Below, piece after piece: positions 1 to 64,000 of a stretch of DNA of 64,000 nucleotides. Position 1 is the stretch's first letter; the number at the start of each line of letters is the position of its first letter. Location of the stretch: the IMG/VR virus record IMGVR_UViG_3300043395_000420, positions 29,246 to 93,245 of that record; one strand, given 5' to 3'. Source of the DNA: a virus. Made by a program: the position numbers and the translations under genes. The notes beneath the pieces were generated by a model. The model did not search any database and had not been told where the DNA came from. It saw only the letters and a list, made by a program, of their open reading frames with translations.

Positions 1-1522
1 TTGCTGCAGAATACTTAGCATCTATCGCTTCCTTGAGAGGGATAAGAGTATCATAAAGTATTTCGGAAACACCATCTGTATAAATACTATTTGTATGTAC
101 TTTACTTTGTACCATCCTACTACGAATCTTTGTGATAAGTTCGTATAAGGGACTGTCACTATCTATACCTGCTTTAGTAAATGTCTTCTCATATTCTTTA
201 ATAAGAGACTCCATAGTACTAAGTAATGAGTTAAGATAGAACGCAGTTTTTAAACTGTCTTTGTTATTTACATCTTTAGATATTTCTCTTAGTTGGTCAT
301 TAATACGTTTAACCATAACATCCAACTGCTCTATACTATTAATAAACGCGAGCATTTGTGCACGTTCATAGGTAGCATCCTGCATTGCTTGGTCTATACC
401 GTTTTGGTAATCCTTTAGTAAAGATCTAATCTCATTAATATCTTTACGTTCATATTCATTCTTAAGTTCCGACAGGGCCTCTCTAAACTCCCGGTCATTC
501 TTCATCTTCTTAAGTATAGATTGTACACGGTCATATAAGCTACTAATAGAACTCTGTAGTTTACCTTCATTACGAAGAGTAATCAGGTCATTAATAAACT
601 TATCATGGTCAGCCGCATATGCCGCAAAAGAGTCATCAGTTACAAGTTCTTTATTAAAGGTAAACTGGTTATTGGCCTCAAGCATCCGGGCTAATTCAAG
701 TATAGAAGTAGATTCAGATAAGGAAGATATGTCAATACGTTTACCAAAGATCTTACGTAGTGCTTGTTTAATAGCATATAATATTTTCTGTACTATGGAT
801 GAGAGATTGGGAGAAATATTTTGTTGTAGAGATTTTAGGTTGGCAATGTCAGTTAACGTTTTTACTATCACCTCCTCTGCAAAGTATTCTGTCCCTTCTG
901 CTAATGACGGATGAGATGCCTTGACATCTTCAATAATCTGTGGGTTGGTAGCAGATATTTCAGCATATAGTTTATCAAACAAAGATTTATTTTCTTTTGC
1001 TAGGGCCCTTACTATAGGATGACAGAACTCATGGAATACTGTCTTAGCCGTTACAAAGTCATTTACTAGATATACTGTATCTCCTAGAAAGAATCCGGGT
1101 TTACCATTTCTATACTGGTTTTCCGGTGCTAGATTAGCAGTTATTGCTGCTGCTTCTTCTGCTGTAACCATTCTATACTGTATACCAAGGTTACGTTGTA
1201 ATGCTTCTGCTATTTCTATTATTGCAGATCTAGATGACAGGTCTTTAAATACTTCTTTGTTTACTACAGGTTCTGCCATTACATGGTAGTCAGGTCTTCC
1301 GGCAACATATTGTCCGAAACCATCATACGTATCTGTAACTACTTGTTTATCAGATAGTTCTAATGCATAACCTTGATCGTTTAGTACAGGTAAGAACTCT
1401 TCAGGGGTAGGTAAACTATCCATGTTACGTTCTTTAGCATAGCGTAATGCCTTGTCAGCAAGATGCTGTCCAAACTTTTCTTTTAACGCGTCAAATTCCG
1501 GGGTGTTTCTACTGCAAGCCAT
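1..1522 (-). CDS. Large virion cargo protein with N-terminal zincin-like domain (partial, runs off the window start)
   Basis: Not in the ORF track. Manual translation from ATG at 1522 gives MACSRNTPEFDALKEKFG...TVFHEFCHPIVRAL...FAEEVIV. HExxH at 1019-1033 plus a downstream EE. TAATG overlap with the RNAP stop. Position matches the third large crAss-like cargo gene. Confidence 0.85.
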   Translation of the reverse strand, partial: MACSRNTPEFDALKEKFGQHLADKALRYAKERNMDSLPTPEEFLPVLNDQGYALELSDKQVVTDTYDGFGQYVAGRPDYHVMAEPVVNKEVFKDLSSRSAIIEIAEALQRNLGIQYRMVTAEEAAAITANLAPENQYRNGKPGFFLGDTVYLVNDFVTAKTVFHEFCHPIVRALAKENKSLFDKLYAEISATNPQIIEDVKASHPSLAEGTEYFAEEVIVKTLTDIANLKSLQQNISPNLSSIVQKILYAIKQALRKIFGKRIDISSLSESTSILELARMLEANNQFTFNKELVTDDSFAAYAADHDKFINDLITLRNEGKLQSSISSLYDRVQSILKKMKNDREFREALSELKNEYERKDINEIRSLLKDYQNGIDQAMQDATYERAQMLAFINSIEQLDVMVKRINDQLREISKDVNNKDSLKTAFYLNSLLSTMESLIKEYEKTFTKAGIDSDSPLYELITKIRSRMVQSKVHTNSIYTDGVSEILYDTLIPLKEAIDAKYSAA

Positions 1523-4500
1523 TATATACTACAACTTAAAATATCATTTAATATGTCATTAGTTACTTCGGTGTCTGATACTACCTGGTCTCTTTGAACT
1601 TTTTCCGACATCTCTACAGAACCTTTAGCAAATACTCGTGGTAAAGAATTAGGATTTATATAACCAAATGCATCATACAGCCTCTCAGACAAATATACGA
1701 AAGTTTTAGGTGCGGATTGTGGATTTGCCGGTACATTTTCTTCAACAGAACCTATAACCATTCCATTTTCTTCCCATCTATTAATCATAGACTGACCCAT
1801 ACCTCTAAAATTAAATCTTAATACTTTGTCAGGATTAAGTTTCATTTTTTCTACTAGGGCCTGAATAGCAGCATCTATCTGTTGAATGTTATAGTTATAC
1901 TCTTCTTCAGTTTCTTCTACTAGTAAACCTGAAGGTGTAATAGTATTAGTTGTTTTATTCAATGTTCCCTTTGGTTTTCCTGTTTTAGGATCTACGGGTA
2001 TTGCTAAGAACTTAGTAGGTATTCCAAAATAGTTATCTGGTCCTAGACCTGCTAAAACGGCTGATGTTTTATTTAGATCTGTAGTATTAGCAGTACGGCC
2101 AGGTTTTGCCATTACGGTATCAGTTACAAATATTACATTAGGATTAGCCTCTTTAATCTTTTGAATATCAACAGGTTTAAGATTATCAGGAGTTAATGTA
2201 AAATCATATACAGGTATGCCGGTTCCGTTTTGTAAACCTACCATGAACCCATTAGGATTAGATGCTTGTGTAGGTTGAGTAATAGTAGACTTTGATACTA
2301 TTTGCTGGTTAGTACTTACAGAAATTTGAGTAGGTTTAGACCAAGTACCAATAACTTGTCCATCTACTGTAATTTCAGAGTAATTATATCCAGCTTGTTT
2401 CATAGCATCATATAATCTTTTTTCTCCTGTGTTATAGTCACTAGCGTCAGTATAGGCTTTGTTATCTGTAAGAATAGTAGCACCTGCTTCAACAGCCTTA
2501 ATAGCTTCAGCTATTGTTCTATCTTGTTGAGTTTTTTGCTGTTCTTCAGTACCTCTTTTACCACCAATAGATACAAAAATTACATCATTAACTGAATAGT
2601 TACCTGTATTAGCAAAATTACCAGCTTGTTCTCTATATAAATCTGTAGAACTGCCCTTTATACCTTCTCCAAATCCTATATATTGTGTAGCTATGCTGGC
2701 TTTAATAACTGCTTTTTTATCAGCAGCTTGTATAGGTTTTACCGTAAATATATTTTTCTTAGTAAATTTATCACCTGTACTTACAGGAGCTTGTGATTGA
2801 GATGGTTGTACTACTTCAAATTCTATAGCATAAGGATAATTACCCACATGTCTATCTGTAACAGATTTAACCCAACCTTCTTTTTGCCAAGTAGCATCTT
2901 GATACTCTTGTGTAAAAGGAGATACTTTAGTAATTCTAGTATAAACTTGTCTACCTGTATTATCAGTCATCCGGATAACTTTACCAACTAAGTCTTCAAT
3001 TTTAGAAAGATTATAGTCTTTCATCATTCTAGAAACATCAGTCTTAGCTCTAGTAGTTCTAGTTCTATCTCCAGAAATAATAAGATCCATGGTAGATTTA
3101 TCTTTAAACTGTGGTTGCATAGTTCTTGTTTTCCACACATCTCCTTCTTTATATTTAGAACCATCGGCAAAATTTTGTTCAATAGCTGGTAAACTATCAG
3201 CTACAATAAACTCATTACTTACAGGTTCTTGTGCAGGTTCTTCACCAACAATTTCTGGAGTACCTAATTTTTGACTAGTAGCAATATAGACCATATCAGT
3301 TGCTCTAGATACAGCCACATATTTTAATTCTTGCTGTACGTTTTTGTCTTTGAAACTGTTAATAGTATCATCTAATATCAATACTTTAGTATAAGTACCT
3401 CCTTGAGATTTGTGAATAGTATGAGCATACCCGTAGTCAAAAGTTTGATTAAATAAAGTTTTACCATTTTGAATAACAGGTTTCATTGAAGTTATGGCAT
3501 TTTCATAGTCAGATGCTTTTTGAAAATATGATGCTGCAGCACGAATATCTCCATCTTTTTTTAACCTAGCCCCTGCTTCTCTTAAATCTTTAATAGTTTT
3601 TGATAATCTTATTAGTTTAGAATCATCATCATTAACATCTGCTACAAATATTACTTCTGGTTTTTCATCGGCTTTTCCTAATAGATTTTGAATAGTTACC
3701 TTATAACCTTTAAATTCAACTTTATCACCCAATAAATCTAAAGTTACAGTAGAAGGTTTTATATCTAATACTTCATAGTCACCACTATTCATTATTTTAT
3801 ACTGACCTGTTCTATAATTTTTATCAAAGTTACTTCTTCCCATTATCAGGTCTCCGACAACAAGTTGCTGTTGAGCAGCATCTCCAAAAAGTAATTTTCT
3901 AACTTCTTTATTTTTAGCAGTTACTACAGCATTAGTAGCAGATAAAATTCTAAAGTATAACTTATTTTTTGCAAACTCTGGACTTAAGAAGTTTTCTTTA
4001 ACAGCTTCGTTTACAAATGTATTGTTATCACCATAAACTACTCCTATACCATTAACTACTTTTGTTTTATAGTTAAGTTCTTTACCATTACGCAAATTAG
4101 TAGACTCTTCTAAAATAGGGTTGTCTCCTGTTCTTTCTACCTTAGTTAATTGCAACTGGGTTCCTTTATCAAAAACTTTTGATAGGTTATCTTGTCCTAC
4201 AGGTCTTAACTGTGCAGGATCTCCCATGTATATAATTTTAAGATTAGAATTTTTCTTTTTTTCTTCTTGAATAAAAGCAAATAAACCATCAGCAACCATT
4301 GATGCTTCGTCTAGTATAAGCACGGTAGACTCGTCTGGTTTTAATACACCTTTATTTTGTTTAGCAAAGTTTAGTTTTGCAAGATCATACTCTTCTTCAA
4401 AATTAAAATCAGGATTTAAACCAAACAATGAATGTAATGTATACACTCTTACATCTGGATTTTTAAGTTTTGTTACAGCATTTGCTCTATTAGTAGGAGA

Positions 4501-7500
4501 TGTATAAATAATAGAATCTAATGATACCCTTTGCAGGTATGCATCAAATATTTTCATAATACTAGTCTTACCTGTACCGGCATATCCTTTTAAAGTAATC
4601 TGATTATCATAAGCAGCAGGGTTTTTATAAAACTTTTCTAGTTCTAATAAAGCCTCTGTCTGTTGATCATTTAATTTAAACGGTGTGCTAATAGTAACAC
4701 CGTCACTAAATGTCATAGTATTAGCAGGTTGTGATTGATTAGGACTAATTTGACTAGACTTAGGCTGTCTGAATGGTTGTTTATTTTGAGGATCAATATT
4801 TGGATTATTATTATAAGCAGCTAATAATTTTTCTTTTGCTGACTTTTTACCCTTATAGTTTAATACATCAACACCAACACCGTTTTCTACTTTTATTTTA
4901 TACATTGCTCCAAAGTACTTATAGTCATCTTCAAAAGATGTAGGTGTTTCTTCAAATAATTCAAATATGCTTTCTTCTTCAGTTTCAAACTTGTAACCTG
5001 TTTTCTCTAGAATATCTACAAACTCTTTAATAACAGCATCTTTTTTAGAACTAAGTACAACATTTGCAAAGTTTGGATCATAGAAAGTTCTAAATCTCTT
5101 CGCAATATTACTTTTTGCTTGAGAGTTAGTTCCTATAAATATCTTTCTATACTGATCAAATAATAGTTCTGTTAGTTTATTATTTGAATTAGGTACTGCT
5201 TCTAACTGAGTTACGGTATCAATAAACTTACTAACTGGTTCAGCTAGTAGTTCTGATATAACTTTGCTATCTGCAATACTTAATATACTAAATGTACTAT
5301 TAGGATTACTTCCACTTTGTAAGTATGCAACAACATCAAATCTATTAAAGAACTTACTGATATTCTCAGCATCAATGGCAGATATACCAAACTTATCTTG
5401 TAGAATACTAGGGTTCTTTAGTTCATTTAAGTTTTCAGAATATAGATTCTTCTGGTCAATTTCTAATAATGTATCCCTAAACCGTAATGTATTTACGTTT
5501 GCTTTAACATAACTAGAATATGATGATGCCATACTAGAGAATACATCTACTTCTAATGCAGATAATAGATCATAGTATTCTGTAATCTTTTTGAAAGCCG
5601 GATTAGATACAATTTGATCATACTGATATGCATAAGAGTTATTTCCGGTAAATATCCAATACGGTAGATTTATATTATTAAGAGCATGATTACGTAAATA
5701 TGTTTCATACGCCCAAAGTTTTACAGTTTCCTTATTAATGGTGGTAGATTCACCCTTACGTAGTAAAGTTTTGTCTAGATATTTTTCAGATAGTTCTTTT
5801 TCTATCTTCATGTACTCTGCACTTAATGCAACAACAGAGTATTTATAGTTAGGTAATGCTCTTAAACTCTCTCTTTCATATAAGTATTTCTTGTACATAT
5901 CTGCTTCATTTACTCCGGTAAACACATTAGCAGGTAAAGGAGCAACATCTGCATCTAAATACTGTAACTCATTGGAATAGAACTTGTTATATAAGTTTTC
6001 AGCTATAGAGTTTTGATCAACATATATCTTTCCGTCTTTATAAATAGCTGCTCTTCTTGCATAAGGAACTGTAGCAACATCTAACTCAGAGTTTAATACA
6101 TAACTTCTATAGTGTTTATTACTAGGTAATGTAAAGTACCAGTTATAAAATATATAAGGACTAAGTTGCTTCTTGAAATTATCAATTACGGAAGCCTTAT
6201 CAAATGTTACATTTACTCTAGTTTCTCCCATTCTCATACCACTTATATAAGATTCAATATTGGGTTTAGCAAAATATGAATTTATAGAAGTTGAGTTACT
6301 TAAAGGGAAGAAAGGTTCGTATAAACCAATCATAAACTCTTGTATTTTAAAACTACCGATAGGTGAGTTTTTAATAATACTTTCATAAACATCAGGATCC
6401 AAACCTTTAAACTGAGATGCTTTAATATCTTTTCTTAACTGAACTCTAGCATCGTGTAAAGAACTACTTCTTGTAGTATCAAATTTAGTAGCCTGCTTAA
6501 TCTCTGTTAAACCTTTAGACATCTCCAGGATTTCCATAAAATGTAAAAATACATTTCTATCAAAATCTGTATATACGTCTTTGGTTTTATCATCATTAAG
6601 GTTATCTAAATTATCTTCTAATGCCTTTTCATTAAAATAGTTTTCATCAAGATTAGTAAGAGCAATACGGAAATAGTCGTATAGTTTATTTTTAGCAACT
6701 CTTACTTTACCATTAATAGCATTGTATCTATAGTTCTTTGAGTTATCAGGATAAAAACTTTCTTCATTTAATCCAAATCCGTATTTAGAATTTTCTCCAA
6801 ACAAAATACTATCTCTAGCATCAGTATTATGCTGATTAAGTTCAGACTCTTTTCCTAGTACACTAGAGAAAGTTCCTTTTCTAGAACGAGCATCTGTAAT
6901 ATACTCACGTATAATTGGTTGTGATAAGAATAATACAGCTTGGTTAATGGGTACCCCGGTTTGAATTAAGAATAATAATACAGGAGTAAGTTCTTTATTA
7001 CCCTGTAAGTCAAAGATCCATTCGTCTTTTTCTACGTCAACCCAACCATTAATCAACTGGTTAAACAAGTCAGATATCTTATAGAAGTTATTTTTATCAT
7101 AACTATGTGATAATGAGATTCTTTGTTCTCCATTTACATTCATAGTATTATGAGGTAATAATAACACATTACGCATTAAATCACCTGCTTCATTAATTAC
7201 TTTTACATCTGACATGTAAGCACCGATACGGTTAAATACTACGTTAAATGTATTATCTACTGCACCAATACCAAGGGCTTGTTTACCTACAGAGTTATAC
7301 TCTAATTTAGCAAGGTTATACAAAGGCTCATATATACGAGTAGGAGAGAATCCGTTTGGTTCTCCGTTAAATCTTTTCTTTGACGAGTATACACGAGTTT
7401 TGTCTCTGAGTTTTTCTGATATAGGTTTAACAATAGTTGTACTATTAGGGGTAATTAAACTTACAAAGTTTTCAGGATCTAATATAAGATCTTTAGTAGC

Positions 7501-10500
7501 AAGTAATAACTGGTTTTCATATGCAGCCTCATTATCCATTTTCTTAATGAAGGCCTCTTCTGATGTAGCAAGATTATAGTTTTTAAGTATTTCTATAATT
7601 TCACTTTCAGTATAACCCATATCAAACCATTCTTCTCCTAGAGCAGCAGTAAGTATTGTATTTAATAGTTTATTAGACTGTTCAATATCAGTAGAGAATC
7701 TTTTAACAGTAGGACTTACATCACGCGTTAAAGCTCTACGTACAACATCTTTATCATATACTAAGTTACCTAGTTCATCTACAGTACTATTAATTACTTT
7801 AAACTCTTCAACTTCTATTGCTTTAGATTTTAAATTTTGGTATAGTTCTTTAAGGGCTGCTTCACCTCTAACATTTGCTATAGTTAGTTTTGAATTACCT
7901 TTTAGACCTTCCCATCTTAGTACTGGCATTTGAATACTAAGTTTATCAATGTCAAAGTCAGCACCAGACTTAGCAACAATTTCAGTTGCTGGTATGATCA
8001 TATTACCTGCTTCTTCTGGTAAGAATTCTGCAACATGCATTACTTCCATAGAGTTCAAACCTTGTACAGGAATACGAACCCCTACCATAGTTATCATGTC
8101 ACGGTTTTTAGATAACCATTTCTCATCTCTAATAATACTGTTTAGAGCATCTAGTTTAGAAATGTTTTCTGCTTTTGCTTTTCTTGTAACCTCGGGTAAA
8201 CTAAGTAACTTTTTAAAATGACCTTGTATAGATATTTTAACCTCCATACCATTACCAGGAGTATAGAACTTCAAATCATTTGTACCAGAGTACTTTCTTC
8301 TTTCTTCTTCTGTTGCATTTCTAAACTTACCTGCCTTTTCAAATCCAGCACTTGATGCCTGAATTAATGCTTCTCCGGTAACTTTTTGACGGATTAATCT
8401 TTTATTTACTACAGCCGTTAAAAGTTTTTCTATCTGTGAACTAAAGTTAGACAGATCAAGATTAACCATAGGGGCACTCTTTAATGCATCTATGAACTCT
8501 AACTCGTTATCAGATATTTCTTGACGGGTAAGTTGTTTTTCTATAAAGTCAATAAACTTAGTAAGATCTTTAGGACCTTTATCTGTCCAACCTAATTCTT
8601 CAACAAGTTGTTTTTTCTTAAACTCTGTAAGTTGTTTTAGAGCAGACTCATATCTTAAAATCTTAGTATATAGTTTAGACTCTGATTTTTTTACAGATTC
8701 ATCTTTTATAGCATTCCATGCATCATATCTTTCTGTTAAGTCTGTAATTTCTGGTTTAAAATCTACAGGTACTCCATTTTCAAAAGAACCTTCTTCTACA
8801 AGTTTACGTAACTGAGTAGAGAATATAATCTTCTCTTTAAACTCTGGCGCAACTTCTACTTGGTCTTTTAAATAATCTAAATAGATAACGTTCTTGCTAA
8901 AGGTAAATTCTGGTTCATTTAAAGCCAACCAACCTTCTTTGTTTGCATAAAACTTATCAAAGTTTCCATCATTAGTAACAGTTGCAAGTTTAGATCCTGA
9001 TGCAAATACAGCATAATCTATATCTTGCTCTACCATTTTATTATGTAGTTGTTCTAGTTTAGTACCTTTAACTACTGTAGGGATTAATGGCATTAATGAA
9101 AACTTATGAAATGCTTCTACAGGTAAACCGGTTGTAGCCAATGTTCCCCAGTACTGCATCTTTTTAATAGGAAAGAAGTTTGCAATATCTTCTGCAGAGA
9201 CATCATCTCCATTTAGAATTCTAACATATAACTTTTCATGAAGAGTTGTCCATTTATCTAAACCTCTCATCATCAATCTATAAGCATCAAAACTAATCCA
9301 TCCTTGAGCATCTCCTTCTTTCATTCCAGCATATGCATCATCAAATATATTATCTATATTTTGCATTGCTTTATTAATAGTATCCTGAGACGCGTTGGTT
9401 TTAGCAAGACGTTTTCTTTCTTTATCTTTTGCTGCTTTCTTATACTCATCAATATATACAGATGTGCTTACTACATCGGCTAATACTGCAGTATTAAATG
9501 TACCATTATAATCACGTTGACCTACAGTTGTACCATCTGCTTTTGTTTTGGGTCCGGTGTACCATGCAGATTCGGCATACTTACCTTTCTTAGCAGGTTT
9601 ATTTACATAGTTTTGGAAATGTATGTCTGTTCTAGGAGTTTCTCCAGTTGATCCGATACCGGCATTACGTTTATGATACTCTTCTTTTGAGTGATTATAT
9701 ATACCAGGATCTCCATAGTATACAAGACCTGTTTCAATATTATGTAATAACTGATTAGCTGTATATGCTTCTATCAATTGACGGCTAAGTTCTTCTCGAG
9801 TATACTCTTTTGTGTCTCCTACAATTTTTAATATATTAGGAGATAATAAATATCTAGAATCAAAAATACCTTCTTTTTTAAACTTATCTATTACTTGTTG
9901 ATATTGATTCTCTAAGTAACTATTTACCTGATTCTGATATGTATTAGCAAACTTTTCATTAGTATTTAATAGGTTCTTGAAATCTGCTGCTGTGGTAATA
10001 GTTCCCTTATCAATAAGGTTATAAATTTCTGTTTTTTGATCTTCGGTTAAGATATCATCAAACATGATAAACTTAGAACCTACTTCTGCAAGAGTTACAG
10101 GTTTACCTTTCTTTTCATATAAAACTATATTTTTAGCATCAGGATCTGTTTTTGCCTTATGAATTCTTTCAACTTCAGAACTTAAATAACCCATGTATGC
10201 AGCAAGAACTTTAGATTTTCCTGTACTAGATGTTGGATCTTTTGATGCAAACATTTTAGGATTAACATAGTGCTTTGATCCATCTGCGTGTATAATCTGA
10301 TATAGGAAAGTACTACTCTTACCTGCGTGACGTGTTGCTTCAGATGTACCATAGATCATCATCATATAGAAGTCTTGTAGCATTTTAGTAGTCATATCCG
10401 AGTCTGATGACTTAAGACCTACTAAATCTATTTGCTCTCCTATACGCATCTTTGTGCCGTCCATATCAAGAATATTAATTCTTGCATTTAAAACTTTACC

Positions 10501-13500
10501 GGTAGCAGTTACACCTTGGCGTTTAATTTTTTCAGGAGTACTCATGTCAAAAAGAATGTTCATGAGCATACTGTTTTGCATCCAAGGATTTCTATTCAAT
10601 GAAAGATTATTCATTATGTAAATAGGCATACCATTTACATTCTCTGTATTGTCTCTTACTAAATCTTCATAATTAATAGCATTGTTGATACTATCTGTTT
10701 TTCTGGTAATTGTGTTGGGTAATGAGTTTTCATACTTAGTTTTACCAGTAGTAGTTGTAATTGTACTATTAGAAAAATCTCCTGTCCACTGTAAATATAA
10801 ATTACCTAATGTAGTTTTAAAACCTGTAAAAGGTTGAAAAGTAGATTCTTTATACTGAGATTCTTGTTTTAAAAAGGCTTCTCTTAGAGACTTATCTTGT
10901 ACAAGTTTATCAAATGATTTATCAAGTAAGTCTGTTACTCTTGTAAGTTTTATAGGTTCTGCACCTGGTCTATTTAATTTTAACCAGGTATTAAATGCAT
11001 TTATTGCTCTTACTTTATTTTTTAAACCGTTGATTTCGTACAAGTTACCGTTTTCTTTACTAGACAAAGCATTCTTAACAACACTTAATTCTGGCATATA
11101 TAAACCAATAGCCTTTAAAAATGTAATAGGATCTTTTGAAATTACACTAGTAGACATGTATAGGTCTGATGTAAGTTGTTCAATATTAATACTTACAGCC
11201 CCTGTATCAGATGCCTTTACTCTATAAGGTTCTGTTTCACCAGATCTTGTAAATCTAGAGTTAAACAACTTAAATACTTTACTGCTTTCACGACTAGCAT
11301 TTCCAGGACGGATTGTTATATAACTTATATTACCCTTACTGTCTTTAGTTTGCTCAATATCTAAGTTTACAACATTAATTCTAGGTAAGGTAAACAGTTT
11401 ATTTATTTGTCCCCACATACTGTTTTCTAACTCACCTTTAATATTATCAGGATTACCAACCTTCTTTAAGAATGCTTTTACAATAGGAAATAGTTCTTCT
11501 ACTTCCTTTAGTTTATCATAAATTTCTTTAGGGTTACGGGCCCCTTGTGTAATATTTATTAATAAGTTTTGTGCAGTACGTGCTGGTACCATCTTAGGGA
11601 AACCTAAGTCATTCTTCTCAACCTCTCCATTATCATTATATGCTATTAATGTAGACAATGTATAAGATAACTTCTTGTCTATCATGTTATTAATAGAAAC
11701 TTCATTTCCGGACTTATCAGCATATTCTGATCTAGATGTTGTATTATCGTCTTTATCAGCCATGTCTGGTTCAAATGACTGGATATAGTTTTTTTCATAG
11801 TAACTAAGGATTGTTTCTCCTTCTTTAGGATTCATAGGATCCCCGAAGTTGTCTAACATCCATGTTGCTAAATCTATACGGCTTTTTATTTTAATCTTTC
11901 TTTTTTCTGCAGCCTTCTCATATTTTTCTTTTAAACTCTCAATATGGTTTACTAGCTTTTCCTGTACTTTTAAATATGCTGCCTTACGCATTGATGCCTC
12001 AGATATAATACCTATAGTTAAACCTTTAGTATTATACTCATCATTAAGGTCATCAATACTTTCTGACATCAAACCATTCATGCTTTTCATGATAACAGCA
12101 GTGTCGGATAATGATCTGTTTTTAATTTTATTAAGACCGGTTTCTATAAATACAGCATCTGGTTCAAAGACCGGCTCTCCTAATTTACCTACAGCAAGTT
12201 TTTCAAACATCTCTGCTACTTTAGCATTTGCTGTATAGTCTGCTTGGGTTTCTCTAATAGTTGTGTTACTAAATAAATACTGTAATAACTCAAATATCTT
12301 ACTGAAAATCTCTGCAATAATACCTTTGCTCTTGGAGTACTTACCTTTTCCACCACGTAGCATGTGTTCGCGGAACTGTTCTGCTAACCATTCTTCTTTT
12401 TCTAACTTGGTAGCATTTTTAAATTCAACAGTTTTACCGTTATAATTTTCAAATGATCCTTTCATTTGACCAACTGCGTTGTAAAGATCTTCTCTTTGTT
12501 TAGCAGTTAAAAATATTTGAGAAAATGCATGCCATGCCTCATGGTATAAATCAGAAGCATCTGCCCCTTGCCATAAAGTAATACCTGCTAAATTCCAATG
12601 TGCTACTACAGAAGGATCTGTATTAACTGCATCAAACATTACTGATATCGGTACTACATCTGATAACATTCTACCATCAGCAAGTCTGATACTATTATAC
12701 CAGGGTAATGCTGCATTAATAACATCTTGAGATGACTTAGCAGTACTTGGTTTTCTACCTGCTCTTAGTAACAAACTGTCATCTATAAGATTATTTTTCT
12801 TGATTGTATTACTTGCAGATTGGGTTTTAGTTTCAGGTTTTACTTCAGGTATTTTCATACCTAAACTTTCTAAAGCTCGTTTATTAATTTCGTTTTCATA
12901 ATCTGCTGTTGTGGTTGTGCCAGAAACAGATTTATCAAACTCAGTTCTTGAAAGTTGAGAATGTTGATATTCATGTTCTATAACAAAAGACTCCCATTCT
13001 TCATATGTTTTAAACATATCTTCAGGAAAGGCATTTGCACTAGAACCATCTTTTTGTATGCGGGGTGTTGTCCAGGCTTTACTTTCAAACTTACTTTTTA
13101 ATACTGGTTTATTAACGTATATGGTATTATTAGTGCTATTATACTGTGCTCCACCTGGTTCTCCTGTCTTAGAAGTTATTGCCTTTTCTATAATAGGAAC
13201 ACCTTTATAATTTTCTTGAGTACTTTTTGTAATTTCTTTTTTAGTTACTGTACCTGGCATGAATTCTAAATAAGCATTCATTGGTACAAAGTCTCCATTT
13301 TCAACTTTATTTGCTACATAAGCATGCTGTCTTATAAATTCACCATAAGGAATAGTATCAATTTTTGCAGTATATGTACCATCAGCGTTTTGACGTACAT
13401 TACTAAATGTACGCACGGTTGTCATATTATTTTTATATAGATATAGACCGCCTCCCTCGTTATTTACTATAGCATCTGCTATTAAATCTCTAGCATTTGT

Positions 13501-14781
13501 TGTTGTACTGTCTACAGTTTTACCATCTATCTTAATAGAAAGTTCTTCTCCTTTCTTCATTAATACTATACGACCACTTCCTACAGGTAAAAAGTAAAAG
13601 AAGTTTGCTTTATCACTTTCTTTTAGAGTAACCGTCTGTTCCTTTTTTTGATATGATATAGGATTAAGAAGAAAATCCGCCATTTCCAGTGCCTCCTCCA
13701 TAGTAATGCTGTCCATATATATTTGGACATCTTTATTCATAGATGGAGAACTGATGTATATAGAATTATCAGGGCCCTTTTTTAAATTTAGATTTGGGTA
13801 TATTGTTTTAGATAAATCCGTTAATCTTGTTTTATCTGCAGCCATTGTTAAGAAACCAACGTCACCGTTAGTTATCTCATTGATAATGATGTTATTAGCA
13901 GGATCTCTTGCAATAGAACTTGTCATTTTGTCTACTGTTTCTTTCTGCTTACGTTTTTCTTCTGTATTTGGATTTTGTACAGTTTCTAACTTGGTTCTTA
14001 CATAAAAGTATACAGGCTTACCATTTGTTTCAACATATTCACCATTACTATTAAACTCTAAAGGATTTCCTTGAGCATCTGTAAGTACCTGTATATAAAT
14101 TTGATCTAAGTATCTTAGTAGTTCAGGATTATCTTCTATATCTGCAAGTTGTCTGCTGTCTAATTTATCTAGTGGAATTCTGCTTAATGCCATTGTTGTA
14201 AGATATACCTTTCCAGAATATCCTTTAATGGTCATATTAGCAGCCATCATGTTTCTGATAATTGTATAAAACATTTCTACAGAAAAGTTTTCTTCTTGTC
14301 CTGTAGTAGTAAACATGCTGTCTGGAACAGGATAGTCTACTTGTTTTATCAATTGTGAGTTTACTTTAGCATTAACATCATCTTCTGCTTGCTGGTTTCC
14401 GGCAATAGTTGCTGCTTCTTGCAGGTCAGTTTTAGTTATAGTTTCAACACTGATATATTTGGCAACAGTGTTTAGATCTGGATTAGTTCTCCATTCTTTT
14501 GCTAACTTGTTATTACCATTAAGATCAAAATTAGTATCCGTCATATAATCAGATACGGCAACATATCCTGCAGCCTGTCTAATCATATCGGGTACTAGAT
14601 GGGCATATGACAATGCCTTATCTTTATCTTTAGACTTTTCTAAAACATAGTCATACAATTCTTTAGCAATTGCTTGAGGATCAATGTTTTGTTTTTTGTT
14701 TTTTACATCTTCTATAGATTCTCTAACAAATCTATATACGGATGCTAAGGATTCATTACTGTCTATTGCGCAAAAAGCCAT
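1522..14781 (-). CDS. Virion-packaged DNA-dependent RNA polymerase (crAss-like, phi14:2 gp66-type) with zincin, SF1B helicase and ASCH-like accessory domains
   Basis: Catalytic motif GADFDIDK (~7943-7966) preceded by RIPVQGLNSM. Also DAQGWIS, STQLRKL and HExxH motifs HEYQH and HEAWH. C-terminal GYAGTGKT...DEASM...HKSQG helicase motifs. 4419 aa. Confidence 0.92.
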   Translation of the reverse strand: MAFCAIDSNESLASVYRFVRESIEDVKNKKQNIDPQAIAKELYDYVLEKSKDKDKALSYAHLVPDMIRQAAGYVAVSDYMTDTNFDLNGNNKLAKEWRTNPDLNTVAKYISVETITKTDLQEAATIAGNQQAEDDVNAKVNSQLIKQVDYPVPDSMFTTTGQEENFSVEMFYTIIRNMMAANMTIKGYSGKVYLTTMALSRIPLDKLDSRQLADIEDNPELLRYLDQIYIQVLTDAQGNPLEFNSNGEYVETNGKPVYFYVRTKLETVQNPNTEEKRKQKETVDKMTSSIARDPANNIIINEITNGDVGFLTMAADKTRLTDLSKTIYPNLNLKKGPDNSIYISSPSMNKDVQIYMDSITMEEALEMADFLLNPISYQKKEQTVTLKESDKANFFYFLPVGSGRIVLMKKGEELSIKIDGKTVDSTTTNARDLIADAIVNNEGGGLYLYKNNMTTVRTFSNVRQNADGTYTAKIDTIPYGEFIRQHAYVANKVENGDFVPMNAYLEFMPGTVTKKEITKSTQENYKGVPIIEKAITSKTGEPGGAQYNSTNNTIYVNKPVLKSKFESKAWTTPRIQKDGSSANAFPEDMFKTYEEWESFVIEHEYQHSQLSRTEFDKSVSGTTTTADYENEINKRALESLGMKIPEVKPETKTQSASNTIKKNNLIDDSLLLRAGRKPSTAKSSQDVINAALPWYNSIRLADGRMLSDVVPISVMFDAVNTDPSVVAHWNLAGITLWQGADASDLYHEAWHAFSQIFLTAKQREDLYNAVGQMKGSFENYNGKTVEFKNATKLEKEEWLAEQFREHMLRGGKGKYSKSKGIIAEIFSKIFELLQYLFSNTTIRETQADYTANAKVAEMFEKLAVGKLGEPVFEPDAVFIETGLNKIKNRSLSDTAVIMKSMNGLMSESIDDLNDEYNTKGLTIGIISEASMRKAAYLKVQEKLVNHIESLKEKYEKAAEKRKIKIKSRIDLATWMLDNFGDPMNPKEGETILSYYEKNYIQSFEPDMADKDDNTTSRSEYADKSGNEVSINNMIDKKLSYTLSTLIAYNDNGEVEKNDLGFPKMVPARTAQNLLINITQGARNPKEIYDKLKEVEELFPIVKAFLKKVGNPDNIKGELENSMWGQINKLFTLPRINVVNLDIEQTKDSKGNISYITIRPGNASRESSKVFKLFNSRFTRSGETEPYRVKASDTGAVSINIEQLTSDLYMSTSVISKDPITFLKAIGLYMPELSVVKNALSSKENGNLYEINGLKNKVRAINAFNTWLKLNRPGAEPIKLTRVTDLLDKSFDKLVQDKSLREAFLKQESQYKESTFQPFTGFKTTLGNLYLQWTGDFSNSTITTTTGKTKYENSLPNTITRKTDSINNAINYEDLVRDNTENVNGMPIYIMNNLSLNRNPWMQNSMLMNILFDMSTPEKIKRQGVTATGKVLNARINILDMDGTKMRIGEQIDLVGLKSSDSDMTTKMLQDFYMMMIYGTSEATRHAGKSSTFLYQIIHADGSKHYVNPKMFASKDPTSSTGKSKVLAAYMGYLSSEVERIHKAKTDPDAKNIVLYEKKGKPVTLAEVGSKFIMFDDILTEDQKTEIYNLIDKGTITTAADFKNLLNTNEKFANTYQNQVNSYLENQYQQVIDKFKKEGIFDSRYLLSPNILKIVGDTKEYTREELSRQLIEAYTANQLLHNIETGLVYYGDPGIYNHSKEEYHKRNAGIGSTGETPRTDIHFQNYVNKPAKKGKYAESAWYTGPKTKADGTTVGQRDYNGTFNTAVLADVVSTSVYIDEYKKAAKDKERKRLAKTNASQDTINKAMQNIDNIFDDAYAGMKEGDAQGWISFDAYRLMMRGLDKWTTLHEKLYVRILNGDDVSAEDIANFFPIKKMQYWGTLATTGLPVEAFHKFSLMPLIPTVVKGTKLEQLHNKMVEQDIDYAVFASGSKLATVTNDGNFDKFYANKEGWLALNEPEFTFSKNVIYLDYLKDQVEVAPEFKEKIIFSTQLRKLVEEGSFENGVPVDFKPEITDLTERYDAWNAIKDESVKKSESKLYTKILRYESALKQLTEFKKKQLVEELGWTDKGPKDLTKFIDFIEKQLTRQEISDNELEFIDALKSAPMVNLDLSNFSSQIEKLLTAVVNKRLIRQKVTGEALIQASSAGFEKAGKFRNATEEERRKYSGTNDLKFYTPGNGMEVKISIQGHFKKLLSLPEVTRKAKAENISKLDALNSIIRDEKWLSKNRDMITMVGVRIPVQGLNSMEVMHVAEFLPEEAGNMIIPATEIVAKSGADFDIDKLSIQMPVLRWEGLKGNSKLTIANVRGEAALKELYQNLKSKAIEVEEFKVINSTVDELGNLVYDKDVVRRALTRDVSPTVKRFSTDIEQSNKLLNTILTAALGEEWFDMGYTESEIIEILKNYNLATSEEAFIKKMDNEAAYENQLLLATKDLILDPENFVSLITPNSTTIVKPISEKLRDKTRVYSSKKRFNGEPNGFSPTRIYEPLYNLAKLEYNSVGKQALGIGAVDNTFNVVFNRIGAYMSDVKVINEAGDLMRNVLLLPHNTMNVNGEQRISLSHSYDKNNFYKISDLFNQLINGWVDVEKDEWIFDLQGNKELTPVLLFLIQTGVPINQAVLFLSQPIIREYITDARSRKGTFSSVLGKESELNQHNTDARDSILFGENSKYGFGLNEESFYPDNSKNYRYNAINGKVRVAKNKLYDYFRIALTNLDENYFNEKALEDNLDNLNDDKTKDVYTDFDRNVFLHFMEILEMSKGLTEIKQATKFDTTRSSSLHDARVQLRKDIKASQFKGLDPDVYESIIKNSPIGSFKIQEFMIGLYEPFFPLSNSTSINSYFAKPNIESYISGMRMGETRVNVTFDKASVIDNFKKQLSPYIFYNWYFTLPSNKHYRSYVLNSELDVATVPYARRAAIYKDGKIYVDQNSIAENLYNKFYSNELQYLDADVAPLPANVFTGVNEADMYKKYLYERESLRALPNYKYSVVALSAEYMKIEKELSEKYLDKTLLRKGESTTINKETVKLWAYETYLRNHALNNINLPYWIFTGNNSYAYQYDQIVSNPAFKKITEYYDLLSALEVDVFSSMASSYSSYVKANVNTLRFRDTLLEIDQKNLYSENLNELKNPSILQDKFGISAIDAENISKFFNRFDVVAYLQSGSNPNSTFSILSIADSKVISELLAEPVSKFIDTVTQLEAVPNSNNKLTELLFDQYRKIFIGTNSQAKSNIAKRFRTFYDPNFANVVLSSKKDAVIKEFVDILEKTGYKFETEEESIFELFEETPTSFEDDYKYFGAMYKIKVENGVGVDVLNYKGKKSAKEKLLAAYNNNPNIDPQNKQPFRQPKSSQISPNQSQPANTMTFSDGVTISTPFKLNDQQTEALLELEKFYKNPAAYDNQITLKGYAGTGKTSIMKIFDAYLQRVSLDSIIYTSPTNRANAVTKLKNPDVRVYTLHSLFGLNPDFNFEEEYDLAKLNFAKQNKGVLKPDESTVLILDEASMVADGLFAFIQEEKKKNSNLKIIYMGDPAQLRPVGQDNLSKVFDKGTQLQLTKVERTGDNPILEESTNLRNGKELNYKTKVVNGIGVVYGDNNTFVNEAVKENFLSPEFAKNKLYFRILSATNAVVTAKNKEVRKLLFGDAAQQQLVVGDLIMGRSNFDKNYRTGQYKIMNSGDYEVLDIKPSTVTLDLLGDKVEFKGYKVTIQNLLGKADEKPEVIFVADVNDDDSKLIRLSKTIKDLREAGARLKKDGDIRAAASYFQKASDYENAITSMKPVIQNGKTLFNQTFDYGYAHTIHKSQGGTYTKVLILDDTINSFKDKNVQQELKYVAVSRATDMVYIATSQKLGTPEIVGEEPAQEPVSNEFIVADSLPAIEQNFADGSKYKEGDVWKTRTMQPQFKDKSTMDLIISGDRTRTTRAKTDVSRMMKDYNLSKIEDLVGKVIRMTDNTGRQVYTRITKVSPFTQEYQDATWQKEGWVKSVTDRHVGNYPYAIEFEVVQPSQSQAPVSTGDKFTKKNIFTVKPIQAADKKAVIKASIATQYIGFGEGIKGSSTDLYREQAGNFANTGNYSVNDVIFVSIGGKRGTEEQQKTQQDRTIAEAIKAVEAGATILTDNKAYTDASDYNTGEKRLYDAMKQAGYNYSEITVDGQVIGTWSKPTQISVSTNQQIVSKSTITQPTQASNPNGFMVGLQNGTGIPVYDFTLTPDNLKPVDIQKIKEANPNVIFVTDTVMAKPGRTANTTDLNKTSAVLAGLGPDNYFGIPTKFLAIPVDPKTGKPKGTLNKTTNTITPSGLLVEETEEEYNYNIQQIDAAIQALVEKMKLNPDKVLRFNFRGMGQSMINRWEENGMVIGSVEENVPANPQSAPKTFVYLSERLYDAFGYINPNSLPRVFAKGSVEMSEKVQRDQVVSDTEVTNDILNDILSCSI

Positions 14782-14791
14782 TGTATTATAA

Positions 14792-17700
14792 TTAGCAAAT
14801 GTTAATGTTATTCTTTGCGGAGTTTTTATCTCCGTTAACTTCTTTTTCTATTTGGTTTTTAGTTTCTTCAGTAAGTTCTGCTATACTTGCAGATATATTT
14901 TCTGCGGCCTGTTTTTGTGCTTCAGGGTCTGATACAGCACCAGGCATAGCTAGGTCTCCTGTTTGACTATATACACCTATAATAGTTTTGTCAAATACAT
15001 TTTTAGTCATTGGTGCACCTGTTCCTTTCATACCTATTTTTTTATAATATAATTTAGACTTGTACATACCGGTAACATATAGTAGTTCACCGGTATTCGT
15101 TACTAAGATATGGCCTTTTTTTACATCTACAAAATTAGGAGTAGAAGAAACTTGTTCTAATTTTTCTTGTAGTTTTTTCTCTGCTTCTAATCTACTGACT
15201 CCTATGAAGTTATAGTCATCATCAGTAAATAAACTAAGTTCATACATCATATCTTTGACCGCAGTCATAGAGTCTAAACTGTCAATTTGCTCTAGCAAAG
15301 GTTTGCTTGTAAGGTTTAGAGTAGTTCCTTGTGGAGAAACGTTTCCTTCTAGTACATCTAATACATTATCTGTATCTACTGTAGCATATTTTTTATCTTT
15401 TCTTGCTAACAACTCATAGGATCTTCTGTTTTGTACAATGTCTGGATCAGACTCAGTTCTAAAATATACAGAAGTATCTTTAGGCACTATTACTAAATCT
15501 ATTTTACCAATGTATAAAGGTGATAAATAGTTTTGTGAACTTGTAACAACAGTGTATCCTTTATTTGCTTCTCTTCGCATTGCATCTAAGGCAGCACCAT
15601 ATGCTGATTGTATTGCATCACGTTGAGCATTTCCTGCAGGATCATTTGCCAAGGAGTCAAAGAATTCTTTAACTTTTTGATACATGTTTTCTTTAGTAAC
15701 ATCTTGAAATAACTCTATACCAGAATTTTTAAATGCTTCTACTATAAAGTCATCTCCAGATATTATGGCAGCATCTGTATCAAATGCTGTTTGCGTATCC
15801 ATACCGGAACTTACATATACAATACTTCCTTTGAACATATCCAAAACTTTTGAATCTGGATTAACATCAGGTATACTAGTTTGTACCGGTGCTTGTTCTT
15901 CTTCTGTAAAGTTCCACTCATTACTATTTAATAAAGCCGTAAATACAGTCTCTGCATTTTTAATAGGTGTAACTACTGGTGTAAGAGTTCCTTGTTGATT
16001 AACTTCTTCTGCTGAAACTATCTTACCCTCTTCAACTTTAAATACAATAGATCTAGACATTGATGGTCCGTTACCTTTCCAATTTGCTGTAACTTCACCA
16101 TTTGTAATAGTAATTTCAAATGCTGGAGTTGTAACAGGTACAAGTTTAGGAGCATTGGTAACTTTCATACCAGATCCTTGATAATTATCTATAACATCAT
16201 ACTGCGTTACATCAATATTCTCATCCTGTTCTACAAAACGATATCCTGTAGGAGGTATGACAACATTATCCGGTTTAGTTCTATTTGTCAGAATTATATC
16301 TCTAGCTTCTTCAGGAGTCATTGCGTTAATATCATCAGGACTATACTTTAATCTTCTTAATGTATTTTTCTCCTTTGGTGTCAAAGGATTAGGTCCTGTC
16401 ATAGTACCTGCTGCTGGAGTAGGTTGTGCAGCACTTGCTACTGAAGCATTATAGTCAGATATTATTTTAGCAGAATATGAACTAGTTTTAACCCATTCTT
16501 CAAAATCATCTTCTTCTCCATTATATGCAGATCTTAACTGATTTTTTAATTCAGTTGGCATTGCATTATAAGGTGTATTTACTGTAATCTCTTGATCTGT
16601 TTTAGCAATAGTTTCTTTAAAATATACTCCAGAAGGTTCTAACTTATTGGAAGCCAATGCAATAGTCTCATCTAAAATAGTATTTTCATTACTTACACCT
16701 AATATACTACGAAGTACTTGCCTAACTGCCTCAACAAAGTCTTCCCATAAAGTAGTTGTTTTCTTTTCAGTTTTTACTAATTCAAGTAGTTGCTGAAATG
16801 CAGGATTAGTCAATGCTTCTGTAACAAAAGATTCTATACTATCTACAGGCATCATAGCACCTTCTAATCCTAAACTCTTTAGACTATTATCAAGATTACC
16901 ATTATCTAATGCATTTTTAAATTCTGCTATAAGATTATTAATGGCTGTATTAAACTCTGCATTAGTACTACTTTCTGATATCATCATTGTAGTAATACCA
17001 TTAATTAAAGAATACTCAAAGTTAACATTACCTCCTTGATATTCGAACGTAGAGTATCTAGGATCTATAATTAATCCGTTAACAGGATCATATGTATTAT
17101 AGTTTGTATGATCTAGTTTAATAGTTGCTTTTCTATCTCCTACTAATGGTCTTAGTCTTTGTGCTAATTTTTTAGCAACTATACTGCTTTCAGAAGAGTT
17201 AATAATAAAATCTAATAGTTTCTTTAACTCTACTTCTCCACCGGTCTTTGGGTCAAACCCTAGTTCTTTTGCTAGGTCTGCTATAGTTCTATTATCGTTA
17301 GTATCTCTTCTAGGACTAAACTTACCCATTGGTACATTAGCACCTGTAATGGGTTTATTGGTTGCAGTCTTTCCGGTTAACTGTTCTAACTTATCTACTA
17401 ACTCTATTATCTTTTGATATCTTTCATCATTAGGTAATATTTGTTTAAGGGTAGTTGCATCATAAAAAGAATCTGGAATTCTATTTTTATCTACTAAAGC
17501 ATCTACATCTTTAGGATCAAAAAATACATTCATGTTCTGTAACTCATTGATAAACATATTATTAATATGCATCTCCATGAATTTTTCAGACATTTCTTTT
17601 ACTTTAGCCTTTGCAATTTTTTGAGATTCTTCAATAGCCGTTTTAATACGTTGACTCATTGTAGCAAAGTACTCAGGATCTATTAATCTGTTTACAAACT

Positions 17701-20581
17701 CTGCAGCAGATCTTGCATCACTATCTAAATCATAGTAATCTAAAATAGCAGCAAATGCCTGTTGCAACTGATCTTCGTCTATAATATCATTGTTAGATTC
17801 TGCTAATACTTTTATATAATCTTGGAAACTCTTATATGCCATTGCACGAGACTCTTCCACATTTCTTGTTTGTGGAGCACCCTCTTCATCTAATTCTTCA
17901 TCAGTAAAAAGAGGTTCACCTACTAGTGCTACTTTTTCTTTGGCTAATGTTTTTTGTTTTCTCTTACCAGTCTTGCTATCTATAAACTCTAAGGTTACTT
18001 TACCATCTCGTACCCTTTTAACTTTACCTTTAACTCGTTTTCCACCCTTACCTTCAAATTCTACAGCAGCGCCTTTTACAAAGGTTTTTCTCTCCTGACG
18101 CATTCTTTGTTCTTCTTCAGGATTTAATGCTGCTTTCTTTGCAGCAACCATATCACTGATATGTAAGAATAATCCGGAACTTAAATCTTTAAGAGTATCA
18201 TATTGCTTTTGGAGATTTGCTGCCTTTTTTTGTTGAGTAGCATCTCCTTGACTATATATTTTAATTTCTGTATCTAGTCTCTTTAGTTCTTGTTGTATAA
18301 GATCTTCACTTACAAGAGATGTTAGTTTACCAGCTTCTATTTTACCTAATGGTTTTAATACATTTAATAAATCAGTTACTTTCTGAATACCGTCTACAGC
18401 TCTTTCAAAACTGTAATTATTATATATAGCATACTTTACGGCTTCTTCATGGGCTAACCAATCATAGAATTCTGTATTCTTATTATAAGTATTAGGTAGT
18501 CTTTCTTTGTAATAATCATACCTGTCTTTAATAGTTTCTGCTTTTTTAATTGCGGAATCTATCCTGCCACGAATATCTTTATTATAATTATTTTGAGTAG
18601 TATTAGTAGAATCATTATCACCGAATGCTTCTACTAATTCATCATCTGTCATATTCTGCATATCCTTCATCGCATCTATAAAGAAATCAACCTTGCCACT
18701 GCGTATTAAAGTATGTATATGATTAAACATTGAATCATCTAAAGTACCATTATAATCTTTCTTATCTCCTCTTGCTTCAGCATCTGCAGCAATCTGTACT
18801 AGGTTATTTTGCAATGCCATATTTTGTGCCATAGCACTTGCATACTTTTCAGGATTATTAGCAATATGGGTCATTGCTTTTTCTAGTTCTACTCTTGCTT
18901 TTTCTCTTGCATCATCTGCATCTTTTAGAGTAGTTTGACCTGTAAAGTAATCTGAAGTCTTTGCTAAAAACCTACTACCTTTTGTAAATATTACATTTTG
19001 AGCAGGTCCTAAAAAACCTCCCATAGCAAAACCAGAAAGGAATACCTCAAGACCCATGTCATTTTTATCTAGTTCTTCAGAACCCATAGCTAGAGTATTG
19101 AGTATATCTGCCTCAATTACTCTACCGTTACCAAAATAACTATCTGTATATTGTTTAATTAATCCTGCAGATAATGATTCTTGATAAAGTTCTTGAGTAC
19201 CTTCCATTAGGTTTGCGGATGTATATCTTAAAGCATTACCTGCAATTCTACTTGGAGTCATACCCTTACCTACTGCTTTCCAGTAAGCACCTTTATCTAA
19301 ACCAAATACACCTTTAATATGCGTACCCCATTTTTGTTTATCTAAAACAGTCACAACCTTTTGACCACCTTTTTTACTAATAGACTCCATAAAACCTAGA
19401 GCACTATCTTCCATAATATTTCTAAAAGGTTTAAATCCTTTTAAGGCTGTTTCTAATACAATTTTATTTGATACATATATACCAGCAAGGTTTGCCATGA
19501 AAGTTTTACCGGCTGCTTCTGTTGCACTAGCAGAAATCTTATTTAACTCTTGAGTATTAGGAACACGTTTATATAGTTCGTAATGTTTATCAATTAACTT
19601 ATTAGTTACTTCATTTTGAACCATACCGGCTTCTAGTTTAGCTTCTGAACTAACCAGATTTATTGCACGTAAGTCTTTTATGAATGCACCTGCTGTACGT
19701 GTAGCCAGGGCAAGTTTAGATAAATCTTTATATCCTTCTAAACCTCTGTTTACACCTCTATATAACGTAGTAAGATTTTCAGCAGGATTAATAAAGTTCA
19801 TAGAAGCATTCCATAGTTTACGTGCTCCTGATATAGTTTCTCCTGCTTTTACAGAATTATATAATCCTTTTGTTAAACGTGCTAAGTTTTTAGCACTTCT
19901 TATTGCTAAAAGTTCTGAGGCACCTCCGCCTGTAAGAGCTGTTGCAGCAAATAAACCTAATTCTTCTAAACCGATCTCTCCTAATAAACCTACAGTATAT
20001 GCAGAGTTTAAATAAAAGTTTGTAAATCCTGCGCCAAATCCTTTTTTAGAACTAGAACCAATAGCCATTGCTTTTTCCATCTCCCATGCAGATTCTCTAT
20101 CTGCAGCAGCCGATGATAAAGATCCCCAGTTTTTAAATACACTGGTAAAACCTGTTCCTAATAATGTTGGATATTGTTTACTTGCTCTTACAAAGTCTTG
20201 TCCCCATGTAGAATTATTATTATAAATCTTTTCATTATCTCTAAAAGGACTGAAGCCTAACTTATTAAAGTTGCCATGTGAATAGTATCTATCAAAATTT
20301 AAACCTGTATGTGTTGCATCTATACTAACACCTTTTGCAGAATATAAAGGATCTTTCTTAGTATTAAGTAACGCATCATTAAGACGAGCATTAGTTGCTT
20401 TTAAAAGAGCGTCTGCTGATGAATAACTAGTTTTATTAAGAGGGCCTGTAGTAGGATTACCTACATTCATTACACGGTTGTCTATTACAGCACCTGCCTT
20501 ATTAGGTATATCTATACCTTTTGCTTTTAATACTTGCTGGTTAAAATTTTGTTCAGCAGCTTCATCTCTTAAAAAATCCAT
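14792..20581 (-). CDS. Large virion cargo/ejection protein (predicted N-terminal membrane segments, degenerate zincin)
   Basis: 1929 aa immediately upstream of the vRNAP. Gly/Ala-rich hydrophobic stretches (LGLFAATALTGGG; FLSGFAMGGFLG), EGTQELYQ motif and coiled-coil regions. Confidence 0.75.
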   Translation of the reverse strand: MDFLRDEAAEQNFNQQVLKAKGIDIPNKAGAVIDNRVMNVGNPTTGPLNKTSYSSADALLKATNARLNDALLNTKKDPLYSAKGVSIDATHTGLNFDRYYSHGNFNKLGFSPFRDNEKIYNNNSTWGQDFVRASKQYPTLLGTGFTSVFKNWGSLSSAAADRESAWEMEKAMAIGSSSKKGFGAGFTNFYLNSAYTVGLLGEIGLEELGLFAATALTGGGASELLAIRSAKNLARLTKGLYNSVKAGETISGARKLWNASMNFINPAENLTTLYRGVNRGLEGYKDLSKLALATRTAGAFIKDLRAINLVSSEAKLEAGMVQNEVTNKLIDKHYELYKRVPNTQELNKISASATEAAGKTFMANLAGIYVSNKIVLETALKGFKPFRNIMEDSALGFMESISKKGGQKVVTVLDKQKWGTHIKGVFGLDKGAYWKAVGKGMTPSRIAGNALRYTSANLMEGTQELYQESLSAGLIKQYTDSYFGNGRVIEADILNTLAMGSEELDKNDMGLEVFLSGFAMGGFLGPAQNVIFTKGSRFLAKTSDYFTGQTTLKDADDAREKARVELEKAMTHIANNPEKYASAMAQNMALQNNLVQIAADAEARGDKKDYNGTLDDSMFNHIHTLIRSGKVDFFIDAMKDMQNMTDDELVEAFGDNDSTNTTQNNYNKDIRGRIDSAIKKAETIKDRYDYYKERLPNTYNKNTEFYDWLAHEEAVKYAIYNNYSFERAVDGIQKVTDLLNVLKPLGKIEAGKLTSLVSEDLIQQELKRLDTEIKIYSQGDATQQKKAANLQKQYDTLKDLSSGLFLHISDMVAAKKAALNPEEEQRMRQERKTFVKGAAVEFEGKGGKRVKGKVKRVRDGKVTLEFIDSKTGKRKQKTLAKEKVALVGEPLFTDEELDEEGAPQTRNVEESRAMAYKSFQDYIKVLAESNNDIIDEDQLQQAFAAILDYYDLDSDARSAAEFVNRLIDPEYFATMSQRIKTAIEESQKIAKAKVKEMSEKFMEMHINNMFINELQNMNVFFDPKDVDALVDKNRIPDSFYDATTLKQILPNDERYQKIIELVDKLEQLTGKTATNKPITGANVPMGKFSPRRDTNDNRTIADLAKELGFDPKTGGEVELKKLLDFIINSSESSIVAKKLAQRLRPLVGDRKATIKLDHTNYNTYDPVNGLIIDPRYSTFEYQGGNVNFEYSLINGITTMMISESSTNAEFNTAINNLIAEFKNALDNGNLDNSLKSLGLEGAMMPVDSIESFVTEALTNPAFQQLLELVKTEKKTTTLWEDFVEAVRQVLRSILGVSNENTILDETIALASNKLEPSGVYFKETIAKTDQEITVNTPYNAMPTELKNQLRSAYNGEEDDFEEWVKTSSYSAKIISDYNASVASAAQPTPAAGTMTGPNPLTPKEKNTLRRLKYSPDDINAMTPEEARDIILTNRTKPDNVVIPPTGYRFVEQDENIDVTQYDVIDNYQGSGMKVTNAPKLVPVTTPAFEITITNGEVTANWKGNGPSMSRSIVFKVEEGKIVSAEEVNQQGTLTPVVTPIKNAETVFTALLNSNEWNFTEEEQAPVQTSIPDVNPDSKVLDMFKGSIVYVSSGMDTQTAFDTDAAIISGDDFIVEAFKNSGIELFQDVTKENMYQKVKEFFDSLANDPAGNAQRDAIQSAYGAALDAMRREANKGYTVVTSSQNYLSPLYIGKIDLVIVPKDTSVYFRTESDPDIVQNRRSYELLARKDKKYATVDTDNVLDVLEGNVSPQGTTLNLTSKPLLEQIDSLDSMTAVKDMMYELSLFTDDDYNFIGVSRLEAEKKLQEKLEQVSSTPNFVDVKKGHILVTNTGELLYVTGMYKSKLYYKKIGMKGTGAPMTKNVFDKTIIGVYSQTGDLAMPGAVSDPEAQKQAAENISASIAELTEETKNQIEKEVNGDKNSAKNNINIC

Positions 20582-20583
20582 AG

Positions 20584-23500
20584 TTATTTTTTTCTTCTAG
20601 CATTAACTTGTTGGTCATCGTACTGCGCAAGCATTAAAATATTTTGATCTAAGGCACTACGTAGTGTAGATAAATCTCCACCGGGTCCTAACTGAGGATA
20701 TAATTCTGAACCATAATATCCTCCAGGATTAGCTAAAACATATTCACCGTCTTTATATACTTTTGTATTATCGTATAAAACTCTATTCCCATTGATATCT
20801 TGTTTAATTTCATAATAACCAAACCTACTATTAGGGTTACCGATCATAATAGATCCTGTTAAATTAAGAGCAGCCTCATCTGTTGTAAGTTTAAACTGAT
20901 TAAACATCTGTGAATTAGCAGCACTCTTATCAAATATCATAGTAACTGCTCCTGTTGGATTAGGATTCTCATCTGCGGATCCAAGTAAATCATCCCATGC
21001 CGTTTTATTTTTTTTGCCAGAATTAGCATTCAAATAACCTGTATTAGGTATAAAAGTTATAGCAACTTTGTTTCCATCATTTGCTGCAATATTAAAGGCC
21101 TGCATTTTAAATGCTGCTCTATCTGCTTTACCTTTAGAATCTTTTTTACTAGAGTTCATAAATGCATCAACCAACTGAGCCATTGCCTGTTTTGCAGCAA
21201 ATTGACTTTCCTCAGATATGTCTTCAAGATTTTCTTTCATAATATCTGCACCTGATCCTGGTACGAATATAGCATTCATATCATATGGATATTCTAATGC
21301 ACGCATCACATCTGTCTGTATAGCATTAATTGCTAGTAGGTTTTCATTACTTGATGCTCCTAACATAGGATCAACATTATAACTCATACCTGTAGAAGTT
21401 TGTCCTGATGTACCTCCCATAGGATTAACATCAGTTCTAAGATATTTATTATATCTACCATCTTTGTTTGCCTTCCATAATGTTTCGGTCAAATTTTCAT
21501 ATACTTCCTCAGCATCACTCTTCATAACATCCATTCTAAATTTACTTACATCATATGGTCCTATACGTCCTACTTTTTGAGTAGGGTATGTTTGTAGATC
21601 ATTCATGTATGCTTCTTGATACCTTTTTACAAACTCTTCTTTAGTAACTTGCCAACCGTTATCAGGATTAATAAGTAAACCAAATCTCCAGTCATCTGCT
21701 TTTAGGTTATCTACAATATAATTAAGATTATATTTACGTGCTTCATTGTATTGATTTTCAATCTTTTGGCCTTGTTCATATGATGTTATAAGTCTATCAT
21801 ATGCTGTACCCATTTCACTTGCAGCAGAGTAGTATAAATCATTAAAGTCCTTAGAGTTTCTAAATGCCTTAATTCTTTCCATAGTTGATTTATAGTTGGA
21901 AGGATCATTAAAGTCATTTCTTTTATCTTGATTAGGATTAAATACATAATTGCCATTAGCATCTTTTGTTACATATCCTCCTTTTATAGTTACTGTTTTG
22001 TATGGATTTTCATCACCTACTGCCCAATCATATACTGCTTCAGGACCTGCTTGTAGCCAGTCCCATGCTCTTCTTCCAAAAGAACCTAGTTTATTTCTTG
22101 AATAGTCAAATGCTCCTGCTCCGGGTGATATACCTTGAACATAATTTTCAAAACTATTGCCAAACTCTGCCTTTGCATTAGCATCTAGTTCATCCCAGTC
22201 TTGTCTTAAATTTTCTTCATAGTTACCTATTTGTTCTTGTTTAAATTCTCCAACACCAAATAACTCTTCTATTTTTTTAGCAGCATACTGTTTTTGAGCA
22301 GCATTTCCATTTTGATGTAAATGATTTAAACTTTCAAAAATAGACTGAAAAGTAGCAGTTGATACTTCTCCTATACCTTGTTGAATTTGACTAATCTTTT
22401 CTTGTAATATTTCATCAGCCATTTTATTAGGATCTGTATTACCTTTACCATCTGGTATAGGTCTACCATTACCATTAGAACCCATTAGTTCCCTCATCAT
22501 CTTTTCTTCATCTGCGTTCCTTTTTCTGGTAAGTTTATCTTCATAATCCATTTCTGCTATACGCAGTCTATGATTATAGTCGGCCATTGCATAGGGGTCT
22601 GCTTCAGTTTTAACCTTTTTAGTACCCATTGCATAATCTCTAGCAGCCTTACCAATAGTTTCTGCATTATATAATTCTGATTTTAAATAATCAGCACGTC
22701 TACGTAATACATCTAAACTAACTCCTTCATTTACAGAAGGATCTGTCATTCCGGTTACATTATCAGCATCTGTTTTAGCCTGCTCAATAACTTTTTTCTG
22801 TTCATCTAATCCAAATAGTTGTTCCATGATATCACCATCTGTATCAGGATCAACACCATATGTAGCAGCATTAGACTTTTTGATAGTCTTTTTGTCTTCT
22901 ACATCTTTTAAATCTTGAGTAAGACTTTGCTGTAATGATTTATTATATTCATCTGCTGCTGTAAATACAGAGTTAATGTATTCTCTTTCAGCAGCCTCTT
23001 CTCCTACTTCAGCAGCTTTACTTGCTACATAACTTTTTCTATCTACATAAGACTGGGTATCATACATCCTTCTAATTTGAGGATCTTTACCAATTGTCAT
23101 ACTAAGATATGATTCTAAAGTAGGTATTAATTGCTCACCATTTGTGGTTATCATTTTATATCTACCATCTTTAGTAAGACTTGGATACTCCATATTAAAC
23201 ATATCTTTATATTTATATATGGTGTCCATTGCCGTTTTATACGCATTGGTATATGGTACGTATTCTGGATTCTGTATATTGAAGATATCATCTTTGGATG
23301 CCTTCATAAAATCCTGCTCTAAGTAACTTAATGCAGAATCCCCTACATCCCACCATCTTCCACCGCATTCTTTTTCATCCATGCAGTTTTTAAAATAGTT
23401 ACTTCTTCCCCTCTGAACATCCATTGCTCTACTAAATACTATGTCTCTTTGTAGATACTTATCATCTAAAAGGGGTTGAAATACCTGTAAAGCATTATTT

Positions 23501-23766
23501 ACATTCTCTATTTTAGATAGATCCATACCAGAGTACTTCTCTATATCATTTTGAATTCTGGTAAAGTAATCATCTCGAGCATCTGTAGTATCTTGTCTGG
23601 TAAGTCTTGAATTAAGAAGACTGCCATACAAACTACTTATCTTATTATATCCTGCCTGATACTGTGCTTGTTTTGCTTCAAGTAGATTTTGGTAAAAATT
23701 AAAATCCGGCTGAAACGGTTGTATCTGCGGAATGTAGTCTGTTGAACCTTGTAGATATGTTGCCAT
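20584..23766 (-). CDS. Putative virion cargo/ejection protein
   Basis: 1060 aa, helical, N-terminus MATYLQGSTDYIPQIQPFQPDFNFY; located in the cargo block. Confidence 0.65.
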   Translation of the reverse strand: MATYLQGSTDYIPQIQPFQPDFNFYQNLLEAKQAQYQAGYNKISSLYGSLLNSRLTRQDTTDARDDYFTRIQNDIEKYSGMDLSKIENVNNALQVFQPLLDDKYLQRDIVFSRAMDVQRGRSNYFKNCMDEKECGGRWWDVGDSALSYLEQDFMKASKDDIFNIQNPEYVPYTNAYKTAMDTIYKYKDMFNMEYPSLTKDGRYKMITTNGEQLIPTLESYLSMTIGKDPQIRRMYDTQSYVDRKSYVASKAAEVGEEAAEREYINSVFTAADEYNKSLQQSLTQDLKDVEDKKTIKKSNAATYGVDPDTDGDIMEQLFGLDEQKKVIEQAKTDADNVTGMTDPSVNEGVSLDVLRRRADYLKSELYNAETIGKAARDYAMGTKKVKTEADPYAMADYNHRLRIAEMDYEDKLTRKRNADEEKMMRELMGSNGNGRPIPDGKGNTDPNKMADEILQEKISQIQQGIGEVSTATFQSIFESLNHLHQNGNAAQKQYAAKKIEELFGVGEFKQEQIGNYEENLRQDWDELDANAKAEFGNSFENYVQGISPGAGAFDYSRNKLGSFGRRAWDWLQAGPEAVYDWAVGDENPYKTVTIKGGYVTKDANGNYVFNPNQDKRNDFNDPSNYKSTMERIKAFRNSKDFNDLYYSAASEMGTAYDRLITSYEQGQKIENQYNEARKYNLNYIVDNLKADDWRFGLLINPDNGWQVTKEEFVKRYQEAYMNDLQTYPTQKVGRIGPYDVSKFRMDVMKSDAEEVYENLTETLWKANKDGRYNKYLRTDVNPMGGTSGQTSTGMSYNVDPMLGASSNENLLAINAIQTDVMRALEYPYDMNAIFVPGSGADIMKENLEDISEESQFAAKQAMAQLVDAFMNSSKKDSKGKADRAAFKMQAFNIAANDGNKVAITFIPNTGYLNANSGKKNKTAWDDLLGSADENPNPTGAVTMIFDKSAANSQMFNQFKLTTDEAALNLTGSIMIGNPNSRFGYYEIKQDINGNRVLYDNTKVYKDGEYVLANPGGYYGSELYPQLGPGGDLSTLRSALDQNILMLAQYDDQQVNARRKK

Positions 23767-23834
23767 AGTTTATATTGTAAAGATACGAATAAACTTTATA
23801 AGTTTTAATAAAAGTTTTAAAGTTTAAAGTACTG

Positions 23835-26414
23835 TTAGTCTTGTTCTTCTTCTAAGTTTGGATATGATGTTAATGCTGGATTTCCATATATACCTCTTTG
23901 CATATTATACCAATCAGAATCATTACTAGATTTTGCACTACGTGATGATGTTCTCTTATTATAACCCGCCATCTCTTTTGCAATATCTGCTATTTCTTCA
24001 GAACTTAATTCTCCTAGTCTTTCATCTTCTCTTAGTCTAGCATAAATGTCTGCAAAACTATTTGCAACACCTGGCTCCATAGGAGTAGGTTTGTAATAGT
24101 ATAATGCTCCTGCTGCTGCCGGTGATATTTGATAATTAGGATATAGCATATTAAGATTATATGCCTGTGCCTCATTAGTTTTAGCCTGCACAAGATTATT
24201 TACAAATTCATTAGCTGCGGCACGTGTTGAGTTATCATAGTTTTGATTAACTGCTGTAAGTTCATCATAATATGTTTTAGCAAGTTGTACATTAGCAAGT
24301 CTTTCTTGATTTTCTACTGCTGCTTTTTGTTGTGCATAATTATTATATATACCAATGTTGGCATTATGAACTTGTCCAATAACATTAGCAGCATTTTCAA
24401 ACATATTACCAGACATACCGGTCATTTTACCGGGTATCTGTTGTGGAGAACTTGCTGCCAACGCATCTTTCATAATAGCAAGTTGTTCATTTCCAGCAGC
24501 AATCTGTCTTTCTGGAGTAAGATATGCTACCTCGGGAGACATTAAATCTACACTAAATTTATTAGGCATAAACTTTTGTAGACTTGCTAAGTTTCCTAAT
24601 GCTTGAGCCATCTTTAACTGATCCTGTAAAAACATTTCAGGAGGTGTATAAGATGGAACTTCTTGATCTTCTACAGGTTCGTATTCATAATCATACTCAT
24701 CATATGCATTTTCTTCTAATGTAGGATCTCCTTTAATACCTGCTAATTGTCCAGATGTTGTATTAGTATAAACAGCATCTACGGGAGATATATAAGGATT
24801 TTTGCCACCTTCATCTCCTTTACCTCTTTGAGCTTTCTTAAAATCAGGTAGAATATCGGTATCTGCGATATTTTCAAATGCCCAGTATGCGGCTTGTTGT
24901 GCAGCAGCATTTGTTGCATTAGGCATTTCTATACCTACATTCTTAGCATATTCATTTAGTGTTTTATTACTTACACCATATAACTTTTTAGTTAAATCAT
25001 TGTCAGGACTATTAGGTGCTTTAGAAACATCATAACCATGTGCTACAAATGCAAGATTTCTTTTTTGCATTTCTAAGAACTGGTCTCTTACTTCTTCCGG
25101 ACTTAGTTTTTTAAGATCTTCTATTTCAACACCTCTTTGCGTTAAACTCTGTTCTCTATATGCTTTTTTATCATCAAATACTTTTGAATACTCATTATAT
25201 AAAGCATCCATTACAGCAGGATCTTGAAGACGTTGCTTTAAATATTCATACCTATTAGCAATATCTTTTTTACCCTTAAATGTTTTATCAAGATCATCCC
25301 CTGTATATTCCGGAAACTGAAATGCTTTACTTACAACTTTTTTATAATTACCGTCTTTGTCTAAAATAAAGACTTTACTTTTATCAGATGCTGCATTATA
25401 TTTTTCTCTTTTAGCTTTTTGGTATGCTGCTTCTGTATCATAATCAGCTCTTCTAATAATAATAGCATCTTTTGGAATAGGTCTTTTTACTTTTTTCTTT
25501 TTTCTTGTTCCTCCACCCGATGCATATTCTACTAAACCACCGTTTTTAAACTCATCAGGCATGATACCTTCAGGTGCCGGATTACCATTTCCATCATAGA
25601 ATACGGGTCCTCCTTCTTCCATATAAAGATACACTCCTTGTGTAGGATCGAATTCATTATTCTTTTTACGGATACCTTGAATAAAATTATTAAGACGTGC
25701 TGTACGTCCTCCATATTTCATAGGTGCTTCATCAAGTTCTTCTTCATACATTTCAGGAGACTCTTCCATTTCTTCTTGAGGAAGTTGTCCTTGATTATTC
25801 ATTCCAGGAACTGGAGGTAGTACATCTTCTGGACGTACTCCAATACTCATTAAATATGGAGTTGCTATTACAGGAATACCTCCAGGGTATCCTTTCATAG
25901 ATTCTTGAATTAAGGCTAACTTTCCTAGTTTAAGATTAAACTGCTTAATCATATTTTCAGCAGTAAGTTTTGCTAATTTATCTTCAGTAGGATCCGCAAG
26001 TATTTGTCTATATTTATTAATGTTATAGTTCTTAGCAATCTCTGCTGGAGTATAACCTTTCTTTTTTATAGGCATACTAAACTCTTTCTGTATATCAGGA
26101 TCTTTAATACGCATACTTGCTGTATCACTAAATATAAAAGAGTCCGGTGGTACGGATAAAGGCACACCTCCCTCATAGTGACGTTTACCGTTTATTTTAT
26201 AATGAGCTGGTAAGTCATCAACATTAGGAACATATACTGTCTCTCCTCCCTCTGCTTCTATATTTGCTTCGTCTCTTGGTACTCCGGATAAACTGCTTCT
26301 AAGACTTATAGGTTTCTCTGAACTATTATTTTGAATATAGGTAGGTGCCATTTGTGTAAATGGAAATCCTCCTTTTTTCATATTAGGTAATGAAGTTATT
26401 TTAACTTTTTTCAT
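23835..26414 (-). CDS. Putative cargo protein (crAss cargo-protein-1-like)
   Basis: 859 aa. ANIEAEGGETV...GKRHYEGGVPL...FIFSD motif is typical of crAss-like cargo proteins. Gln/Asn/Ala-rich C-terminal helix; several xxGG motifs. Confidence 0.7.
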   Translation of the reverse strand: MKKVKITSLPNMKKGGFPFTQMAPTYIQNNSSEKPISLRSSLSGVPRDEANIEAEGGETVYVPNVDDLPAHYKINGKRHYEGGVPLSVPPDSFIFSDTASMRIKDPDIQKEFSMPIKKKGYTPAEIAKNYNINKYRQILADPTEDKLAKLTAENMIKQFNLKLGKLALIQESMKGYPGGIPVIATPYLMSIGVRPEDVLPPVPGMNNQGQLPQEEMEESPEMYEEELDEAPMKYGGRTARLNNFIQGIRKKNNEFDPTQGVYLYMEEGGPVFYDGNGNPAPEGIMPDEFKNGGLVEYASGGGTRKKKKVKRPIPKDAIIIRRADYDTEAAYQKAKREKYNAASDKSKVFILDKDGNYKKVVSKAFQFPEYTGDDLDKTFKGKKDIANRYEYLKQRLQDPAVMDALYNEYSKVFDDKKAYREQSLTQRGVEIEDLKKLSPEEVRDQFLEMQKRNLAFVAHGYDVSKAPNSPDNDLTKKLYGVSNKTLNEYAKNVGIEMPNATNAAAQQAAYWAFENIADTDILPDFKKAQRGKGDEGGKNPYISPVDAVYTNTTSGQLAGIKGDPTLEENAYDEYDYEYEPVEDQEVPSYTPPEMFLQDQLKMAQALGNLASLQKFMPNKFSVDLMSPEVAYLTPERQIAAGNEQLAIMKDALAASSPQQIPGKMTGMSGNMFENAANVIGQVHNANIGIYNNYAQQKAAVENQERLANVQLAKTYYDELTAVNQNYDNSTRAAANEFVNNLVQAKTNEAQAYNLNMLYPNYQISPAAAGALYYYKPTPMEPGVANSFADIYARLREDERLGELSSEEIADIAKEMAGYNKRTSSRSAKSSNDSDWYNMQRGIYGNPALTSYPNLEEEQD

Positions 26415-26415
26415 A

Positions 26416-28608
26416 TTAATCTATATATTCAATAATTGCACCGCCTGCTTTTAGTTGTTTAATGGTAGCATCATCAAGGAAGTATACACCTCCTTCTTCA
26501 TACATTTCTCCACCTGACTTTCCGTAGTACATGTTGAAATTACGTTTGTCGGGGAACTGATTACCAAATTGATCATATACTCCTTTATCACCGGTAACAG
26601 GATTGACAAGATTTTCATATCCAAACTTGTTCATTACGTCACCTTTTTTCTGTTTTGCAGCATCTCTTCTATTAGCTGCCATTTCCATAATAGGAGCAAT
26701 GTAGGCACCCATTCCAAAGTTTTGACCCATTGTAATATCCTGACCAGTATTTATCCAGTTTTGTTCAGGAAGTTCTGGTGCTTTACCTATAGGCATTGTT
26801 GTTTGAGCAGTAGCTGCTTGATTATAACCTAAACCTTGGTTATTACCAACATCTTCTCCTGTGTCAATCTCCCACATACCGGGATCAAATACCTCACTAG
26901 GTCCTTGGTCTCCCTGATACTTTCTCATGAATTTAGTAAGACCTCCTCTTCTGTATGTTTCTACCATAGGAGACATACCTTGTTGTCTAATAGGACCGTA
27001 GGGCATGTCATCTGGTGAAAGATTAACAGGCGTACCATCATATACGTCAGAAAACGTTACTATTCTATTTGATGGATTTGCTGTATTTATTCTAGCAGGT
27101 ATAGGAGTAGGATTATCTATCCATTCACTATCCATTTCCTGTTGTTTCAATGCTTCTATTTCGGCCTTTAACTCTTCTGTTGTTCTTGGTATATCAGATG
27201 ATACAAAATTCATAGGAGTACCAAAAGGATTTTGGGGAGTAGATATACCACCTATCGGATTTGTAGTTGTAATCTTTGCAGGAGGTACAACTCTAGGTAA
27301 AAATCCAGGTTTTACTGGAGAACTTGGCATTTTATCTTTATTTCCTAAAACCAAACCTTCCCATTCATCAGGATATATATTATAAGGATCTTTAGGATTG
27401 ACCGGTTTAGTCTCAGTAGTTTTTTTATTATCACCTACCCCAGGAGCATTTTGCCATTTCTTCCATACATCACTGTTATCTGCTATAATAGATGCTGCAC
27501 CATTGGGCATAGATGCCATACCAGACATCATTGCAGGAGGCATCTGACCTTTCTTACCAAACTCATAATGGTATGTTCTTTCTCTAAGTTGTCCGGGACG
27601 ACCGGGATCAGAACTACCTGTTAATAAGTTTCCAAATCTACTTGCCGCATTCCATCTATATTTATCTCTAATATCCATAACAGACAATCTTGCCTGCATA
27701 TCTTTTACACTACTTTCATTATTTTTGATATCTTCTTCTTCATCAGCAATTTCTTGTTCTTCTTCCGGAGAACAGTTACCTGATGCACATTTAGATTTCT
27801 TACCTTCTAATGCTTCTATTCTTTTATTTTGTTCATCAATCTTTGCTAATAACTCCTCATTAGTTAAGGGTTTACTTTCTTCTTGCTTTTCTCCTGTATC
27901 AACGTCTGACTGAAATGTTTGAAGACCATACTTAGCTAAACCTAAGTCTTTAGGTAACATTGCTTTATATGGATCAGGCATGTTAATAGGTTGCGCATCT
28001 TCTTGCATATATGGATTAGCAAGATCATATGTATGTATTTTTTTAGCATAAGGTGTAGAATTAGCCATTGCGGTCATACGCATGTTATTTGCTAAATCAT
28101 ATACCTTATCGGCATTTACCTTACTATACATATTATTATAGTTATTCAAAAAGTTGCTGGCCTTACTAAAGTCCATACCTGTAAAGGCATCACTATTAGA
28201 TACTGTATGTGGACCCCCATCTTGAAACACACCTTTCTCTTGAGCCATGTTCATGGCATCTTCCATTAACCTTTTTTCATTTGCCCGGGCTGCCATATCC
28301 TTGACTTTACCCATAAACTTATCTAGTTTATTAATATAGAAGTTTGGTGCTACATGGTTATTAGTAATACCTCCTTCGGCCATATATCCCATTCTTGCAG
28401 CATCAGATACTTGTCTATCTATAAAACTAGAACCCATGTTCATCATAGGAAGTTGTCCGGTTTGCATTGCCATGTTAGACATTCCGGAAGTCATACTTCC
28501 TCCTACCTGCATGGTAAATGGTACTTGTGGGGTAGGATGTCCATAGTTAAAGAACTGTTGCATTGATGCTACTTGAGGAAATACCTCTCTGTTTGTACGC
28601 TTATTCAT
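26416..28608 (-). CDS. Hypothetical low-complexity virion-internal protein with xxGG motifs
   Basis: 730 aa, Met/Pro/Gln/Gly-rich; contains MQVGG, MAEGG, FQDGG, YRRGG, GKSGG and YEEGG. Tightly coupled to its neighbour. Confidence 0.65.
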   Translation of the reverse strand: MNKRTNREVFPQVASMQQFFNYGHPTPQVPFTMQVGGSMTSGMSNMAMQTGQLPMMNMGSSFIDRQVSDAARMGYMAEGGITNNHVAPNFYINKLDKFMGKVKDMAARANEKRLMEDAMNMAQEKGVFQDGGPHTVSNSDAFTGMDFSKASNFLNNYNNMYSKVNADKVYDLANNMRMTAMANSTPYAKKIHTYDLANPYMQEDAQPINMPDPYKAMLPKDLGLAKYGLQTFQSDVDTGEKQEESKPLTNEELLAKIDEQNKRIEALEGKKSKCASGNCSPEEEQEIADEEEDIKNNESSVKDMQARLSVMDIRDKYRWNAASRFGNLLTGSSDPGRPGQLRERTYHYEFGKKGQMPPAMMSGMASMPNGAASIIADNSDVWKKWQNAPGVGDNKKTTETKPVNPKDPYNIYPDEWEGLVLGNKDKMPSSPVKPGFLPRVVPPAKITTTNPIGGISTPQNPFGTPMNFVSSDIPRTTEELKAEIEALKQQEMDSEWIDNPTPIPARINTANPSNRIVTFSDVYDGTPVNLSPDDMPYGPIRQQGMSPMVETYRRGGLTKFMRKYQGDQGPSEVFDPGMWEIDTGEDVGNNQGLGYNQAATAQTTMPIGKAPELPEQNWINTGQDITMGQNFGMGAYIAPIMEMAANRRDAAKQKKGDVMNKFGYENLVNPVTGDKGVYDQFGNQFPDKRNFNMYYGKSGGEMYEEGGVYFLDDATIKQLKAGGAIIEYID

Positions 28609-28648
28609 AATTGCGCTAATATACTGTTTATATATAAGATATTAAAAT

Positions 28649-31600
28649 TTACTTGTTTTTCCTAGGAAGACTCTTGATCTTTACTTTCTTTATAGCACCA
28701 CCGTTCTTTTTAAAATAAAAGTCTCTACCATCAGGATTTGATATACCATCAGGTATCATGTTTTTAGCTGAAGTTTTATATAAAATTTCTTCTTTACTTT
28801 TATTAGGTATAGGTAATAATCCAATTGTTGCACCATATGCATTATTAAATATATCTTCTAATGCTTCTCTTCCTTTATACTTTAATGGTCTATTATCATT
28901 AAATATTGTACCTAGTTCATGTCCTACTCCCATAGCATTTGCACCTAACCAACCTAATGCTGGAGAAATTACAGGTATGTTTCCTGTTTTCTTTGCTATA
29001 GCTTGTTGAGTATACATACCAGCTAAAGGATGTCTAAAATTATCTACTGGATCTTCTCCTGGTTCTATTCCTTCTTCTGCTTCACGAGCTGCTTTACCCA
29101 TAGGATCTCCTAATGATTTATTTAATCTATCCTCATATGACATTCTTGTTTCAATAACAGGTAAAGATCTTTCACTATGCGTAGATTCCCAGATATCATT
29201 TTCCGGATTATATATCATAGAAAACTTTTGCAATTCTGTATTAGGAATAACATTACCTTTTGAATCTATATATCTAGCATATGTTTTAAAATTCGGATCT
29301 AAATATATACTTTCACCTGTTGGTGTTTTGTATTCTTTACCTTTAGCACCACCATCTTGCATTCTTACTAGACCTCCATTCTTAAATTCATATTGACCTA
29401 GATAGCTACCACCATTTTTGAAACTAACAAACTGTTTATTGACAGCTGGTTTATCTGTTTGACTTTCATAAAGTTTAGAACCTAGATAACCTGCACCTAT
29501 TGCAGGTACTGCAACTGGTAATATTTTAATTGCAGCTCTTTTTTCTGCTAAAGATGTTTCTGGTTTAAAATGTTTATTGAGATTTCCTTCTTCAATTAAG
29601 TAATCTGTAAAATCATCTCTATCCTGTTTAAGAATTTTTACAGCTTCTTCCATAGATATACCGTGATCTTTCATCATATCTTTAGCAGTTTTTAATCTAG
29701 CTTTACCTAATTCTGAATGTAATTCTCCAAGACCTGATAACCATGTTTGATAAGTATATTTACCATTATCAGGAGCGGTTGGTTCTACCATAATACTTTT
29801 AAACATTTTAGCTAAATCATTTTTATCATGATTTACATAATAAGCGTAATTAGGATCATGGTGTTGTACAGCATCTATCCAGTTATTAATTAACTGTCTA
29901 TCATGATTTATTTCATGAATACCTACCCCACCTACTTCAGTAGGATTAACCAACATATTTTGCTCTAAATCAACTAATGATTTTTTAGTTTTTGTTTTAA
30001 AAGGATTTGACCAACTCCAAGGTAATTTTTCTTTTTTTATGTGAGTTGTTATAATAGGTTTTTTTCTAGTACCTAATGTAATTGTACTATTATTTAGTCT
30101 AACACCGCCTATATCGTCAATATTTTGTCTTAAAAAGAGTTTTTCAAGTTCTAACAAGTTTTGAAAACTAGGGTCATCCTCATTAAAATATACTAACTTG
30201 TTTCTTTCATCATTTGGTAAAACCACTTGTAGTTTATCAATATCATAATCATTATTTGCTTTCTTTAACTCTAATGCTTTTCTTTCAAATTCAGGATCAT
30301 ATATACTAATACTATTTTTTAAATCATCTATGGCTTTATCTAATTCGGCTTTTTCATTAAAAGTAGTTAACCATAGAGTATTTTCTTGTCTTTCTAATGC
30401 TTCTTTTTCATCTGTTAATCTTGCAAGATTTTTTCCTTCTGTATCACTAGCTAATTCTAATTCTATTTCATTAGATCTTTTATCCAACTCAGCTACTTTA
30501 TCATAATATTCTTTATCTTTAATAGCTTTTGCATCCTTAAGTTTTTGTATTTCAGGTTTTATTTTTTCATAATCTTCTAAACCTTGCTTACTATATGTCC
30601 ATAATTTATCAAACTCTGTAGCTTCATCAAATGCTTTTTGTTGGTCTGCTCTTGTAAAACTTTTTGAATAACCCGATTCAGGTACTCTGTCTATACTTAC
30701 TTTTTGACGTTCTAAATCTTGCAGACCTTCTAACTCTATTTCGTCTAAACTCTTACCAATTTTGTTTTCTTTAAAAAATTCATCTATAGTACGATTGTTA
30801 TATACTTTAGAAGGTATGTTTTTTGAAACTTTTTTTGCAATTGACCCAAATGGTAAAAATCCTGCAATGTTTAGTCCTGCTTCTCCAGCACCACCCCAAG
30901 TAGTATATGTTTCTTTTTCTCCTAAGTCTCTACCAACTCTTCCTATATCCATTAGTACAGATGCAGGATTGAATGCTCCTATTATATCACTCATAGGAGA
31001 TGATGTAGGATAGTTACCACTTAGGTTACCTTGTGGTATATAACCTCTTTGTATCAATGATCCTAATGCATCAAGAGGTTGATCCATTGCATAAATAAAC
31101 TGGTGCTTTAATCTTTCAAAACCTTCAGGTGCAGGTTTAAGAGTCCCTTGTTGATCTGCCAAATATTTTTCAAAATCTTCTTTTTTAGTATCTATTACTA
31201 AAGGTGCCATTGATGTACCAGATTCCCATATATTATCTTGCACATCAAATAAAGACATGTTCTGATCTGGCGTTATAGCATTACCTTTTTCATCTACATA
31301 GTAACGTTGGTTCTTAAACCTAGGATCTAAATATAAACTTTGTCCTGTAGGAGTTTTATACTCTCTCCAACCTTTACCTTTAGGACTAACTTGACTTGGT
31401 GAGTCATCTCCCTGCATCTTTACTAACCCACCGTTTCTAAACATATACTTTCCTAAGTAAATACCTCCACCGGTTTCCATTGCACTTAAACCTTTAGTAT
31501 ATAAATTCTGATGACCTCTTGATCTATTCTCCCATTTTTCAGGAGTAATTCTCCAACTTCTAATAGGTTCAAGTGCTTTTTCACCAGGTGTTCCTAAATG

Positions 31601-34600
31601 AATATAATGCGCATATTTATTAACAGGGTCATAATCCGGATGATGAGTTTTCATATAATCCTGAACACTTTGATTATATAACTCATTTGTTTCTTGTTCT
31701 AATCTTTTAATTTGTTCTCTGATAGGTTGCTGTTCTTCCCACGTGTATTTGCTTAATGATTCTCCTAATTCACGCGCCTTTTTCATTTTTTCCTGATAAG
31801 GTTGAGTCTTTAACCATTCAGATAAATTTTTACTAGTACCTTCTTTTTTAATTAAAAAATCAAAAGCATCTGTTGCCTGATTTGATCTTTCTGTTCTTAA
31901 TAGTTTTTTATCATATGTTAGAGGGGGAAATAATTCATCCATTTTAGCCTGTTTTACTGCCGCAAACTCATCCATAAAATCATCTAGTACATCGTCAGGT
32001 ACAAATTCACCATCAGCAACACCATATTTTTTTCTTAAATCTTTTTGTAATTTTGGAACCTCATCTAAAAATGTATTTAATCTATCATATTTTTCTTGGC
32101 TTATACTACCTCTTTCTAGATAATGTTTAAGATCGTCTCTTGTAACACCTCTTAAAGTTTCTAAACTAACTCCTCTTTCACCAGCTTTAGGTAAATATTC
32201 ATCATAGTACTCGGGTCTATTTTCAGTTATCCAGTCTTGTCTATTAGCTGATGAAAAGTTTGTAGGTCGTTTTGCTTTAACAATATAACCGTTACCATAA
32301 GTGTATCCTTCAGCTGTACGCATTGAGTTACTTGTATACAAACCTTCTAAACCCCTACCTAAGTAATGATTATCTAATGATGCTCTTCCATATCCTGTAC
32401 TTATAGGAATATGCGTTGCCATATATTCAGCTGCACCTTGAGGGTTATTTATATAATCTATACCATTTTTTTCAAAATTGTCTGTAATGTTTTTCCATAG
32501 TTCTTTACCTTTTTCAGGTCCGTATTCTCTAACTAATGCTTTTTGTAATTCATCCCAATTAGTACTTATACCTCTTACAAAAGTATTATGTCTATTCATT
32601 AAACCTCTAATAGTTCTATTAGTTAGTTCATCTGATTGTGCTATTCTTTCTAGGTTAGCAGGAAGTTCGTATCCATATTGATTTGCAAATTCTTGTAACT
32701 TTTGAAGATCTTCTAAATTTTTAGATGCATTTGCAGAAGAACTTGTCACATTTTTTAACAGGGTTTCTGTAGTAATAAATTTACCGGTTTGTTTTGCACC
32801 ACTTATAGCAGCTTTTCCTATACCTACACCAACAAAGTCTAATGCATTTAGTCCTGTTGCAATTGCTGCATCTGTAATATTTGATGTTGTAGGATTATCA
32901 ACAGCTTTAGATATTATATTATATGTATGTGGTAATTGAGTAATTCCGTATCCTGTACCTAATGCAGCTATTGTATTACCTACTGTAATTCCAGGAACTG
33001 CAGAACCTGCTACAATCATTGGTGCTTCTAATGATCCTATTACAGCTGGTGCCGCAAATGGTGCTGCTAATACTCCAGTTGCTAATGCTGACTTCTGTAC
33101 AAAATCTTTTTGATTATCAATAATGTACTGTCTAGCTTTTTCAGGAGTCATTTTTGTTACGTCCTTTTTTATCTTACCAACTATTTTTTTATCTTGCTGA
33201 TCCCATGTACGTTTATCTTTAGATAAAGTTTTAGTAGTCTGATCTACTTCAGTTTGTTGATCAGGTTTTAAAAAATGTAAAGTTCTAGTATGTGGATTAT
33301 ACCCACCTTTTCCTTCATAAACTAGTTTACGAATTTGTGCGTCATATCTATCATCTCCAGAATACATTGCACGATTATCAAACCATTCAGGATTATCTTT
33401 ATAAGTAAGAACTTGATTAGGATATGTATTAAGGTCTACTTGTCCTTTGTCTTGATATTTTACAAGTCCCCCATACTGTTTCTGAATTTTATTCTTTTCA
33501 TTGTAGTAATCTTTTTCTTCAGACTCTACAGCTCTCATAACATATTTCTTATTTACATTATCCCAGACAGCTTCATAGTTTGGTTGCTGACCTGTTCTAT
33601 TGCCATAATTAAGTTGACCAATGTTTTGAGATTTTCTAAAAGTCTTACCCAGACCTATATTAGTATCAATGTTCTTTAAACTAGGTACTGTTACTGGTAA
33701 TCTTTTAAGAGGTAATGGTTCTATCCTGTTTAATGTTTCATCATCTACTATTCCTAGTCCAATATTTGGATCAAAATTAGGATCTCCTGTCCATACTGGT
33801 ATTGTTTTAGGAGCAGCATATCTAGGACTCCATGCTCTACCATCCCAGTAAACTCCTACAGGTCTAATTTTAGGATGTACAACATCTGCTGATGTATGAT
33901 ACATAATATTATCATCAGTAAGTCCTAAAGATTTGTAATACTTAATAAGGTCTCTGTCTTCTTTTGTGACAAAGTAGTTATCAGTAAACATATCTTTTTC
34001 ATTTATAAAGTCTTTAGCCATTGGGCCGTAACTTTCTAAACCTGGAACAACTCTTGGAATTCTATTATTTTTTAAATTTTTTACACTAAAGTCTGAAATA
34101 GGTGGTGCATTTTTTATACTTTTTCTTGCAGCTGTGTATTGGTTACTAGGAGCATTTTTATTCATTAACCTATTCTGCATAACCATAGCTTGATTCAAAA
34201 TAGTACTATCTTGATATGCAGCAAATGCTTTTAAGAACTCATCTTTATCATCAATATATCGTGGTACTTGTCCTTTCTTCTGATATTTAGTAAGTCCCCC
34301 GTATTGCTTTTTAATTTTATTTTTCTCATTATAGTAATTTTGTTCTTCTGGTTCTATTTCCTGCATAGTCCATTTTTTATTTGTGTTGTCCCATACGGCT
34401 TTATAATTTGGTTGTTGACCCGTACGATTTCCATAATTTAATTGACCTATACTTTGAGAATCAAATCTACCTTTACCTAAACCTATTCTTGTATCAATTG
34501 ATCTTAACTGTGGTACAGTTACTGGTAATTTAGTTAGTGGTTTAGATTCTATTCTTTCTAATGGCGGTTCAAATACTACAGGTTGAGTTGGTTTTTTATA

Positions 34601-35137
34601 AACTGGAGCATTTGGATCAGATAAAGGTAATCCCCAACCATACCAACTACCCCTTATTGGTTCTAATTCTTCTTTATTTAAGTCTTCTAGTCTATCAAAA
34701 GCATCATGAACATTTCTGGGTACAAAACCACGTGTTGTTAGTATTTCTCTTGCTTCATTAAATCTACCAGCGTTTATTAAATCATCAATATATTTAGCAT
34801 TTTTTGCTGCAATTGCTGGACCATTGTATACAGTTAAACTATCTTGATAAGCTTGGTTTGCTATTTTAAATTCTTCAGGATCTGATATCACACGTGGTAC
34901 TTGTTTACCTTTTTGATATTTACCTAAAGGTATCTCAGTAACATACTGACCTGGGAAAGTATAATCCATACCCGGCATCATCATTTGACGGTTACCTAAG
35001 TTGTCTATGCCCATTATAGGAAATGGAACAGTATGCATAGTAATCTGATTACTAGGGATAATGTTCATTGGGTTGTATCTATCCGGACTGTTAGGTAAGT
35101 ATCCGGTATTAGTAATTCTTACTTTACGTTTATTCAT
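28649..35137 (-). CDS. Polyvalent modular protein (internal repeats; ART-like, HExxH zincin and DUF6973-like modules)
   Basis: 2162 aa with two internal duplications and xxGG linkers. Motifs FVRG...GLYTSNS..AEGY, GIHEINH..GELHSE and DNFRH..GHE..DIFNNAYG. TAATG-coupled to the muzzle gene. Confidence 0.7.
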   Translation of the reverse strand: MNKRKVRITNTGYLPNSPDRYNPMNIIPSNQITMHTVPFPIMGIDNLGNRQMMMPGMDYTFPGQYVTEIPLGKYQKGKQVPRVISDPEEFKIANQAYQDSLTVYNGPAIAAKNAKYIDDLINAGRFNEAREILTTRGFVPRNVHDAFDRLEDLNKEELEPIRGSWYGWGLPLSDPNAPVYKKPTQPVVFEPPLERIESKPLTKLPVTVPQLRSIDTRIGLGKGRFDSQSIGQLNYGNRTGQQPNYKAVWDNTNKKWTMQEIEPEEQNYYNEKNKIKKQYGGLTKYQKKGQVPRYIDDKDEFLKAFAAYQDSTILNQAMVMQNRLMNKNAPSNQYTAARKSIKNAPPISDFSVKNLKNNRIPRVVPGLESYGPMAKDFINEKDMFTDNYFVTKEDRDLIKYYKSLGLTDDNIMYHTSADVVHPKIRPVGVYWDGRAWSPRYAAPKTIPVWTGDPNFDPNIGLGIVDDETLNRIEPLPLKRLPVTVPSLKNIDTNIGLGKTFRKSQNIGQLNYGNRTGQQPNYEAVWDNVNKKYVMRAVESEEKDYYNEKNKIQKQYGGLVKYQDKGQVDLNTYPNQVLTYKDNPEWFDNRAMYSGDDRYDAQIRKLVYEGKGGYNPHTRTLHFLKPDQQTEVDQTTKTLSKDKRTWDQQDKKIVGKIKKDVTKMTPEKARQYIIDNQKDFVQKSALATGVLAAPFAAPAVIGSLEAPMIVAGSAVPGITVGNTIAALGTGYGITQLPHTYNIISKAVDNPTTSNITDAAIATGLNALDFVGVGIGKAAISGAKQTGKFITTETLLKNVTSSSANASKNLEDLQKLQEFANQYGYELPANLERIAQSDELTNRTIRGLMNRHNTFVRGISTNWDELQKALVREYGPEKGKELWKNITDNFEKNGIDYINNPQGAAEYMATHIPISTGYGRASLDNHYLGRGLEGLYTSNSMRTAEGYTYGNGYIVKAKRPTNFSSANRQDWITENRPEYYDEYLPKAGERGVSLETLRGVTRDDLKHYLERGSISQEKYDRLNTFLDEVPKLQKDLRKKYGVADGEFVPDDVLDDFMDEFAAVKQAKMDELFPPLTYDKKLLRTERSNQATDAFDFLIKKEGTSKNLSEWLKTQPYQEKMKKARELGESLSKYTWEEQQPIREQIKRLEQETNELYNQSVQDYMKTHHPDYDPVNKYAHYIHLGTPGEKALEPIRSWRITPEKWENRSRGHQNLYTKGLSAMETGGGIYLGKYMFRNGGLVKMQGDDSPSQVSPKGKGWREYKTPTGQSLYLDPRFKNQRYYVDEKGNAITPDQNMSLFDVQDNIWESGTSMAPLVIDTKKEDFEKYLADQQGTLKPAPEGFERLKHQFIYAMDQPLDALGSLIQRGYIPQGNLSGNYPTSSPMSDIIGAFNPASVLMDIGRVGRDLGEKETYTTWGGAGEAGLNIAGFLPFGSIAKKVSKNIPSKVYNNRTIDEFFKENKIGKSLDEIELEGLQDLERQKVSIDRVPESGYSKSFTRADQQKAFDEATEFDKLWTYSKQGLEDYEKIKPEIQKLKDAKAIKDKEYYDKVAELDKRSNEIELELASDTEGKNLARLTDEKEALERQENTLWLTTFNEKAELDKAIDDLKNSISIYDPEFERKALELKKANNDYDIDKLQVVLPNDERNKLVYFNEDDPSFQNLLELEKLFLRQNIDDIGGVRLNNSTITLGTRKKPIITTHIKKEKLPWSWSNPFKTKTKKSLVDLEQNMLVNPTEVGGVGIHEINHDRQLINNWIDAVQHHDPNYAYYVNHDKNDLAKMFKSIMVEPTAPDNGKYTYQTWLSGLGELHSELGKARLKTAKDMMKDHGISMEEAVKILKQDRDDFTDYLIEEGNLNKHFKPETSLAEKRAAIKILPVAVPAIGAGYLGSKLYESQTDKPAVNKQFVSFKNGGSYLGQYEFKNGGLVRMQDGGAKGKEYKTPTGESIYLDPNFKTYARYIDSKGNVIPNTELQKFSMIYNPENDIWESTHSERSLPVIETRMSYEDRLNKSLGDPMGKAAREAEEGIEPGEDPVDNFRHPLAGMYTQQAIAKKTGNIPVISPALGWLGANAMGVGHELGTIFNDNRPLKYKGREALEDIFNNAYGATIGLLPIPNKSKEEILYKTSAKNMIPDGISNPDGRDFYFKKNGGAIKKVKIKSLPRKNK
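29180..31470 (-). repeat. Second diverged repeat (~29180-29420 and ~31210-31470) inside the 2162-aa gene
   Basis: Both copies encode GG..YLG.Y.F.NGGLV.MQ...EYKTPTG.S.YLDP.FK...Y.D.KGN.I...IWES. Confidence 0.85.
33437..34565 (-). repeat. Diverged direct repeat (~300 bp units at ~34265-34565 and ~33437-33735) inside the 2162-aa gene
   Basis: Both copies encode L.RIE..PL..LPVTVP.L..IDT.IGLGK....SQ.IGQLNYGNRTGQQPNY.AVWDN.NKK..M...E.EE..YYNEKNKI.KQYGGL.KYQ.KGQV. Confidence 0.9.
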
Positions 35138-38100
35138 TATCGTGGAGATTGCTGATTCTTGTTATTAGCTAATTTAAACAACATTTTCACGTTTCCTGAT
35201 ATGTTTCTGTATAAAAGTACGTGAGATGTATAGTGTCTAAACTTCTTACGTTCAAATGGTAGTTTCTGATAGTTTAGATTATTAGGATTAAGTTTACGTT
35301 TAAACCCGTTAAGTTCTGTATCCCATATTGTTTGTTGTACATTAGGATAGGTATATTCTCCGCGGTCTTTGGTAATATCCCAGAACTGATTAAACCTATA
35401 CTTCTGTTCTACCTTAGTGTATAATACATCAATGCTATCCAGATTTATTTTAGGATAGGTTAGTTCTAAAAGAGGATCTCTTCTTGGTTGTAGGTTAAGA
35501 TTTAATACCCCGGATACCTGTTCTGTATTATGTACAACTGCCCTATCAAAGTTAAAATCTAATACATGATAAGTATCAATACCATCAATGTCATATGTAT
35601 AACATTCTAGATCATACTCAATTGATTTTAAAGTGTTTACTATTTGACCGGTTTGTGCAATATATTCTATTTCAAATGGATAGTCTACACCGTAGTAGTT
35701 TGCAAATAGTTGAGTATTATCATTATGTCTCCAGATTGTACCTTTACCATCTAAAGTTTTTGTAGTTAAAAAATGTAACTTACTTGATAGGGTCAGTTCT
35801 GGTTGCCAGTCATGAAAGGATATCCATAATTGATTTTTAGGGTCATAACTAACTGTCCAACTTGTATTCTCAAAATAAACGGGGTCTCCTAGTTTGATAG
35901 TTATATTACCATAGTTAAATAAGTTATCATTACCTGTATATGTAACAAGACCTTTATACTCAGCTTTTAATCTATAGTCTGTTTTACAAAAGTATAATAG
36001 TAAGTCTGTGTTATCATATGTAGTTTGACAACCTACACCAACTATAGTATTATCTATTAGTTTAAAATCGGGAAAGTCTTCTAAAATAGTAAATGGTAAA
36101 TATCTATTAAACCACCAACGCATACCTGACGCGGATATTTCTTCTAATCCTTTTCCGGTTATACCAAATACTTTACCTTGAGCCTGACTCATAAAGTATA
36201 TACCAATAGGTGTATTTACAATAGAGTTTCTATTTTGACATGACCCATGTTGATATTCTTGGTCTGCATTAGTAAGAGATTGTTGAGCCTGTGAAAATAA
36301 ACCACCGTCTCCTAATGTAATTTTTGTACCAAGATCGGTTTGAAGAGTATCTACTCCCTGAAACATTAAGGGAGCATCATTTTCAAATAGTATAGTTATA
36401 CCGTTCTTATTGATAGGTTTAGCACCAGTAATACGGGAAGTAAAATCTCTATAGTTATTTACTAAGTATATAAACCAAAAATCTTTAATAGCTTCTTTCT
36501 GTTGAGCTAAAGAATATATTAATCTATTAGGTTGATATGTATAACAGGTTTCTGCTTTTAATGGATCATAGTATCTGGGTTGTAAATATCCCCACGTTGT
36601 GTTATTACTAAATACCTTAGAGTTACTTAATGATAAATCATACTTGTAAAAGTTTCCTTCTTTGATATAAAGAGGATTAAATAAACCTTCTAAATTAGTA
36701 TAAGAATAGGGATCATAATGATATTCTCTTTCTTGTATACCTCTGTCTCTTAAATCTACGTTTATTTCTGATTCAACAAAAAAGTCTCTTACACCAGATT
36801 GAAACAAATACATGTAACAATCTTTTTTATCAAATCTGATACTATCTACAAAACTTGCTAAGGTTTGTAAAGGATTAGTAGGAAATATATTTATAATGTC
36901 TTGAGTAATGGTACCAATACCATTTACTACATCATTAATAGATGTGGCTACTCCAGTTAAAACATCTTGTATTAATTGTATTGTGTCGTTTGTTGCATTT
37001 CCTAAACCAAATAGGTTTGCGTAATTAGTACTTGAGAAATAATCATTATCAAGATTAAACTGATTAGAAGGAAGTCCATCGAGTACATCAAAAAAGTCAA
37101 ACGTAATAAGATTACTTATGGCTGTTTGTAGAAATGAATTTGTGTCAAACTTAGTAAAGTCTGCCCAAAACCTAGGATTATTAATCATAGTCTTGAATCT
37201 ATAATCCATCTCTGTGCCATCTGGCATATTCATTAACCAATCATAGAAATAGAAGAAAGTATTTTTTTCGGTATATCTACCAATATAAATATCTCCGCCA
37301 TATATAATCGGAGAACTCATTGTAAATGAAGAACTTGTAATGCTGTTATTATTATTAACAATATGACAACTTCCTGTAGGTACCTGTATTATAGAATCTA
37401 ACTGACCGTACTGATTTCTAATTCTTTGTTTTAAACCTCCATAGTAACTTACTGCAGTGGTATTAAACTCATCAAAGTTATGTCCTCTATTACCATTGTA
37501 GTCGAACCATAAATTAGTTATGTTACTATAGTTTGGAAGTAGTCCGTTATTTCTTGCAGAACTTACTACTTGTGTACTATTATCTGTAACATAGCCAGGA
37601 TCTACTAATTCTGCTCTAGGATTAGCCGTACTTATACTTCTTAAACTTAAAGCAACTGTTTTATTTCGGTAAGCATTATTAATACGTTTTTCGTCAAATT
37701 CTTGTAGTTGATCTGATAAGTATACAGCATCTTTTAAATATCTTCTAGTATTTGCTAAACTAAGTCTAGCATTACCTTGATTATGCTGATGTAAGTTTCC
37801 ATGAGATATATAACTTGTAGCAAACTGTCTATACTTCATAGTAGATCTTATTAGATCTAATGCAGCATCGGTTCCTTGTGTCATGTAATAAGTATACGTA
37901 ACTAATCCACCAAATGCTTTTACTATAGGAGGCATCATACCAAACTCACTTTGCTCATAACTAAAGTCCTGGGTATAGCCCTGTCCTCCTGCTATAGTCA
38001 TGTTAAGTGTATCATTTAAAGTGAGTAACCCTGATAAAAGCATGTTTGATATATCCAGTCCAACTGCAGTTCCTCCAACATTACCTACTGTATTTTCAGT

Positions 38101-40434
38101 AATATTTTGAACTTGTGATAATGCTGTAGCAACTTGAGCAATTAACGGAGAACTTATAGCAGCGGGGACACCACTTATATTCTGACCAGAGTTAAACATA
38201 CTAGATGTATTAATAACTTTAGTTTCTTTACCGCGTACAGCTAGCGCGGCAGAACCCATACCAATACATAACGCTATCATAAATGATAAGTCAGTAGGTA
38301 ACTTTTCTTTAGGATGACCTTCTACTTCTTGAAAATTTCCTCTTACGTTAGAAGTAGAACCTACTTCTCCATATAGTCTTAATTCTTCTGCTGCTAAAAA
38401 AGGTCTAGTAAAAGAGGTATCAGGAGAATGAAATGTAAAATAACTTCTAGAATACTCTCTAGCAAAATACAACGGTTGATTCCATTTATTATCTTCCGAA
38501 TCAAATGTCATATCAGCATTCCATGCTATTGTGGTTAATGACGGATCAGGCTGTAAAGAATTATAAGGATAGTTTTGATATAATATCTGTTCTTCTTCAG
38601 GAGTCTCATAGGCACGCATATTATTAATAATACCTTTAGCAATAACTGTACGATTACCTTGTCGTGAACTTCTTAGTATTTCATAGCCTACTATACCAGG
38701 TATTACATTACCATTATTATCTACAGGAGCTTTAATATTATTAAACCTTACACCTAGTATACGAATAGCATCTGGATTGTTTCTCCCTCCTTTAGTTCTA
38801 ACTCTAGAGTAGTTGATTGGATCACCGTCGTTAATACGCGTAGTATTAAGAATATCTGCAGGCATCTTATGATGTCTAATGGGCTTACCACATAGATCAT
38901 GATTAGAGTTTCCAGATGCTGACCAAGGATGACTACTAGCATTCCATATATCAGGTTTATTACTAGGATAAAGTTCAGTTGATTCCCAGTAACCCATTTT
39001 ACCATATGCTACAACTTTACCGGGTATAACTGTTCCGTTATTTAATAAACTTGTAGGAGATGTTACATATGCTGTATTAATCATTTCCCAAATCTTTGGA
39101 GCTGTATAAGGACCTCCGTCAAAATTAGATGCTGCTAAATCAACGTTATCATTAGTATTAAGATTAGGTGTTGCTAACCATTGTCCATTAGGTTGTATTT
39201 CTCTATTAAGTTCAGCAGGTCTACCGGGAATATGATATGAACTAGATCTATCTCCTGTATCATATACCCATCTTATAAAAAACGCGTATTGTTCATCTCT
39301 CATGTAACCTGTATCAGAACCTCCTCTTCTGTAGTAGTCGGGTCTCTGTTCTACCATCACCCATTCTGTATCTATTTGATTAGCAAGAGGTTGGTAATTA
39401 AAATCTAGTCTGCTGTATGGAGCAACACGAATTGCATACTCTCCATTTCTGTATATAGCATCTGATTTTTCATAAACAGGAGTTACTAAGGGTATAAATT
39501 TTAAAGGTACACTTTCTAATGCTAAATTTATATTATCTAAAAATATTTCTACAGCATTACCTTGAGTATTATAATATCCTATTTTTTTAGCAACAGCTTG
39601 CTGATTTGTAATTGTTACAACAACTAATTCAAATTCTTCAAAAGTAGTAGTTTCTAAATTAGATACTTTTATTAATAAAGAACAAGATTCATTTTGATAA
39701 TCAAATAAAGGTTGAATATTACTAGGAGGAAAATAGTCAGTTACTCGTTGCCCGTTAATCGAATATGCAACTAGTGCATAATAAGAACCGTTTAATAGAG
39801 TTCCTCCAGCAGCACCTTTTTCTGCAGAAACAGAAGGAATATTCATTAACCTAGATAATCTAAGTTGTTCACAGTCTAACTGATAAGGTTGTATAAATTC
39901 GCACTCTTGACAAGTACTTTTTATGAGAGGAAGTTCACAAACATATGGTACACCAGGCCATGGATCATTATAAGGAGCATTTCTTATATCTCCAACATTT
40001 AATGTTCTATCTGGATTTAAACCATCTGCCCAATAAACTTGCCATGAACAATCAAAGTTTTGTTTAGATATCCCTGTTATAATATGAGTTCTATTAAAAT
40101 TTAAACAACTTGCATTTACTATTTTACTATAAGTACATGTACCCTCTTCAAAAAAACCTATTTCGGAATTTATATCATCTGTGGAATATACTACCCATTG
40201 ATCTCCTTGAAGATTAATAGCACCAATTACTGTATAAGGAGCCTGTGTACATTTAATATTTGCAGGTTCATTACCTATAAGACCCACACCTCCTCCAACA
40301 GTATTATTAATTGCATTTCTTGCATGTGACCATGTACCTTCTGGATAGAAAGCATCATCATAGTCTTTTAATAATCCTTTATTAAATGATTCAGTTTCAG
40401 CACTATTAGTAGATTGGGGAGAATTTTTAGCCAT
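35137..40434 (-). CDS. Tail muzzle / stabilization protein (crAss-like, P22 gp10-like)
   Basis: 1765 aa. N-terminal FNKGLLKD...WSHARNA beta-propeller-like region, YMRDEQYAF motif and C-terminal TVSYDPKNQLWISFHDW. Located after the ring genes. Confidence 0.8.
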   Translation of the reverse strand: MAKNSPQSTNSAETESFNKGLLKDYDDAFYPEGTWSHARNAINNTVGGGVGLIGNEPANIKCTQAPYTVIGAINLQGDQWVVYSTDDINSEIGFFEEGTCTYSKIVNASCLNFNRTHIITGISKQNFDCSWQVYWADGLNPDRTLNVGDIRNAPYNDPWPGVPYVCELPLIKSTCQECEFIQPYQLDCEQLRLSRLMNIPSVSAEKGAAGGTLLNGSYYALVAYSINGQRVTDYFPPSNIQPLFDYQNESCSLLIKVSNLETTTFEEFELVVVTITNQQAVAKKIGYYNTQGNAVEIFLDNINLALESVPLKFIPLVTPVYEKSDAIYRNGEYAIRVAPYSRLDFNYQPLANQIDTEWVMVEQRPDYYRRGGSDTGYMRDEQYAFFIRWVYDTGDRSSSYHIPGRPAELNREIQPNGQWLATPNLNTNDNVDLAASNFDGGPYTAPKIWEMINTAYVTSPTSLLNNGTVIPGKVVAYGKMGYWESTELYPSNKPDIWNASSHPWSASGNSNHDLCGKPIRHHKMPADILNTTRINDGDPINYSRVRTKGGRNNPDAIRILGVRFNNIKAPVDNNGNVIPGIVGYEILRSSRQGNRTVIAKGIINNMRAYETPEEEQILYQNYPYNSLQPDPSLTTIAWNADMTFDSEDNKWNQPLYFAREYSRSYFTFHSPDTSFTRPFLAAEELRLYGEVGSTSNVRGNFQEVEGHPKEKLPTDLSFMIALCIGMGSAALAVRGKETKVINTSSMFNSGQNISGVPAAISSPLIAQVATALSQVQNITENTVGNVGGTAVGLDISNMLLSGLLTLNDTLNMTIAGGQGYTQDFSYEQSEFGMMPPIVKAFGGLVTYTYYMTQGTDAALDLIRSTMKYRQFATSYISHGNLHQHNQGNARLSLANTRRYLKDAVYLSDQLQEFDEKRINNAYRNKTVALSLRSISTANPRAELVDPGYVTDNSTQVVSSARNNGLLPNYSNITNLWFDYNGNRGHNFDEFNTTAVSYYGGLKQRIRNQYGQLDSIIQVPTGSCHIVNNNNSITSSSFTMSSPIIYGGDIYIGRYTEKNTFFYFYDWLMNMPDGTEMDYRFKTMINNPRFWADFTKFDTNSFLQTAISNLITFDFFDVLDGLPSNQFNLDNDYFSSTNYANLFGLGNATNDTIQLIQDVLTGVATSINDVVNGIGTITQDIINIFPTNPLQTLASFVDSIRFDKKDCYMYLFQSGVRDFFVESEINVDLRDRGIQEREYHYDPYSYTNLEGLFNPLYIKEGNFYKYDLSLSNSKVFSNNTTWGYLQPRYYDPLKAETCYTYQPNRLIYSLAQQKEAIKDFWFIYLVNNYRDFTSRITGAKPINKNGITILFENDAPLMFQGVDTLQTDLGTKITLGDGGLFSQAQQSLTNADQEYQHGSCQNRNSIVNTPIGIYFMSQAQGKVFGITGKGLEEISASGMRWWFNRYLPFTILEDFPDFKLIDNTIVGVGCQTTYDNTDLLLYFCKTDYRLKAEYKGLVTYTGNDNLFNYGNITIKLGDPVYFENTSWTVSYDPKNQLWISFHDWQPELTLSSKLHFLTTKTLDGKGTIWRHNDNTQLFANYYGVDYPFEIEYIAQTGQIVNTLKSIEYDLECYTYDIDGIDTYHVLDFNFDRAVVHNTEQVSGVLNLNLQPRRDPLLELTYPKINLDSIDVLYTKVEQKYRFNQFWDITKDRGEYTYPNVQQTIWDTELNGFKRKLNPNNLNYQKLPFERKKFRHYTSHVLLYRNISGNVKMLFKLANNKNQQSPR

Positions 40435-40435
40435 A

Positions 40436-41338
40436 TTAAACTGCGTTATTTACTTTATAACTAGTAGGGTAGTTGTATGATTTGAACATATCATAGTATT
40501 TAGCATACATAGCTTTTCTATTCATTGCCCAAACCTTTTGCATTTCAGAGAAGTTAGGTGTATTAACTATGGATAGTGCATTATTTCTTGCTGCTCTAAG
40601 TTCACCACTTACTAGTTGTAATTGGGTTACAACATTTTGACCATCCATTAATAAGTTTTCTAATATGCGTTTCTTAATAGAATATTCATAATATTCATTA
40701 ATCATGGGATGATCCACAACTAAGAGTTCACCATTATCATTAACCATTGTACCTTGATAGTTAATATATAAATGTCCTGTCTCAAAGTTTGTCCAAATAA
40801 AACCATCTTTAATCCATGCCTCATCTGTACCCTTATAAGTTAGATTTGGGCAGTTCTCATCTACCATATGAGAATTTCTAAACTGAATAGGCACCATTAA
40901 ATTATAAGTTCTTTTCTGTGTACCTATAACTTGTATTAATTGATAGCTATTTCCGCATTTAGTAAGACAGGTTTGTTCTGGAGGTAATGTAGTTCCGTCA
41001 CATAAAGTAGACTCTACCCAAGGCCTATAACTAGGTACAACTTCTTGAATATTAGTACCTTGAGGTAATACTTCTTCAGTAGTACATGAACCGCAAAGCA
41101 TTGCATAGTTCATTACATAAAAATCTTCTGGAAGACGTACTTTACATTTTTCAACTTCTAATACTACTTCTTTAGTTTGGTATATTCTTAAACCTAAATC
41201 ATAGTTTACCTTCATTGCAATTTTAATTAACTGAGAAGGATCTATGACTCCGTCTGTAGACAAACTCCTTAAGTCATTTCTTACGTCTTCTAATAAAGAC
41301 TCAAAGGTTCTATATTTTAATGTGTAATTATAATCCAT
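40436..41338 (-). CDS. Tail ring / tubular protein
   Basis: 300 aa with KVRLPEDF and GHLYINYQG motifs; synteny between the IHF-like gene and the muzzle gene. Confidence 0.65.
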   Translation of the reverse strand: MDYNYTLKYRTFESLLEDVRNDLRSLSTDGVIDPSQLIKIAMKVNYDLGLRIYQTKEVVLEVEKCKVRLPEDFYVMNYAMLCGSCTTEEVLPQGTNIQEVVPSYRPWVESTLCDGTTLPPEQTCLTKCGNSYQLIQVIGTQKRTYNLMVPIQFRNSHMVDENCPNLTYKGTDEAWIKDGFIWTNFETGHLYINYQGTMVNDNGELLVVDHPMINEYYEYSIKKRILENLLMDGQNVVTQLQLVSGELRAARNNALSIVNTPNFSEMQKVWAMNRKAMYAKYYDMFKSYNYPTSYKVNNAV

Positions 41339-41340
41339 TA

Positions 41341-42009
41341 TTATGATCTTAAGGGTGATTGTTTATCTCCGGCAACTGGGTCATTATTCATTTGCATACT
41401 TCTTGCAAAATCATTTGCTACTTGTTGTTCTATTTCAGCAAATAACTCAGAAGGTATGGAAAATACTTGATTTTGAATAGGTTCACATTCAGAGTTACAT
41501 TTGAATATATTTAAAGAGTCCTCAAATATTCCATCTACTGCAATACTTGGCCATGTAACATTGGGTAAATAGATGTATCCATCTAGTAACCAATAGTATT
41601 TATTCTTGTTATACTTTGCTCCTGATGTTTTTTGCAAAGCATTATACAACTGGGGAGTTGTTCTGAATGCTTCAGTAGCAGCATCAATAGATCCTACAAA
41701 ACGTAACAATGGTCCGGATGCTCCGTCTAAAATACCAGGCATCTTTTCTTTTGTACGCATTACGGTTACACCAGATGTAACATCACAACAAGCCTCTACT
41801 CTATCTACCTCTATCAACTCCACACATCCTAGACGAGTAAATAAACTGTTAAACTTAGCACGACTTGTTATATTGTCCTGTCTTTTAATATACATTTTAG
41901 CATACTTCATTATGTTACTATAGATTACTCTATCAGTAATAAATGAATCAGCATCAACCGCCTTGATCTGATTACGTATACGTGATATTACTTCTCCAAT
42001 GGTTGTCAT
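41341..42009 (-). CDS. Tail ring / adaptor protein
   Basis: 222 aa with TIGEVISRIRN..D..ITDR, RTKEKMP and YYWLLDGYIYLPN; synteny. Confidence 0.65.
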   Translation of the reverse strand: MTTIGEVISRIRNQIKAVDADSFITDRVIYSNIMKYAKMYIKRQDNITSRAKFNSLFTRLGCVELIEVDRVEACCDVTSGVTVMRTKEKMPGILDGASGPLLRFVGSIDAATEAFRTTPQLYNALQKTSGAKYNKNKYYWLLDGYIYLPNVTWPSIAVDGIFEDSLNIFKCNSECEPIQNQVFSIPSELFAEIEQQVANDFARSMQMNNDPVAGDKQSPLRS

Positions 42010-42014
42010 TGTTA

Positions 42015-42593
42015 TTAAATATTAAATTCGTTATATTTTTCTGCATACTCTTTCTTACGTTTTTCAACTTCTCTTTGGTATGAATGATCTCTGAAGTATG
42101 TAGATAGTTTTATCTTAGGGTCAATTTCTATAAATATTTTCCAGTTTTCAGAAAAAGCACGAGAACTATCTTTTTTAAACTGTCTGGCCGGTCTGAATAT
42201 CCATAGATTATTGTCTACTATTTTATATTTTACAGAAGAGTTACTGTAGAATATCTTACCTAATCTTCCATCACTATTCCAGTTTTTAAAAGATATTTTC
42301 TGTTTATGTTTGGTAGACATGAGCATGTCAATAGTATTTGCACTATTTTTACATACTCCTAAAAATAAATAACCTATTCCTTGTGGAAGTTCTACACCCT
42401 CTCTATTCTCACATACGTATGCTCTTACATAGTCATTAAAGTCTTTTATAAGTTTACTAATATCTTTCTTGACCATTTCTTTAGTAGCAGGAACCTTTTC
42501 ATTGAGTTCTTTCATAAACTTATCATTGATTGGTTCATGACGGTCTGGTCTAAATCTGGGTTTAGTTCTATCTATGTCTGAAAACTTACGCAT
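42015..42593 (-). CDS. IHF/HU-like DNA-binding protein (crAss-like)
   Basis: 192 aa, basic. Helix followed by GVELPQGIGYLF and later WIFRPARQFK, resembling the HU/IHF fold. Conserved position in the crAss-like tail block. Confidence 0.65.
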   Translation of the reverse strand: MRKFSDIDRTKPRFRPDRHEPINDKFMKELNEKVPATKEMVKKDISKLIKDFNDYVRAYVCENREGVELPQGIGYLFLGVCKNSANTIDMLMSTKHKQKISFKNWNSDGRLGKIFYSNSSVKYKIVDNNLWIFRPARQFKKDSSRAFSENWKIFIEIDPKIKLSTYFRDHSYQREVEKRKKEYAEKYNEFNI

Positions 42594-42646
42594 ACTCTTA
42601 TTACAATTTACAAAATTTATCTGAGGTTTAAAAGATACTTCTTATG

Positions 42647-42654
42647 CAAATATA
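42647..42654 (-). promoter_or_regulatory. Bacteroidota-type -7 promoter element TATATTTG
   Basis: Exact TAnnTTTG match directly downstream of a terminator and upstream of the IHF-like gene. Confidence 0.5.
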
Positions 42655-42687
42655 ATAAAGAACCCCAGAATTTCTCCTGGGGCCTTT
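42655..42687 (-). terminator. Intrinsic terminator
   Basis: Minus strand GGCCCCAGGA-GAAA-TTCTGGGGTT followed by CTTTATT. The GNRA tetraloop and G-U pairs favour the minus strand. Confidence 0.8.
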
Positions 42688-42720
42688 CTTGTAGGGTCAC
42701 TAAACCAACAAAGTGATCTA
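42655..42720 (-). ncRNA. Candidate 3'-UTR structured RNA (UUGUUGGUUU-loop hairpin plus terminator)
   Basis: UAGAUCACU-UUGUUGGUUU-AGUGACCCUA hairpin starts right after the stop codon at 42721. Its loop is complementary to leader motifs at 47607, 55019 and 57987. Confidence 0.45.
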
Positions 42721-43272
42721 TCAAGTTAAACCTAAAGTAGTTACAGCAATAGTTGCACTAATACTTTGTCCTAGATTGCAGTGGGTTGTTACTTTAAAAT
42801 AGTATTCTGTTGCTGCAGTTAGTGTAGAAAAAGTATAACTATTAGTATTTATAGGGGTAGCCGTTGACCAACTATCTCCTTGATTTGTGGATATACTAAC
42901 TGAATAGTAATTAGCATCTGTATTTTCCCAAGATAAAGTAATTGCTGTAGTTCCTATATAACTAGGATGCAACTTCAAAACGGGAGTACATAAGCTATCA
43001 TATGCATTAAGTGACATAAACTGATATACATTTTCTAAACTCATACCGGGTGTAAGATTGAACTGCATATATTCTGCAGGATTCATGTTTATACCAAAGT
43101 TTATAATTGTATAGTTTCTATGAATTACACATGTATCTTGTATAGTTTCGTAGCACGGAGTTGGATCCGGGCATAACGTATTAGGAGGACATGAATATGT
43201 CATAGGTGTAGTAAAAGGAGTATCCTTACAACTACATGTACTATTTGATGTTTTACAAGTTGAACAAGCCAT
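42721..43272 (-). CDS. Cys-rich structural protein with C-terminal fibronectin type III-like domain
   Basis: 183 aa with N-terminal CxxC/CPDPTPC..CV. C-terminal TAITLSW...YSV...YTFSTLTAATEYYFKV is an FN3 pattern. Confidence 0.7.
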   Translation of the reverse strand: MACSTCKTSNSTCSCKDTPFTTPMTYSCPPNTLCPDPTPCYETIQDTCVIHRNYTIINFGINMNPAEYMQFNLTPGMSLENVYQFMSLNAYDSLCTPVLKLHPSYIGTTAITLSWENTDANYYSVSISTNQGDSWSTATPINTNSYTFSTLTAATEYYFKVTTHCNLGQSISATIAVTTLGLT

Positions 43273-43282
43273 TGTTTATTGT

Positions 43283-44797
43283 TTATGGTAAAGATGATGT
43301 TGGAATAGCGGTTCCTGTTGTACAGTTTAGACTATATATACCTTGTTGAATTTGAATAACAGCATAGTAACTAGTACCATCTGTAAGTCCTGTAAAGGTA
43401 TGTGTTAGAGTTCCTGTAGCAGGATTTGTTAGTACTGTAGAATTTACTATTACGCCCGTTGAAGCATTATACAAAAATATATTATAGTTAGTACCTAGTA
43501 CCCAATTAGTAAATTCAATCTCTAGTTGTCCGGATGTTCCGGTTGCTCTTAAAACAGACGCAATAGCTGTACACATGTATTGATTAACTACAGTTATTTG
43601 TTCATTAATATTACAAGTAGTTGCCCCATCATTTGCAGAAAGACATGCTGATACATTAGTTATAAATACTATAGAATATTGACTTGCTACACTGAAGCTA
43701 CTAGTATCAACATCGATTACTGTTGAACTATTAGTGTCTGATATAATATCTTCAGTTGTTGTAACAATTTCAGTATCTCCAAAAGCATCAGTTACTGTAA
43801 TAGTTGCGCCTGTAGTACCAGTGCAATATGTAAAACCAGTTGGTATATTACCTACAGGAGTTATATAAATAAATTTAACATCGTCTTTTTCTCCAGTCAT
43901 GCTAAAAATAACATCGTTGCAAGTAAGACCGCAGCAAGAACTAACTGTAATTTCTAGTTGTTTATGAGCATTACGAAGATCACAGAAAGCAAGCCATAGG
44001 TTACTTAACGACTCTGCTAATGTACTCATATTTGCCTCTGTCGTCCATCCTGGAATATTTGCCATAAATGGATAAGATTCTGATAGAGGTGTGTCATTAT
44101 CAGCAATACAAATTTTTGATAAAGATGTTGTTATTTCTGAAGGTGTGCCGGTGCCCGCTTGTAAATTACATAATGCTGTTTCTGTAGTACTAGCAAATGT
44201 TGTAACAGGTATATTTGTTGAAGAAGGGTTAAGACAGCTTGTTGCAACTGTAGGTACAGGAGGAGGTGAACAAGGTAGTACACAAGCCTCAAGTACATCC
44301 AGTCTTGCCTCATGATCTGTAAGAGTAATATTAATATTAGTAATACTCTGAGTCATTGTACATACTCTAGAAGCAATTGCTGTAGCATAATCTTCAATGC
44401 TCATTTCGGTAACAAGATTACCAAAAGTATCGGTATATCTAAAACATTCTGCAATAGGAAGCATGCATGCTTTTACATCATTGCAGTCAAAATTACCAGG
44501 TGTAGGATTTGTTCCTGTACCTCCTGCACATAATGTGTTTAAAATAAACTGTATTACATCATTAAACGTTAATGGTTTAGGACATATTGGAGGAAAACAA
44601 GAAAGGTCTAAATTGTCAATATTTAGTTCTGTAATAAGTGTAGATACTTCAGCTGCTAATTTTGCTGTAACATCTGAAATGCTATCTCCTTTACACAGAT
44701 TTAAAAACGGAATATCTGGACCTTGCCAGATTACACAGTTACTTGAAACTGGTGCACAGTTTTTCTGAGTATCTTGAGGGGTAATTGGTATTGACAT
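43283..44797 (-). CDS. Cys-rich fibre/surface protein with coiled coil and FN3-like C-terminus
   Basis: 504 aa. NCAPVSSNCVIWQGPD N-terminus, heptad segment ITNINITLTDHEARLDVLE, and TFTGLTDGTSYY. Confidence 0.65.
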   Translation of the reverse strand: MSIPITPQDTQKNCAPVSSNCVIWQGPDIPFLNLCKGDSISDVTAKLAAEVSTLITELNIDNLDLSCFPPICPKPLTFNDVIQFILNTLCAGGTGTNPTPGNFDCNDVKACMLPIAECFRYTDTFGNLVTEMSIEDYATAIASRVCTMTQSITNINITLTDHEARLDVLEACVLPCSPPPVPTVATSCLNPSSTNIPVTTFASTTETALCNLQAGTGTPSEITTSLSKICIADNDTPLSESYPFMANIPGWTTEANMSTLAESLSNLWLAFCDLRNAHKQLEITVSSCCGLTCNDVIFSMTGEKDDVKFIYITPVGNIPTGFTYCTGTTGATITVTDAFGDTEIVTTTEDIISDTNSSTVIDVDTSSFSVASQYSIVFITNVSACLSANDGATTCNINEQITVVNQYMCTAIASVLRATGTSGQLEIEFTNWVLGTNYNIFLYNASTGVIVNSTVLTNPATGTLTHTFTGLTDGTSYYAVIQIQQGIYSLNCTTGTAIPTSSLP

Positions 44798-44837
44798 CTT
44801 ATATATAATTTAATTCATTTTTACTTACTTTCAAAAC

Positions 44838-45716
44838 TTATGTTTCACTTTCCGGAGTTGGTAATGGTTCTGACTGAGCAGGTTCATCACAAACAATCGG
44901 AGTTGGATCTACCGGTATTATACAACTTTCTGCAACTTTAGACATTTCTAAGTTTATAAGTTGTTTTTTAATCCAGAACTTATCTAGATTTATGTTATCT
45001 TGTGGAGTAACTATTCCATAGTTTAACATCATAAACTCCGCATAGTAACTATTAGCAAATCTTATTGTATCTGTAATAGTCTGCTGACTTACAGTTATTC
45101 CTGAAAAGTTTAAATCAGGTTTAGGTTCTGTCCTAACAAACTGTACCTCTGGAGGAGGGATACATTCTGAACAGTTTTCGCATACCGATAATAAAGAAGG
45201 TGTAATTGCTGTAGGTAACTCAAATGTTAGTTGTTTAGCATACCAACATTTATCGGGCATCTCTGTAAACTTTAATGTAGAACCTAAATAAGGTGCAAAC
45301 TCAGATGTAAGAGTAAGTACTTCATTAGGGTTTTCACAGTTCTCAACTAATATATAATCTATTTCTGGACAATAAAAATCTCCATTTGTATTTGCATAAA
45401 GTATTTGAATATTCGCAGGATCTAATATAGTTTCAAAAGACTGATCATCACAACCGGAACATGTATATGCTTCTGTAGTATAACAGATACTTCTAATTAT
45501 AATATTTTGATAGTTATAATTGGGATCATTAATATTAGCAAAATAAAGCGTAGTTCCTATAGGATTGTCTGTAGTTGCTAGACCTGGGAGGATAATATCA
45601 TATATAGGAGGCCACCCTCCTTCTACTTCTGGATTATAATATATTGGTATGTAGTATGTAATTGTCCCTGGACAATCCGCAATTGCTAAACAATATTTAG
45701 TTCCTTCTGCTGCCAT
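44838..45716 (-). CDS. Cys-rich acidic structural protein
   Basis: 292 aa; shares the Y...C.N...CW...CxxCxxC module with the upstream 576-aa protein. Confidence 0.6.
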   Translation of the reverse strand: MAAEGTKYCLAIADCPGTITYYIPIYYNPEVEGGWPPIYDIILPGLATTDNPIGTTLYFANINDPNYNYQNIIIRSICYTTEAYTCSGCDDQSFETILDPANIQILYANTNGDFYCPEIDYILVENCENPNEVLTLTSEFAPYLGSTLKFTEMPDKCWYAKQLTFELPTAITPSLLSVCENCSECIPPPEVQFVRTEPKPDLNFSGITVSQQTITDTIRFANSYYAEFMMLNYGIVTPQDNINLDKFWIKKQLINLEMSKVAESCIIPVDPTPIVCDEPAQSEPLPTPESET

Positions 45717-45718
45717 AA

Positions 45719-47449
45719 TTAATTACATTGATATTGAAAACAACAAGTACAATCAGAGTATACCTCATCTAACGTTACTGTTAAGATTTCTGAAGGCTCG
45801 TCTGTTGCTAAAATTGCTGTCCAACATAGTTTAGGATATTCTTGTAATGTTATACTTTTATTTAAATACTCAGATAAATTGAGAGTTGTGTAAATATATA
45901 CATCTGAATTTGCACAACTGGTTAGTTTATATACTGGAGGATCACATTCTTCACATGATCCAAACTCTTCTAATATTTCTATTACGGGGTCTACCTCACA
46001 AAGTTCATTAAACTCATCAACTAAACCTACTCTATAACACCCGTCAAACGTAACATCGTCTACTGAAATTTTTACGTAAGCTCCTAAAGAACCGGATAAG
46101 TCACTTGATGTACAAAATAAAGGAGATGTTTGATCTTGACAATCATATATATAATAAAGAGGTTGACAAGTTAAACAATTAGAGTATTCAGAAATACCTG
46201 ATAATATAACATAGTTTTCTTCAAATGTATCATGTTCTTCAACAAAAGCACAAGTTTTACCAGTATCTGGTTTAACTATTTTATTTACGTAAATATCTAT
46301 TCCTGGACTTTCAGCTTCTGTTGTATAACTTATTTCTCCTGTATAACATCTTGTTAGTTTGTAGGGACATGCTAGATAATCTGCATATAGCGGTTTTAAA
46401 CTATCTTCTTGTATACAATATGAAGGATCTTCTTCATCAGGTATAAATCCTTCAGGACAACCGCAGTCATAAGATACAGCTATAATTGATCTAGCAGTAT
46501 ATTCACCTGCTGTATAAGAACCGGACCATGTTAAACCAGCATCTATTGTTTTATATATAATACCATTACCCATTGTAATAAAACCATCATTTTCTGTATA
46601 AAATGATATACCTAATGCTTGATTTGTAGGTAATCCGCTTGATCCAAGTACAGGATTAAATCCAGAGGGCCCTGGATTAGTATTTTTATAAACTACACCA
46701 TTTCCATCTGTTGTAAATAAAACACCATTAGGAGTTATCCCAAGTTGTGTACCTAAGCCAGATGAATTAGCTGTTGCAAAACTTTGAAAAGAAAAATTTA
46801 CACCGTTGTCCGAAGATCTAAATATATATTTATCTGTTGTAAATATTATATTAGTTTCATCCTTATAATAACATTGTCCAACTAAATAATCAGGGTTAGC
46901 ACTTGAAGGACTTATATCTGTTAATTCTACCCAAGTCTGCCCACCATTAGAAGTTTTAAAAAAATATGAGATATCTACAACTGTTACTGCTAGTAAACCA
47001 TTAGATTGATCTTGAAAGTATATTCTATTTCTATCTATTACTTGACCTGTTAAAACAGGAATATCATCATATGCAATTACTCTATCAAAAGTAACACCCG
47101 CATCCACAGACCAATGTAAACCCTCATTACAAGAAATAAATACTATTTTGCCATCTAGTGTTTGCACAGATGCAGCTTCATAAAGACTTGATGAAAAAGG
47201 ATCGTTGATTATACTTTGTGTAAACGTAGTGCCATAGTCTGAAGAAATCCAAGCTTGTCCAGCACTAGTAGTTGCGTCATCTCCTACAAAAATAAATCTT
47301 CCACCTGAATATCTAGAGGATGATACAAAAGAGTTACTTCCCTGTAAATCAGGAACTCCTGTTAAAGATGTCCATGTAGATCCTTCATCTCCACTATATA
47401 AGATAAAATCACCGTTTCTACCTGTAGCAAATATCTTTATTTCATTCAT
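45719..47449 (-). CDS. BNR/Asp-box beta-propeller protein with C-terminal Cys-rich repeats (candidate receptor-binding protein)
   Basis: Six Asp-boxes (SGDEGSTW, SSDYGTTF, SVDAGVTF, TSNGGQTW, SSDNGVNF, TIDAGLTW) and three Y.L..C...CxxC repeats. Confidence 0.75.
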   Translation of the reverse strand: MNEIKIFATGRNGDFILYSGDEGSTWTSLTGVPDLQGSNSFVSSSRYSGGRFIFVGDDATTSAGQAWISSDYGTTFTQSIINDPFSSSLYEAASVQTLDGKIVFISCNEGLHWSVDAGVTFDRVIAYDDIPVLTGQVIDRNRIYFQDQSNGLLAVTVVDISYFFKTSNGGQTWVELTDISPSSANPDYLVGQCYYKDETNIIFTTDKYIFRSSDNGVNFSFQSFATANSSGLGTQLGITPNGVLFTTDGNGVVYKNTNPGPSGFNPVLGSSGLPTNQALGISFYTENDGFITMGNGIIYKTIDAGLTWSGSYTAGEYTARSIIAVSYDCGCPEGFIPDEEDPSYCIQEDSLKPLYADYLACPYKLTRCYTGEISYTTEAESPGIDIYVNKIVKPDTGKTCAFVEEHDTFEENYVILSGISEYSNCLTCQPLYYIYDCQDQTSPLFCTSSDLSGSLGAYVKISVDDVTFDGCYRVGLVDEFNELCEVDPVIEILEEFGSCEECDPPVYKLTSCANSDVYIYTTLNLSEYLNKSITLQEYPKLCWTAILATDEPSEILTVTLDEVYSDCTCCFQYQCN

Positions 47450-47604
47450 TTCTTTTTAGTTTCTAAATTAAAAGGTTCTGGTTTACTTGAAGGTTTAATT
47501 CTTTGTAAACCGGATATACATTTAGTACATCCTGAACGACCATCTGCTGTTGTTCTTTTTTGACATCCGCAGCTCATTGCTGCTCCACAGTTACTACATT
47601 TCAT
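47446..47604 (-). CDS. Small Cys-rich (possible zinc-binding) protein, 52 aa
   Basis: Below the ORF-track cutoff: MKCSNCGAAMSCGCQKRTTADGRSGCTKCISGLQRIKPSSKPEPFNLETKKK. Fills the gap, has an ATGA overlap with the next gene and an AAACCAACAAAT leader. Confidence 0.75.
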   Translation of the reverse strand: MKCSNCGAAMSCGCQKRTTADGRSGCTKCISGLQRIKPSSKPEPFNLETKKK

Positions 47605-47624
47605 ATTTGTTGGTTTTTAAAGGT

Positions 47625-48182
47625 TTAACAATCTGAACAATTACATCCTCCCATAAGTTTGGTAAGTCTACTATTTACATAGTTATACATAGCCATTCCC
47701 TGGTTCGGATTATGACAATATTCTACTTTTGCTTTAGCAGCCTGTAACATGGTAGATAATAATTGAACTTCTCTGAGTTGTTCTTTTACTTTACCTTGTG
47801 GTTCACAAGCTGCTACATCTAAGCAACATAACAAACTTTGAATTTTATTTAAAGCTGCTGTAATACGTAAATGATTATATTCTACATAAACATATTCTGC
47901 CGGAGCAATGCTATATTTTACTACATATACTCCATCTGGTATAGCACTACGTGTGGTATCACAATTTGATGTTTGTATACCAAGATTACATGCTGTAATA
48001 TTAGCAGTAAATCCAGGACTATATCCTGTTAATGTTGATGCTACAGTAAATCCTGGAGGAGTTATATCCAAAGTTAAACACTCGGGGGTAATATTACCAT
48101 CATAGGTACTAGTATCTATAATACGCATGACGCATGATGTTACTGTATCAGGAATGTCTAAAGATAATTGATGTTTTGCCAT
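47625..48182 (-). CDS. Conserved crAss-like structural (tail hub-like) protein
   Basis: 185 aa with DTSTY and IPDGVYVVKYS motifs and a C-terminal CNCSDC. Confidence 0.6.
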   Translation of the reverse strand: MAKHQLSLDIPDTVTSCVMRIIDTSTYDGNITPECLTLDITPPGFTVASTLTGYSPGFTANITACNLGIQTSNCDTTRSAIPDGVYVVKYSIAPAEYVYVEYNHLRITAALNKIQSLLCCLDVAACEPQGKVKEQLREVQLLSTMLQAAKAKVEYCHNPNQGMAMYNYVNSRLTKLMGGCNCSDC

Positions 48183-48194
48183 ATTACTAAGTTA

Positions 48195-48202
48195 CAAATA
48201 TA
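48195..48202 (-). promoter_or_regulatory. Bacteroidota-type -7 promoter element TATATTTG
   Basis: TAnnTTTG match just downstream of a terminator, 12 nt before the ATG at 48182. Confidence 0.5.
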
Positions 48203-48214
48203 TTATGTAAAAAT

Positions 48215-48253
48215 AAAAAAGGGAAGGGAATTTTTGTTATCCCTTCCCTTTTT
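48215..48253 (-). terminator. Intrinsic terminator (possibly bidirectional)
   Basis: AAAAAGGGAAGGGA-10 nt-TCCCTTCCCTTTTTT: perfect stem with T-tracts on both strands, after the 446-aa gene. Confidence 0.88.
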
Positions 48254-48271
48254 CAGATAAGTTTTTAAGTA

Positions 48272-49612
48272 TTAAACAGGTGTATATGGTGTGCATTCAG
48301 TTGGTGCACCATATGTAACCAAACCTGTACATTGACTACCTCCTGCATTTAACCAACCTAGAGTTTCTCCGTCTCCAATCATAAACTGTTCAAATGTGGT
48401 TTGAGCAACTGCGTTAGGGACAACAATTTCTAATAAGTACTGGTCATTATCAAAAGTACTAGTTGGATTATTGAAACGAGGTACGTTATGCTGGATATAG
48501 TAGCGATCATACAAAGATGTTCTGTCAATAGCATCAAATACATCTGTACCATTGGTAATCTCACGAATACGCAAATCCATACCAGTATACATTGGTTGTT
48601 GCATATATGCTTCAGTCATGATAAGATCACGAATAACCGTTTCTCCAGTTCCTGCAACTTGCAAAGGAGCACATGATTGATACATGCACAAACCTGAAAA
48701 AGTACAAGGATCTCCATTTAAGTCTACTTCAGAACCATAAATCTTGATAGGTTCCATAAAAGACATAATAGAGTCATTAGGATAGAAAGTACAGTCGTTA
48801 AAACGAGTATCTACATAAGCACCGTTGATTATCAAACCAGCCTTAGTATCTTCTGGAGCAGTTGCGTTTTCAGGATAAGCCGTAACACCATTAATATAAT
48901 TTAATAAAGTAGTTAAATTAGTTGTATCGCCAGATACGGTATTAGTACCAGGAGCAAGTTGTAACCAAGTAGTTCCTCCATTAATAGAGTAAGTAATTTG
49001 AATATTAACAAACTGAGAGAAGATAGGATTATTTAAAATGTTATAAGCCCATTGTCCATAAATAACAAGAGGATTAATTGGTGTAGGACTAGTAGGGTCT
49101 GCACAACATCCGCCATCAGCACTAACAGTTAAATACATGTTGTGAGTTAAGAAACGCAATGCGGGAGAACCTTTAATGTCAATACGGAAGTTATAAGAAT
49201 TTCCACAGTAGAATGTTTTAGCACATTGGTTGTACAAAGTATCTTCTGTTTGACCATTTTTAACTTGACCAACAATAAATTGAGCAGCTTGAGCATCGTG
49301 TCCTTCTACTTTATAAAAAGCAGATACATACTTAGGATTAATTACTTTAGACTTTACAGTCTCTTGATAACCACCTGCAAAAGGTCCAATTTTGTCATTA
49401 GTGTGAATACTACCAGCAAATAATGTCAAAGGACATGCATTAGCAGATGTCCATTCTGTATCTGTTGGAACAATGTTCCAGTTCTTGTCAACAAAACCAA
49501 ATTGTCCTAAACCTGGTACATTATCTTCTGTTCCTAGTTTGCCACCTTCTAGTGCGGTAAAAGCCGATGTTCCCACAAAGGTCTTTTTAAAGGCATGATT
49601 AAAATAACTCAT
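48272..49612 (-). CDS. Abundant structural protein (auxiliary capsid protein-like)
   Basis: 446 aa with SKVINPKYV, CGNSYNFRIDIKG and YDRYYIQH motifs. Has its own promoter-like site and terminator. Position matches the conserved crAss-like capsid-module gene. Confidence 0.6.
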   Translation of the reverse strand: MSYFNHAFKKTFVGTSAFTALEGGKLGTEDNVPGLGQFGFVDKNWNIVPTDTEWTSANACPLTLFAGSIHTNDKIGPFAGGYQETVKSKVINPKYVSAFYKVEGHDAQAAQFIVGQVKNGQTEDTLYNQCAKTFYCGNSYNFRIDIKGSPALRFLTHNMYLTVSADGGCCADPTSPTPINPLVIYGQWAYNILNNPIFSQFVNIQITYSINGGTTWLQLAPGTNTVSGDTTNLTTLLNYINGVTAYPENATAPEDTKAGLIINGAYVDTRFNDCTFYPNDSIMSFMEPIKIYGSEVDLNGDPCTFSGLCMYQSCAPLQVAGTGETVIRDLIMTEAYMQQPMYTGMDLRIREITNGTDVFDAIDRTSLYDRYYIQHNVPRFNNPTSTFDNDQYLLEIVVPNAVAQTTFEQFMIGDGETLGWLNAGGSQCTGLVTYGAPTECTPYTPV

Positions 49613-49640
49613 AGTTTTTTGTTTTTATAAATATATATAA

Positions 49641-49672
49641 GTAATATAGGAAGTTTTTTTATTACTTCCAAA
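49641..49672 (-). promoter_or_regulatory. Candidate promoter TTTG-N20-TATATTAC with an internal inverted repeat
   Basis: -33 TTTG at 49672-49669 and a variant -7 element at 49648-49641. The spacer contains a GGAAGT/ACTTCC inverted repeat. Confidence 0.45.
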
Positions 49673-50098
49673 TTATTTCAAGAAAATAAGTTTGTACTTA
49701 GTACTGTTAATTAAAGATTTTACTTCATCAATAGTATTAAGAATCTCAGAATGTCCGCAAATACTTTGTACTTTACTGCACATATCATATAATGTACGTA
49801 AGTATTTTATACATTCTTCTGGACTATTACATGTTGGTAATTCACATGTACTTGGAAAAGTAATTAACTTTTCTGTAATACCCTGCCATTGTTCAGCAAT
49901 ACTATCTGCTAAATCTCCAACTTCATCATAAAAAGTACCCATAGCAATATGTGCAGAATAACTAGTTGTTTTAAGATGTGCTAAATGTATTTTAGTTACG
50001 CCATTTAGTAGTTCAAATGCAAGTGCTGTAATAGCAGCATTCATTTGTTTATTTTCAGAACCACCTTCTGAATCCTTGTTTATTTTTAACTGTCTCAT
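49673..50098 (-). CDS. Ferritin/Dps-like four-helix protein (DUF5856-like)
   Basis: IHLAHLKTTSYSAHIAMGTFYDEVGDLADSIAEQWQG...ILNTIDEV...TKYKLIFLK; Dps-type H...H...D...E ligand pattern. Confidence 0.8.
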   Translation of the reverse strand: MRQLKINKDSEGGSENKQMNAAITALAFELLNGVTKIHLAHLKTTSYSAHIAMGTFYDEVGDLADSIAEQWQGITEKLITFPSTCELPTCNSPEECIKYLRTLYDMCSKVQSICGHSEILNTIDEVKSLINSTKYKLIFLK

Positions 50099-50100
50099 AA

Positions 50101-50808
50101 TTACGTATTAGTCTGTGATGATGCTTGGGCTACCTGATATTGAAAAACAGATTCCATATCTCCGGCAAGTATTTGAACAGCATCATCAATCATTATTTCT
50201 GCAATGTCATCTTTAAACTCACAGATAACATCTTCAGTAGATACCTGTAATGTATACGGATCTGTTGTTCCGGCTATCTGTATCTTTCTAGGAGTCCTGT
50301 AATATATAAAATTTACATTGTCCAACTTAAATTCTCCGGCAGTATAGATACGTAATCTATTTGCTATAAGAGTACAGAATGTTTCTCCCCATTCAAAACT
50401 AGGTCGTTTAAGATAATCATCTAATAAGATAGATATATTTTCTTCTTCTGCTAAGTAGGTTACATTAATGTGTTGACTATCTACACAACAGTCTTTTACA
50501 GCATATGCATCTACTCTCTTAAATGCCATGTAATCTTCAGGTAATGGACTATCTTCAAATAAAGGTTGTATAAATGTGTCTAATCTTTGAGTTTTTAAAA
50601 TAACCTGAAGATCATCTACCTTAGTAGTACTTTGTTCATCAGCAGCTTTTGTAATATTAATACCCTCAATTTGACGACGGCACCATTGTAACTGTGCCTT
50701 ATTAAATGCCTCAACCATCTGCCAAGGTTGAATATTGTCATAGTCATGACTATCCAACTTATTCAGACGTTGTTTAATTTTTAATTGTAAGGTAGTATTA
50801 TTAATCAT
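50101..50808 (-). CDS. Head-tail ring/adaptor protein (conserved crAss-like)
   Basis: 235 aa with KQRLNKLDS, FNKAQ, DDLQVIL, LPEDY and YYRTP motifs typical of the first ring protein. Confidence 0.7.
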   Translation of the reverse strand: MINNTTLQLKIKQRLNKLDSHDYDNIQPWQMVEAFNKAQLQWCRRQIEGINITKAADEQSTTKVDDLQVILKTQRLDTFIQPLFEDSPLPEDYMAFKRVDAYAVKDCCVDSQHINVTYLAEEENISILLDDYLKRPSFEWGETFCTLIANRLRIYTAGEFKLDNVNFIYYRTPRKIQIAGTTDPYTLQVSTEDVICEFKDDIAEIMIDDAVQILAGDMESVFQYQVAQASSQTNT

Positions 50809-51098
50809 TATCCTTTAACTCTTTTTAAACGAGGGTTTGCTTTCTTAGCAGCTGGAGATGCTTTACGGGTTGATGCAGCAAGAATAGCAGATGCTGCTTC
50901 TTTAGATACTCCTTGTTTCTTAGCAATGCTAGATGCTACTGCTTTAAAACCAGGATGTGCTGCACCACCTTTCTTAAATACACCACGTCCTTTAAGAACG
51001 TCAGCTTGTGTTACTTTACCATCTTTGGTAAGGTCGGGAAAAGATCCTCCAGTTTTATACTTCATGGATCCTCCACATTTCATACATTTCTTTGCCAT
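50808..51098 (-). CDS. Small basic protein with an EF-hand-like DxxxDG loop and an Ala/Lys-rich module
   Basis: 96 aa; modules FPDLTKDGKVTQADVL and HPGFKAVASSIAKKQG are separated by xxGG motifs. Confidence 0.75.
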   Translation of the reverse strand: MAKKCMKCGGSMKYKTGGSFPDLTKDGKVTQADVLKGRGVFKKGGAAHPGFKAVASSIAKKQGVSKEAASAILAASTRKASPAAKKANPRLKRVKG

Positions 51099-51104
51099 AA
51101 TATA

Positions 51105-51527
51105 TTAGTTTAACATTTCTTTTTTTAGATATTCATCTGCTTCTTTAGGATTCTCACTATAATATATTAAATAAATGCGAGCAAATTCTAATAACTGAGG
51201 ATCATCTTTAAAATGACCTAAACCTCTATTACAATGATTACATAGCATACCTCTTACTATATTAGTTTTATGACAATGATCAACAACTAAATTTTCTTGA
51301 GATCCGCATATAATACATTCTTTTATAGTATCAATAATATCTTTTAAATCATCATCAGATATCATATCTCTATATAAACCTCTTCTTATTTCATTCCTGT
51401 AATTAGACCTGCAAGATCTGCACCAACTATCAAAACCTGATTTAGTTCTATTATGTAAAGGAAAATATTCAGCAGATAATGGTTTATCTACTTTACATTT
51501 TGTACATATTTTAGTTAACACTTCCAT
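51105..51527 (-). CDS. Endonuclease VII-like HNH nuclease (possible homing endonuclease)
   Basis: CTKC...CRSC zinc ribbon, then CIICG...LVVDHCHKT..VRGMLCNHCNRGLGHFKDD. Confidence 0.88.
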   Translation of the reverse strand: MEVLTKICTKCKVDKPLSAEYFPLHNRTKSGFDSWCRSCRSNYRNEIRRGLYRDMISDDDLKDIIDTIKECIICGSQENLVVDHCHKTNIVRGMLCNHCNRGLGHFKDDPQLLEFARIYLIYYSENPKEADEYLKKEMLN

Positions 51528-51757
51528 TTCTTTCTAGCTAATCTTAATCTACTATTTGGATCCTTTGCTGCTTTAGGAAACATTTTCATCTGACCTGCAG
51601 ATCTAGCACAAAATGACCTTTTTCTAGGACCACCTTCTGGCTGTGGTGCTTTAAGGTTACCTCCTGTTTCTCTATTATAGGAAGCACGCCCTTTAGCATT
51701 AAGACCTCCCGATGGAGACTTACCTTCCTTTCTTTGCCATGCAGGTGACTTTGCCAT
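51515..51757 (-). CDS. Small basic protein (DUF6321-like)
   Basis: AWQRKEGK..SGGLNAKGRASY...RKRSFCAR...DPNSRLRLARKKWKC, a widespread phage peptide family. Confidence 0.8.
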   Translation of the reverse strand: MAKSPAWQRKEGKSPSGGLNAKGRASYNRETGGNLKAPQPEGGPRKRSFCARSAGQMKMFPKAAKDPNSRLRLARKKWKC

Positions 51758-51758
51758 A

Positions 51759-52175
51759 TTACTTTTTTATAAACTTATTTAGTTTTATTAATTTAACTAT
51801 TTTATTTGTTATTTCCTCAGCTAATGTAACAATTTCTTCTTCTTTATTATTCACATCCCAGTTATTTAATAACAAAGCCATGTGTGTTGCCTCATGATTT
51901 AAAACTGTTATATCAGTAAAATCACCTTTAAAATGTTTCTTATTTATAAATAAGAAAGGTTTATATGGAGCTTTTCCTGTTAGCTTTTTGTCTCTGGGAT
52001 CATAGTTAGTTAATCCCATTATGTAAACACCATTGCCTTTAGTCTTATCTACTTCTTCAGCCTGGGCATCCTCTCTTCTAAGTCCATGTAAGATATCAAC
52101 ATTGTAATAGTCAAATATTTCTGTGGCATCTTTACCAAGCAAGAAAACATATTTGCCCATATCAATTTTTCTCAC
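51759..52175 (-). CDS. Small zincin-like metallopeptidase
   Basis: LFIN...TVLNHEATHMAL...EEEIV: HExxH plus a downstream Glu; 138 aa. Confidence 0.65.
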   Translation of the reverse strand: MRKIDMGKYVFLLGKDATEIFDYYNVDILHGLRREDAQAEEVDKTKGNGVYIMGLTNYDPRDKKLTGKAPYKPFLFINKKHFKGDFTDITVLNHEATHMALLLNNWDVNNKEEEIVTLAEEITNKIVKLIKLNKFIKK

Positions 52176-52423
52176 CAGACTGTTTTTTTCTTTTTAGGTT
52201 TCATGTAAGGATTTTCCTTATGCCACTTTTTAGTTGCTGCTACACCTTGTGCTACTGTTTTGGCTCCGGCTTTTTTAGTTAGATCTATAGTATCCCATTT
52301 ACCTTTATCTTTAGTTGGATGGTTTACCATAATATTACCAGGTTCTCCTTTACCTCTTTTAGTAGTCTTTTTGTAAACTACATGTTTTTCTCCCCCTGCT
52401 GATACTCTAACTTTATTAACCAT
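52172..52423 (-). CDS. Small basic hypothetical protein
   Basis: 83 aa, Lys-rich; overlapping start/stop coupling on both sides. Confidence 0.75.
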   Translation of the reverse strand: MVNKVRVSAGGEKHVVYKKTTKRGKGEPGNIMVNHPTKDKGKWDTIDLTKKAGAKTVAQGVAATKKWHKENPYMKPKKKKTVW

Positions 52424-52569
52424 TACTTCTTCTTTTTACGCATTAGCATTTTCTCACGTTTCTCTTCCTTCTTACCTTCAGTCTTTTCATGTTTCATCAT
52501 AGCAGACTTAGAGGAGTAAGTTTCCTGAGCTTTGGTACCTTTGTACTCAATAATTTTTTTCTTTGCCAT
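52423..52569 (-). CDS. Small basic hypothetical protein, 48 aa
   Basis: Below the track cutoff: MAKKKIIEYKGTKAQETYSSKSAMMKHEKTEGKKEEKREKMLMRKKKK. Fills the gap exactly, with a TAATG overlap. Confidence 0.75.
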   Translation of the reverse strand: MAKKKIIEYKGTKAQETYSSKSAMMKHEKTEGKKEEKREKMLMRKKKK

Positions 52570-52571
52570 TG

Positions 52572-52922
52572 TTATTTCTTTTTAGATTTTACAGCACCAC
52601 CTTTTTTAAACTCTTGTTCTGCTAACCTAACATTTTTGGTTTTTTCACCTGTATATTTAGAACGTTTTACTCTTACATCCTCTGCACGTTCGCGTAGTCT
52701 ATCTGCTTTTTCTCCTTGTGCAATAGTTCTATTTTCCCAATATCCTTTAGAATCAGATGACACAGATGGTGAATTATAGTTATCATATGCCTTAATAGCT
52801 TTAGTTTCAGCTTTATTTGCTCTATTTTCTAACCTATTAATTTTATTAGTAGTTCTTTTAATAACTCGTTGAGCTTTATTAGACGCACCACCATCTTGTT
52901 TCTTAACTAATTTTTTTGCCAT
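52572..52922 (-). CDS. Small basic protein (MAKKLVKKQxGG family, copy 2)
   Basis: ATG at 52922 (TGATG overlap) is preferred over the GTG at 52925. Ends FKKGGAVKSKKK. Confidence 0.75.
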   Translation of the reverse strand: MAKKLVKKQDGGASNKAQRVIKRTTNKINRLENRANKAETKAIKAYDNYNSPSVSSDSKGYWENRTIAQGEKADRLRERAEDVRVKRSKYTGEKTKNVRLAEQEFKKGGAVKSKKK

Positions 52923-53329
52923 CACTTACTCTTTTTAATGGATCCACCTTGTTTTTTAACCGAGCCTCCTTTTTTCATTATTGACCATGAATCATTTTTA
53001 TTTCTACCAATATTATTAGTGATTCTGTCTGTTTTTCTTTCAGCTTTTTTTGGACTTATTGATGTTTTTGATTCTGATTTTACAGCACCATCTTTACCAG
53101 TAACTGTTTTTGTATAAGAAGAAACAGGTACATAACCATATGATGTATTATAGTTTTTAGTAACCTTATCTCCGTTTAATTTTGTTCTTGTTACTGATGC
53201 ATTTGATTGACTACTATCTACATTTAGACTTCTTACTTTTCTAGATTTTAATCTACCATTAGGGGTCAAAATTCCTTTATCATCATTTGAAGCACCACCC
53301 TTTTGTTTTTTAACTAGTTTCTTTGCCAT
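52922..53329 (-). CDS. Small basic protein (MAKKLVKKQxGG family, copy 1)
   Basis: 135 aa, Lys/Ser/Thr-rich; ends MKKGGSVKKQGGSIKKSK. Confidence 0.75.
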   Translation of the reverse strand: MAKKLVKKQKGGASNDDKGILTPNGRLKSRKVRSLNVDSSQSNASVTRTKLNGDKVTKNYNTSYGYVPVSSYTKTVTGKDGAVKSESKTSISPKKAERKTDRITNNIGRNKNDSWSIMKKGGSVKKQGGSIKKSK

Positions 53330-53532
53330 TATTTTTTAGTTTTACGATTTGTTGTAGATTTTACCATACCACCTAACATCATTAGTTGTTGTTCAGTAGC
53401 TTTACGAACTTTACCTAAAAGAGCTTTATCTTTTTGTAGGTCATTGTATCTGCGGATAGTATCCATAGCAGATTCTACTTTCCAACGTTCTTCACGCATT
53501 TTGTCTTCTTTAGACATTTTCATTTGTGCCAT
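53329..53532 (-). CDS. Small basic hypothetical protein (67 aa)
   Basis: Start reassigned to MAQMKMSKEDK (ATG 53532, 1 nt after the upstream stop) to avoid a >100-nt overlap. Confidence 0.7.
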   Translation of the reverse strand: MAQMKMSKEDKMREERWKVESAMDTIRRYNDLQKDKALLGKVRKATEQQLMMLGGMVKSTTNRKTKK

Positions 53533-53533
53533 A

Positions 53534-53803
53534 TTATCTATAGTTTTTAGATTTTTCTTTTGCTGATTTTGGTTGAGGTACAAACTGTTTACCAGATTTG
53601 TTACCTTTTGCTTTAGCAGCATTAGTAGCAGCTTTCTCACCAGAAGTTAAAGCATCCCATGCTGCTTTAGGTAAGTATCTTTTCTTACCTTTAGATTGAA
53701 CCTCTTTAGAAGATCCTTTTTTAGCATTTGCATGAGTACCTGAAGTCATCCATTTCTGGTCACCCCAGTTCTTTAAACTCTGTTGAGACTTAGCCAGTGC
53801 CAT
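53534..53803 (-). CDS. Small basic protein (DUF5872-like)
   Basis: SQQSLKNWGDQKW...KRYLPKAAW..L...EKAATN..K..G...GKQFVPQP. Confidence 0.78.
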   Translation of the reverse strand: MALAKSQQSLKNWGDQKWMTSGTHANAKKGSSKEVQSKGKKRYLPKAAWDALTSGEKAATNAAKAKGNKSGKQFVPQPKSAKEKSKNYR

Positions 53804-53988
53804 TACTTATATCCTCCCCCCTTAGATTTATACTCTTTAGCAAGTAACTGTGCTTTTCTAGCTGACCATTCTCCAGGATCTCCACCTTTAGTTCCTGCCT
53901 TAATCTTTTTAAATAAAGATTCTCTCATACCAGGTTTGGTATAATTACCGGCTTGGTTAACTTTAGATTTTGTTTTCTTAGCTGCCAT
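53803..53988 (-). CDS. Small basic protein (GxWSARKAQ family)
   Basis: NYTKPGMRE...KGGDPGEWSARKAQLLAKEYKSKGGGYK. Confidence 0.8.
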   Translation of the reverse strand: MAAKKTKSKVNQAGNYTKPGMRESLFKKIKAGTKGGDPGEWSARKAQLLAKEYKSKGGGYK

Positions 53989-54000
53989 ACTAATAATATA

Positions 54001-55017
54001 CTAATTATTCCAGAACTTTTCTACTTTTTTAGTTATGTCAAGTAAAGTTTGTTCATTCAATGGATTTTTAATATACTCTACAACTTCTGCAATATTACGA
54101 CCCATCATTGTACCGGTAGTTTTTTCATAGATCATACCGTCAGCTTTTGTTACAAGAATCTTATAATAAGTAGCATCTTTAACAATTGCTTTTAGTTTTA
54201 AGGTTTCCATATCTAAACCAACAGCATCTAAGAAAGATTTTGATGCTCTTGTAGAGTTTTGTTCAGATCCTTCTCCCATAATATACTTATCCATGTTATC
54301 ATAAAGAATATCATTAGGAGTACTCTTTTTGTATAAACTACTTGCAGGATCTACAACTTTTGCTACATAGAATAACTTATTAGTATTCTTATCATATAGT
54401 TTTTGTAATTCAGCAATTGCTTTATTACGAATCTTTTTACCTTCTGTTTTAGTAGATACAGTTTCTTCCATCTTATCTAAATAAAACTTGGGTGCACGTG
54501 CGCGTGATTTAGCATCTTCATAACTTTTAGAAATAATACTAAATCCTCCTGCTTCAATAGCACATAACTTAATAAGATCATATGGATCTTTTACCGGATC
54601 TAAAAATATAGGTTCATTACCACAACGCATTGTGATCTTAGACCAAAATTCTCCGTTATCAGGTTTAAGTAATTTTACTTTATTCCAAAATTCTGGATCA
54701 GAAGGATCTACCATATTTGATGCAAGATCCCTTTCTAATTCAGATACTAATGTTCTAATTTCTTTAACACGTGCTTCTCGCATATCAATATCTTTAATGA
54801 GTTTAATCTCAGGAGCAAACTCATTAAGACCTGTTATATAACGTTTAACACCATTGTTTTCAATACAAGCAAGTTGTTCTTCATGATATACTCCATCATA
54901 TAGAGACATACCATATTTTTCTAGACCCATATTTGATACACGACTATCAAAATATGGTTTAACGGTCACGGGACCTCTTTTTTTAGCCGCGTGGGCTTCT
55001 ACAAATGTAAATTCCAT
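54001..55017 (-). CDS. Conserved crAss-like protein downstream of MCP
   Basis: 338 aa with RYITGL, EFWSK, LDP..DP.DLI and PKFYL motifs; conserved position after the MCP. Confidence 0.7.
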   Translation of the reverse strand: MEFTFVEAHAAKKRGPVTVKPYFDSRVSNMGLEKYGMSLYDGVYHEEQLACIENNGVKRYITGLNEFAPEIKLIKDIDMREARVKEIRTLVSELERDLASNMVDPSDPEFWNKVKLLKPDNGEFWSKITMRCGNEPIFLDPVKDPYDLIKLCAIEAGGFSIISKSYEDAKSRARAPKFYLDKMEETVSTKTEGKKIRNKAIAELQKLYDKNTNKLFYVAKVVDPASSLYKKSTPNDILYDNMDKYIMGEGSEQNSTRASKSFLDAVGLDMETLKLKAIVKDATYYKILVTKADGMIYEKTTGTMMGRNIAEVVEYIKNPLNEQTLLDITKKVEKFWNN

Positions 55018-55018
55018 T

Positions 55019-55036
55019 TTGTTGGTTTATTGGTTT
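55019..55036 (-). promoter_or_regulatory. Tandem AAACCAA leader motif before the start codon
   Basis: TAAACCAATAAACCAACAAA-ATG; the same motif precedes the ATGs at 47604 and 57984. Confidence 0.55.
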
Positions 55037-55044
55037 ATGTTTGA

Positions 55045-55052
55045 CAAATATA
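55045..55052 (-). promoter_or_regulatory. Bacteroidota-type -7 promoter element TATATTTG
   Basis: TAnnTTTG immediately after the U-tract of the MCP terminator. Confidence 0.55.
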
Positions 55053-55054
55053 GT

Positions 55055-55084
55055 AAAAAAGGGGAGAGTTTAACACCCTCCCCC
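55055..55084 (-). terminator. Intrinsic terminator after MCP
   Basis: GGGGAGGGT-GTTAA-ACTCTCCCC-TTTTTT on the minus strand. Confidence 0.88.
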
Positions 55085-55102
55085 GTTTTACAGTTATAAA
55101 GA

Positions 55103-56731
55103 TTAGAATGAACCTCCTGTGATAGGGTTACGCATAACAATCTTCAACACCTTGGTTGGGTCTTTTACCCAAATAGCAGGCATAGTTTGTGTCATGAATA
55201 CACGGTATCCATTAAACTGACCAGAAGACTGGAATCCTTGAGTACGTCCCATGTAATCCATGGTTCCGTTTTGATACCACCACTTCAATTGATTATCCCA
55301 AGATAACTTCAACAAGTAAATATTGTCGTTGGTGTTATCTGTGATATCAAAGATAATGAAGCTGTAAGAAGACAATGGGAAACCGTCAATGATTGGGTTT
55401 TCAATGTCGTTAGTATGTAAGTTATCAAACGCAGGGTTCAACACAAACTTAACGTTTGCCAAGAATGGGATAACGTAAGAAGTGTATGCAAAACCAAAGT
55501 TTAAGTCCATACCTTTACCAGTAATTGCACCGATATCAGCAGCCTGGATCAACAAACCTGAGTTAATTGCCTCACGTTTAATTGCTTCGTTAACCATACG
55601 CATACCTCCCATACCGGTTTGTACAATAAGTTGACGTTTAGGATCTGGTCCTTGGAAGTCAACTTTACCAGCATAGAAGTTATAGATTTCAGAACGGAAC
55701 AAGTCCAAAGTGAAACCTGATTTGTTATATACACGTTTGAAGGAGTTATCCAACTGCTTCCAAAGACCCACAGATAGACGAACATCATCTGGACCGTCTT
55801 GACGAACACGTCCACCTTGTCCCCACATCAAGTAAGTTTCAATGTCAGTAGCAACTTTAGTCAAGTGTGCTGCTTCCATAGCAGTCAAGAATGTACGAGA
55901 TAATGTACCATTACCCATTGCACGCTTAACATAATCCTTACCCATCTTGGTAACCATAGTTTCCAAGTTAGTAATAGAAGGATCAGAAGTTTTATCAAAG
56001 TTTCTCCAGATCTCAACTACAGGAACTGTACCGTCAGCATTCATACCACCTTTGATCATCAAGTCTGCACGAGATGAAACAGAGTAATGTACGTGAGCTT
56101 CAGCACCACCAACATAGTTGTAATATTCACGGAAACCAGACTGGATTTGAATATCAGAGAATCTTTCTCCATACTCTCCACGTGCAGAACCTTTACGGAA
56201 TAACTTAGTACCAGGAGTCAAGTAATCAGCATTCAAGTATGCACCGGTATCGTTGTTAACCAACTGAACGGTATACAAGAAACTGTCACCCAAAGGAATA
56301 ATGTCATCAGCAGTGATGTACATTTCCATTCCGTTGTACTTGTCATAAGTGATGATATCACCATGTCCAAATTCACGACGTGAAATTTTAAGTTGGAAGG
56401 TAGTACCGTCAATACCTAAGTATCCACCATCCATATCTACCAAACTTGGTTCAAGATCAACAATGTAAGGAAGATCTTGTACAACTGGTGTTTGCCATTT
56501 GTACTCTCCGCGAGCATTGTCAACATTAATTACGTTCTTTCCACCAAAGCTAGACATTTGATAAAGAGGCATTTCTACCTTTTGAACCATAGCCCACAAA
56601 TCAACGGGGCCTAAGTCCATAGGTTCTGCATTCTTCAACATGTTAACCAAGTGGTAAGAATCTACGTGCGAACTAGCCGCATAATTGGTATCTCGTAGAA
56701 ATATACCATTGTTTAAAACTGGAGTTGCCAT
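55103..56731 (-). CDS. Major capsid protein (crAss-like, HK97 fold)
   Basis: 542 aa; follows portal and scaffold and is followed by a strong terminator. Codon usage is visibly shifted to C-ending codons and CGT, consistent with high expression. Motifs include YLMWG, GLWKQL and VQTGMGG. Confidence 0.88.
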   Translation of the reverse strand: MATPVLNNGIFLRDTNYAASSHVDSYHLVNMLKNAEPMDLGPVDLWAMVQKVEMPLYQMSSFGGKNVINVDNARGEYKWQTPVVQDLPYIVDLEPSLVDMDGGYLGIDGTTFQLKISRREFGHGDIITYDKYNGMEMYITADDIIPLGDSFLYTVQLVNNDTGAYLNADYLTPGTKLFRKGSARGEYGERFSDIQIQSGFREYYNYVGGAEAHVHYSVSSRADLMIKGGMNADGTVPVVEIWRNFDKTSDPSITNLETMVTKMGKDYVKRAMGNGTLSRTFLTAMEAAHLTKVATDIETYLMWGQGGRVRQDGPDDVRLSVGLWKQLDNSFKRVYNKSGFTLDLFRSEIYNFYAGKVDFQGPDPKRQLIVQTGMGGMRMVNEAIKREAINSGLLIQAADIGAITGKGMDLNFGFAYTSYVIPFLANVKFVLNPAFDNLHTNDIENPIIDGFPLSSYSFIIFDITDNTNDNIYLLKLSWDNQLKWWYQNGTMDYMGRTQGFQSSGQFNGYRVFMTQTMPAIWVKDPTKVLKIVMRNPITGGSF

Positions 56732-56754
56732 TTTTTATTTATTTATTAAAAGGG

Positions 56755-57984
56755 TTATCTTTTCCAAAAATTATTACTTCTAGGAATACGACGTTGTGAT
56801 GTTTCTTCTTTTTCAATCACAGGTGCCGCACTCTGTAGTTTTGCTTGTTCGGTTTTTAACTGCCTAACTGTTTTTTCTACAGCAGCAGTTTTACCAATCT
56901 CGCGTATTTTTGCTTTATAGGTATCAGGGTCAGCTAATAACCATAAAGCTTCTGCTATTAAATCATGTCTTGGTTCAACATACTGATACTTTTCTAACAA
57001 GTGCCCTAACATATTTGTAGGGTTACCTGACATAGAAGGAAAGTTTGCTTGAACTAATCCAGCATATAATAAGCCTTGTGTACGTTTATCAAGTTTTACA
57101 CCATTAAGTTCTCCAGGAGAAAGGGTATCATAAATGTTTTGCATATAATGTTCCGCAGCAGCTTTTTGTTGTCTTCTCAACTCTTCTTGCTGCGCAACTT
57201 TTCTTGCAACCATAGATTCCTGCATCTTATCCAATTTTGGTTTATAAGATTCAGCCTTTATATCCAGTTTACCTCGGTCTTTTAAATCTTCAATTTCTTC
57301 TTCAATGTCTTCATCACTTCCCCAGTTAGTAGCACGTAAGTACTCACGTACTATTTGTGCTTGACCAGATGGATCTGAAACATCTAAGTTTCTTACTTCC
57401 TCAACTTGTGCCAATGCCTTAAATAAACCTTTAAGGTCTTGACCTCCGTCTGCTACATATTTTGCAGCATACTGAAGTTCTTGAGGTAGAGATTCAAAAA
57501 ACTCTATTGGTGTTTCTTGACGGATCTTTTGTTCCTTCTCTTGCATATTTGCTTCAAGAAGTTCTTCAAAATCCTTTACACTGTACTCTTCAATAGGTTT
57601 GTCATCATCAAATGGTATAATCTGGCCTTTTTCAATAAGTTTGTTAACCAGTTCTACCATTCCACTTTTCTCTAACTTAGGACGTCCTGATGGTTTAGTA
57701 TCTTCTTTAATACTAGGATCAGAAAAGTCGTCATTAGGATCTGCATCTTTAATGATGTCCTCTATTGTTACCTTTTCCGTTGACTCATCATCTGAGTCGT
57801 TGTCAATAAAAGAAAGATCTACATCTGGCTTAGTAAAGATGTTAGGCTTTACTTCTGCCTTCTTATCTGATCCTTCAGGAAGCATCACGTTTTCTGCTCC
57901 CGGGGTTCCTAGAATTTCATCTAGGTTTAGTTCTACTTGCTCTACCGAGGTAGTATCAGTAGTACTGTTTTCATTCATGCTCAT
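56755..57984 (-). CDS. Acidic scaffold-like protein between portal and MCP
   Basis: 409 aa with a very Asp/Glu-rich N-terminus and helical/coiled-coil C-terminus; conserved position. Confidence 0.65.
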   Translation of the reverse strand: MSMNENSTTDTTSVEQVELNLDEILGTPGAENVMLPEGSDKKAEVKPNIFTKPDVDLSFIDNDSDDESTEKVTIEDIIKDADPNDDFSDPSIKEDTKPSGRPKLEKSGMVELVNKLIEKGQIIPFDDDKPIEEYSVKDFEELLEANMQEKEQKIRQETPIEFFESLPQELQYAAKYVADGGQDLKGLFKALAQVEEVRNLDVSDPSGQAQIVREYLRATNWGSDEDIEEEIEDLKDRGKLDIKAESYKPKLDKMQESMVARKVAQQEELRRQQKAAAEHYMQNIYDTLSPGELNGVKLDKRTQGLLYAGLVQANFPSMSGNPTNMLGHLLEKYQYVEPRHDLIAEALWLLADPDTYKAKIREIGKTAAVEKTVRQLKTEQAKLQSAAPVIEKEETSQRRIPRSNNFWKR

Positions 57985-58009
57985 AGTGTTGGTTTAAAAG
58001 CTACATTAA

Positions 58010-58027
58010 TAATATACAACAAATATA
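58010..58027 (-). promoter_or_regulatory. Tandem promoter-like elements TATATTTG and TATATTA upstream of the scaffold/MCP operon
   Basis: Minus strand TATATTTG-TTG-TATATTATTAAT, followed by an AAACCAACAC leader. Confidence 0.5.
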
Positions 58028-58090
58028 TAAGTTTAAACTTTAGAGATTAACTCTTATAATTTGATAGTTGGTACTATAATACTAAATACA

Positions 58091-60847
58091 TTATTTTTCT
58101 TTATTTTTCTTCTTTTCTTTTGCCGCAATATCGTACTTATTCTTATTTTGGATAGCAATTTGTAACTGTTTATCTGCTATATCTTTTTGAGTTTGTAACT
58201 TTTGTTGTTCTAAACTCATTTTATCTCTATGCTGATTACCTTTAAGATTTAACTCTTGTTGTTGAAGATTTGCGGTTTGTTGAAACTCATCACTTTGTCT
58301 TACTTCACCAAGTACATCCATAAAGTCACTTTGCTGGTTTTGGTTAATGTCTTGCATTGCCCCGTAACCGGCTGCTTTAATTTGTGCCTCAGCAAGTCTT
58401 GCTTGACGGTCTTTAGCATTTTCAGATGCTTCAAACTCCATCTTCATCTTGTTTTCTTCTGCCTTAGCTTGTAATGCCTGATCTTGCATTTGCTGTGCTT
58501 GTTGCATTTCTGCTTGTTTTTGCTGAGTTTGTTTTGCCTCAGCATTTCTTAAGATGTTAGATACTTCCGCAATAGAATCAGCCTTGAGTACATTACCTAG
58601 ATCATAGATAGATGCACCGGTTGTATTATTCTGAATAGCCATTTGTTTTAACTGTTCTAGAATAGCACGTTGATTTGCCTTAGTTGCAACAAAAATATTT
58701 AGATCTCTTAATAAGAGGTCAGTTCCATTTATTTGGAAATTTACACGTTCATCATTACTTGTAATATACTGTAGACGTGTTGAGGGTTTATTAGACTGAT
58801 AATACTGTGCTAGGTCTGTACGCATTTGATGTACTCTAGGCATCAAGTAATCACAGTGTTGTATAAAGTAAGTCTCTGTTTGTGCATAAGACGCATTAAC
58901 AGATTGCTCTACACCGGTTGCGGTTTGCTGTGTGATTTGCATACCCAAACGTTGAGGAGTAATGCCAATAACTTCAAATGCTTGCATCTTAAAATAATTA
59001 GCAAGCTGTATACGTGACATAAGACGGTTAGTCTGTTCTAGATCTAGTTTTTGATAATGCTGAAATGCTAATGCATTTTCTGTATTAGTAATAGAAGTAT
59101 CCAGAGGTAACATCTGAAAGTTCTTCATAGCAACATATGCTTTGGCTAGATTATTCTTTCCCCAATCTTCTCCTAATGAATGTCTTGGTAATGCATTCTG
59201 ATCCAGTAAGATAACTGTACCTAATTCGTCTACTAAGATATCTGCAATCTGGTTATTTACAATATTATATCCAATTTGGAAAGGTTTCATTAAGTCTACA
59301 AGAGATGTAGATTTAGTATTACGGTCTGAGAATATAGAACCTTCTACAGGTAATTTACATCCGTAAATACTATCGTCTCCTTTAAATTGAAACTTAAGAG
59401 GTTTAATATTATTTTGATTAATACCTAAGTATACAGGATTAATACCACCTGGATTATTTGTACCCCAGAAAGTAGGTCTATTAGGGCCAATCTTTACACC
59501 ACCCCATACCTCATTAATCCAGATCCAGTCTATGTGTTCACCAAAGATTAAATTATCCTTGGTTTTATTTTTCATAAGGTCTAAGTTATAGATAGGTTTA
59601 TCTGTAACTTTATATGACTCATCTACTATATCTGTGGTTACAACACCATTATCATCTATTTTACTTAGATGTCCTACTTTACGTTGTGATTTCCAATATG
59701 CTGTAGTTACACGTAACAAGTTACTATTACCTAAATCATAATAGTCTTCTTGTTCAGACATGATCCAGTTTACAATATCACCACCATACATAGTATTATC
59801 CCACATAGAAGTATACTGTCTATAACCTAATGATGGCATATCAGTATTCCATTCATGGGATTTAGTAGCATCATAATAACTACCATCATTTTGATATCCC
59901 TGAATTGGATATCCAGCAGATCTTACAGGATAAATAAGTTCTAAAGATGTCATTTGTTCTTCTGTCATTAACCAACCATATCGGTCAATAACATCTGCAA
60001 CGGTCATCATATCAAACTTACCAACCCATTGAGCCTGAGATATATAACGAGAATTAGGAGACTTATTATAGAAAGTAAGTACGGGGTTCCATAATTCTAC
60101 ATCATAATCATCGTCCATCATACGGAAATGCCAGAACTCTCTATCTGTAATAAGCATATCACGGAATGCTCTTTCTTCAAGTTCGTCCATACGGAACCTT
60201 TCTACGTCTGCTCTATGTTGGTGTTCTGCCCATTGCTCAACCATACTTTTGTATGATTTAGAATAGAACTCTTGTATTTGGGGTAATTGTTTTACGGCAT
60301 CTCCAGAAGTTTGTTGCTGATATTCTTCTGAATTAATATCCATACCCATATCTTGCAATTTTACTGCAAGTTTTGCCTCTGCTTCTTTTAGTAATAACTC
60401 TTCTACTTGAGATCTTTTTGCGTCTAACATCTCATTATAAGAGTATTCATCTGACCCAGTATATGATACCCGGGTACTTCTTTTAGCAAATTCTGATACT
60501 AATGTATTAATTACATTAGGAATAATAGGATAAAACTTTAATTCTAATGCAGAAGAATCTTCTTTTGTTAATACGTCAATAAGATCTCCATACTCATTAT
60601 CTTCTTCAATGACATAGTCCTGCTTATCTATAATACCTTTAGCAAGTTTATAGTTTTTCATTAATCTACGCGCATTTCTACGTACGGTTTTTAAACCTTC
60701 CCACTCTAACCAGTCAAGGTTCCATGCTGCCCATTCTTCATCCTTCTTGGATTTTGGCAAGAACTGAATAGGCTGATTAAGAGTACCCATTCTGTTGTAC
60801 TCTGTTTTAGCTCCATTCTTGAGCTGCATTGCATTATATATCTGCAT
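58091..60847 (-). CDS. Portal protein
   Basis: 918 aa directly after TerL. FYPIIPNVINTLVSE, SLVDLMKPFQIGYNIV and GITPQRLG motifs, with a long Gln-rich C-terminal coiled coil. Confidence 0.88.
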   Translation of the reverse strand: MQIYNAMQLKNGAKTEYNRMGTLNQPIQFLPKSKKDEEWAAWNLDWLEWEGLKTVRRNARRLMKNYKLAKGIIDKQDYVIEEDNEYGDLIDVLTKEDSSALELKFYPIIPNVINTLVSEFAKRSTRVSYTGSDEYSYNEMLDAKRSQVEELLLKEAEAKLAVKLQDMGMDINSEEYQQQTSGDAVKQLPQIQEFYSKSYKSMVEQWAEHQHRADVERFRMDELEERAFRDMLITDREFWHFRMMDDDYDVELWNPVLTFYNKSPNSRYISQAQWVGKFDMMTVADVIDRYGWLMTEEQMTSLELIYPVRSAGYPIQGYQNDGSYYDATKSHEWNTDMPSLGYRQYTSMWDNTMYGGDIVNWIMSEQEDYYDLGNSNLLRVTTAYWKSQRKVGHLSKIDDNGVVTTDIVDESYKVTDKPIYNLDLMKNKTKDNLIFGEHIDWIWINEVWGGVKIGPNRPTFWGTNNPGGINPVYLGINQNNIKPLKFQFKGDDSIYGCKLPVEGSIFSDRNTKSTSLVDLMKPFQIGYNIVNNQIADILVDELGTVILLDQNALPRHSLGEDWGKNNLAKAYVAMKNFQMLPLDTSITNTENALAFQHYQKLDLEQTNRLMSRIQLANYFKMQAFEVIGITPQRLGMQITQQTATGVEQSVNASYAQTETYFIQHCDYLMPRVHQMRTDLAQYYQSNKPSTRLQYITSNDERVNFQINGTDLLLRDLNIFVATKANQRAILEQLKQMAIQNNTTGASIYDLGNVLKADSIAEVSNILRNAEAKQTQQKQAEMQQAQQMQDQALQAKAEENKMKMEFEASENAKDRQARLAEAQIKAAGYGAMQDINQNQQSDFMDVLGEVRQSDEFQQTANLQQQELNLKGNQHRDKMSLEQQKLQTQKDIADKQLQIAIQNKNKYDIAAKEKKKNKEK

Positions 60848-60848
60848 A

Positions 60849-63059
60849 CTATCTTAAATTTCTAAACGGTTGTTTCGGTATCTTCATTCCACTAAAAGGT
60901 TGCCCACTACGTCCTATATGACGGAACGGGCTCATATTTAATTTACTGAAATTATTTCTCTTATCCAAGTTTTTAGGTGTACCAACCTCTTCATATCTCT
61001 TTTTATATCCTCTATTTGCTTGTTGAACTTTAGCAAATGCGACTAATGCTGCAAATGATACAAGTCTATCCACGTTTAATCCTTCCTGATATGCGGCCAT
61101 TTCAACAAGTAACATAGGGTCTGGTATACGTTCTACACCATATATACGTTTTACTATTTCACCATCCGGTTTTATTTCCTGGTCTAGTTCTTCTTTTAAG
61201 AAATCAATAGCATAACTTAGCATATGACTCTTAAACAAAGTACCTGTATTTCTCCAACCATACTCTTGAAACACATTAGCATTAGCACCAATATCTTTTA
61301 AGAATAATATTTGCGATCTAGGAACCAGATACTTCTGTTTTTTTCTATAGAGCATATGGTTAATAAACTGAGAAATATTATTTTCTACTATGGTCCAGGC
61401 ATTGTACCATTCTATAATGAGTTCTAATCTCTCATGTGTTTTATTAATATCATCAAATCTTCCACACCAAGCTGCTACTAGTTTATCTCTTTCTATAAAA
61501 GTTTCTACTTTTTCACCATCATTTCTGGTTACTTCTACTGCAGTTTTATATACATAAATAGAACATAATGATTCTGATGTTGTAGTTTTACCTTCTCCTA
61601 CAGGGTCAACAGACGCATAATACATTCCAAATTCTGGTTCTTTTACAGGTCTTTCCCAACATACCAATGTACCAGTTTTATCTTCCATCTTTTTATCTAC
61701 AGGAAACTGATTAATTGGTAACTTATTTGTATTTTTTACTTCAACTTCTCCCCTTTCATTTCTAAAAATATCTAAAAACTCTGTAGCATATTCTTTATCT
61801 TCAATACGTCTTTGTTGTGCTCCTATTAAGTTTAAAGGAAATACAGATACTTTTCTATAAGCAAATGCTTCCTCAATATTTCTAGGATGCTGAGATATAC
61901 GTAACTGATACTGTTCTGGACTAAGGTCTTTCTTCCATATTTCAAATTGTTCATCTAATGCTTTAAGGGCTTCTTCTACTTTAGAGTTACCAAACTCATC
62001 TATAAAAGGAGGCATAGACCATTGTTCTGGAATAAATAAACCTGATCTACCTAGTGTACCTTTAGAGTCTATAAGATCTGTTTCTACTGCATATATATCA
62101 TTAGGATCAGGTCTTAATGTCATCTCTTTAAGAGGTTCACACTGATCTAAGTCACCGACAGAACCTGCTGCTATGAACATACCTGTAGTAACAAATCCAG
62201 ATCTCATAGCAGGACGGATATACTCAAAGGTAGTATCCATCTTGGGGGCAATACCAGCCTCCTCATGGAAGAAATACTTACATGGTCCACCGACTCCATT
62301 AGTTGGGTCTTTCTCAAAAGACATTCCTTGAAGTACACCTTTAAGACCTACCTCTGTTTTACGTTTCTGAGAACCCTGTACTATCTCAATCTTTTGTTGC
62401 CATAGTAATACTTTTCCAGGATTCATTGGACGATACCATGCAGTATGTTTATTTAAGAATGCTTCATATTCATTTAAGAACTTCCAGGATCCTTTATCAT
62501 TAATATAATCTTTAAGACTAGCCCCTACTTTTAAAGTAATACCTTCTTCAAACCAGATCTGATTAATCATCTTACCCATATGATAATATGATGAAGCTAT
62601 CTGACGTTTCTTAAGTATAGAACAATGTTTATAATTAAGTTCTGCTAAAAGTTCATATAATGCCATATGATACTGTGCATCTCGCACGTCCGCGAAGCCG
62701 AACTTCTGAATCTCCTTATTGAAGATGGGTAGGAAGTTTAACCACATGTAGTAGTCTCTTGGAAGATACCAAGTATTGGTACCATTCTGAAATATTACAC
62801 CATTTCTACATTTCTTCTTTTCATGATCCCAGTATGCTATATAATCCTTGGTACCTTGTGGAGATGTACAGTAAAACCCATTCTGATTAAATAGTCTAGC
62901 TTGTTCATTAAATATAAAACTAGTTTCATCTAGTTCATATTTACCAGGTTCTCTAAATATAGATAGTACAAAGTCTTTATATTCATCTCTTGTTTCAAAA
63001 GATGTTGTAAACCAAGTACCGTTTTTCCAACTAGGTATGTCTATAAAACTAGTACTCAT
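60849..63059 (-). CDS. terL: Terminase large subunit
   Basis: ATPase Walker A-like LKKRQIASSY and Walker B FFHEEAG; RNase H-like nuclease YASVDPV...IVENN...NVDRLVS. Confidence 0.92.
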   Translation of the reverse strand: MSTSFIDIPSWKNGTWFTTSFETRDEYKDFVLSIFREPGKYELDETSFIFNEQARLFNQNGFYCTSPQGTKDYIAYWDHEKKKCRNGVIFQNGTNTWYLPRDYYMWLNFLPIFNKEIQKFGFADVRDAQYHMALYELLAELNYKHCSILKKRQIASSYYHMGKMINQIWFEEGITLKVGASLKDYINDKGSWKFLNEYEAFLNKHTAWYRPMNPGKVLLWQQKIEIVQGSQKRKTEVGLKGVLQGMSFEKDPTNGVGGPCKYFFHEEAGIAPKMDTTFEYIRPAMRSGFVTTGMFIAAGSVGDLDQCEPLKEMTLRPDPNDIYAVETDLIDSKGTLGRSGLFIPEQWSMPPFIDEFGNSKVEEALKALDEQFEIWKKDLSPEQYQLRISQHPRNIEEAFAYRKVSVFPLNLIGAQQRRIEDKEYATEFLDIFRNERGEVEVKNTNKLPINQFPVDKKMEDKTGTLVCWERPVKEPEFGMYYASVDPVGEGKTTTSESLCSIYVYKTAVEVTRNDGEKVETFIERDKLVAAWCGRFDDINKTHERLELIIEWYNAWTIVENNISQFINHMLYRKKQKYLVPRSQILFLKDIGANANVFQEYGWRNTGTLFKSHMLSYAIDFLKEELDQEIKPDGEIVKRIYGVERIPDPMLLVEMAAYQEGLNVDRLVSFAALVAFAKVQQANRGYKKRYEEVGTPKNLDKRNNFSKLNMSPFRHIGRSGQPFSGMKIPKQPFRNLR

Positions 63060-63711
63060 TAAGCAGTCTTAGTATTTCATTCAATGACTCATGTCTATGA
63101 TTATCATGTAGGATAATTTTATTTACCCAATCTGATTTATCTAATTTAGATATGTCATGAATAGCAGAGTCATTTTTAAACTTTAAATCTATCTGATGAG
63201 CATCTCCCGTAAATATCATAGTAGCATTTTTACCCAGACGTCCTACACACATTTGTAACTGTGATTTAGTAAGATTCTGAAACTCATCTACTATACATAC
63301 ACAGTCTTCAAAAGTTCTACCTCTAAAGTGTGTAAGAGATACTAGTTCTAAAGATTCATTTTCTTCTAACTTATTTAGTATCTCTGGTTTATTATACACC
63401 TTACGGATATTAGACTTAATTGGAACTAGCCAAGGTTCCATCTTTTCTTTTTCAGAACCTGGTAAGAAGCCGTTATCTTCTGTAGATACGGTAGGTCTAG
63501 TAATAACAATCTTATTTACTTTGCGTTTAAATAACATATCTAATGCTATTTGTACGGCTAATAAGGTTTTACCAGAACCCGCCTGACCAATAAGAAAATT
63601 AAATGGTCTTTGTAAGATAAGTTCCTTAGCACGTTTTTGCTCTTCTGAAAGAGTTAGTGAAAACTTGATATCACCTTTAGGGGGATCCTTCTCAATGTTT
63701 TGCTTTGCCAT
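63049..63711 (-). CDS. phoH: PhoH-family ATPase
   Basis: GQAGSGKT, ITRP, GFLPG, RGRTF, IVDEFQN, GDAHQID and NHRH: full PhoH motif set. Confidence 0.95.
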   Translation of the reverse strand: MAKQNIEKDPPKGDIKFSLTLSEEQKRAKELILQRPFNFLIGQAGSGKTLLAVQIALDMLFKRKVNKIVITRPTVSTEDNGFLPGSEKEKMEPWLVPIKSNIRKVYNKPEILNKLEENESLELVSLTHFRGRTFEDCVCIVDEFQNLTKSQLQMCVGRLGKNATMIFTGDAHQIDLKFKNDSAIHDISKLDKSDWVNKIILHDNHRHESLNEILRLLNEY

Positions 63712-63868
63712 CTTCTATCTTTTTTATCAAAGATACAACATCTTTATGAGATGTAGGTAAAGATGCATCATTCATAAATTCAGCAACCTTATCTCTAGGT
63801 ATTGCTAACCATTCTTTTCTATACTCAGCATAGTATAAAAAGAACTCTGATAAATTACATTTGGTCAT
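63692..63868 (-). CDS. Hypothetical protein (58 aa)
   Basis: Likely start MTKCNLSEFF at ATG 63868 (the track start at 63886 is GTG inside the upstream gene). Contains W.AIPRD. Confidence 0.55.
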   Translation of the reverse strand: MTKCNLSEFFLYYAEYRKEWLAIPRDKVAEFMNDASLPTSHKDVVSLIKKIEDGKAKH

Positions 63869-64000
63869 ATGCGAGTCCTTGTCCACCTCTAACGTGGCTT
63901 GTTTGTTCTTCTTGTAAATCTTTGTATGCTCCTTTATAACTCTCTCTAATTTGTTGGAACTTGGACGCAGCCGAGACCAACGCAGTAATATTTCCGTCTC
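63855..64000 (-). CDS. Conserved phage protein upstream of PhoH/terminase (partial, C-terminus only)
   Basis: Manual translation ...DGNITALVSAASKFQQIRESYKGAYKDLQEEQTSHVRGGQGLAYDQM*, open to the window edge. Helical; position would fit a small terminase subunit, but this is unproven. Confidence 0.65.
   Translation of the reverse strand, partial: DGNITALVSAASKFQQIRESYKGAYKDLQEEQTSHVRGGQGLAYDQM

Follow-up and report, generated by a model that had tools for sequence, protein, structure and literature searches.

Conserved terminal cysteine pairs may link the RNA-polymerase cargo proteins of crAss-like phages head to tail

The window analysed here, a stretch of 64,000 nucleotides of the viral record IMGVR_UViG_3300043395_000420 (positions 29,246 to 93,245), encodes three very large proteins on its minus strand, designated A, B and C in the order of the chain proposed below. 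Protein A (14792..20581; 1929 aa), the first member, lacks an N-terminal Cys and contains a single Cys as its last residue (codon 14795-14797). The middle member, B (1522..14781; 4419 aa), is a virion RNA polymerase whose only cysteines are Cys4 (codon 14770-14772) and Cys4417, the third-last residue (codon 1531-1533). An HExxH motif lies at residue 747 of B, a DFDIDK motif at residues 2275-2280 and a Dda/RecD-like helicase region at residues 3281-3836. The last member, C (2..1522), is 1875 aa long, of which the N-terminal 507 are encoded in the window; its remainder lies upstream of the window, and the full length was read from the 93,245-bp genome. C begins with MAC, placing the codon of Cys3 at 1514-1516, has a second Cys at residue 167 (codon 1022-1024) within the zincin motif HEFCH, and lacks a C-terminal Cys. 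Gene coordinates and translations confirm the Cys layout that a preliminary description of this DNA had given for the 1929-aa protein, the 4419-aa polymerase and the MAC start of the following gene.

The block of seven giant genes to which A, B and C belong encodes 13,034 aa with only 9 Cys (0.07%), compared with 1.44% in the rest of the genome. At the frequency of the genome's other proteins, the expectation for A, B and C together is about 118 Cys, whereas 5 are observed; a count this low or lower has a Poisson probability of ∼1e-43, and the terminal placement of these residues, given their counts, has a probability of ∼1e-10. The preliminary judgement that cysteines confined to protein ends are unlikely by chance is therefore borne out. 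The shortage of Cys is not due to base composition, because the B gene contains 2 TGY codons in frame but 58 and 280 in the other two sense frames, which rules out a compositional artefact.

All three proteins belong to families with members in cultured crAss-like phages. A profile of 50 A proteins, comprising that of the window and those of 49 related loci, matches gp47 of crAss001 (E 7.4e-25), placing A in the gp47 family, while searches of PHROGs and Pfam found no family for A. B matches the characterised virion RNA polymerase g066 of phi14:2 (phmmer, E 1.4e-25), and tblastn of B recovers the RNA-polymerase genes in crAss001 and in further members of the Crassvirales. The DFDIDK sequence, an instance of the DFDxD catalytic motif of two-barrel RNA polymerases, is invariant in 31 homologues of B; together with the match to g066, it establishes that the 4419-aa protein was rightly called an RNA polymerase. 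The window's B is twice as long as the polymerases of phi14:2 and crAss001, to which it adds an N-terminal region with a zincin motif, a Dda-like helicase and further C-terminal domains. The C profile matches crAss001 gp49 (E 5e-31) and phi14:2 g065 (E 3.5e-20), and an HExxH zincin motif is present in C as well. Proteins of both trios have been detected in virions by mass spectrometry, a fact known for the cultured relatives only, and gp47, gp49 and gp50 are not resolved in reconstructions of crAss001.

The homologous trios of these cultured phages carry the same terminal-Cys pattern. In phi14:2, where the gene order g067-g066-g065 is also the same, g067 has Cys only at position -1, g066 at 3 and -2, and g065 at 3; the three proteins add up to 5,398 aa. 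In crAss001, gp47 has one Cys, at -3, the polymerase gp50 has Cys at 5 and -9 together with one internal Cys, and gp49 has Cys at 5. The gp47 gene is encoded on the strand opposite to gp50 and gp49, and the terminal Cys are therefore no artefact of gene junctions; a nucleotide motif at these junctions is ruled out on the same grounds. Two-member versions of the pattern occur in FpV4 and Lbo-JY46. The terminal cysteines go unmentioned in the literature consulted on the crAss-like cargo trio, and a literature search found no paper describing the rule.

Tabulation of Cys across orthologues, a check put forward in the preliminary description, found the terminal residues to be kept. Junctions were counted in non-redundant IMG/VR loci, from 77 sampled relatives out of at least 537, and not in the database homologues P0001-P0057. 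Both Cys are present at 49 A-B junctions and neither at 5, with 0 discordant cases, and all 61 of 61 B-C junctions have both. Directionality is equally strict, with an N-terminal Cys in 0 of 47 complete A orthologues (which hold one internal Cys in 86,842 aa) and a C-terminal Cys in 0 of 55 last chain members. Internal Cys number 24 in ∼390,000 residues of related-locus proteins. Cys4 and Cys4417 are invariant in 31 B homologues that are 25-70% identical to the window's B, against a mean column identity of 19%; the Cys is the sole invariant column in the alignment of B C-termini, and Cys3 is the sole invariant column among 29 aligned C N-termini. The terminal Cys are not at a fixed distance from the end, lying 3-6 residues from the start and mostly 1-10 from the C-terminus. 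Both terminal Cys are found in 43 of 57 database homologues, 34 of these 43 being free of any other Cys. On this comparison of encoded proteins, the terminal-Cys pattern is a conserved rule and not a product of chance, and the tabulated junctions show conservation to be pairwise and directional, joining an upstream C-terminus with a downstream N-terminus.

Several internal Cys occur in the polymerases of some lineages (p-crAssphage, crAss002 and a handful of database homologues), which counts against the disulfide chain proposed below. By the terminal-Cys rule, the polymerase genes of p-crAssphage and crAss002 probably start at an in-frame MSC. A locus scan with the B N-terminus as single query gave no match. 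In four loci an extra protein lies between B and C, and each such protein carries a Cys at both ends; these inserts have no PHROGs or Pfam family, and the idea that they are split-off pieces of C was rejected after the C profile gave no match to them. Fusions of A and B were found in P0042, in which residues 73-799 are A-like (phmmer, iE 4e-38), and in the protein of L057 (hhalign probability 96-99%). Both fusion proteins have a single, C-terminal Cys and have lost both Cys of the A-B junction, demonstrating at the level of gene architecture that a peptide bond can replace a Cys pair. Among proteins without an N-terminal Cys, A homology of the N-terminal extension is established for L057 and P0042 only; L072 gave a marginal match to A, and no significant match was found for L066, L073, L077 or FpV4. 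In an approximate FastTree phylogeny built from 108 RNA-polymerase cores, the state lacking the N-terminal Cys requires at least four changes.

The reading best suited to these observations is that A, B and C form the crAss-like RNA-polymerase cargo trio and are probably held head to tail in the virion through their Cys pairs, most likely as disulfides. The C-terminal Cys of A would bond to Cys4 of B, and Cys4417 of B to Cys3 of C, giving one linear chain of ∼8,200 residues. Such a link may form in the particle and could determine in what ratio and sequence A, B and C are arranged in the capsid core. The three proteins may then exit through the tail as a single unbranched thread, and the reducing cytoplasm would free the polymerase. 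Internal Cys may have been purged as other cross-links would create loops or branches, or targets for periplasmic oxidases. The ordered chain from C-terminal to next N-terminal Cys envisaged in the preliminary description is strongly supported by the comparison, through invariant Cys columns, concordant junctions, loss of the pair in A+B fusions and inserts with two Cys. The interpretation given there is upheld in this part, whereas a disulfide in this lineage, passage through the tail as a train and release by reduction are putative. A disulfide is also favoured, by analogy, by the cryo-EM precedent of phage A4 described below, and crassvirus particles do form disulfides, with inter-subunit bonds reported in the crAss001 tail (Bayfield et al. 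2023, PMC10172136), although those bonds join ring and hub proteins and not cargo proteins. A further consideration, weighing against disulfides, is the habitat of these viruses. Gut crassviruses live without oxygen.

The nearest precedent comes from cyanophage A4 (Anabaena phage A-4L), in which a disulfide between gp27 Cys1715 and gp26 Cys5 was resolved by cryo-EM in the pre-ejectosome (PNAS 2025, PMC12002296). In the A-4L genome record, the gp27-type (1717 aa) and gp26-type (1114 aa) proteins are the products of neighbouring genes and have as their only Cys Cys1715 and Cys5, respectively. The layout is that of the crAss-like proteins, with a near-C-terminal Cys upstream, a Cys at about residue 3-6 downstream and almost no others. 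The likeness is functional and analogous, not homologous, because A, B and C show no detectable sequence similarity to gp27 or gp26; phmmer searches of all three against A-4L gp24-gp29 and gp31 gave no match even at E 10. A4 has one link and no RNA polymerase, whereas the crAss-like chain would have two or more links. The A4 bond was published as a structural detail of one phage, whereas the crAss-like pattern is a rule across relatives. The gp27-gp26 bond sits in a pentameric ring above the portal and stabilises a folded core (PMC12002296), and threading as a linked train is therefore not implied by it. Schitoviridae offer a different comparison. Their ejection proteins (N4 gp50 and DEV gp71, gp72 and gp73) are Cys-free, which an earlier suggestion attributes to passage through the oxidising periplasm (PMC11445570). 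As in the crAss-like phages, Cys is suppressed in giant ejected proteins that include a virion RNA polymerase, but in Schitoviridae it is wholly absent, ends included, whereas the crAss-like proteins retain a single Cys at every end that faces a neighbour.

Several other explanations of the terminal Cys can be weighed against a head-to-tail disulfide chain. That the pattern reflects chance, base composition or wrong gene starts can be dismissed almost completely, being refuted by the present data: the Cys statistics and off-frame TGY counts, conservation across more than 100 lineages and the opposite-strand location of crAss001 gp47 all contradict it, and no point in its support was found. A weightier alternative accepts the same bonds but gives them a purely static role, in which they lock a folded core, or pre-ejectosome, and are broken or irrelevant before exit, so that no linked train exists. 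The ring above the A4 portal is a model for such an arrangement, and the present data are silent on what form the proteins take as they are ejected. We nevertheless consider a static role unlikely, while giving it real weight, since the almost complete loss of internal Cys from stretches of thousands of residues is more easily explained if chain topology matters in passage, as is the strict upstream C-terminus to downstream N-terminus rule, and no ordered core formed by the trio was seen in crAss001.

It is improbable that the terminal Cys bind a shared metal ion, or anchor the proteins to the portal or inner capsid without mutual bonds, although metal bridges were allowed for in the preliminary description and this phage's portal contains two Cys. 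Independent anchoring is hard to reconcile with the constant lack of Cys at the N-terminus of A and at the C-terminus of C, with Cys at the A-B junction being present or absent together (49:5:0), and with the disappearance of both in A+B fusions; as for metal, no conserved His or other ligand stands beside the junction Cys, because nothing but the Cys is (nearly) invariant around the C-terminal end of B or the N-terminal end of C. Cys counts of 1, 2 and 1 would by themselves fit equally well a B closed into a ring by its own terminal Cys, with A paired to C. This arrangement is most improbable, since proteins without the N-terminal Cys retain the C-terminal Cys of B and C retains its N-terminal Cys, from which it follows that the unit lost is the A C-terminus with the B N-terminus and not both ends of B; the two-member cases of FpV4, Lbo-JY46, A4 and p-crAssphage likewise pair the C-terminus of the upstream protein with the N-terminus of the one downstream. 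Very little credence is also given to the Cys being processing sites, left over from polyprotein cleavage, or nucleophiles for a thioester-type ligation ending in a peptide bond. Zincin motifs occur in both B and C, and a single polyprotein, thought to be cleaved, takes the place of the three proteins in some crAss-like phages (bioRxiv 10.1101/2020.03.07.982082), but half-sites would not remain invariant once the genes had split, the variable distance of the Cys from the ends is more in keeping with a tether than with an exactly positioned enzymatic site, and fused forms exist with no Cys at the junction.

Extending the disulfide chain beyond this genome gives a broader model, which is advanced tentatively and with less than even confidence. 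The injected polymerase of crAss-like phages and its partners may constitute a disulfide-stitched pseudo-polyprotein, a strictly linear chain of 5,000 to more than 10,000 residues, built from a starter bearing Cys at its C-terminus alone, extenders bearing one at either end and a terminator whose sole terminal Cys is N-terminal. Its threading through the tail would follow gene order, and the reducing cytoplasm would take it apart, with gene fission and fusion interchangeable with gain and loss of a Cys pair. CrAss-like phages include those most abundant in the human gut, and in crAss-like and N4-like phages it is a puzzle how proteins of megadalton scale pass down a tail channel measuring a few nanometres across, and in which order they do so. 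A directional Cys rule turns this puzzle into a concrete and cheaply testable model of one linear, redox-releasable chain, for which phi14:2 and crAss001 are cultured phages in which it is testable at once. The rule would account for the giant proteins being otherwise Cys-free, predicts chain membership in uncultured phages, corrects gene starts and connects split and fused gene architectures.

Structural searches centred on the C N-terminus. Its AlphaFold model has a pLDDT of 74, and Foldseek comparison of this model with the PDB returned weak zincin-like matches (anthrax lethal factor and PPEP-1, E >0.01), with no A4 chain among the matches listed. Sequence searches against solved structures found no match for the C N-terminus profile or for A. 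When 300 aa of the C N-terminus were co-folded with 60 aa of the B C-terminus, the score was 0.00 in a run made without controls, which is no evidence either way.

The block also contains four further giant genes on the minus strand (20584..35137), encoding Cys-poor proteins of 1060, 859, 730 and 2162 aa. Each has either no Cys or one tight pair (C128/C134; C274/C279), and their termini are without Cys; these proteins are not part of the chain. PHROGs and Pfam searches found no family for the 1060-, 859- and 730-aa proteins. The C128/C134 pair is also found in loci L009 and L042.

The whole phage genome is a single contig of 93,245 bp with a crAss-like layout, and the window is its right-hand 64 kb. 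In a minus-strand block, the genes for terminase, portal, and capsid proteins are followed by tail-fibre-like genes rich in cysteine and then by seven giant genes, among them those for the consecutive cargo proteins A (1929 aa, window 14792-20581), B (4419 aa, window 1522-14781), and C (starting at window 1522 and running past the window edge, 1875 aa in the genome), the start of C overlapping the stop codon of B by one base. B, which carries a DFDIDK motif invariant in a 31-sequence alignment, is similar to g066, the virion RNA polymerase of Cellulophaga phage phi14:2 (E 1.4e-25), and to polymerase genes of Crassvirales. Profiles of A and C orthologues retrieve crAss001 gp47 (E 7.4e-25) and, respectively, crAss001 gp49 (E 5e-31) and phi14:2 g065 (E 3.5e-20). 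Based on this motif and these homologies, A, B, and C are identified as the RNA-polymerase cargo trio of crAss-like phages. Mass spectrometry has detected members of this trio in phi14:2 and crAss001 virions, and they are believed to leave the particle in a partly unfolded state. Residues 3281-3836 of B (window 3274-4941) form a complete Dda/RecD-like SF1 helicase domain (PHROG 325, E 4.6e-82; Pfam AAA_30 and UvrD_C_2), present in many homologues of the polymerase and absent from some.

The only Cys of A is its last residue, and the only two of B are residues 4 and 4417 (third from the end), exactly as the preliminary description had them; the Cys it placed near the start of the next gene is confirmed as Cys3 of C, which also contains Cys167. 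Its judgment that terminal placement is unlikely by chance is borne out by a probability of ∼1e-10 given the Cys counts, and Cys is also strongly depleted, with 5 observed in A, B, and C against ∼118 expected (Poisson probability ∼1e-43). The seven giant genes together encode 9 Cys in 13,034 residues (0.07%), compared with 1.44% in the remaining genome. Base composition is ruled out as the cause of this depletion, since TGY codons occur only twice in frame in the B gene vs. 58 and 280 times in the other two sense frames.

Among 57 giant homologues found by protein search (24-100% identity to B over the best local alignment), 43 carry Cys in both the first 6 and the last 10 residues, no other Cys being present in 34 of these. 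C4 and C4417 are invariant columns in the 31-sequence alignment of B, where mean column identity is 19%, and Cys is the sole invariant column both in the aligned last 60 residues of B and in the aligned first 300 residues of C. Tabulating Cys positions across orthologues, the check put forward in the preliminary description, was extended to IMG/VR by a scan with the same alignment, in which 77 loci out of at least 537 relatives were examined. After duplicate removal, both facing Cys are present at 49 A-B junctions and neither at 5, with no discordant case, and both are present at all 61 B-C junctions. An N-terminal Cys is absent from all 47 complete A proteins and a C-terminal one from all 55 last members (the C position), with internal Cys numbering 1 in 86,842 aa of A, 11 in 193,174 aa of B, and 12 in 110,222 aa of the last member. 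The terminal-Cys pattern is a strong, conserved rule.

Cultured relatives follow it. In phi14:2, the fit is exact, with Cys only as the last residue of g067, at 3 and -2 (counted from the C-terminus) in g066, and at 3 in g065. In crAss001, gp47 has one Cys at -3, gp50 has three (at 5, at -9, and one internal), and gp49 has one at 5; because gp47 lies on the opposite strand to gp50 and gp49, the pattern is independent of gene adjacency. Two-member forms occur in Flavobacterium phage FpV4 (a 4287-aa protein with Cys at -2 is followed by one of 1596 aa with Cys 3 and a further Cys) and Leptolyngbya phage Lbo-JY46 (Cys -1 in a protein of 1552 aa faces Cys 4 in one of 2748 aa), and also in p-crAssphage and crAss002, provided that the polymerase gene begins at an in-frame MSC. 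The RNA-polymerase fusion genes of CrAssphage ZA (locus L082, 12752-25027) and crAss002 (locus L083, 12086-24823) are annotated as starting 21 and 32 codons upstream of an in-frame Met-Ser-Cys, which the terminal-cysteine rule predicts to be the true start. The zincin protein encoded upstream of each has Cys at -2.

Departures from the three-member form bear on how the cysteines pair. Four loci encode an additional protein, 304-655 aa long, in the interval separating B from C (L031 19605-21572, L043 17614-19365, L056 17890-19080, and L062 8594-9508), each with Cys at both ends, as would be expected of a chain extender; none of the four has a Pfam family or is matched by the C profile. The L043 protein opens with CP.K, a motif that C N-termini typically carry. 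Some polymerases without an N-terminal Cys instead bear an N-terminal extension of ∼800 to 2,000 residues, and in five inspected loci of polymerases without this Cys, a C-terminal Cys is likewise absent from the proteins encoded upstream. The extension is established as A-homologous for two proteins only, the homologue P0042 (residues 73-799 A-like, iE 4e-38) and that of L057 (A profile match, hhalign probability 96-99%), both of which have exactly one Cys, at the C-terminus; in these A+B fusions, a peptide bond thus takes the place of the Cys pair. N-terminal-Cys state changes at least four times across 108 polymerase cores on a rough, quick FastTree tree. The terminal Cys of B could alternatively close the protein on itself, but where a pair is absent it is the A C-terminal and B N-terminal Cys that are lost together, whereas the B C-terminal and C N-terminal Cys stay, which argues against self-closure.

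Sequence comparison thus shows facing terminal Cys to be conserved as pairs, directional, and interchangeable with a peptide bond. A precedent comes from cryo-EM of cyanopodophage A4, in which the gp27 C-terminal helix sits in a gp26 cleft, fixed by a Cys1715-Cys5 disulfide (PMC12002296); each is the sole Cys of its protein in the A-4L genome record (1717 aa for gp27, 1114 aa for gp26). A, B, and C do not resemble either protein in sequence, so by analogy the two systems would represent the same device in unrelated proteins. A4 has one inter-protein disulfide. CrAss-like phages putatively elaborate this into a chain of several links, conserved across the group, with the RNA polymerase as one of its members. 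In the particle, facing Cys would form disulfides that link A, B, and C as a single linear chain, which would set their order and stoichiometry and may exit via the tail as one unbranched thread; internal Cys would be selected against because loops or branches would result, and cytoplasmic reduction would release the polymerase. The bond may either persist during passage or serve solely to hold a folded core together, its role in A4. Of the ordered train proposed in the preliminary description, the directional, conserved pairing stands, and a head-to-tail chain is the best-supported reading, its disulfide chemistry and function being putative. In N4-like phages, Cys is wholly suppressed in ejection proteins, which an earlier suggestion attributes to passage through the periplasm (related in PMC11445570). 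The crAss001 atlas reports disulfides in the tail, and the phi14:2 polymerase preprint describes fusion of the three proteins in some phages; neither mentions cargo cysteines, and no account of the terminal-Cys rule turned up in targeted searches of one paper library.

Zincin-type HExxH motifs occur in both B (window 12529-12543, residues 747-751, with the H747, E748, and H751 columns invariant in 31 homologues) and C (HEFCH, window 1019-1033, residues 164-168), the sole internal Cys of C lying inside the putative active-site helix. Fold matches for the predicted structure of the C N-terminus are zincin-like but weak; the nearest relatives (L001 and L002) were found in part via the peptide FHEFCHPI. 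Proteins starting MKKKC, with their sole Cys there, are encoded in FpV4 (L084 3874-5670, 598 aa) and Lbo-JY46 (L087 17334-19358, 674 aa), with no C-terminal-Cys partner seen among neighbouring proteins. Other cargo-block proteins have just two Cys, closely spaced (3 to 8 residues), which would form only a tiny local loop: window 20584-23766 (C128/C134, also in L009 and L042), window 26416-28608 (C274/C279), A-4L gp28 (C1036/C1039), and crAss001 gp45 (C390/C398), a cargo protein whose ejection is expected to run from N-terminus to C-terminus. The tail-fibre-like genes directly upstream of the cargo block (window 42721-48182) are unusually rich in Cys (3.8-6.0%), so that one operon-like block holds both extremes, the other being the cargo genes.

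Follow-up and report, generated by a model that had tools for sequence, protein, structure and literature searches.

No viruses are more abundant in the human gut than crAss-like phages, and the locus described here raises the question of what a DNA helicase is doing inside the giant polypeptide that carries a virion RNA polymerase (vRNAP). How their RNA polymerase, which is injected and sigma-less, gets at a duplex genome is a puzzle because the only studied enzyme prefers single-stranded templates, as a preliminary description of this DNA had noted: the phi14:2 vRNAP (gp66) works well on ssDNA and poorly on dsDNA (Drobysheva et al., bioRxiv 10.1101/2020.03.07.982082). The window, by which we mean the whole 64,000-nucleotide stretch that was analyzed (IMGVR_UViG_3300043395_000420:29246-93245), contains one giant open reading frame (ORF) in which the following polymerase-related features can be placed:

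1522-14781, minus strand: virion RNA polymerase polyprotein (P0001), 4419 aa, a single open frame under translation table 11
12961-12975, minus strand: HEYQH, a zincin-like metal-binding motif (aa 603-607), seen in the translation, with no Pfam or profile match
4870-12666, minus strand: RNA polymerase (RNAP) module homologous to gp66 (about aa 706-3304), delimited by contiguous blastp alignment with relatives over query residues 706 to 3190 or 3303 and by the match to PDB 6VR4
7945-7959, minus strand: DFDID catalytic motif of the RNAP (aa 2275-2279), from the phmmer alignment to the DFDID of gp66

The identity of the polymerase rests on a phmmer match of aa 1813-2326 and 2550-2631 to phi14:2 gp66 (PDB 6VR4; E 1.8e-21), covering gp66 residues 965-1427 and 1593-1674, and a RIPxx...DFDxDK block is common to the ORF and its relatives, with the RNAP core found in 863 giant proteins. 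PHROGs and Pfam recognized nothing in the RNAP part or in the neighboring giant ORFs, and no DNA-level match emerged when the ORF was compared with the phage collection by megablast. The ORF lies beside a 1929-aa ORF and another giant ORF that extends past the window start, a giant-gene block of the kind expected around a crAss-like vRNAP. A zincin-like domain has been reported in this gene block (Drobysheva et al., bioRxiv 10.1101/2020.03.07.982082), and most related loci have an HExxH at a comparable offset upstream of the helicase. For the terminase large subunit (TerL) of this phage, all matches are to Crassvirales or to related phages of Bacteroidota; the top ones are to Suoliviridae, a family uncultured to date (PMC10136315), but at only about 25% identity, and the source phage probably represents a separate lineage related to that family. 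Given that its homologue gp66 is packaged in the phi14:2 virion (bioRxiv 10.1101/2020.03.07.982082), and that gp47, gp49 and gp50 of crAss001 were found in virions by mass spectrometry (PMC10172136), we infer by homology that the polyprotein is likewise packaged and delivered to the host.

The same ORF contains a complete, motif-intact RecD/Dda-like SF1B helicase, with these features:

3247-4716, minus strand: Dda-like SF1B helicase (aa 3356-3845), by Pfam, PHROG, phmmer, AF2 and Foldseek
4678-4803, minus strand: Q/P/S/T-rich linker (aa 3327-3368), by composition scan
4660-4674, minus strand: Q motif, LNDQQ (aa 3370-3374)
4564-4587, minus strand: motif I, GYAGTGKT (aa 3399-3406)
aa 3428-3433, minus strand: motif Ia, SPTNRA
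4297-4317, minus strand: motif II, ILDEASM (aa 3489-3495)
aa 3519-3528, minus strand: motif III, MGDPAQLRPV
aa 3545-3551, minus strand: motif IV, LTKVERT
3394-3429, minus strand: motif V, YAHTIHKSQGGT (aa 3785-3796)
3301-3321, minus strand: motif VI, YVAVSRA (aa 3821-3827)

All eight motifs named in the preliminary description thus occur in order in the ORF translation and where it had placed them, and their catalytic and other key residues are 95-100% conserved among 240 representatives. Profile searches put this assignment well outside the reach of chance (Pfam AAA_30, E 2.4e-18, and UvrD_C_2, E 4.7e-07; PHROG 325, "Dda-like helicase", E 4.6e-82), and phmmer does the same against T4 Dda (3UPU; E 2.2e-14). 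AF2 models the domain with high confidence (pLDDT 88.4, pTM 0.84), and a Foldseek search with this model placed T4 Dda first (E 1.7e-29, TM 0.78), with RecD2 and Pif1 scoring lower. The model has strands between motifs Ia and II (model residues 100-103 and 116-119) that correspond to the 1B hairpin or pin, and a beta-rich insert at model residues 290-359 in the second RecA domain corresponds to the SH3-like 2B domain; the predicted fold therefore comprises two RecA-like domains with Dda-type 1B and 2B inserts. As a member of this family, the domain would be expected to be active and to translocate 5'-3'. A weak AAA_30 match at 63049-63711 of the window belongs to a PhoH-like ATPase beside TerL and not to a second helicase.

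The description had also held that the helicase is fused inside the vRNAP, and this too stands: the ORF that matches gp66, with the two DFDID motifs aligned, carries the helicase about 1080 aa C-terminal to that motif, and 574 residues follow it. It had placed Q/P/S-rich linkers on the flanks of the helicase; in the composition scan the N-terminal linker is rich in threonine as well, and the linker after aa 3836 is Pro/Glu-rich.

Could the fusion be an assembly artefact, or the helicase a decayed and inactive domain? The window does derive from just one metagenomic contig, which is 78% complete, yet on the sequence data we consider both possibilities extremely improbable. The artefact is excluded because the fusion recurs in hundreds of independent assemblies: the helicase–vRNAP architecture is present in 80 IMG/VR loci, the helicase is common to no fewer than 494 giant-protein clusters, and two complete GenBank genomes, cr50_1 and cr118_1, have fused coding sequences of 4774 and 4946 aa. 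Decay is difficult to reconcile with the near-invariant motif residues and with the confidence of the predicted structure. The fusion is genuine, and hundreds of publicly available phage genomes have it. Searching for related loci with the single helicase sequence returned none; the loci were retrieved with an alignment as query. One locus (L098), fetched with the protein P0124, had stops of all three kinds across the match and was discarded, and forms of 1300-2400 aa were rejected as true split genes, as a group I intron interrupts the DFDxD site. In the papers on crAss-like phages that we read, we found no helicase domain described in any vRNAP polyprotein, although one may be drawn in Figure 3 of Yutin et al. 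2021, and in public records the fused genes are annotated merely as "DNA helicase" or "hypothetical protein", an annotation that could now be improved.

A survey of domain architectures, as the preliminary description had proposed, found two fused arrangements, the second being that of a Steigviridae lineage in which the helicase lies N-terminal to the RNAP. Among the 119 nearest vRNAP relatives, 21 carry the helicase and 98 do not. The nearest relative of all, P0392, is 73% identical in the flanks and collinear with our ORF over aa 1-3303 and 4159-4419, but has a NADAR domain (3302-3431) in place of the helicase and of two modules that follow it. Its sequence, set beside ours, delimits a variable payload slot between the polymerase module (to about aa 3303) and the conserved C-terminus (from aa 4159). 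The small modules in and around this slot are:

4768-4929, minus strand: small conserved module before the helicase linker (aa 3285-3338), recognized by its copies in relatives
2776-3246, minus strand: Module X, possibly ASCH-like (aa 3846-4002), AF2 pLDDT about 75-89
2272-2775, minus strand: Module Y, an alpha/beta domain (aa 4003-4170), AF2 pLDDT 93-98
1525-2271, minus strand: Domain Z (aa 4171-4419), conserved at the C-terminus of the polyproteins of this ORF's lineage

The module before the linker has copies in 26 relatives (51-70% identical), sometimes elsewhere in their proteins. PHROGs and Pfam recognized nothing in X, Y or Z, and Foldseek on the AF2 model of the C-terminal modules returned nothing below E 1e-3. 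By VIA-align, Module X weakly resembles E. coli YqfB (Z 5.4) and the ASCH structure 3iuw (Z 5.0), and it recurs in many proteins, giant and small. Module Y gave only generic Rossmann-like matches (Z about 5) and no usable match in the protein atlas; it has solo homologues, and a 53% identical copy lies directly C-terminal of the helicase at another locus (L081). Domain Z has a 64% identical copy at the extreme C-terminus of P0392 and is also C-terminal in P0393-P0398, with or without a helicase.

Other accessory domains in the relatives include NADAR, cpYpsA, AlkB-like, DUF1848 and gp30.3, in varying order: P0119 has NADAR, cpYpsA and then the helicase, and P0018 has the helicase followed by an AlkB-like domain. 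NADAR or AlkB-like domains occur in 6 of the 21 helicase-bearing relatives versus 5 of the 98 helicase-less ones (counts that ignore kinship). Since most helicase-bearing relatives lack a recognized repair domain, the helicase needs a role of its own. The role suggested in the preliminary description, that of a tethered helicase which might open the duplex for the RNAP, help to pull the genome in or strip proteins, cannot be obligatory: besides P0392 and the 98 helicase-less vRNAPs, five Suoliviridae genomes, all complete, lack such a helicase throughout (in a search that included a positive control), and its position relative to the RNAP core varies. The same five genomes rule out a helicase common to all Suoliviridae, and cr116_1 has no SF1B helicase at all. 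The helicase is an optional, exchangeable add-on, and so is probably an injected helper rather than a required part of the polymerase.

Helicase and RNAP phylogenies were also compared, as the preliminary description had suggested. All of the fused helicases fall into one clade (SH-aLRT 89), whose sister group is the replication-module helicases (SH-aLRT 95), and the tree is incongruent with RNAP kinship, and because the two trees disagree, we conclude that the cassette moves between genes. Helicases are 45-50% identical where the RNAP cores of the same proteins are only 22-33% identical, and the mean p-distance is 0.55 for the helicase versus 0.71 for the RNAP core. Three apparently stand-alone helicases of about 480 aa (P0123, P0124 and P0179) nest within the fused clade and may be fragments, fissions or transfers. 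The lineage is almost confined to vRNAP polyproteins and is exchanged between them.

The surroundings of the non-fused helicases suggest one possible role. Those closest to the fused clade lie among genes for NrdD, DNA ligase and PolA, and Intestiviridae and Crevaviridae encode the helicase by a separate gene of the replication module, adjoining those for UDG and PolB; moreover, the fused copy is the sole AAA_30 (SF1B) helicase in four complete genomes. The domain might thus be a pre-made, Dda-like replication or recombination helicase, packaged so that it could unwind origins from the first minute, independently of the RNAP. We consider this quite unlikely, as relatives without any such helicase still replicate and as late expression followed by packaging would be an odd route for a replication factor. 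Furthermore, replication of crAss001 begins 30-60 min post infection (PMC10136315), which leaves time for ordinary expression.

Our best reading, to which we give an even chance of being correct, is that the helicase is an injected payload that acts on the entering DNA beside the co-delivered polymerase. The packaged cargo protein would carry it into the cell as the leading end of the genome enters, and there it would most likely use ATP to move along single strands of the incoming DNA, unwinding the DNA or removing proteins bound to it. Single strands would thereby be opened to the co-delivered RNAP, whose phi14:2 counterpart is poor on duplex DNA in vitro, and neighboring ssDNA-specific repair or anti-defence domains (NADAR, AlkB-like) could gain single strands in the same way.

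A more specific proposal, the main idea of the preliminary description, would make the helicase a dedicated transcription partner, whose tethering lets the presumably two-barrel RNAP use duplex DNA and which may help to draw the genome in. The geometry is attractive: if, as in the SF1B family, the helicase ran 5'-3' along the non-template strand and the RNAP read the template 3'-5', both would travel in the same direction, as RecD and RecB do in RecBCD. The template preference of gp66 would be accommodated, and there is an analogy in QDE-1, a structural homologue of gp66 that needs the helicase QDE-3 and RPA. The linkage of helicase and RNAP in two architectures and two families, and the fact that the fused helicases form their own lineage, are also in keeping with such a partnership. 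However, the many close relatives that lack the domain, including the nearest one, the five Suoliviridae genomes and cr116_1, the existence of the helicase as a separate replication-module gene in two families, the slot that it shares with non-transcription enzymes, and the roughly 1000 aa plus flexible linkers that separate it, in a variable position, from the catalytic core all make this proposal doubtful. The strongest form of the idea, a covalent bipolar transcription motor in which the helicase feeds ssDNA template to a vRNAP unable to melt the duplex unaided and may power entry, strikes us as similarly doubtful; if true, it would be the first natural RNAP–helicase fusion enzyme and would open a direct way to study how crAss-like vRNAPs begin transcription of duplex DNA.

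Alternatively, the helicase might be released as a free-standing anti-defence effector that acts on host factors instead of serving the RNAP, for instance by clearing the incoming DNA of restriction or CRISPR complexes or of R-loops. T4 Dda does displace proteins from DNA, but to our knowledge no defence system is countered by an SF1B helicase, and we give this alternative little chance. The patchy distribution of the helicase, its horizontal exchange and the slot that it shares with NADAR, AlkB-like and cpYpsA domains are typical of counter-defence payloads in polyvalent proteins (PMC5512222); these same observations sit within the payload reading that we prefer, from which this alternative differs only in the beneficiary. 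The naturally occurring helicase-plus and helicase-minus variants offer a handle on early transcription, DNA entry and escape from defence, and the shared slot shows the vRNAP polyprotein to be a vehicle for exchangeable payloads.

The closest known system is phi14:2 gp66 (with its neighbors gp65 and gp67), which has a homologous RNAP core, two-barrel in gp66, and shares the DFDxD site and the late block of giant virion genes; fusion of the gp65, gp66 and gp67 counterparts into one polyprotein is already in the literature (bioRxiv 10.1101/2020.03.07.982082). As the preliminary description had pointed out, however, gp66 is about half the size of our ORF (2194 residues in the PDB entry versus 4419 aa), and it has no helicase. 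T4 Dda (3UPU), the best structural match to the helicase domain, shares all of the SF1 motifs but is only about 23% identical, and it is a free early replication protein, whereas the helicase described here is a domain of a late polyprotein that, by homology, is packaged. The stand-alone SF1 helicases of Intestiviridae and Crevaviridae (e.g. crAssphage gp14) belong to the same helicase family and phage order and are about 30% identical, but they are encoded by separate genes of about 480 aa beside UDG and PolB and form a clade apart from the vRNAP-fused ones. In Neurospora, QDE-1 makes RNA from DNA only with the help of a helicase and of a protein that binds ssDNA; QDE-3, however, is a separate protein of the RecQ type (SF2, 3'-5'), and its likeness to the fused helicase is one of analogy only.

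The broadest comparison is with the polyvalent proteins described in the text of Iyer et al. 2017 (PMC5512222), such as the N4 vRNAP gp50 and P1 DarB, which are giant, late, multi-enzyme, delivered with the DNA and shuffled, and often include a zincin-like peptidase; DarB, according to the same text, contains a helicase module and protects incoming DNA. The cases set out there involve T7-type RNAP modules, as in N4, and SF2/SNF2 (rarely UvrD) helicases; the text describes no architecture in which a two-barrel RNAP of the crAss type is joined to a Dda-type SF1B helicase. Our ORF joins RNAP, helicase and X/Y/Z in a single frame, and the architectures of its relatives are shuffled, which extends the idea of the polyvalent protein to Crassvirales.

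The preliminary description had claimed an ordered series of SF1 helicase motifs within the virion RNA polymerase (vRNAP), and all of them are present, with the order kept, at aa 3370-3827 (window 3301-4674) of the vRNAP polyprotein. The window's source record in IMG/VR is 93,245 bp long and 78% complete. The features concerned are these:

Features of the window and of two related IMG/VR loci
1522..14781, minus strand: vRNAP-helicase polyprotein, single open frame, 4419 aa
4768-4929 (aa 3285-3338), minus strand: ~54-aa module before the helicase linker, 51-70% identity in 26 relatives
2776-3246 (aa 3846-4002), minus strand: module X, weak ASCH likeness
2272-2775 (aa 4003-4170), minus strand: module Y, alpha/beta domain, pLDDT 93-98
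1525-2271 (aa 4171-4419), minus strand: domain Z, extreme C-terminal end, conserved across the polyproteins of this lineage
60849-63059, minus strand: large terminase (TerL) gene
63049-63711, minus strand: PhoH-like P-loop ATPase gene, 220 aa, overlapping the start of the TerL gene
L006:5506-5849: group I intron after the DFDxD motif of the vRNAP gene
L010:6336-7241: intron site after the DFDxD motif of the vRNAP gene

The 4419-aa protein matches AAA_30 (E 2.4e-18) and UvrD_C_2 in Pfam, family 325 ('Dda-like helicase', E 4.6e-82) in PHROGs and, in a sequence search of the PDB, T4 Dda (E 2.2e-14). That search also matched the same protein to gp66, the vRNAP of Cellulophaga phage phi14:2 (6VR4; E 1.8e-21; aa 1813-2326 and 2550-2631), in an alignment that includes the DFDID catalytic motif. 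From an alignment of 22 sequences, AlphaFold2 modeled aa 3356-3845 with a pLDDT of 88.4 and a pTM of 0.84; Foldseek ranks T4 Dda as the top solved-structure match to this model (E 1.7e-29, TM 0.78), with RecD2 and Pif1 lower. Motifs, database matches and model together confirm a complete helicase inside the vRNAP protein.

The same arrangement is found in two complete Suoliviridae GenBank genomes, cr50_1 (CDS of 4774 aa) and cr118_1 (4946 aa), where the sole annotation of the fusion is 'DNA helicase'. Searching 5.8 billion proteins with the helicase part, and keeping giants only, gave at least 494 helicase-bearing clusters; the catalytic DFDxD lies upstream of the helicase in 111 of the best 120. 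In most of 80 related IMG/VR loci, one frame carries DFDxD 900-1470 aa, and HExxH typically 2200-2900 aa, upstream of the helicase. With such recurrence across genomes, clusters and loci, the earlier worry about an assembly artefact was not borne out. Among 240 non-redundant representatives, the Walker A G and K, motif II DE, motif III GD..Q, motif IV Arg, motif V KSQG and motif VI SR are 99-100% conserved. In the same protein pairs the helicase is 45-50% identical versus 22-33% for the RNAP core (mean p-distances 0.55 and 0.71), and the fused copy is the sole AAA_30-type helicase in four complete genomes with the fusion. These sequence comparisons indicate that the helicase is under selection, and we regard an artefact or a dead domain as essentially excluded.

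In about 25 of the 80 loci (L014-L034, L067, L069, L074), the vRNAP-helicase frame is open only if TAG encodes an amino acid, with 14-55 in-frame TAG codons, in keeping with the TAG reassignment already known from delta-group crAss-like phages (PMC7886860; PMC10136315). Many forms of the fusion appear short (1300-2400 aa). We rejected the idea that these are true split genes: they carry an insertion of 276 or ~900 nt immediately 3′ of the DFDxD motif, which is a group I intron (Rfam RF00028, 78.6 bits in L006), and gene callers split the polyprotein because this intron interrupts the gene. The intron is present in the vRNAP genes of several relatives, with the ~900-nt version in others; introns in the DxDxD motif have been published previously (PMC7886860, Zeta group; PMC10136315).

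A survey of vRNAP architectures, suggested at the outset, found the helicase recurring, but in just 21 of the best 119 among 863 giant relatives recovered with the RNAP core (aa 1600-2640). P0392, the nearest relative among the matches listed, aligns collinearly with the window's protein along aa 1-3303 at 72.6% identity and matches again at aa 4159-4419 (64%), to the same last residues. The stretch between these spans 855 aa in the window's protein (linker, helicase, X and Y) and 292 aa in P0392, where it begins with a NADAR domain; a variable slot thus separates the RNAP module from the conserved C-terminal domain. In other relatives the slot holds Y alone, or module X lies near the N-terminus. 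The recognisable accessory domains of helicase-bearing relatives directly adjoin the helicase: P0119 has NADAR, cpYpsA and helicase in that order, and P0018 has helicase followed by an AlkB-like domain. NADAR or AlkB-like domains occur in 6 of 21 helicase-bearing versus 5 of 98 helicase-less near relatives (Fisher p = 0.004, relatedness ignored). Five complete Suoliviridae genomes (cr55_1, cr1_1, cr130_1, cr10_1, cr273_1) gave no match to a helicase profile that recovered cr50_1 at E 1e-195; the cr55_1 polyprotein is of comparable size (4551 aa) with a different tail. Judged from these comparisons, the helicase is optional and mobile among vRNAP polyproteins.

Module Y has no Pfam family and generic structural matches at most; it recurs across hundreds of multidomain giants and also exists alone, in proteins of ~150-190 aa. 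Module X, whose position varies among relatives, weakly resembles E. coli ac4C amidohydrolase YqfB (Z 5.4) and 3iuw (Z 5.0). The ~54-aa module occupies other positions in some relatives and might mark the edge of a cassette or act as a spacer. Whatever slot content precedes it, domain Z is kept, and P0392 ends in the same last residues. In N4 vRNAP, encapsidation requires the C-terminal part, and by analogy domain Z may be needed for packaging or ejection.

In seven loci (L078, L080-L085) a giant ORF instead carries the helicase close to its N-terminus (aa 300-1087), with RNAP homology and DFDxD 2300-3300 aa downstream in six; L084 has no DFDxD in its shorter frame. L081 carries a 53%-identical copy of module Y directly after the helicase, and its TerL is 53% identical to that of cr116_1 and 47% to that of IAS virus, placing this genome in a Steigviridae lineage; no such helicase was found in cr116_1 itself. 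The window's own TerL shares only ~25% identity with its nearest counterparts in named Crassvirales, which are Suoliviridae, against 42% between the helicase domain and that of cr50_1. This phage probably represents a family-level lineage outside the named families. The cr50_1 helicase (L001:15001-16443) has TVWKSQDSTY in motif V versus TIHKSQGGTY (His to Trp, Gly to Asp), with other motifs intact, and may represent a copy of weakened or altered function.

Intestiviridae and Crevaviridae encode the SF1 helicase separately, in a gene of ~480 aa adjoining UDG and DNA polymerase. Quick maximum-likelihood trees, with SH-aLRT as the sole support measure, place these stand-alone helicases in their own clade (99) and all vRNAP-fused helicases in one clade (89), within which three ~480-aa 'stand-alone' proteins nest. 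Two stand-alone helicases from unannotated phages, whose genes lie among those for NrdD, DNA ligase and PolA, are sister to the fused clade (95). Inside the fused clade, a separate branch (99) is made up of the helicases of the window's RNAP kin (P0400, P0403, P0444, P0480 and others); it lies outside the group (97) that joins Steigviridae-type and main Suoliviridae-type helicases and includes the window's. The helicase tree thus disagrees with RNAP kinship, the comparison the preliminary description had called for, and the two sets of distances correlate moderately (Mantel r 0.51). In our reading, a Dda-like helicase of a replication module was probably recruited once into the vRNAP polyprotein and then exchanged among such genes.

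Dda-family helicases translocate 5′-3′ on single-stranded DNA, unwind duplexes and displace proteins, and NADAR and AlkB-like domains belong to families acting on single-stranded nucleic acid. Gp66 of phi14:2 is packaged and ejected (bioRxiv 10.1101/2020.03.07.982082), and mass spectrometry supports the same for gp47, gp49 and gp50 of crAss001, which are proposed to unfold in part on passing through the tail (PMC10172136). By analogy with these homologous proteins, the helicase would enter the cell together with the DNA, where a delivered SF1B enzyme would move 5′-3′ on single strands, unwinding duplex and displacing proteins, and the entering genome would be opened or cleared for co-delivered enzymes. 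We favour this general role, giving it about an even chance, because the slot neighbours belong to families acting on single strands and the RNAP family delivered with them favours single-stranded templates in vitro (bioRxiv 10.1101/2020.03.07.982082). The many close relatives that lack a helicase contradict a strict requirement of the RNAP for it. An optional booster of the RNAP would suit the geometry, a 5′-3′ motor on the non-template strand travelling the same way as an RNAP reading 3′-5′, and seems to us unlikely; somewhat less likely still, and equally so, are a role in early replication or recombination and a free anti-defence role.

The fused helicase is real, intact and interesting; it is not unique. 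Giant vRNAP polyproteins are already published, as are zincin-like and PDDEXK domains in the crAss-like transcription block (bioRxiv 10.1101/2020.03.07.982082 among the sources), and polyvalent proteins in which domains are shuffled and helicase modules occur have been described for other phages (PMC5512222). In the text of the papers covered, we found no crAss-like vRNAP polyprotein described as containing a Dda-type helicase. The present analysis adds the exact swap slot, defined against a 73%-identical relative, and the N-terminal-helicase architecture in Steigviridae. It also places the fused helicases in a single clade at odds with RNAP kinship, shows the fused helicase to be the sole AAA_30-type copy in four complete genomes, and finds NADAR, cpYpsA and AlkB-like domains clustered next to it.

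What the first reader, a model, noticed from the sequence alone, without database searches (positions are those of the whole stretch)
23835..53988. Shared [M/F/Y/K]-x-x-GG motif across cargo proteins and tiny basic proteins: candidate packaging or processing signal
Seen in: the 859-aa protein (MKKGG, MKYGG, MEEGG, FKNGG, YASGG); the 730-aa protein (MQVGG, MAEGG, FQDGG, YRRGG, YEEGG); the 2162-aa protein (KQYGG x2, METGG, FRNGG, FKNGG x2, MQDGG, KKNGG); the 96-aa protein (MKCGG, YKTGG, FKKGG); and the 117/135-aa proteins (KQDGG, FKKGG, KQKGG, MKKGG). The motifs fall at termini and between recognisable modules, often in pairs (FKNGGLVEYASGG; FKNGGLVRMQDGG). They are not similarly clustered in terminase, portal or the fibre proteins. 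Inference: a capsid-targeting tag or a di-glycine protease cleavage site that turns these ORFs into polyproteins of injectable modules.
Basis: partly seen in the sequence, partly recalled or inferred. Interest (0 to 1): 0.75.

Follow-up and report, generated by a model that had tools for sequence, protein, structure and literature searches.

The report
Gly-Gly junction tag on crassvirus cargo
A short peptide (bulky residue, Lys/Gln, any residue, Gly-Gly) really does mark the ends and module joints of the proteins this crAss-like phage probably carries in its particle; it is conserved in over a thousand relatives and I found no description of it, but whether it is a docking hinge or a cutting site is still not shown.

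Summary
With [MFY] at -3, the motif is 5 to 12 times denser in two gene slots than elsewhere. The slots are three hypervariable cargo genes after the muzzle gene and an array of small basic proteins after the capsid gene. The excess survives local-composition shuffles and holds in relatives that were not used to define the motif.

The core is phi-[K/Q]-x-G-G, the end of an 8-residue unit (L-x-K-phi-Q-x-G-G) that often comes in tandem. Lys at -3 is not enriched on its own.

The window is crAss-like (ring proteins 1 and 2). The N-domain of the 859-aa protein best matches the portal-bound domain of crAss001 cargo protein 1.

New here:
- The tag sits at 22 of 25 fused junctions.
- At natural split sites the upstream protein ends in an acidic strand and the downstream one starts with a basic strand (K-V-K-I). 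Neither strand is found in fused forms, and their charges co-vary.

I favour an uncut hinge-plus-docking-strand joint (0.45) over a protease site (0.30); nothing here is decisive.

The 138-aa zincin is not conserved and is an unlikely partner. This scan has reported the same tag on other phage genomes.

The parts
23835..26414 (-). 859-aa cargo protein, C1 (gp45)-like
   Evidence: Gene lies after the muzzle-position and ring genes. Homologs in all five relatives. 1587 homologs of its N-domain.
25878..26309 (-). Portal-binding-like domain of the 859-aa protein (residues 36-179)
   Evidence: AF2 with a 68-sequence alignment gives pLDDT above 90. The best of 48,161 PDB chains is 7qog_M, crAss001 cargo protein 1 residues 435-548: Z 5.3, rmsd 3.8, 93 aligned, 27% identity.
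   Evidence: The strand is present at 136 of 191 split N-termini and 0 of 25 fused junctions. Low pLDDT.
25512..25721 (-). Linker of the 859-aa protein with four tags (residues 232-301), including the pair F-K-N-G-G ... Y-A-S-G-G
   Evidence: AF2 pLDDT below 50 for residues 198-313. The tag positions recur in the alignment of orthologs.
26416..28608 (-). 730-aa cargo protein with five tags
   Evidence: The tags keep their positions in homologs P0001-P0008. P0002 carries an extra cassette of about 281 aa bounded by a duplicated tag.
26419..26445 (-). C-terminal acidic strand of the 730-aa protein (G-G-A-I-I-E-Y-I-D, then stop)
   Evidence: Conserved end G-[GY]-x-[IVL]-E-[YF]-[LI] in 40 of 45 distinct gene pairs of relatives. 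Its charge co-varies with the next protein's N-terminal strand.
28649..35137 (-). 2162-aa modular (polyvalent-like) cargo protein with eight tags
   Evidence: Only about 75 N-terminal residues are conserved between relatives. The same N-terminus is seen in Cellulophaga phage phi4:1 gp040, a virion protein by MS/MS.
31427..31480 (-). Tandem junction in the 2162-aa protein (M-E-T-G-G ... F-R-N-G-G)
29348..29422 (-). Triple junction in the 2162-aa protein (F-K-N-G-G, F-K-N-G-G, M-Q-D-G-G)
   Evidence: The same kind of end is seen in G003 (940 aa) and G005 (2926 aa).
50808..51098 (-). 96-aa basic protein with three tags before a P-G-F-K-A module
   Evidence: The same module stands free in G002, G004 and G005 and lies inside the 936-aa cargo-slot protein of G003.
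52572..53329 (-). 117-aa and 135-aa basic proteins with an N-terminal cap (M-A-K-K-L-V-K-K-Q-x-G-G) and C-terminal caps (phi-K-K-G-G plus a Lys-rich tail)
   Evidence: Uniform C-terminal tails in 20 further relatives.
53329..53988 (-). 103-aa and 61-aa basic proteins with C-terminal tags
51759..52175 (-).
   Evidence: The motif is present. No Pfam or PHROG family. A homolog only in G001, at another place in the genome.
35137..42009 (-). Context: 1765-aa muzzle-position protein, CrAss_Ring_1 (40436-41338) and CrAss_Ring_2 (41341-42009)
   Evidence: Pfam PF24228 (2.9e-11) and PF25702 (5e-18). PHROG virion structural protein for the 1765-aa protein.

Best explanation
The motif is the core of a junction-and-cap peptide of crAss-like cargo proteins.

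SHOWN:
- One unit is a short extended segment closed by a Gly-Gly (L-x-K-phi-Q-x-G-G). It often comes in tandem, so that two GG bracket a 6-8-residue segment.
- A long form is G-G-x-x-K-K-V-K-I-x-x-L-P-K-A-Q-x-G-G.
- It joins exchangeable modules inside the three cargo proteins encoded after the muzzle gene.
- It caps the ends of small, very basic proteins encoded after the capsid gene.

INFERRED:
- I read the GG as hinges and the segments between them as docking strands that stay uncut.
- They would tie modules and separate cargo proteins into a flexible beads-on-a-string chain. They may also dock it to the portal or tail lumen, so the cargo can be stored partly unfolded and leave in order.
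- Where a cargo protein is split into two genes, the covalent joint would be replaced by a charge-complementary pair: an acidic C-terminal strand (G-G-x-I-E-Y-L-D) and a basic N-terminal strand (K-V-K-I).
For: 1. The motif is specific, position-dependent and conserved. It is enriched against local shuffles in this genome, in five relatives, in 20 further loci and in 139 distant representatives. Gly codons in the tags follow genome usage, and the terminal strands vary at synonymous sites, so selection acts on the peptide.

2. The tags lie in stretches predicted to be disordered, at domain edges.

3. The 859-aa N-domain best matches the portal-bound domain of crAss001 gp45. In gp45 a tag-like stretch (A-F-G-G-W-L-N-T-Q-G-G, residues 425-435) lies at the start of the piece that the paper reports modelled as residues 425-552 on the portal wing. 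That reading leaves those GG uncut in the mature virion. The chain has 126 modelled residues.

4. Fused against split forms:
- The tag is within 75 aa upstream of the domain in 22 of 25 fused proteins.
- The basic strand is absent from all 25 fused junctions and present at 136 of 191 free N-termini; the acidic strand is also absent from all 25.
- Only 12 of 558 ORFs in six genomes start with such a strand, and 9 of them are in the two slots.

5. In 45 distinct neighbouring gene pairs:
- an acidic residue upstream goes with K/R downstream in 38
- both are lost together in 6, in at least three lineages, including an E-to-K change paired with R-to-Q (L187 and L190 against sister L175)
- one intermediate pair has Q with R
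- the distant cyanophage Lbo-JY46 fits the rule.

6. The cargo-slot proteins are almost free of Cys: 13 of 18 have none, as do 101 of 139 relatives. No conserved JAMM motif was found. A Cys or JAMM protease of the known GG-specific kinds is therefore not built into them.
Against: - No binding partner is identified and no complex could be modelled.
- The crAss001 stretch is only tag-like, and the fold match is modest (Z 5.3).
- The co-variation rests on about three independent losses among related phages.
- Several features would suit a protease site equally well: small residues (S/A/T/G) follow GG in 47% of tags; tags come in pairs; free small proteins carry half-junctions at both ends.
- Conserved HExxH motifs exist in co-packaged giant proteins, and a conserved DUF2201 metallopeptidase gene is present.
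- The N-terminal cap is missing in many family members, so it is not needed by every polypeptide.
Confidence: 0.45

Rival explanations
1. Di-glycine processing site. The cargo genes encode polyproteins that a phage metalloprotease cuts at or next to the tags, in the procapsid or after injection, to release the modules. The candidates are a zincin domain of a co-packaged giant protein, a zincin cassette in the 2162-aa family, or the DUF2201 peptidase. The terminal caps would be trimmed off. One version is a T4-like targeting peptide that is removed after loading.
For: - The tag is at 88% of fused junctions but at only 35% of free N-termini.
- Tags come in pairs that bracket a short spacer.
- Free small proteins look like excised modules with half-junctions.
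- Small residues follow GG in 47% of tags.
- HExxH motifs are conserved in the 1875-aa and 4419-aa families in all six genomes, and zincin-like cassettes occur in four 2162-family proteins.
- A conserved DUF2201 putative metallopeptidase is encoded.
- Precedent: polyvalent proteins are predicted to be processed by zincin-like peptidases, and P1 DdrB is processed before packaging (PMC5512222).
- In crAss001 the two resolved gp45 pieces are bracketed by tag-like sites.
Against: - No cleavage is reported for crAss001 (0 mentions). Its GG 427-428 and 434-435 lie inside one modelled piece.
- The known GG-specific proteases are Cys or JAMM enzymes (my own knowledge), and none is evident in the cargo proteins.
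- No peptidase family was found among the head-module proteins scanned.
- Pro and many other residues follow GG.
- A cut at the GG before the acidic C-terminal strand would free the very strand that co-varies with the next protein.
- The giant RNAP-associated proteins do not avoid the motif, though the numbers are too small to weigh.
Confidence: 0.3
2. Passive seam. The peptide is a flexible linker left by cassette exchange and has no dedicated partner. It persists because recombination at seams yields viable chimeras.
For: - The cargo slot is hypervariable. The 730-aa protein has no BLAST hit in the five relatives, and the 2162-aa protein has only short hits.
- A cassette insertion is bounded by a duplicated tag in P0002.
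- Modules move between slots.
Against: - The residues at -3 and -2 and the L-P-K-A-Q part are far more conserved than a spacer needs. They are kept from this clade to a cyanophage whose capsid protein is 28% identical.
- Synonymous sites vary, so DNA homology is not what is kept.
- Stand-alone small proteins keep the tag at their ends.
Confidence: 0.13
3. Nucleic-acid-binding or condensing tails. The Lys-rich stretches next to the GG bind the packaged DNA, and the bulky residues act as stickers that condense cargo with the genome.
For: - The small-slot proteins have 20-30% K+R.
- The C-terminal tails are uniformly phi-K-K-G-G plus a Lys run.
- The putative scaffold is acidic, 20% D+E, and has no tag.
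Against: - Many tags in the large proteins sit in acidic or neutral surroundings (M-E-E-G-G, Y-E-E-G-G, F-Q-D-G-G).
- The preference for M/F/Y at a fixed distance from GG is not explained.
- The strand co-variation points to protein-protein pairing.
Confidence: 0.07

Closest known systems
Cargo protein 1 (gp45) of Bacteroides phage crAss001 (PDB 7QOG, 7QOI, 7QOJ, 7QOL, 8CKB; Bayfield et al. 2023, PMC10172136)
   Same: - Same gene position, after the ring and muzzle genes.
- The 859-aa N-domain gives gp45 435-548 as best structural match.
- gp45 also has a basic N-terminus, A-[FY]-G-G sites bracketing its two resolved pieces, and a C-terminal G-G plus Lys-rich tail.
   Different: - Sequence similarity is marginal (E about 0.05).
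- The domain is N-terminal here and internal in gp45.
- The strong phi-[KQ]-x-G-G / L-P-K-A-Q consensus, the tandem pairs and the tagged small basic proteins are not described for crAss001. The paper does not mention any such motif.
Polyvalent proteins of phages and conjugative elements (Iyer, Burroughs, Anand, de Souza, Aravind 2017, PMC5512222)
   Same: - Long proteins built of many exchangeable modules and delivered with the DNA.
- Zincin-like motifs are frequent.
- Processing by such peptidases is proposed.
- Weak language-model lead from one cassette to LPD23 (0.84).
   Different: - No Pfam domain of that set is detected.
- The paper's text has no occurrence of 'linker' or 'glycine', so I saw no junction peptide defined there.
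Phage T4 capsid targeting sequence of internal proteins, removed by prohead protease gp21 (my own knowledge)
   Same: A short terminal peptide shared by unrelated, often basic, internal proteins that are injected. An acidic scaffold is a possible receiver.
   Different: - T4 sites are L/I-x-E and are cut by a head-module serine protease.
- No such protease family was found in the head-module proteins scanned here.
- The tag also lies inside proteins and at C-termini.
GG-directed proteases and their sites: adenovirus protease (M/I/L)-x-G-G|x, ASFV pS273R G-G|x, double-glycine leaders cut by C39 peptidases (my own knowledge)
   Same: A bulky hydrophobic residue a fixed distance before GG. In adenovirus the substrates include small basic core proteins.
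   Different: - The bulky residue is one place further from GG here (P5, not P4).
- Those enzymes are cysteine proteases, and the cargo proteins here are nearly Cys-free.
- No such enzyme was identified.
Encapsulin cargo-loading peptides and microcompartment encapsulation peptides (my own knowledge)
   Same: Short terminal peptides on flexible linkers that dock unrelated cargo inside a shell; the encapsulin shell has the HK97 fold.
   Different: - Different sequence.
- Those peptides are terminal only and bind the shell protein; here the partner is unknown.
- At split sites the partner appears to be the neighbouring cargo protein.

Membership tests
crAss-like phage cargo protein C1 (gp45) family | Gene directly downstream of the tail ring and muzzle genes | tested here: met
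   CrAss_Ring_1 and CrAss_Ring_2 lie at 40436-42009. A 1765-aa protein follows, then the 2162-, 730- and 859-aa genes.
crAss-like phage cargo protein C1 (gp45) family | Domain with the fold of the portal-bound piece of gp45 (residues 425-552) | tested here: met
   VIA-align rank 1 of 48,161 chains: 7qog_M, Z 5.3, rmsd 3.8, 93 aligned, 27% identity. The score is modest, and Foldseek found nothing.
crAss-like phage cargo protein C1 (gp45) family | Significant sequence similarity to gp45 | tested here: inconclusive
   BLASTP E 0.071 and hhalign E 0.053, in the same stretch as the structural match. phmmer against PDB found no hit.
crAss-like phage cargo protein C1 (gp45) family | Presence in the virion, bound to the portal | not testable with these tools
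   Uncultured phage; no proteome or map.
Polyvalent proteins (Iyer et al. 2017) | Several unrelated effector or LPD domains in one polypeptide | tested here: inconclusive
   Modular build, internal repeats and exchangeable cassettes are seen, but there are no Pfam hits. The LPD23 lead scores only 0.84.
Polyvalent proteins (Iyer et al. 2017) | Zincin-like metallopeptidase domain | tested here: inconclusive
   HExxH motifs occur in the 2162-aa protein and in three relatives of that family, in two types. No fold or family was confirmed.
T4-type capsid targeting sequence with prohead protease | Head-maturation protease gene in the head module | tested here: inconclusive
   No peptidase family in the proteins between TerL and the tail genes that were scanned. 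Not every ORF was scanned by structure.
T4-type capsid targeting sequence with prohead protease | Cleavage of the tag in mature particles | not testable with these tools
   Needs mass spectrometry of virions.
Substrates of GG-directed cysteine proteases (C39, adenain/Ulp1 clan) | Hydrophobic residue at P4 (one residue before GG) | tested here: not met
   [MFY]-x-G-G is not enriched and tends to be rarer than in shuffles: 12 vs 22.5 in the cargo slot and 1 vs 2.8 in the small-protein slot. The preferred place is one residue further out.
Substrates of GG-directed cysteine proteases (C39, adenain/Ulp1 clan) | A cysteine protease encoded with the substrates | tested here: inconclusive
   Cargo-slot proteins are nearly Cys-free, and the giant proteins have Cys only near their ends. 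The early genes were not searched exhaustively.

The most novel reading that the evidence does not exclude
crAss-like phages assemble their injected cargo into one continuous thread. Modules are joined by GG-hinged docking strands. Where the thread is split into separate genes, the pieces would be re-joined head to tail, non-covalently, by a charge-complementary pair: an acidic C-terminal strand and a basic N-terminal strand. This would set the order of storage and ejection through the portal and tail.
Probability: 0.3. Interest if true: 0.8.

Novelty: new variant of a known kind. Interest (0 to 1): 0.6.

Why it matters
How crassviruses load several megadaltons of protein cargo into the capsid and tail, and then push it out in order ahead of the DNA, is an open question raised by the crAss001 structure.

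A conserved peptide that marks exactly these proteins is a concrete handle on that question. It is found in more than 1500 sequence clusters and in at least two cultured phages, Cellulophaga phage phi4:1 and Leptolyngbya phage Lbo-JY46. It can be mutated, fused to reporters, searched for in virion mass spectra and looked for in maps.

The fused-against-split comparison and the charge co-variation of the terminal strands give a specific hypothesis that can be tested at the bench. If the tag proves portable, it could also serve to load foreign proteins into phage particles.

Tried and rejected
- DNA (megablast) and protein searches of the cargo genes against 50,697 phage records found nothing. 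A 30-aa junction peptide by tblastn also found nothing.
- PHROG and Pfam scans of the cargo proteins, whole and cut at the tags, gave no family.
- phmmer against PDB with the 859-aa and 1765-aa proteins gave nothing useful.
- The AF2 model of the whole 859-aa protein with 6 sequences was poor (mean pLDDT 49), and its Foldseek search was meaningless.
- Foldseek with the good N-domain model found nothing; only VIA-align wide found gp45.
- Composition artefact: rejected by local shuffles and by wrong-spacing controls.
- DNA-level signal (Shine-Dalgarno-like GGAGG, or recombination homology): rejected. Gly codons follow genome usage and synonymous sites vary.
- Met at -3 as an internal start codon: not pursued, because Phe and Tyr fill the same place about equally often.
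- A-rich codons after the start as the reason for the K-V-K-I start: unlikely. Only 12 of 558 ORFs begin this way, and 9 of them are in the two slots.
- The 138-aa HExxH protein as dedicated protease: rejected as not conserved.
- A conserved JAMM motif: none found.
- Literature: no cleavage reported for crAss001; no paper on Lbo-JY46.
Full report
**What the window is.** The 64-kb window is the late arm of a 93,245-bp phage contig. All late genes lie on the minus strand. In order along that strand they are: TerL, portal, a 409-aa acidic protein, the capsid protein, a 338-aa protein, an array of small proteins, fibre-like proteins, and two proteins that match Pfam CrAss_Ring_2 and CrAss_Ring_1. 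Then come a 1765-aa protein in the muzzle position, the 2162-, 730- and 859-aa proteins, and four giant proteins, including a 4419-aa protein with an SF1 helicase domain. This is the crassvirus layout, in which the genes after the muzzle encode cargo proteins (PMC10172136). The nearest cultured phages are distant: Leptolyngbya phage Lbo-JY46 (capsid protein 28% identical) and Cellulophaga phages phi4:1 and phi17:2.

To test it on data that were not used to define it, I fetched five related genomes with portals 69-78% identical. Two slots were defined by synteny alone.

Density of [MFY]xxGG per 1000 residues:

| Region | All six genomes | Without this genome |
|---|---|---|
| Cargo slot | 2.7 | 2.5 |
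| Small-protein slot | 6.1 | 6.0 |
| Everything else | 0.48 | 0.48 |

The association of M/F/Y at -3 with GG is significant without this genome, at about 1.5e-4 for each slot.

Shuffling residues within 20-residue windows keeps local composition but destroys the signal: 61 observed vs 22.6 +- 4.7 in the cargo slot, and 22 vs 2.7 +- 1.6 in the small-protein slot. The rest of the proteomes shows no real excess (87 vs 73.5). The sharper pattern phi-[KQ]-x-G-G is 9 to 23 times over expectation. Other spacings and aliphatic residues are not enriched. Lys at -3 is not enriched by itself.

Larger samples agree:
- 94 vs 9.8 +- 3.0 in 123 small-slot proteins of 20 further relatives
- 405 vs 85 +- 10 in 139 representatives of the 859-aa family at 50% identity or less.

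Pairs of GG 6-10 residues apart occur 25 times against 5.7 +- 2.4.

**What the motif is part of.** Read in context, the pentapeptide is the end of an eight-residue unit, L-x-[KR]-phi-[QK]-x-G-G. The unit is often tandem, so that two GG bracket a short segment. A long form is G-G-x-x-K-[KR]-V-K-I-x-x-L-P-K-A-Q-x-G-G.

Half-forms cap protein ends:
- The 859-aa protein starts with K-V-K-I, L-P and M-K-K-G-G.
- The 2162-aa protein ends with K-K-N-G-G, K-V-K-I and L-P.
- The small basic proteins start with M-A-K-K-L-V-K-K-Q-x-G-G and end with phi-K-K-G-G plus a Lys-rich tail.

The distant cyanophage Lbo-JY46 starts the corresponding protein with K-I-R-I-I-G-L-P-K-A-Q. Cellulophaga phage phi4:1 gp040, a virion protein by MS/MS, shares the 2162-family N-terminus and carries several phi-Q-x-G-G sites. 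In crAss001 and phi14:2 I saw only a looser form with an aromatic residue or Met close before GG.

**Modules are exchangeable.**
- The cargo-slot proteins keep only a terminal anchor between relatives: about 75 N-terminal residues in the 2162-aa family, about 30 C-terminal residues in the 730-aa family, and the N- and C-domains in the 859-aa family. The rest hardly aligns, yet the tags persist.
- The P-G-F-K-A module stands free in the small-protein slot of four genomes and lies inside a 936-aa cargo-slot protein in a fifth.
- In one relative an 83-aa-like protein and the DUF6321 protein are fused through an M-K-T-G-G tag.
- A homolog of the 730-aa protein has an extra cassette of about 281 aa bounded by a duplicated tag.

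**Structure.** AF2 of the whole 859-aa protein gives low confidence for residues 1-57 and 198-313, which hold all five of its tags. With a 68-sequence alignment, residues 38-205 fold with pLDDT above 90 while the N-terminal cap stays low. Against 48,161 PDB representatives the best match is chain M of 7QOG, cargo protein 1 (gp45) of crAss001, residues 435-548: Z 5.3, rmsd 3.8 A, 93 residues, 27% identity. The score is modest. It stands first, though, and the weak sequence match falls in the same stretch. It also fits the gene order. I therefore take the 859-aa protein to be C1-like, with its portal-binding domain at the N-terminus.

**Cut or uncut.** The crAss001 paper reports residues 425-552 of gp45 as one modelled piece on the portal wing. 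In the gp45 sequence, residues 425-435 read A-F-G-G-W-L-N-T-Q-G-G. If so, those two GG are uncut in the mature virion. Both resolved pieces of gp45 (214-245 and 425-552) are bracketed by such sites. Neither that paper nor the isolation paper reports cleavage.

The cargo-slot proteins are almost free of Cys (10 Cys in about 22,000 residues). No conserved JAMM motif was found. The known kinds of GG-directed protease are therefore not built into them.

Candidate metalloproteases do exist. HExxH motifs are conserved in the 1875-aa and 4419-aa families. Zincin-like cassettes occur in four proteins of the 2162-aa family. A conserved DUF2201 metallopeptidase sits next to a MoxR-like ATPase.

**Fused against split forms (new here).** The N-domain family has 1587 members, which fall in 1561 clusters at 50% identity.
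- In 25 proteins the domain is internal, and 22 of them have a tag within 75 residues upstream. In 191 proteins the domain is N-terminal, and 67 of them have one.
- The basic strand [KR]-[VI]-[KR]-[IV] is absent from all 25 fused junctions and present at 136 of the 191 free N-termini. The acidic strand is also absent from all 25.
- The strand is not a general start-of-gene feature: only 12 of 558 ORFs begin this way, and 9 of them are in the two slots.

In 45 distinct neighbouring gene pairs from related contigs, the upstream 730-family protein ends in G-[GY]-x-[IVL]-E-[YF]-[LI](-D). A few bases later the downstream 859-family protein starts with the basic strand and L-P.

| Upstream residue | Downstream residue | Pairs |
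|---|---|---|
| E or D | K or R | 38 |
| S (G005 clade) | no strand | 3 |
| K (L187, L190; sister L175 has E with R) | Q | 2 |
| no strand (L170) | no strand | 1 |
| Q (L193) | R | 1 |

Both strands vary at synonymous sites. This window fits the rule (G-G-A-I-I-E-Y-I-D, then M-K-K-V-K-I), and so does Lbo-JY46. The sequences are related, so these counts are not independent events; I count about three separate losses.

**Reading.** The tag is a specific peptide under selection, not a composition effect or a DNA signal. I favour GG hinges around short docking strands that stay uncut. At split sites a charge-complementary strand pair would stand in for the covalent joint (0.45). A protease site remains a serious rival (0.30), including a T4-like targeting peptide that is removed after loading. 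It fits the junction bias, the pairs, the half-junction caps and the small residues after GG. A passive recombination seam (0.13) and DNA-binding tails (0.07) explain less. The decisive test is mass spectrometry of virions of phi4:1 or Lbo-JY46.

**Earlier notes of this scan.** The same genome was flagged for this motif from the neighbouring window (e1-5966998). At least ten follow-ups on other phage genomes reached the same description (a Gly-Gly junction tag with L-P-K-A-Q) and left cut-or-dock open. I derived the extended consensus before reading them (note). The enrichment, the crAss001 comparison and the fold match were tested independently here. I saw nothing about the fused/split contrast or the strand co-variation in the summaries shown to me.

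Noticed in passing
window 1522-20581 and the genome upstream; G001-G005: The giant RNAP-associated proteins have Cys almost only within a few residues of their N- and C-termini. The pattern recurs in all five relatives: for example, starts M-x-C or M-x-x-C and ends with C within the last six residues.
   Followed up: partly
window 23835-35137; slot-A proteins of G001-G005: The cargo-slot proteins are almost Cys-free: 13 of 18 have none, against a 0.95% background. 101 of 139 distant family members also have none. This may reflect storage and passage in an unfolded state.
   Followed up: partly
window 51105-51527 (-): A 140-aa endonuclease VII / HNH-like gene (Pfam PF02945, 2.2e-15) sits among the small basic protein genes. 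It has no BLAST homolog in the five relatives and is probably a mobile insertion.
   Followed up: no
window 51515-51757 (-): An 80-aa DUF6321 protein (Pfam 9.4e-19). In PHROGs the same domain forms the C-terminal end of much longer proteins. In G004 it is fused to an 83-aa-like protein through a tag.
   Followed up: partly
genome G000:C1:10061-12455 (outside the window; locus L128): A conserved pair of genes: a DUF2201_N putative metallopeptidase with a VWA-like domain, and a MoxR-like AAA ATPase. It is the only protein scanned here that reaches Pfam's cut-off for a peptidase family.
   Followed up: partly
genome G000:C1:20805-21907 (outside the window; locus L129): Two more small proteins (155 and 211 aa) at the far end of the late operon carry typical caps: F-K-K-G-G plus a Lys tail at the C-end, and Y-Q-V-G-G at the N-end. 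G005 has a similar one.
   Followed up: no
window 28649-35137 (-): The 2162-aa protein contains internal duplications. One is a ~90-aa unit ending in K-Q-Y-G-G (about residues 201-290 and 477-565). The other is a ~75-aa unit following each tandem junction (about residues 1236-1318 and 1921-1998).
   Followed up: no
window 49673-50098 (-) and 47625-48182 (-): A DUF5856 protein (Pfam 1.5e-21), and a conserved 185-aa protein with a Cys-rich end (G-G-C-N-C-S-D-C). Functions unknown.
   Followed up: no
859-family C-termini in relatives (P0130 and later; G004 1144-aa protein): Many family members end in a tag followed by a conserved hydrophobic peptide (G-G-[FY]-V-...-N-V-F-P-F-I). This window's 859-aa protein lacks it.
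   Followed up: no

Follow-up and report, generated by a model that had tools for sequence, protein, structure and literature searches.

A conserved hairpin in the mRNA 3' untranslated region of crAss-like phages as a candidate base-pairing regulator of head-gene translation

Results

The window, i.e., the whole stretch of 64,000 nucleotides analyzed here, originates from a 93-kb IMG/VR record, and its gene content is that of a crAss-like phage with every gene on the minus strand. The genes are arranged in the order terminase-like gene, portal-size gene, 409-aa gene, major capsid gene (PHROG major head protein match, E=1e-29), and 338-aa gene, followed by tiny basic proteins, a block of Cys-rich virion proteins, and giant cargo proteins, one of which has 4419 aa. 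The locus of interest is the end of one of the late operons, whose last gene in the open reading frame (ORF) list (42721..43272, minus strand) encodes a 183-aa protein with an Fn3 domain (Pfam fn3, E=1.4e-6) and ends with a TGA stop codon at 42723-42721. From 1 to 5 nt after this stop begins the stem of a hairpin (42697..42716, minus strand; sequence and RNA fold), made of the 5-bp stem UCACU/AGUGA (42716-42712 with 42701-42697) and of the 10-nt loop UUGUUGGUUU, read from the sequence at 42711-42702 of the same strand. A weaker extension of the lower stem predicted by RNA folding (about 42689-42725, minus strand) takes in the stop codon. Loop and closing pair together form the segment UUUGUUGGUUUA (42701..42712, minus strand), which is nearly invariant across the family and is referred to below as the seed. 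Further downstream lies an intrinsic terminator (42650..42684, minus strand; terminator scan and fold), with a 10-pair stem at 42684-42661, a GAAA loop, and a U-rich tail, the stem being followed by CTTTATTATA; the whole module folds at -25.4 kcal/mol. The terminator tail overlaps a TATATTTG box (42647..42654, minus strand), a -7 element of the type TAnnTTTG, which we take to be the Bacteroidota promoter consensus, and this box is the probable promoter of the next gene (42593..42015). A sequence-only reading of this DNA had described a hairpin directly 3' of the stop codon at 42721 followed by a GAAA-tetraloop terminator, and sequence, fold, and terminator scan all agree with that description. 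The U tracts of terminators also merge directly into TATATTTG boxes on the minus strand at 48183-48230 and 55040-55090, and such terminator-promoter junctions at three operon boundaries (42.65, 48.2, and 55.05 kb) provide a simple map of the late transcription units.

The 12-mer TTTGTTGGTTTA (42712-42701), formed by the loop and its closing pair, matches without exception the reverse complement of TAAACCAACAAA, a segment located at 55029-55018, immediately 5' of the ATG at 55017. The 12-nt loop match claimed from the letters is therefore exact as a complementarity, but the loop proper has 10 nt and the match counts the closing U-A pair. Three complementary leaders had been pointed out before the ATGs at 55017, 57984, and 47604, and all three were found there; their predicted duplexes with the loop (about -10 to -12 kcal/mol) are the top three of those computed for 79 genes. 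The leader of the 338-aa gene that follows the major capsid gene, UAAACCAAUAAACCAACAAA-AUG (55018..55037, minus strand), has two tandem copies of the motif and gives the best predicted duplex of the genome (-12.3 kcal/mol); the motif is conserved in the leaders of 45 distinct relatives, usually in two copies. The leader UAAACCAACACU-AUG (57985..57996, minus strand), with TAAACCAACA directly before the ATG at 57984, belongs to the acidic, scaffold-like 409-aa gene located between portal and capsid genes; its duplex (-10.4 kcal/mol) is the third best in the genome, and AACCAAC occurs in nearly all of 59 distinct relatives' leaders before this gene. The last one, AAAACCAACAAA(U)-AUG (47606..47617, minus strand; -12.2 kcal/mol), lies inside the hairpin's own operon, with no promoter nearby, and precedes a 51-aa Cys-rich ORF (47604..47452). 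This ORF is shorter than the usual ORF cutoff, being missed by ordinary lists, shows a zinc-ribbon-like CxxC...CxC...CxxC pattern, and overlaps the start of the next gene (ATGA), and its orthologues of 45 to 65 aa in relatives also have the leader motif.

Neither the 338-aa nor the 409-aa protein had a match in PHROGs, Pfam, or PDB, searched by sequence and by profile. For the former (54001-55017), the AlphaFold model (m0d9e9f848ff5) has a pLDDT of 66.8 and is confident only in its C-terminal half (about residues 190-338). Foldseek returned no match with E at or below 0.001 for this model, the top rows (RecA small C-terminal domain, E about 0.3 over 60 residues) being too weak to interpret.

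The motif AAACCAAC occurs 8 times in the window for 2.5 expected, a count reached by 1 of 100 shuffles. Its other plus-strand copies (13853 and 54215) fall within ORFs, so the hairpin does hold the sole intergenic inverted copy, as had been proposed. These within-window statistics alone are modest, and it is the comparative sequence data that raise the loop-leader match above chance. A small opposite-strand ORF started by the inverted motif was considered and rejected: a GTG follows the motif by 3 nt in the window, but variation of the 5' stem arms leaves the relatives without a consistent start codon at this place.

An IMG/VR search with the 192-aa protein flanking the hairpin gave no close relatives. 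Loci were gathered via the neighboring 222-aa virion protein, which yielded 11 relatives and then, by profile search, at least 320 in IMG/VR. The first 11 loci (222-aa protein 45-62% identical) all have in the syntenic gap a hairpin with the loop UUUGUUGGUUU, with differing stems and non-homologous terminators. Among 80 related IMG/VR loci sampled via the same protein (44-62% identical), 78 have the hairpin and terminator on the gene strand, one per genome, with TTGTTGGT in the hairpin in 70 of them and close loop variants in 8; in the remaining 2, the upstream sequence is too short to judge. The loop is thus nearly invariant across the family (UUUGUUGGUUU), and columns T17-T24 of the MAFFT alignment of 54 distinct sequences (A2) are fully invariant. 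The same 54 distinct hairpins have at least 25 different stem sequences.

The covariance model (CM) realigned 77 matches, and in the CM-based alignment all 6 stem pairs vary on both sides, 70.8% of the stem cells being paired (55.9% after shuffling and 30-58% in slid registers). The stem covariation score is 0.496 versus 0.259 for shuffled alignments and was reached in 0 of 500 shuffles. An alignment-independent arm-swap control, in which the loop was kept open and only arm-to-arm pairs were permitted, gave a mean of -7.2 kcal/mol for native arms, 54/54 being at or below -4, and a mean of -2.3 kcal/mol for chimeras carrying the 3' arm of another lineage, 22% being at or below -4 (Mann-Whitney p=2e-28, the sequences not being independent). 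RNAalifold found no consensus pairs on either the MAFFT alignment (A2) or the CM alignment (A3), which we attribute to the short stem, lineage-dependent register shifts, and the large gapped loop; hence, the structural case rests on the per-sequence folds, the pair counts, and the arm-swap control. The window hairpin matches covariance model R1 at 28.9 bits, and each genome has one confident copy, the weaker matches being the antisense strands of the leaders. Conservation of the loop together with covariation of the stem had been set as a check on the initial idea; the loop is indeed kept in distant relatives, and the stems covary.

In about 90% of 55 sequences, the loop core is preceded by a stop codon at a distance of 7 to 21 nt, the upstream gene depending on the lineage; the median distance from stop codon to U tract is 70 nt, and every relative has a non-homologous terminator at the equivalent place. 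A TAnnTTTG box was found within 130 nt upstream of the hairpin in only 1 of the 55 sequences. We therefore rejected an independent hairpin promoter and consider the hairpin, with its single inverted copy of the motif, as part of the 3' untranslated region (3' UTR) and not as a separate gene, in agreement with the location first proposed for it. In about half of the relatives, such a box lies 55 to 100 nt past the loop, just after the terminator. Rfam 15 gave no match for the whole window at gathering thresholds and, for 42560-42800 with permissive filters, only PK-repZ at 14.7 bits (cutoff of 44 bits, E=0.47), and a literature search on the motif strings and on small RNAs (sRNAs) of crAss-like phages found no relevant description. 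The hairpin is a real, family-wide conserved RNA motif absent from Rfam and from the literature that we found.

Enrichment of the motif near start codons, the other check that had been set, was also observed. AACCAAC is present in 29 of 741 upstream windows (25 nt) of six genomes, where unrelated 7-mers of the same composition occur in 0 to 6 windows and the antisense GTTGGTT occurs in 0 of 741. About 4% of the phage genes carry it, with a core set orthologous across genomes, and its enrichment is specific to the stretch just 5' of start codons, 3 to 6 nt before the ATG with a spacer that peaks at 3 to 4 nt. When the most enriched upstream 6-mers were listed independently of the loop, a single one contained a C, and this word is the reverse complement of the loop. 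A TAnnTTTG box lies within 70 nt of only 10 of the 29 AACCAAC sites, at a variable spacing of 10 to 32 nt, and the 19 sites that have no box include some inside operons; thus, AACCAAC tracks the start codon and not the promoter. Leader loci were further examined at 80 loci found via the capsid protein (84-99% identical), for which IMG/VR has at least 600 matches. Both neighbors of the capsid gene nearly always have a conserved AACCAAC a short distance 5' of the ATG (about 100 distinct leaders), and the gene after the capsid gene typically has two copies about 15 nt apart in these 80 capsid loci. A conserved leader of another kind precedes the capsid gene: in the window (56732-56760, minus strand), it is (A)TAACCCTT(A/T)AATAAATAAAAA immediately 5' of the ATG, a sequence not related to AACCAAC and retained in relatives (L014-L093, just upstream of position 3501) whose capsid proteins are 84-99% identical.

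The motif is not a Shine-Dalgarno sequence, since direct reading of AAACCAAC shows no complementarity to the CCUCC carried by the 16S rRNA 3' tail. In five Bacteroidota metagenome-assembled genomes (MAGs), AACCAAC-N2-6-ATG was no commoner than a backwards control; AACCAAC is therefore not a general host signal, and we rejected a host-wide translation signal. The three window leaders are unstructured (z-scores about 0), which led us also to reject activation through the opening of a leader structure.

Loop and leaders change together in one clade, on which the case for compensatory coevolution rests. The orthologous targets rank first in duplex prediction in G001, G002, G005, and G009. Good duplexes are only modestly more frequent than with shuffled loops because U-rich loops pair fairly well with any A-rich leader, and the loop is nearly invariant, so that covariation with the leaders can be tested in only a few variant lineages. 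The loop of the clade G008/G009/G034 is UAUAUUGGUUUU instead of UUUGUUGGUUU. In G009, the leader of the scaffold-like gene, AAAACCAAUAUAA, is a 13-nt perfect complement of the clade loop, and all three orthologous targets have AACCAAU. On the capsid tree, this clade falls among lineages with AACCAAU leaders and the canonical loop (G-U wobble), and the neighboring lineage G054 has CCAAUAUA leaders with the canonical loop, i.e., a G-U wobble and one mismatch. With the leaders already altered in G054, the two substitutions in the G008/G009/G034 loop thus fall precisely where they restore Watson-Crick pairing; given two random substitutions, the naive chance that both would be restoring is about 0.002. 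Among the other loop variants, GGUAUA in G003 and UAGUUGGUUA in G004/G006 are essentially uncompensated by the leaders, and UAAGUUGG in G010 is compensated at 1 of 2 positions. Many upper-clade genomes combine the canonical loop with AACCAAA leaders (mismatch) and can pair only via a 7- to 8-nt core, AAACCAA/UUGGUUU. The conservation of the loop 5' half is not fully explained by these upper-clade leaders, and something else may constrain it. An IMG/VR scan for the variant loop TTTTATATTGGTTTT gave 117 mostly chance matches and no new clade members, the pattern being too AT-rich. Altogether, these sequence comparisons make a functional loop-leader pairing likely, although not proven.

Discussion

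The hairpin is best read, on comparative sequence grounds, as a new family of phage base-pairing regulatory RNA in an mRNA 3' UTR. We propose a model in which the 3' end of a late mRNA exposes in a hairpin loop a seed that pairs with translation initiation regions and most likely damps their translation, a reading to which we give slightly better than even odds (probability of about 0.55). The regulatory module would be the last ~65 to 70 nt of a late structural operon mRNA, namely, the stop codon, the hairpin, a short spacer, and the terminator, and its sole sequence-constrained part would be the hairpin loop UUUGUUGGUUU. As an exposed seed, the loop would form 8 to 12 bp with AAACCAAC(AAA), at about -10 to -12 kcal/mol. 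The sites lie 3 to 6 nt 5' of the AUG, in A-rich leaders free of structure, and belong to a few late genes, namely, the two neighbors of the capsid gene (the scaffold-like gene on its 5' side and, with two tandem sites, the 338-aa gene on its 3' side) and the tiny Cys-rich gene. The regulator would thus be the tail of the operon for Cys-rich outer virion proteins, with one target inside this operon and the others on head-gene transcripts. The predicted duplex covers -4 to -15, the ribosome docking region, and there is no leader structure to open; hence, repression or timing would be the most likely effect, translation of the head genes being lowered or timed by the buildup of the transcript that carries the hairpin or of a stable 3' fragment left by its decay. 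We infer the accumulation of such an RNA, its action in trans, and its repressive effect from these sequence features, the direction of the effect on the targets being conjectural. Of the regulator reading as first formulated, the conserved loop, the covarying stems, and the start-site motif speak for a pairing RNA, and its adaptor branch is disfavored, as discussed below.

An alternative that we regard as rather improbable is that the hairpin is a protein-binding RNA element, e.g., for boxB/nut-like antitermination, or a processing or stability signal, the leader complementarity being incidental or titrating. In its nut-like version, a phage or host protein would read the loop and control read-through of the adjacent terminator into the cargo/virion-RNA polymerase operon. 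The lambda boxB layout is a hairpin with a conserved loop and a structure-only stem before a terminator, and the phage element shares all of this, including its place directly before a terminator at an operon boundary. Protein contact would also fit better than pairing the invariance of the loop 5' half in clades whose leaders are unmatched. It leaves unexplained, however, why the exact reverse complement of the loop is the most specific non-AT motif at start codons, why the top duplexes fall on orthologous genes in several genomes, and why a double compensatory change occurred in the G008/G009 clade. Moreover, a nut-like site would be expected to keep a boxA-like linear element, and none is conserved beside the hairpin, where only the loop columns are invariant (A2, 54 sequences) and a single sub-clade has the GACTGACA stretch that follows the hairpin; nor is read-through needed in the about half of relatives that have a fresh promoter after the terminator. 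Recognition at the DNA level is, in our opinion, very improbable. Here, double-stranded AAACCAACAAA would be bound in either orientation by a phage DNA-binding protein, such as a late transcription factor, or would act as a signal for packaging or replication, and the inverted repeat at 42.7 kb would belong to a compound terminator. A duplex motif does look alike to a protein in both orientations, and several copies lie downstream of TAnnTTTG boxes, but the distance is fixed to the ATG and not to promoter boxes (19/29 sites have none), leaders carry the sense orientation only (29 versus 0), and the inverted copy always sits in the loop of a covarying hairpin. In addition, the common C-to-U variants of the leaders keep G-U pairing, which is meaningful for RNA and not for DNA recognition.

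A positive role appears quite improbable to us. AACCAAC would be Shine-Dalgarno-like, and the hairpin RNA would serve as a surrogate "anti-SD" or adaptor for host ribosomes that ignore Shine-Dalgarno sequences, or as an mRNA stabilizer. The motif core at about -5 to -12 has a Shine-Dalgarno-like placement, the duplex strength is within the range of SD:anti-SD pairing, the marked genes (scaffold-like and capsid-associated) are probably needed in high copy, and the lack of enrichment before ATG in the five Bacteroidota MAGs makes the motif a phage-private signal. Carried further, hairpin RNA and AACCAAC leaders would constitute a phage-private orthogonal ribosome-binding system, in which a trans-acting "anti-leader" RNA marks head-assembly mRNAs for preferential or switch-like initiation in a host that hides its anti-SD, a scenario that we find slightly less probable still. 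Stem, spacer, and terminator vary freely, however, leaving no conserved second surface for docking of a ribosome or factor, and with only the loop conserved, the adaptor in a phage-specific initiation system that had been suggested as one option is disfavored. The leaders are already open, with nothing to activate by unfolding, the phage bS21 or a similar ribosome modifier is absent from the five genomes searched, and the capsid gene, whose product is the most highly needed, has another leader.

The module resembles several known systems. In enterobacteria, sRNAs of the class of CpxQ, SroC, DapZ, and MicL are derived from mRNA 3' ends, share the intrinsic terminator of the mRNA, and carry a short conserved seed. 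The phage element is likewise flanked by a stop codon and by the terminator of its mRNA, with no promoter of its own, and it has an invariant loop, conserved AACCAAC sites at orthologous starts, and one compensatory clade, comparable to a short conserved seed with several targets in initiation regions. It differs in that the candidate seed sits in a hairpin loop and not in a linear stretch, in that a crAss-like phage of lytic type encodes it and would direct it at structural genes of its own, and in that it has no sequence or Rfam relation to this class. To our knowledge, Bacteroidota, the presumed host phylum, also lack Hfq, a further difference from the enterobacterial sRNA systems. RNAs of the RNAIII/RsaE type of Staphylococcus likewise direct a loop-exposed seed against the ribosome-binding region of several mRNAs, with a motif that recurs at the targets; their C-rich loops target the universal G-rich SD, whereas the phage loop would target a private, non-SD AACCAAC. 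The c4 RNAs of phages P1/P7 and the CI RNA of P4 are cut from a longer phage transcript and pair at or near ribosome-binding sites. They are similar in being phage encoded and in pairing exposed loops with short sites in phage mRNAs, but they control immunity or anti-repressor genes of temperate elements within the same transcript, whereas in the crAss-like phages, which have no lysogeny genes in view, the candidate targets serve head assembly and mostly lie on transcripts other than that of the hairpin, and there is no sequence similarity. The lambda nut site (boxB) also consists of a small hairpin, conserved in sequence in its loop and in structure only along its stem, and also precedes a terminator where two operons meet; the phage loop, in contrast, is 10 to 16 nt long and not a GNRA-like pentaloop, has no conserved boxA-like partner, and has conserved antisense partners at start codons.

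The TAnnTTTG-type boxes and MAG binning suggest that the hosts are freshwater Bacteroidota. Capsid-bearing contigs are binned in MAGs of many phyla, 5 of 16 being Bacteroidota, including Chitinophagaceae from freshwater lakes; bins of the Lake Mendota type are among those named. Contigs of the family (L370-L385) occur in MAGs labeled Micavibrio, Fluviibacter, Campylobacteraceae, Clostridium, Rickettsiales, Pseudomonadales, Chitinophagaceae, and Bacteroidia, and these mixed-phylum assignments are evidently binning carry-over and not prophages. A DNA search of cultured phages with the hairpin locus gave no match, and protein searches reached only distant relatives, i.e., FpV4-like and Cellulophaga phages at about 28% and the Leptolyngbya phage Lbo-JY46. 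FpV4, a distant crAss-like Flavobacterium phage, has neither the hairpin nor the leader motif, a joint absence that speaks for a link between the two. Lbo-JY46 (PP438436.1), the closest cultured phage by capsid protein (28%), has at 33670-33735 a hairpin TATAAA-TTTGTTGGTTG-TTTATA (loop UUUGUUGGUUG) followed by a terminator in a 410-nt intergenic region, which by its sequence is a possible distant instance. TAnnTTTG/TTTG-type boxes precede its structural genes, which is odd for the listed cyanobacterial host. Leader-motif enrichment was not found in Lbo-JY46, and despite its look-alike hairpin and terminator, we did not retain this phage as a model.

Bacteroidota translation proceeds largely without Shine-Dalgarno pairing, and the present element may bear on how their phages tune translation in this setting. 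The loop and leader constitute a compact pair, an invariant 11-nt loop and a 7- to 11-nt leader motif on defined, conserved head genes, which hundreds of phage genomes from the environment share (at least 320 and at least 600 IMG/VR matches), and we know of no regulatory RNA described for crAss-like phages. If the pairing is functional, it would represent a new family of phage regulatory RNA, in which one structural operon regulates another via its mRNA 3' end, and could serve as an orthogonal translation-control part for Bacteroidota. If the loop binds a protein instead, it would mark an unknown control point at the boundary between the virion-shell operon and the cargo/RNA polymerase operon.

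Two features of the surroundings of the loop may be added. In one sub-clade (L136, L138, L146-L154, L166, L196, and L198), the spacer from hairpin to terminator retains the sequence G(A/G)(C/T)TGACA(A/G), which can pair with the loop 5' half (UUUGU with ACAAG), a pairing that RNAfold favors in a few sequences; from its sequence, the stretch could reflect seed masking or shared ancestry. A general pairing of the loop with a downstream (U)GACAAG was rejected, as it is present in this sub-clade only. On the other side of the loop, nearly all lineages have the stop codon of the upstream gene inside the lower stem or immediately 5' of it (42689-42725 in the window), even though the upstream gene differs. 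This arrangement may reflect genome economy or functional coupling, and because of this position, a terminating ribosome would melt the 5' arm of the hairpin.
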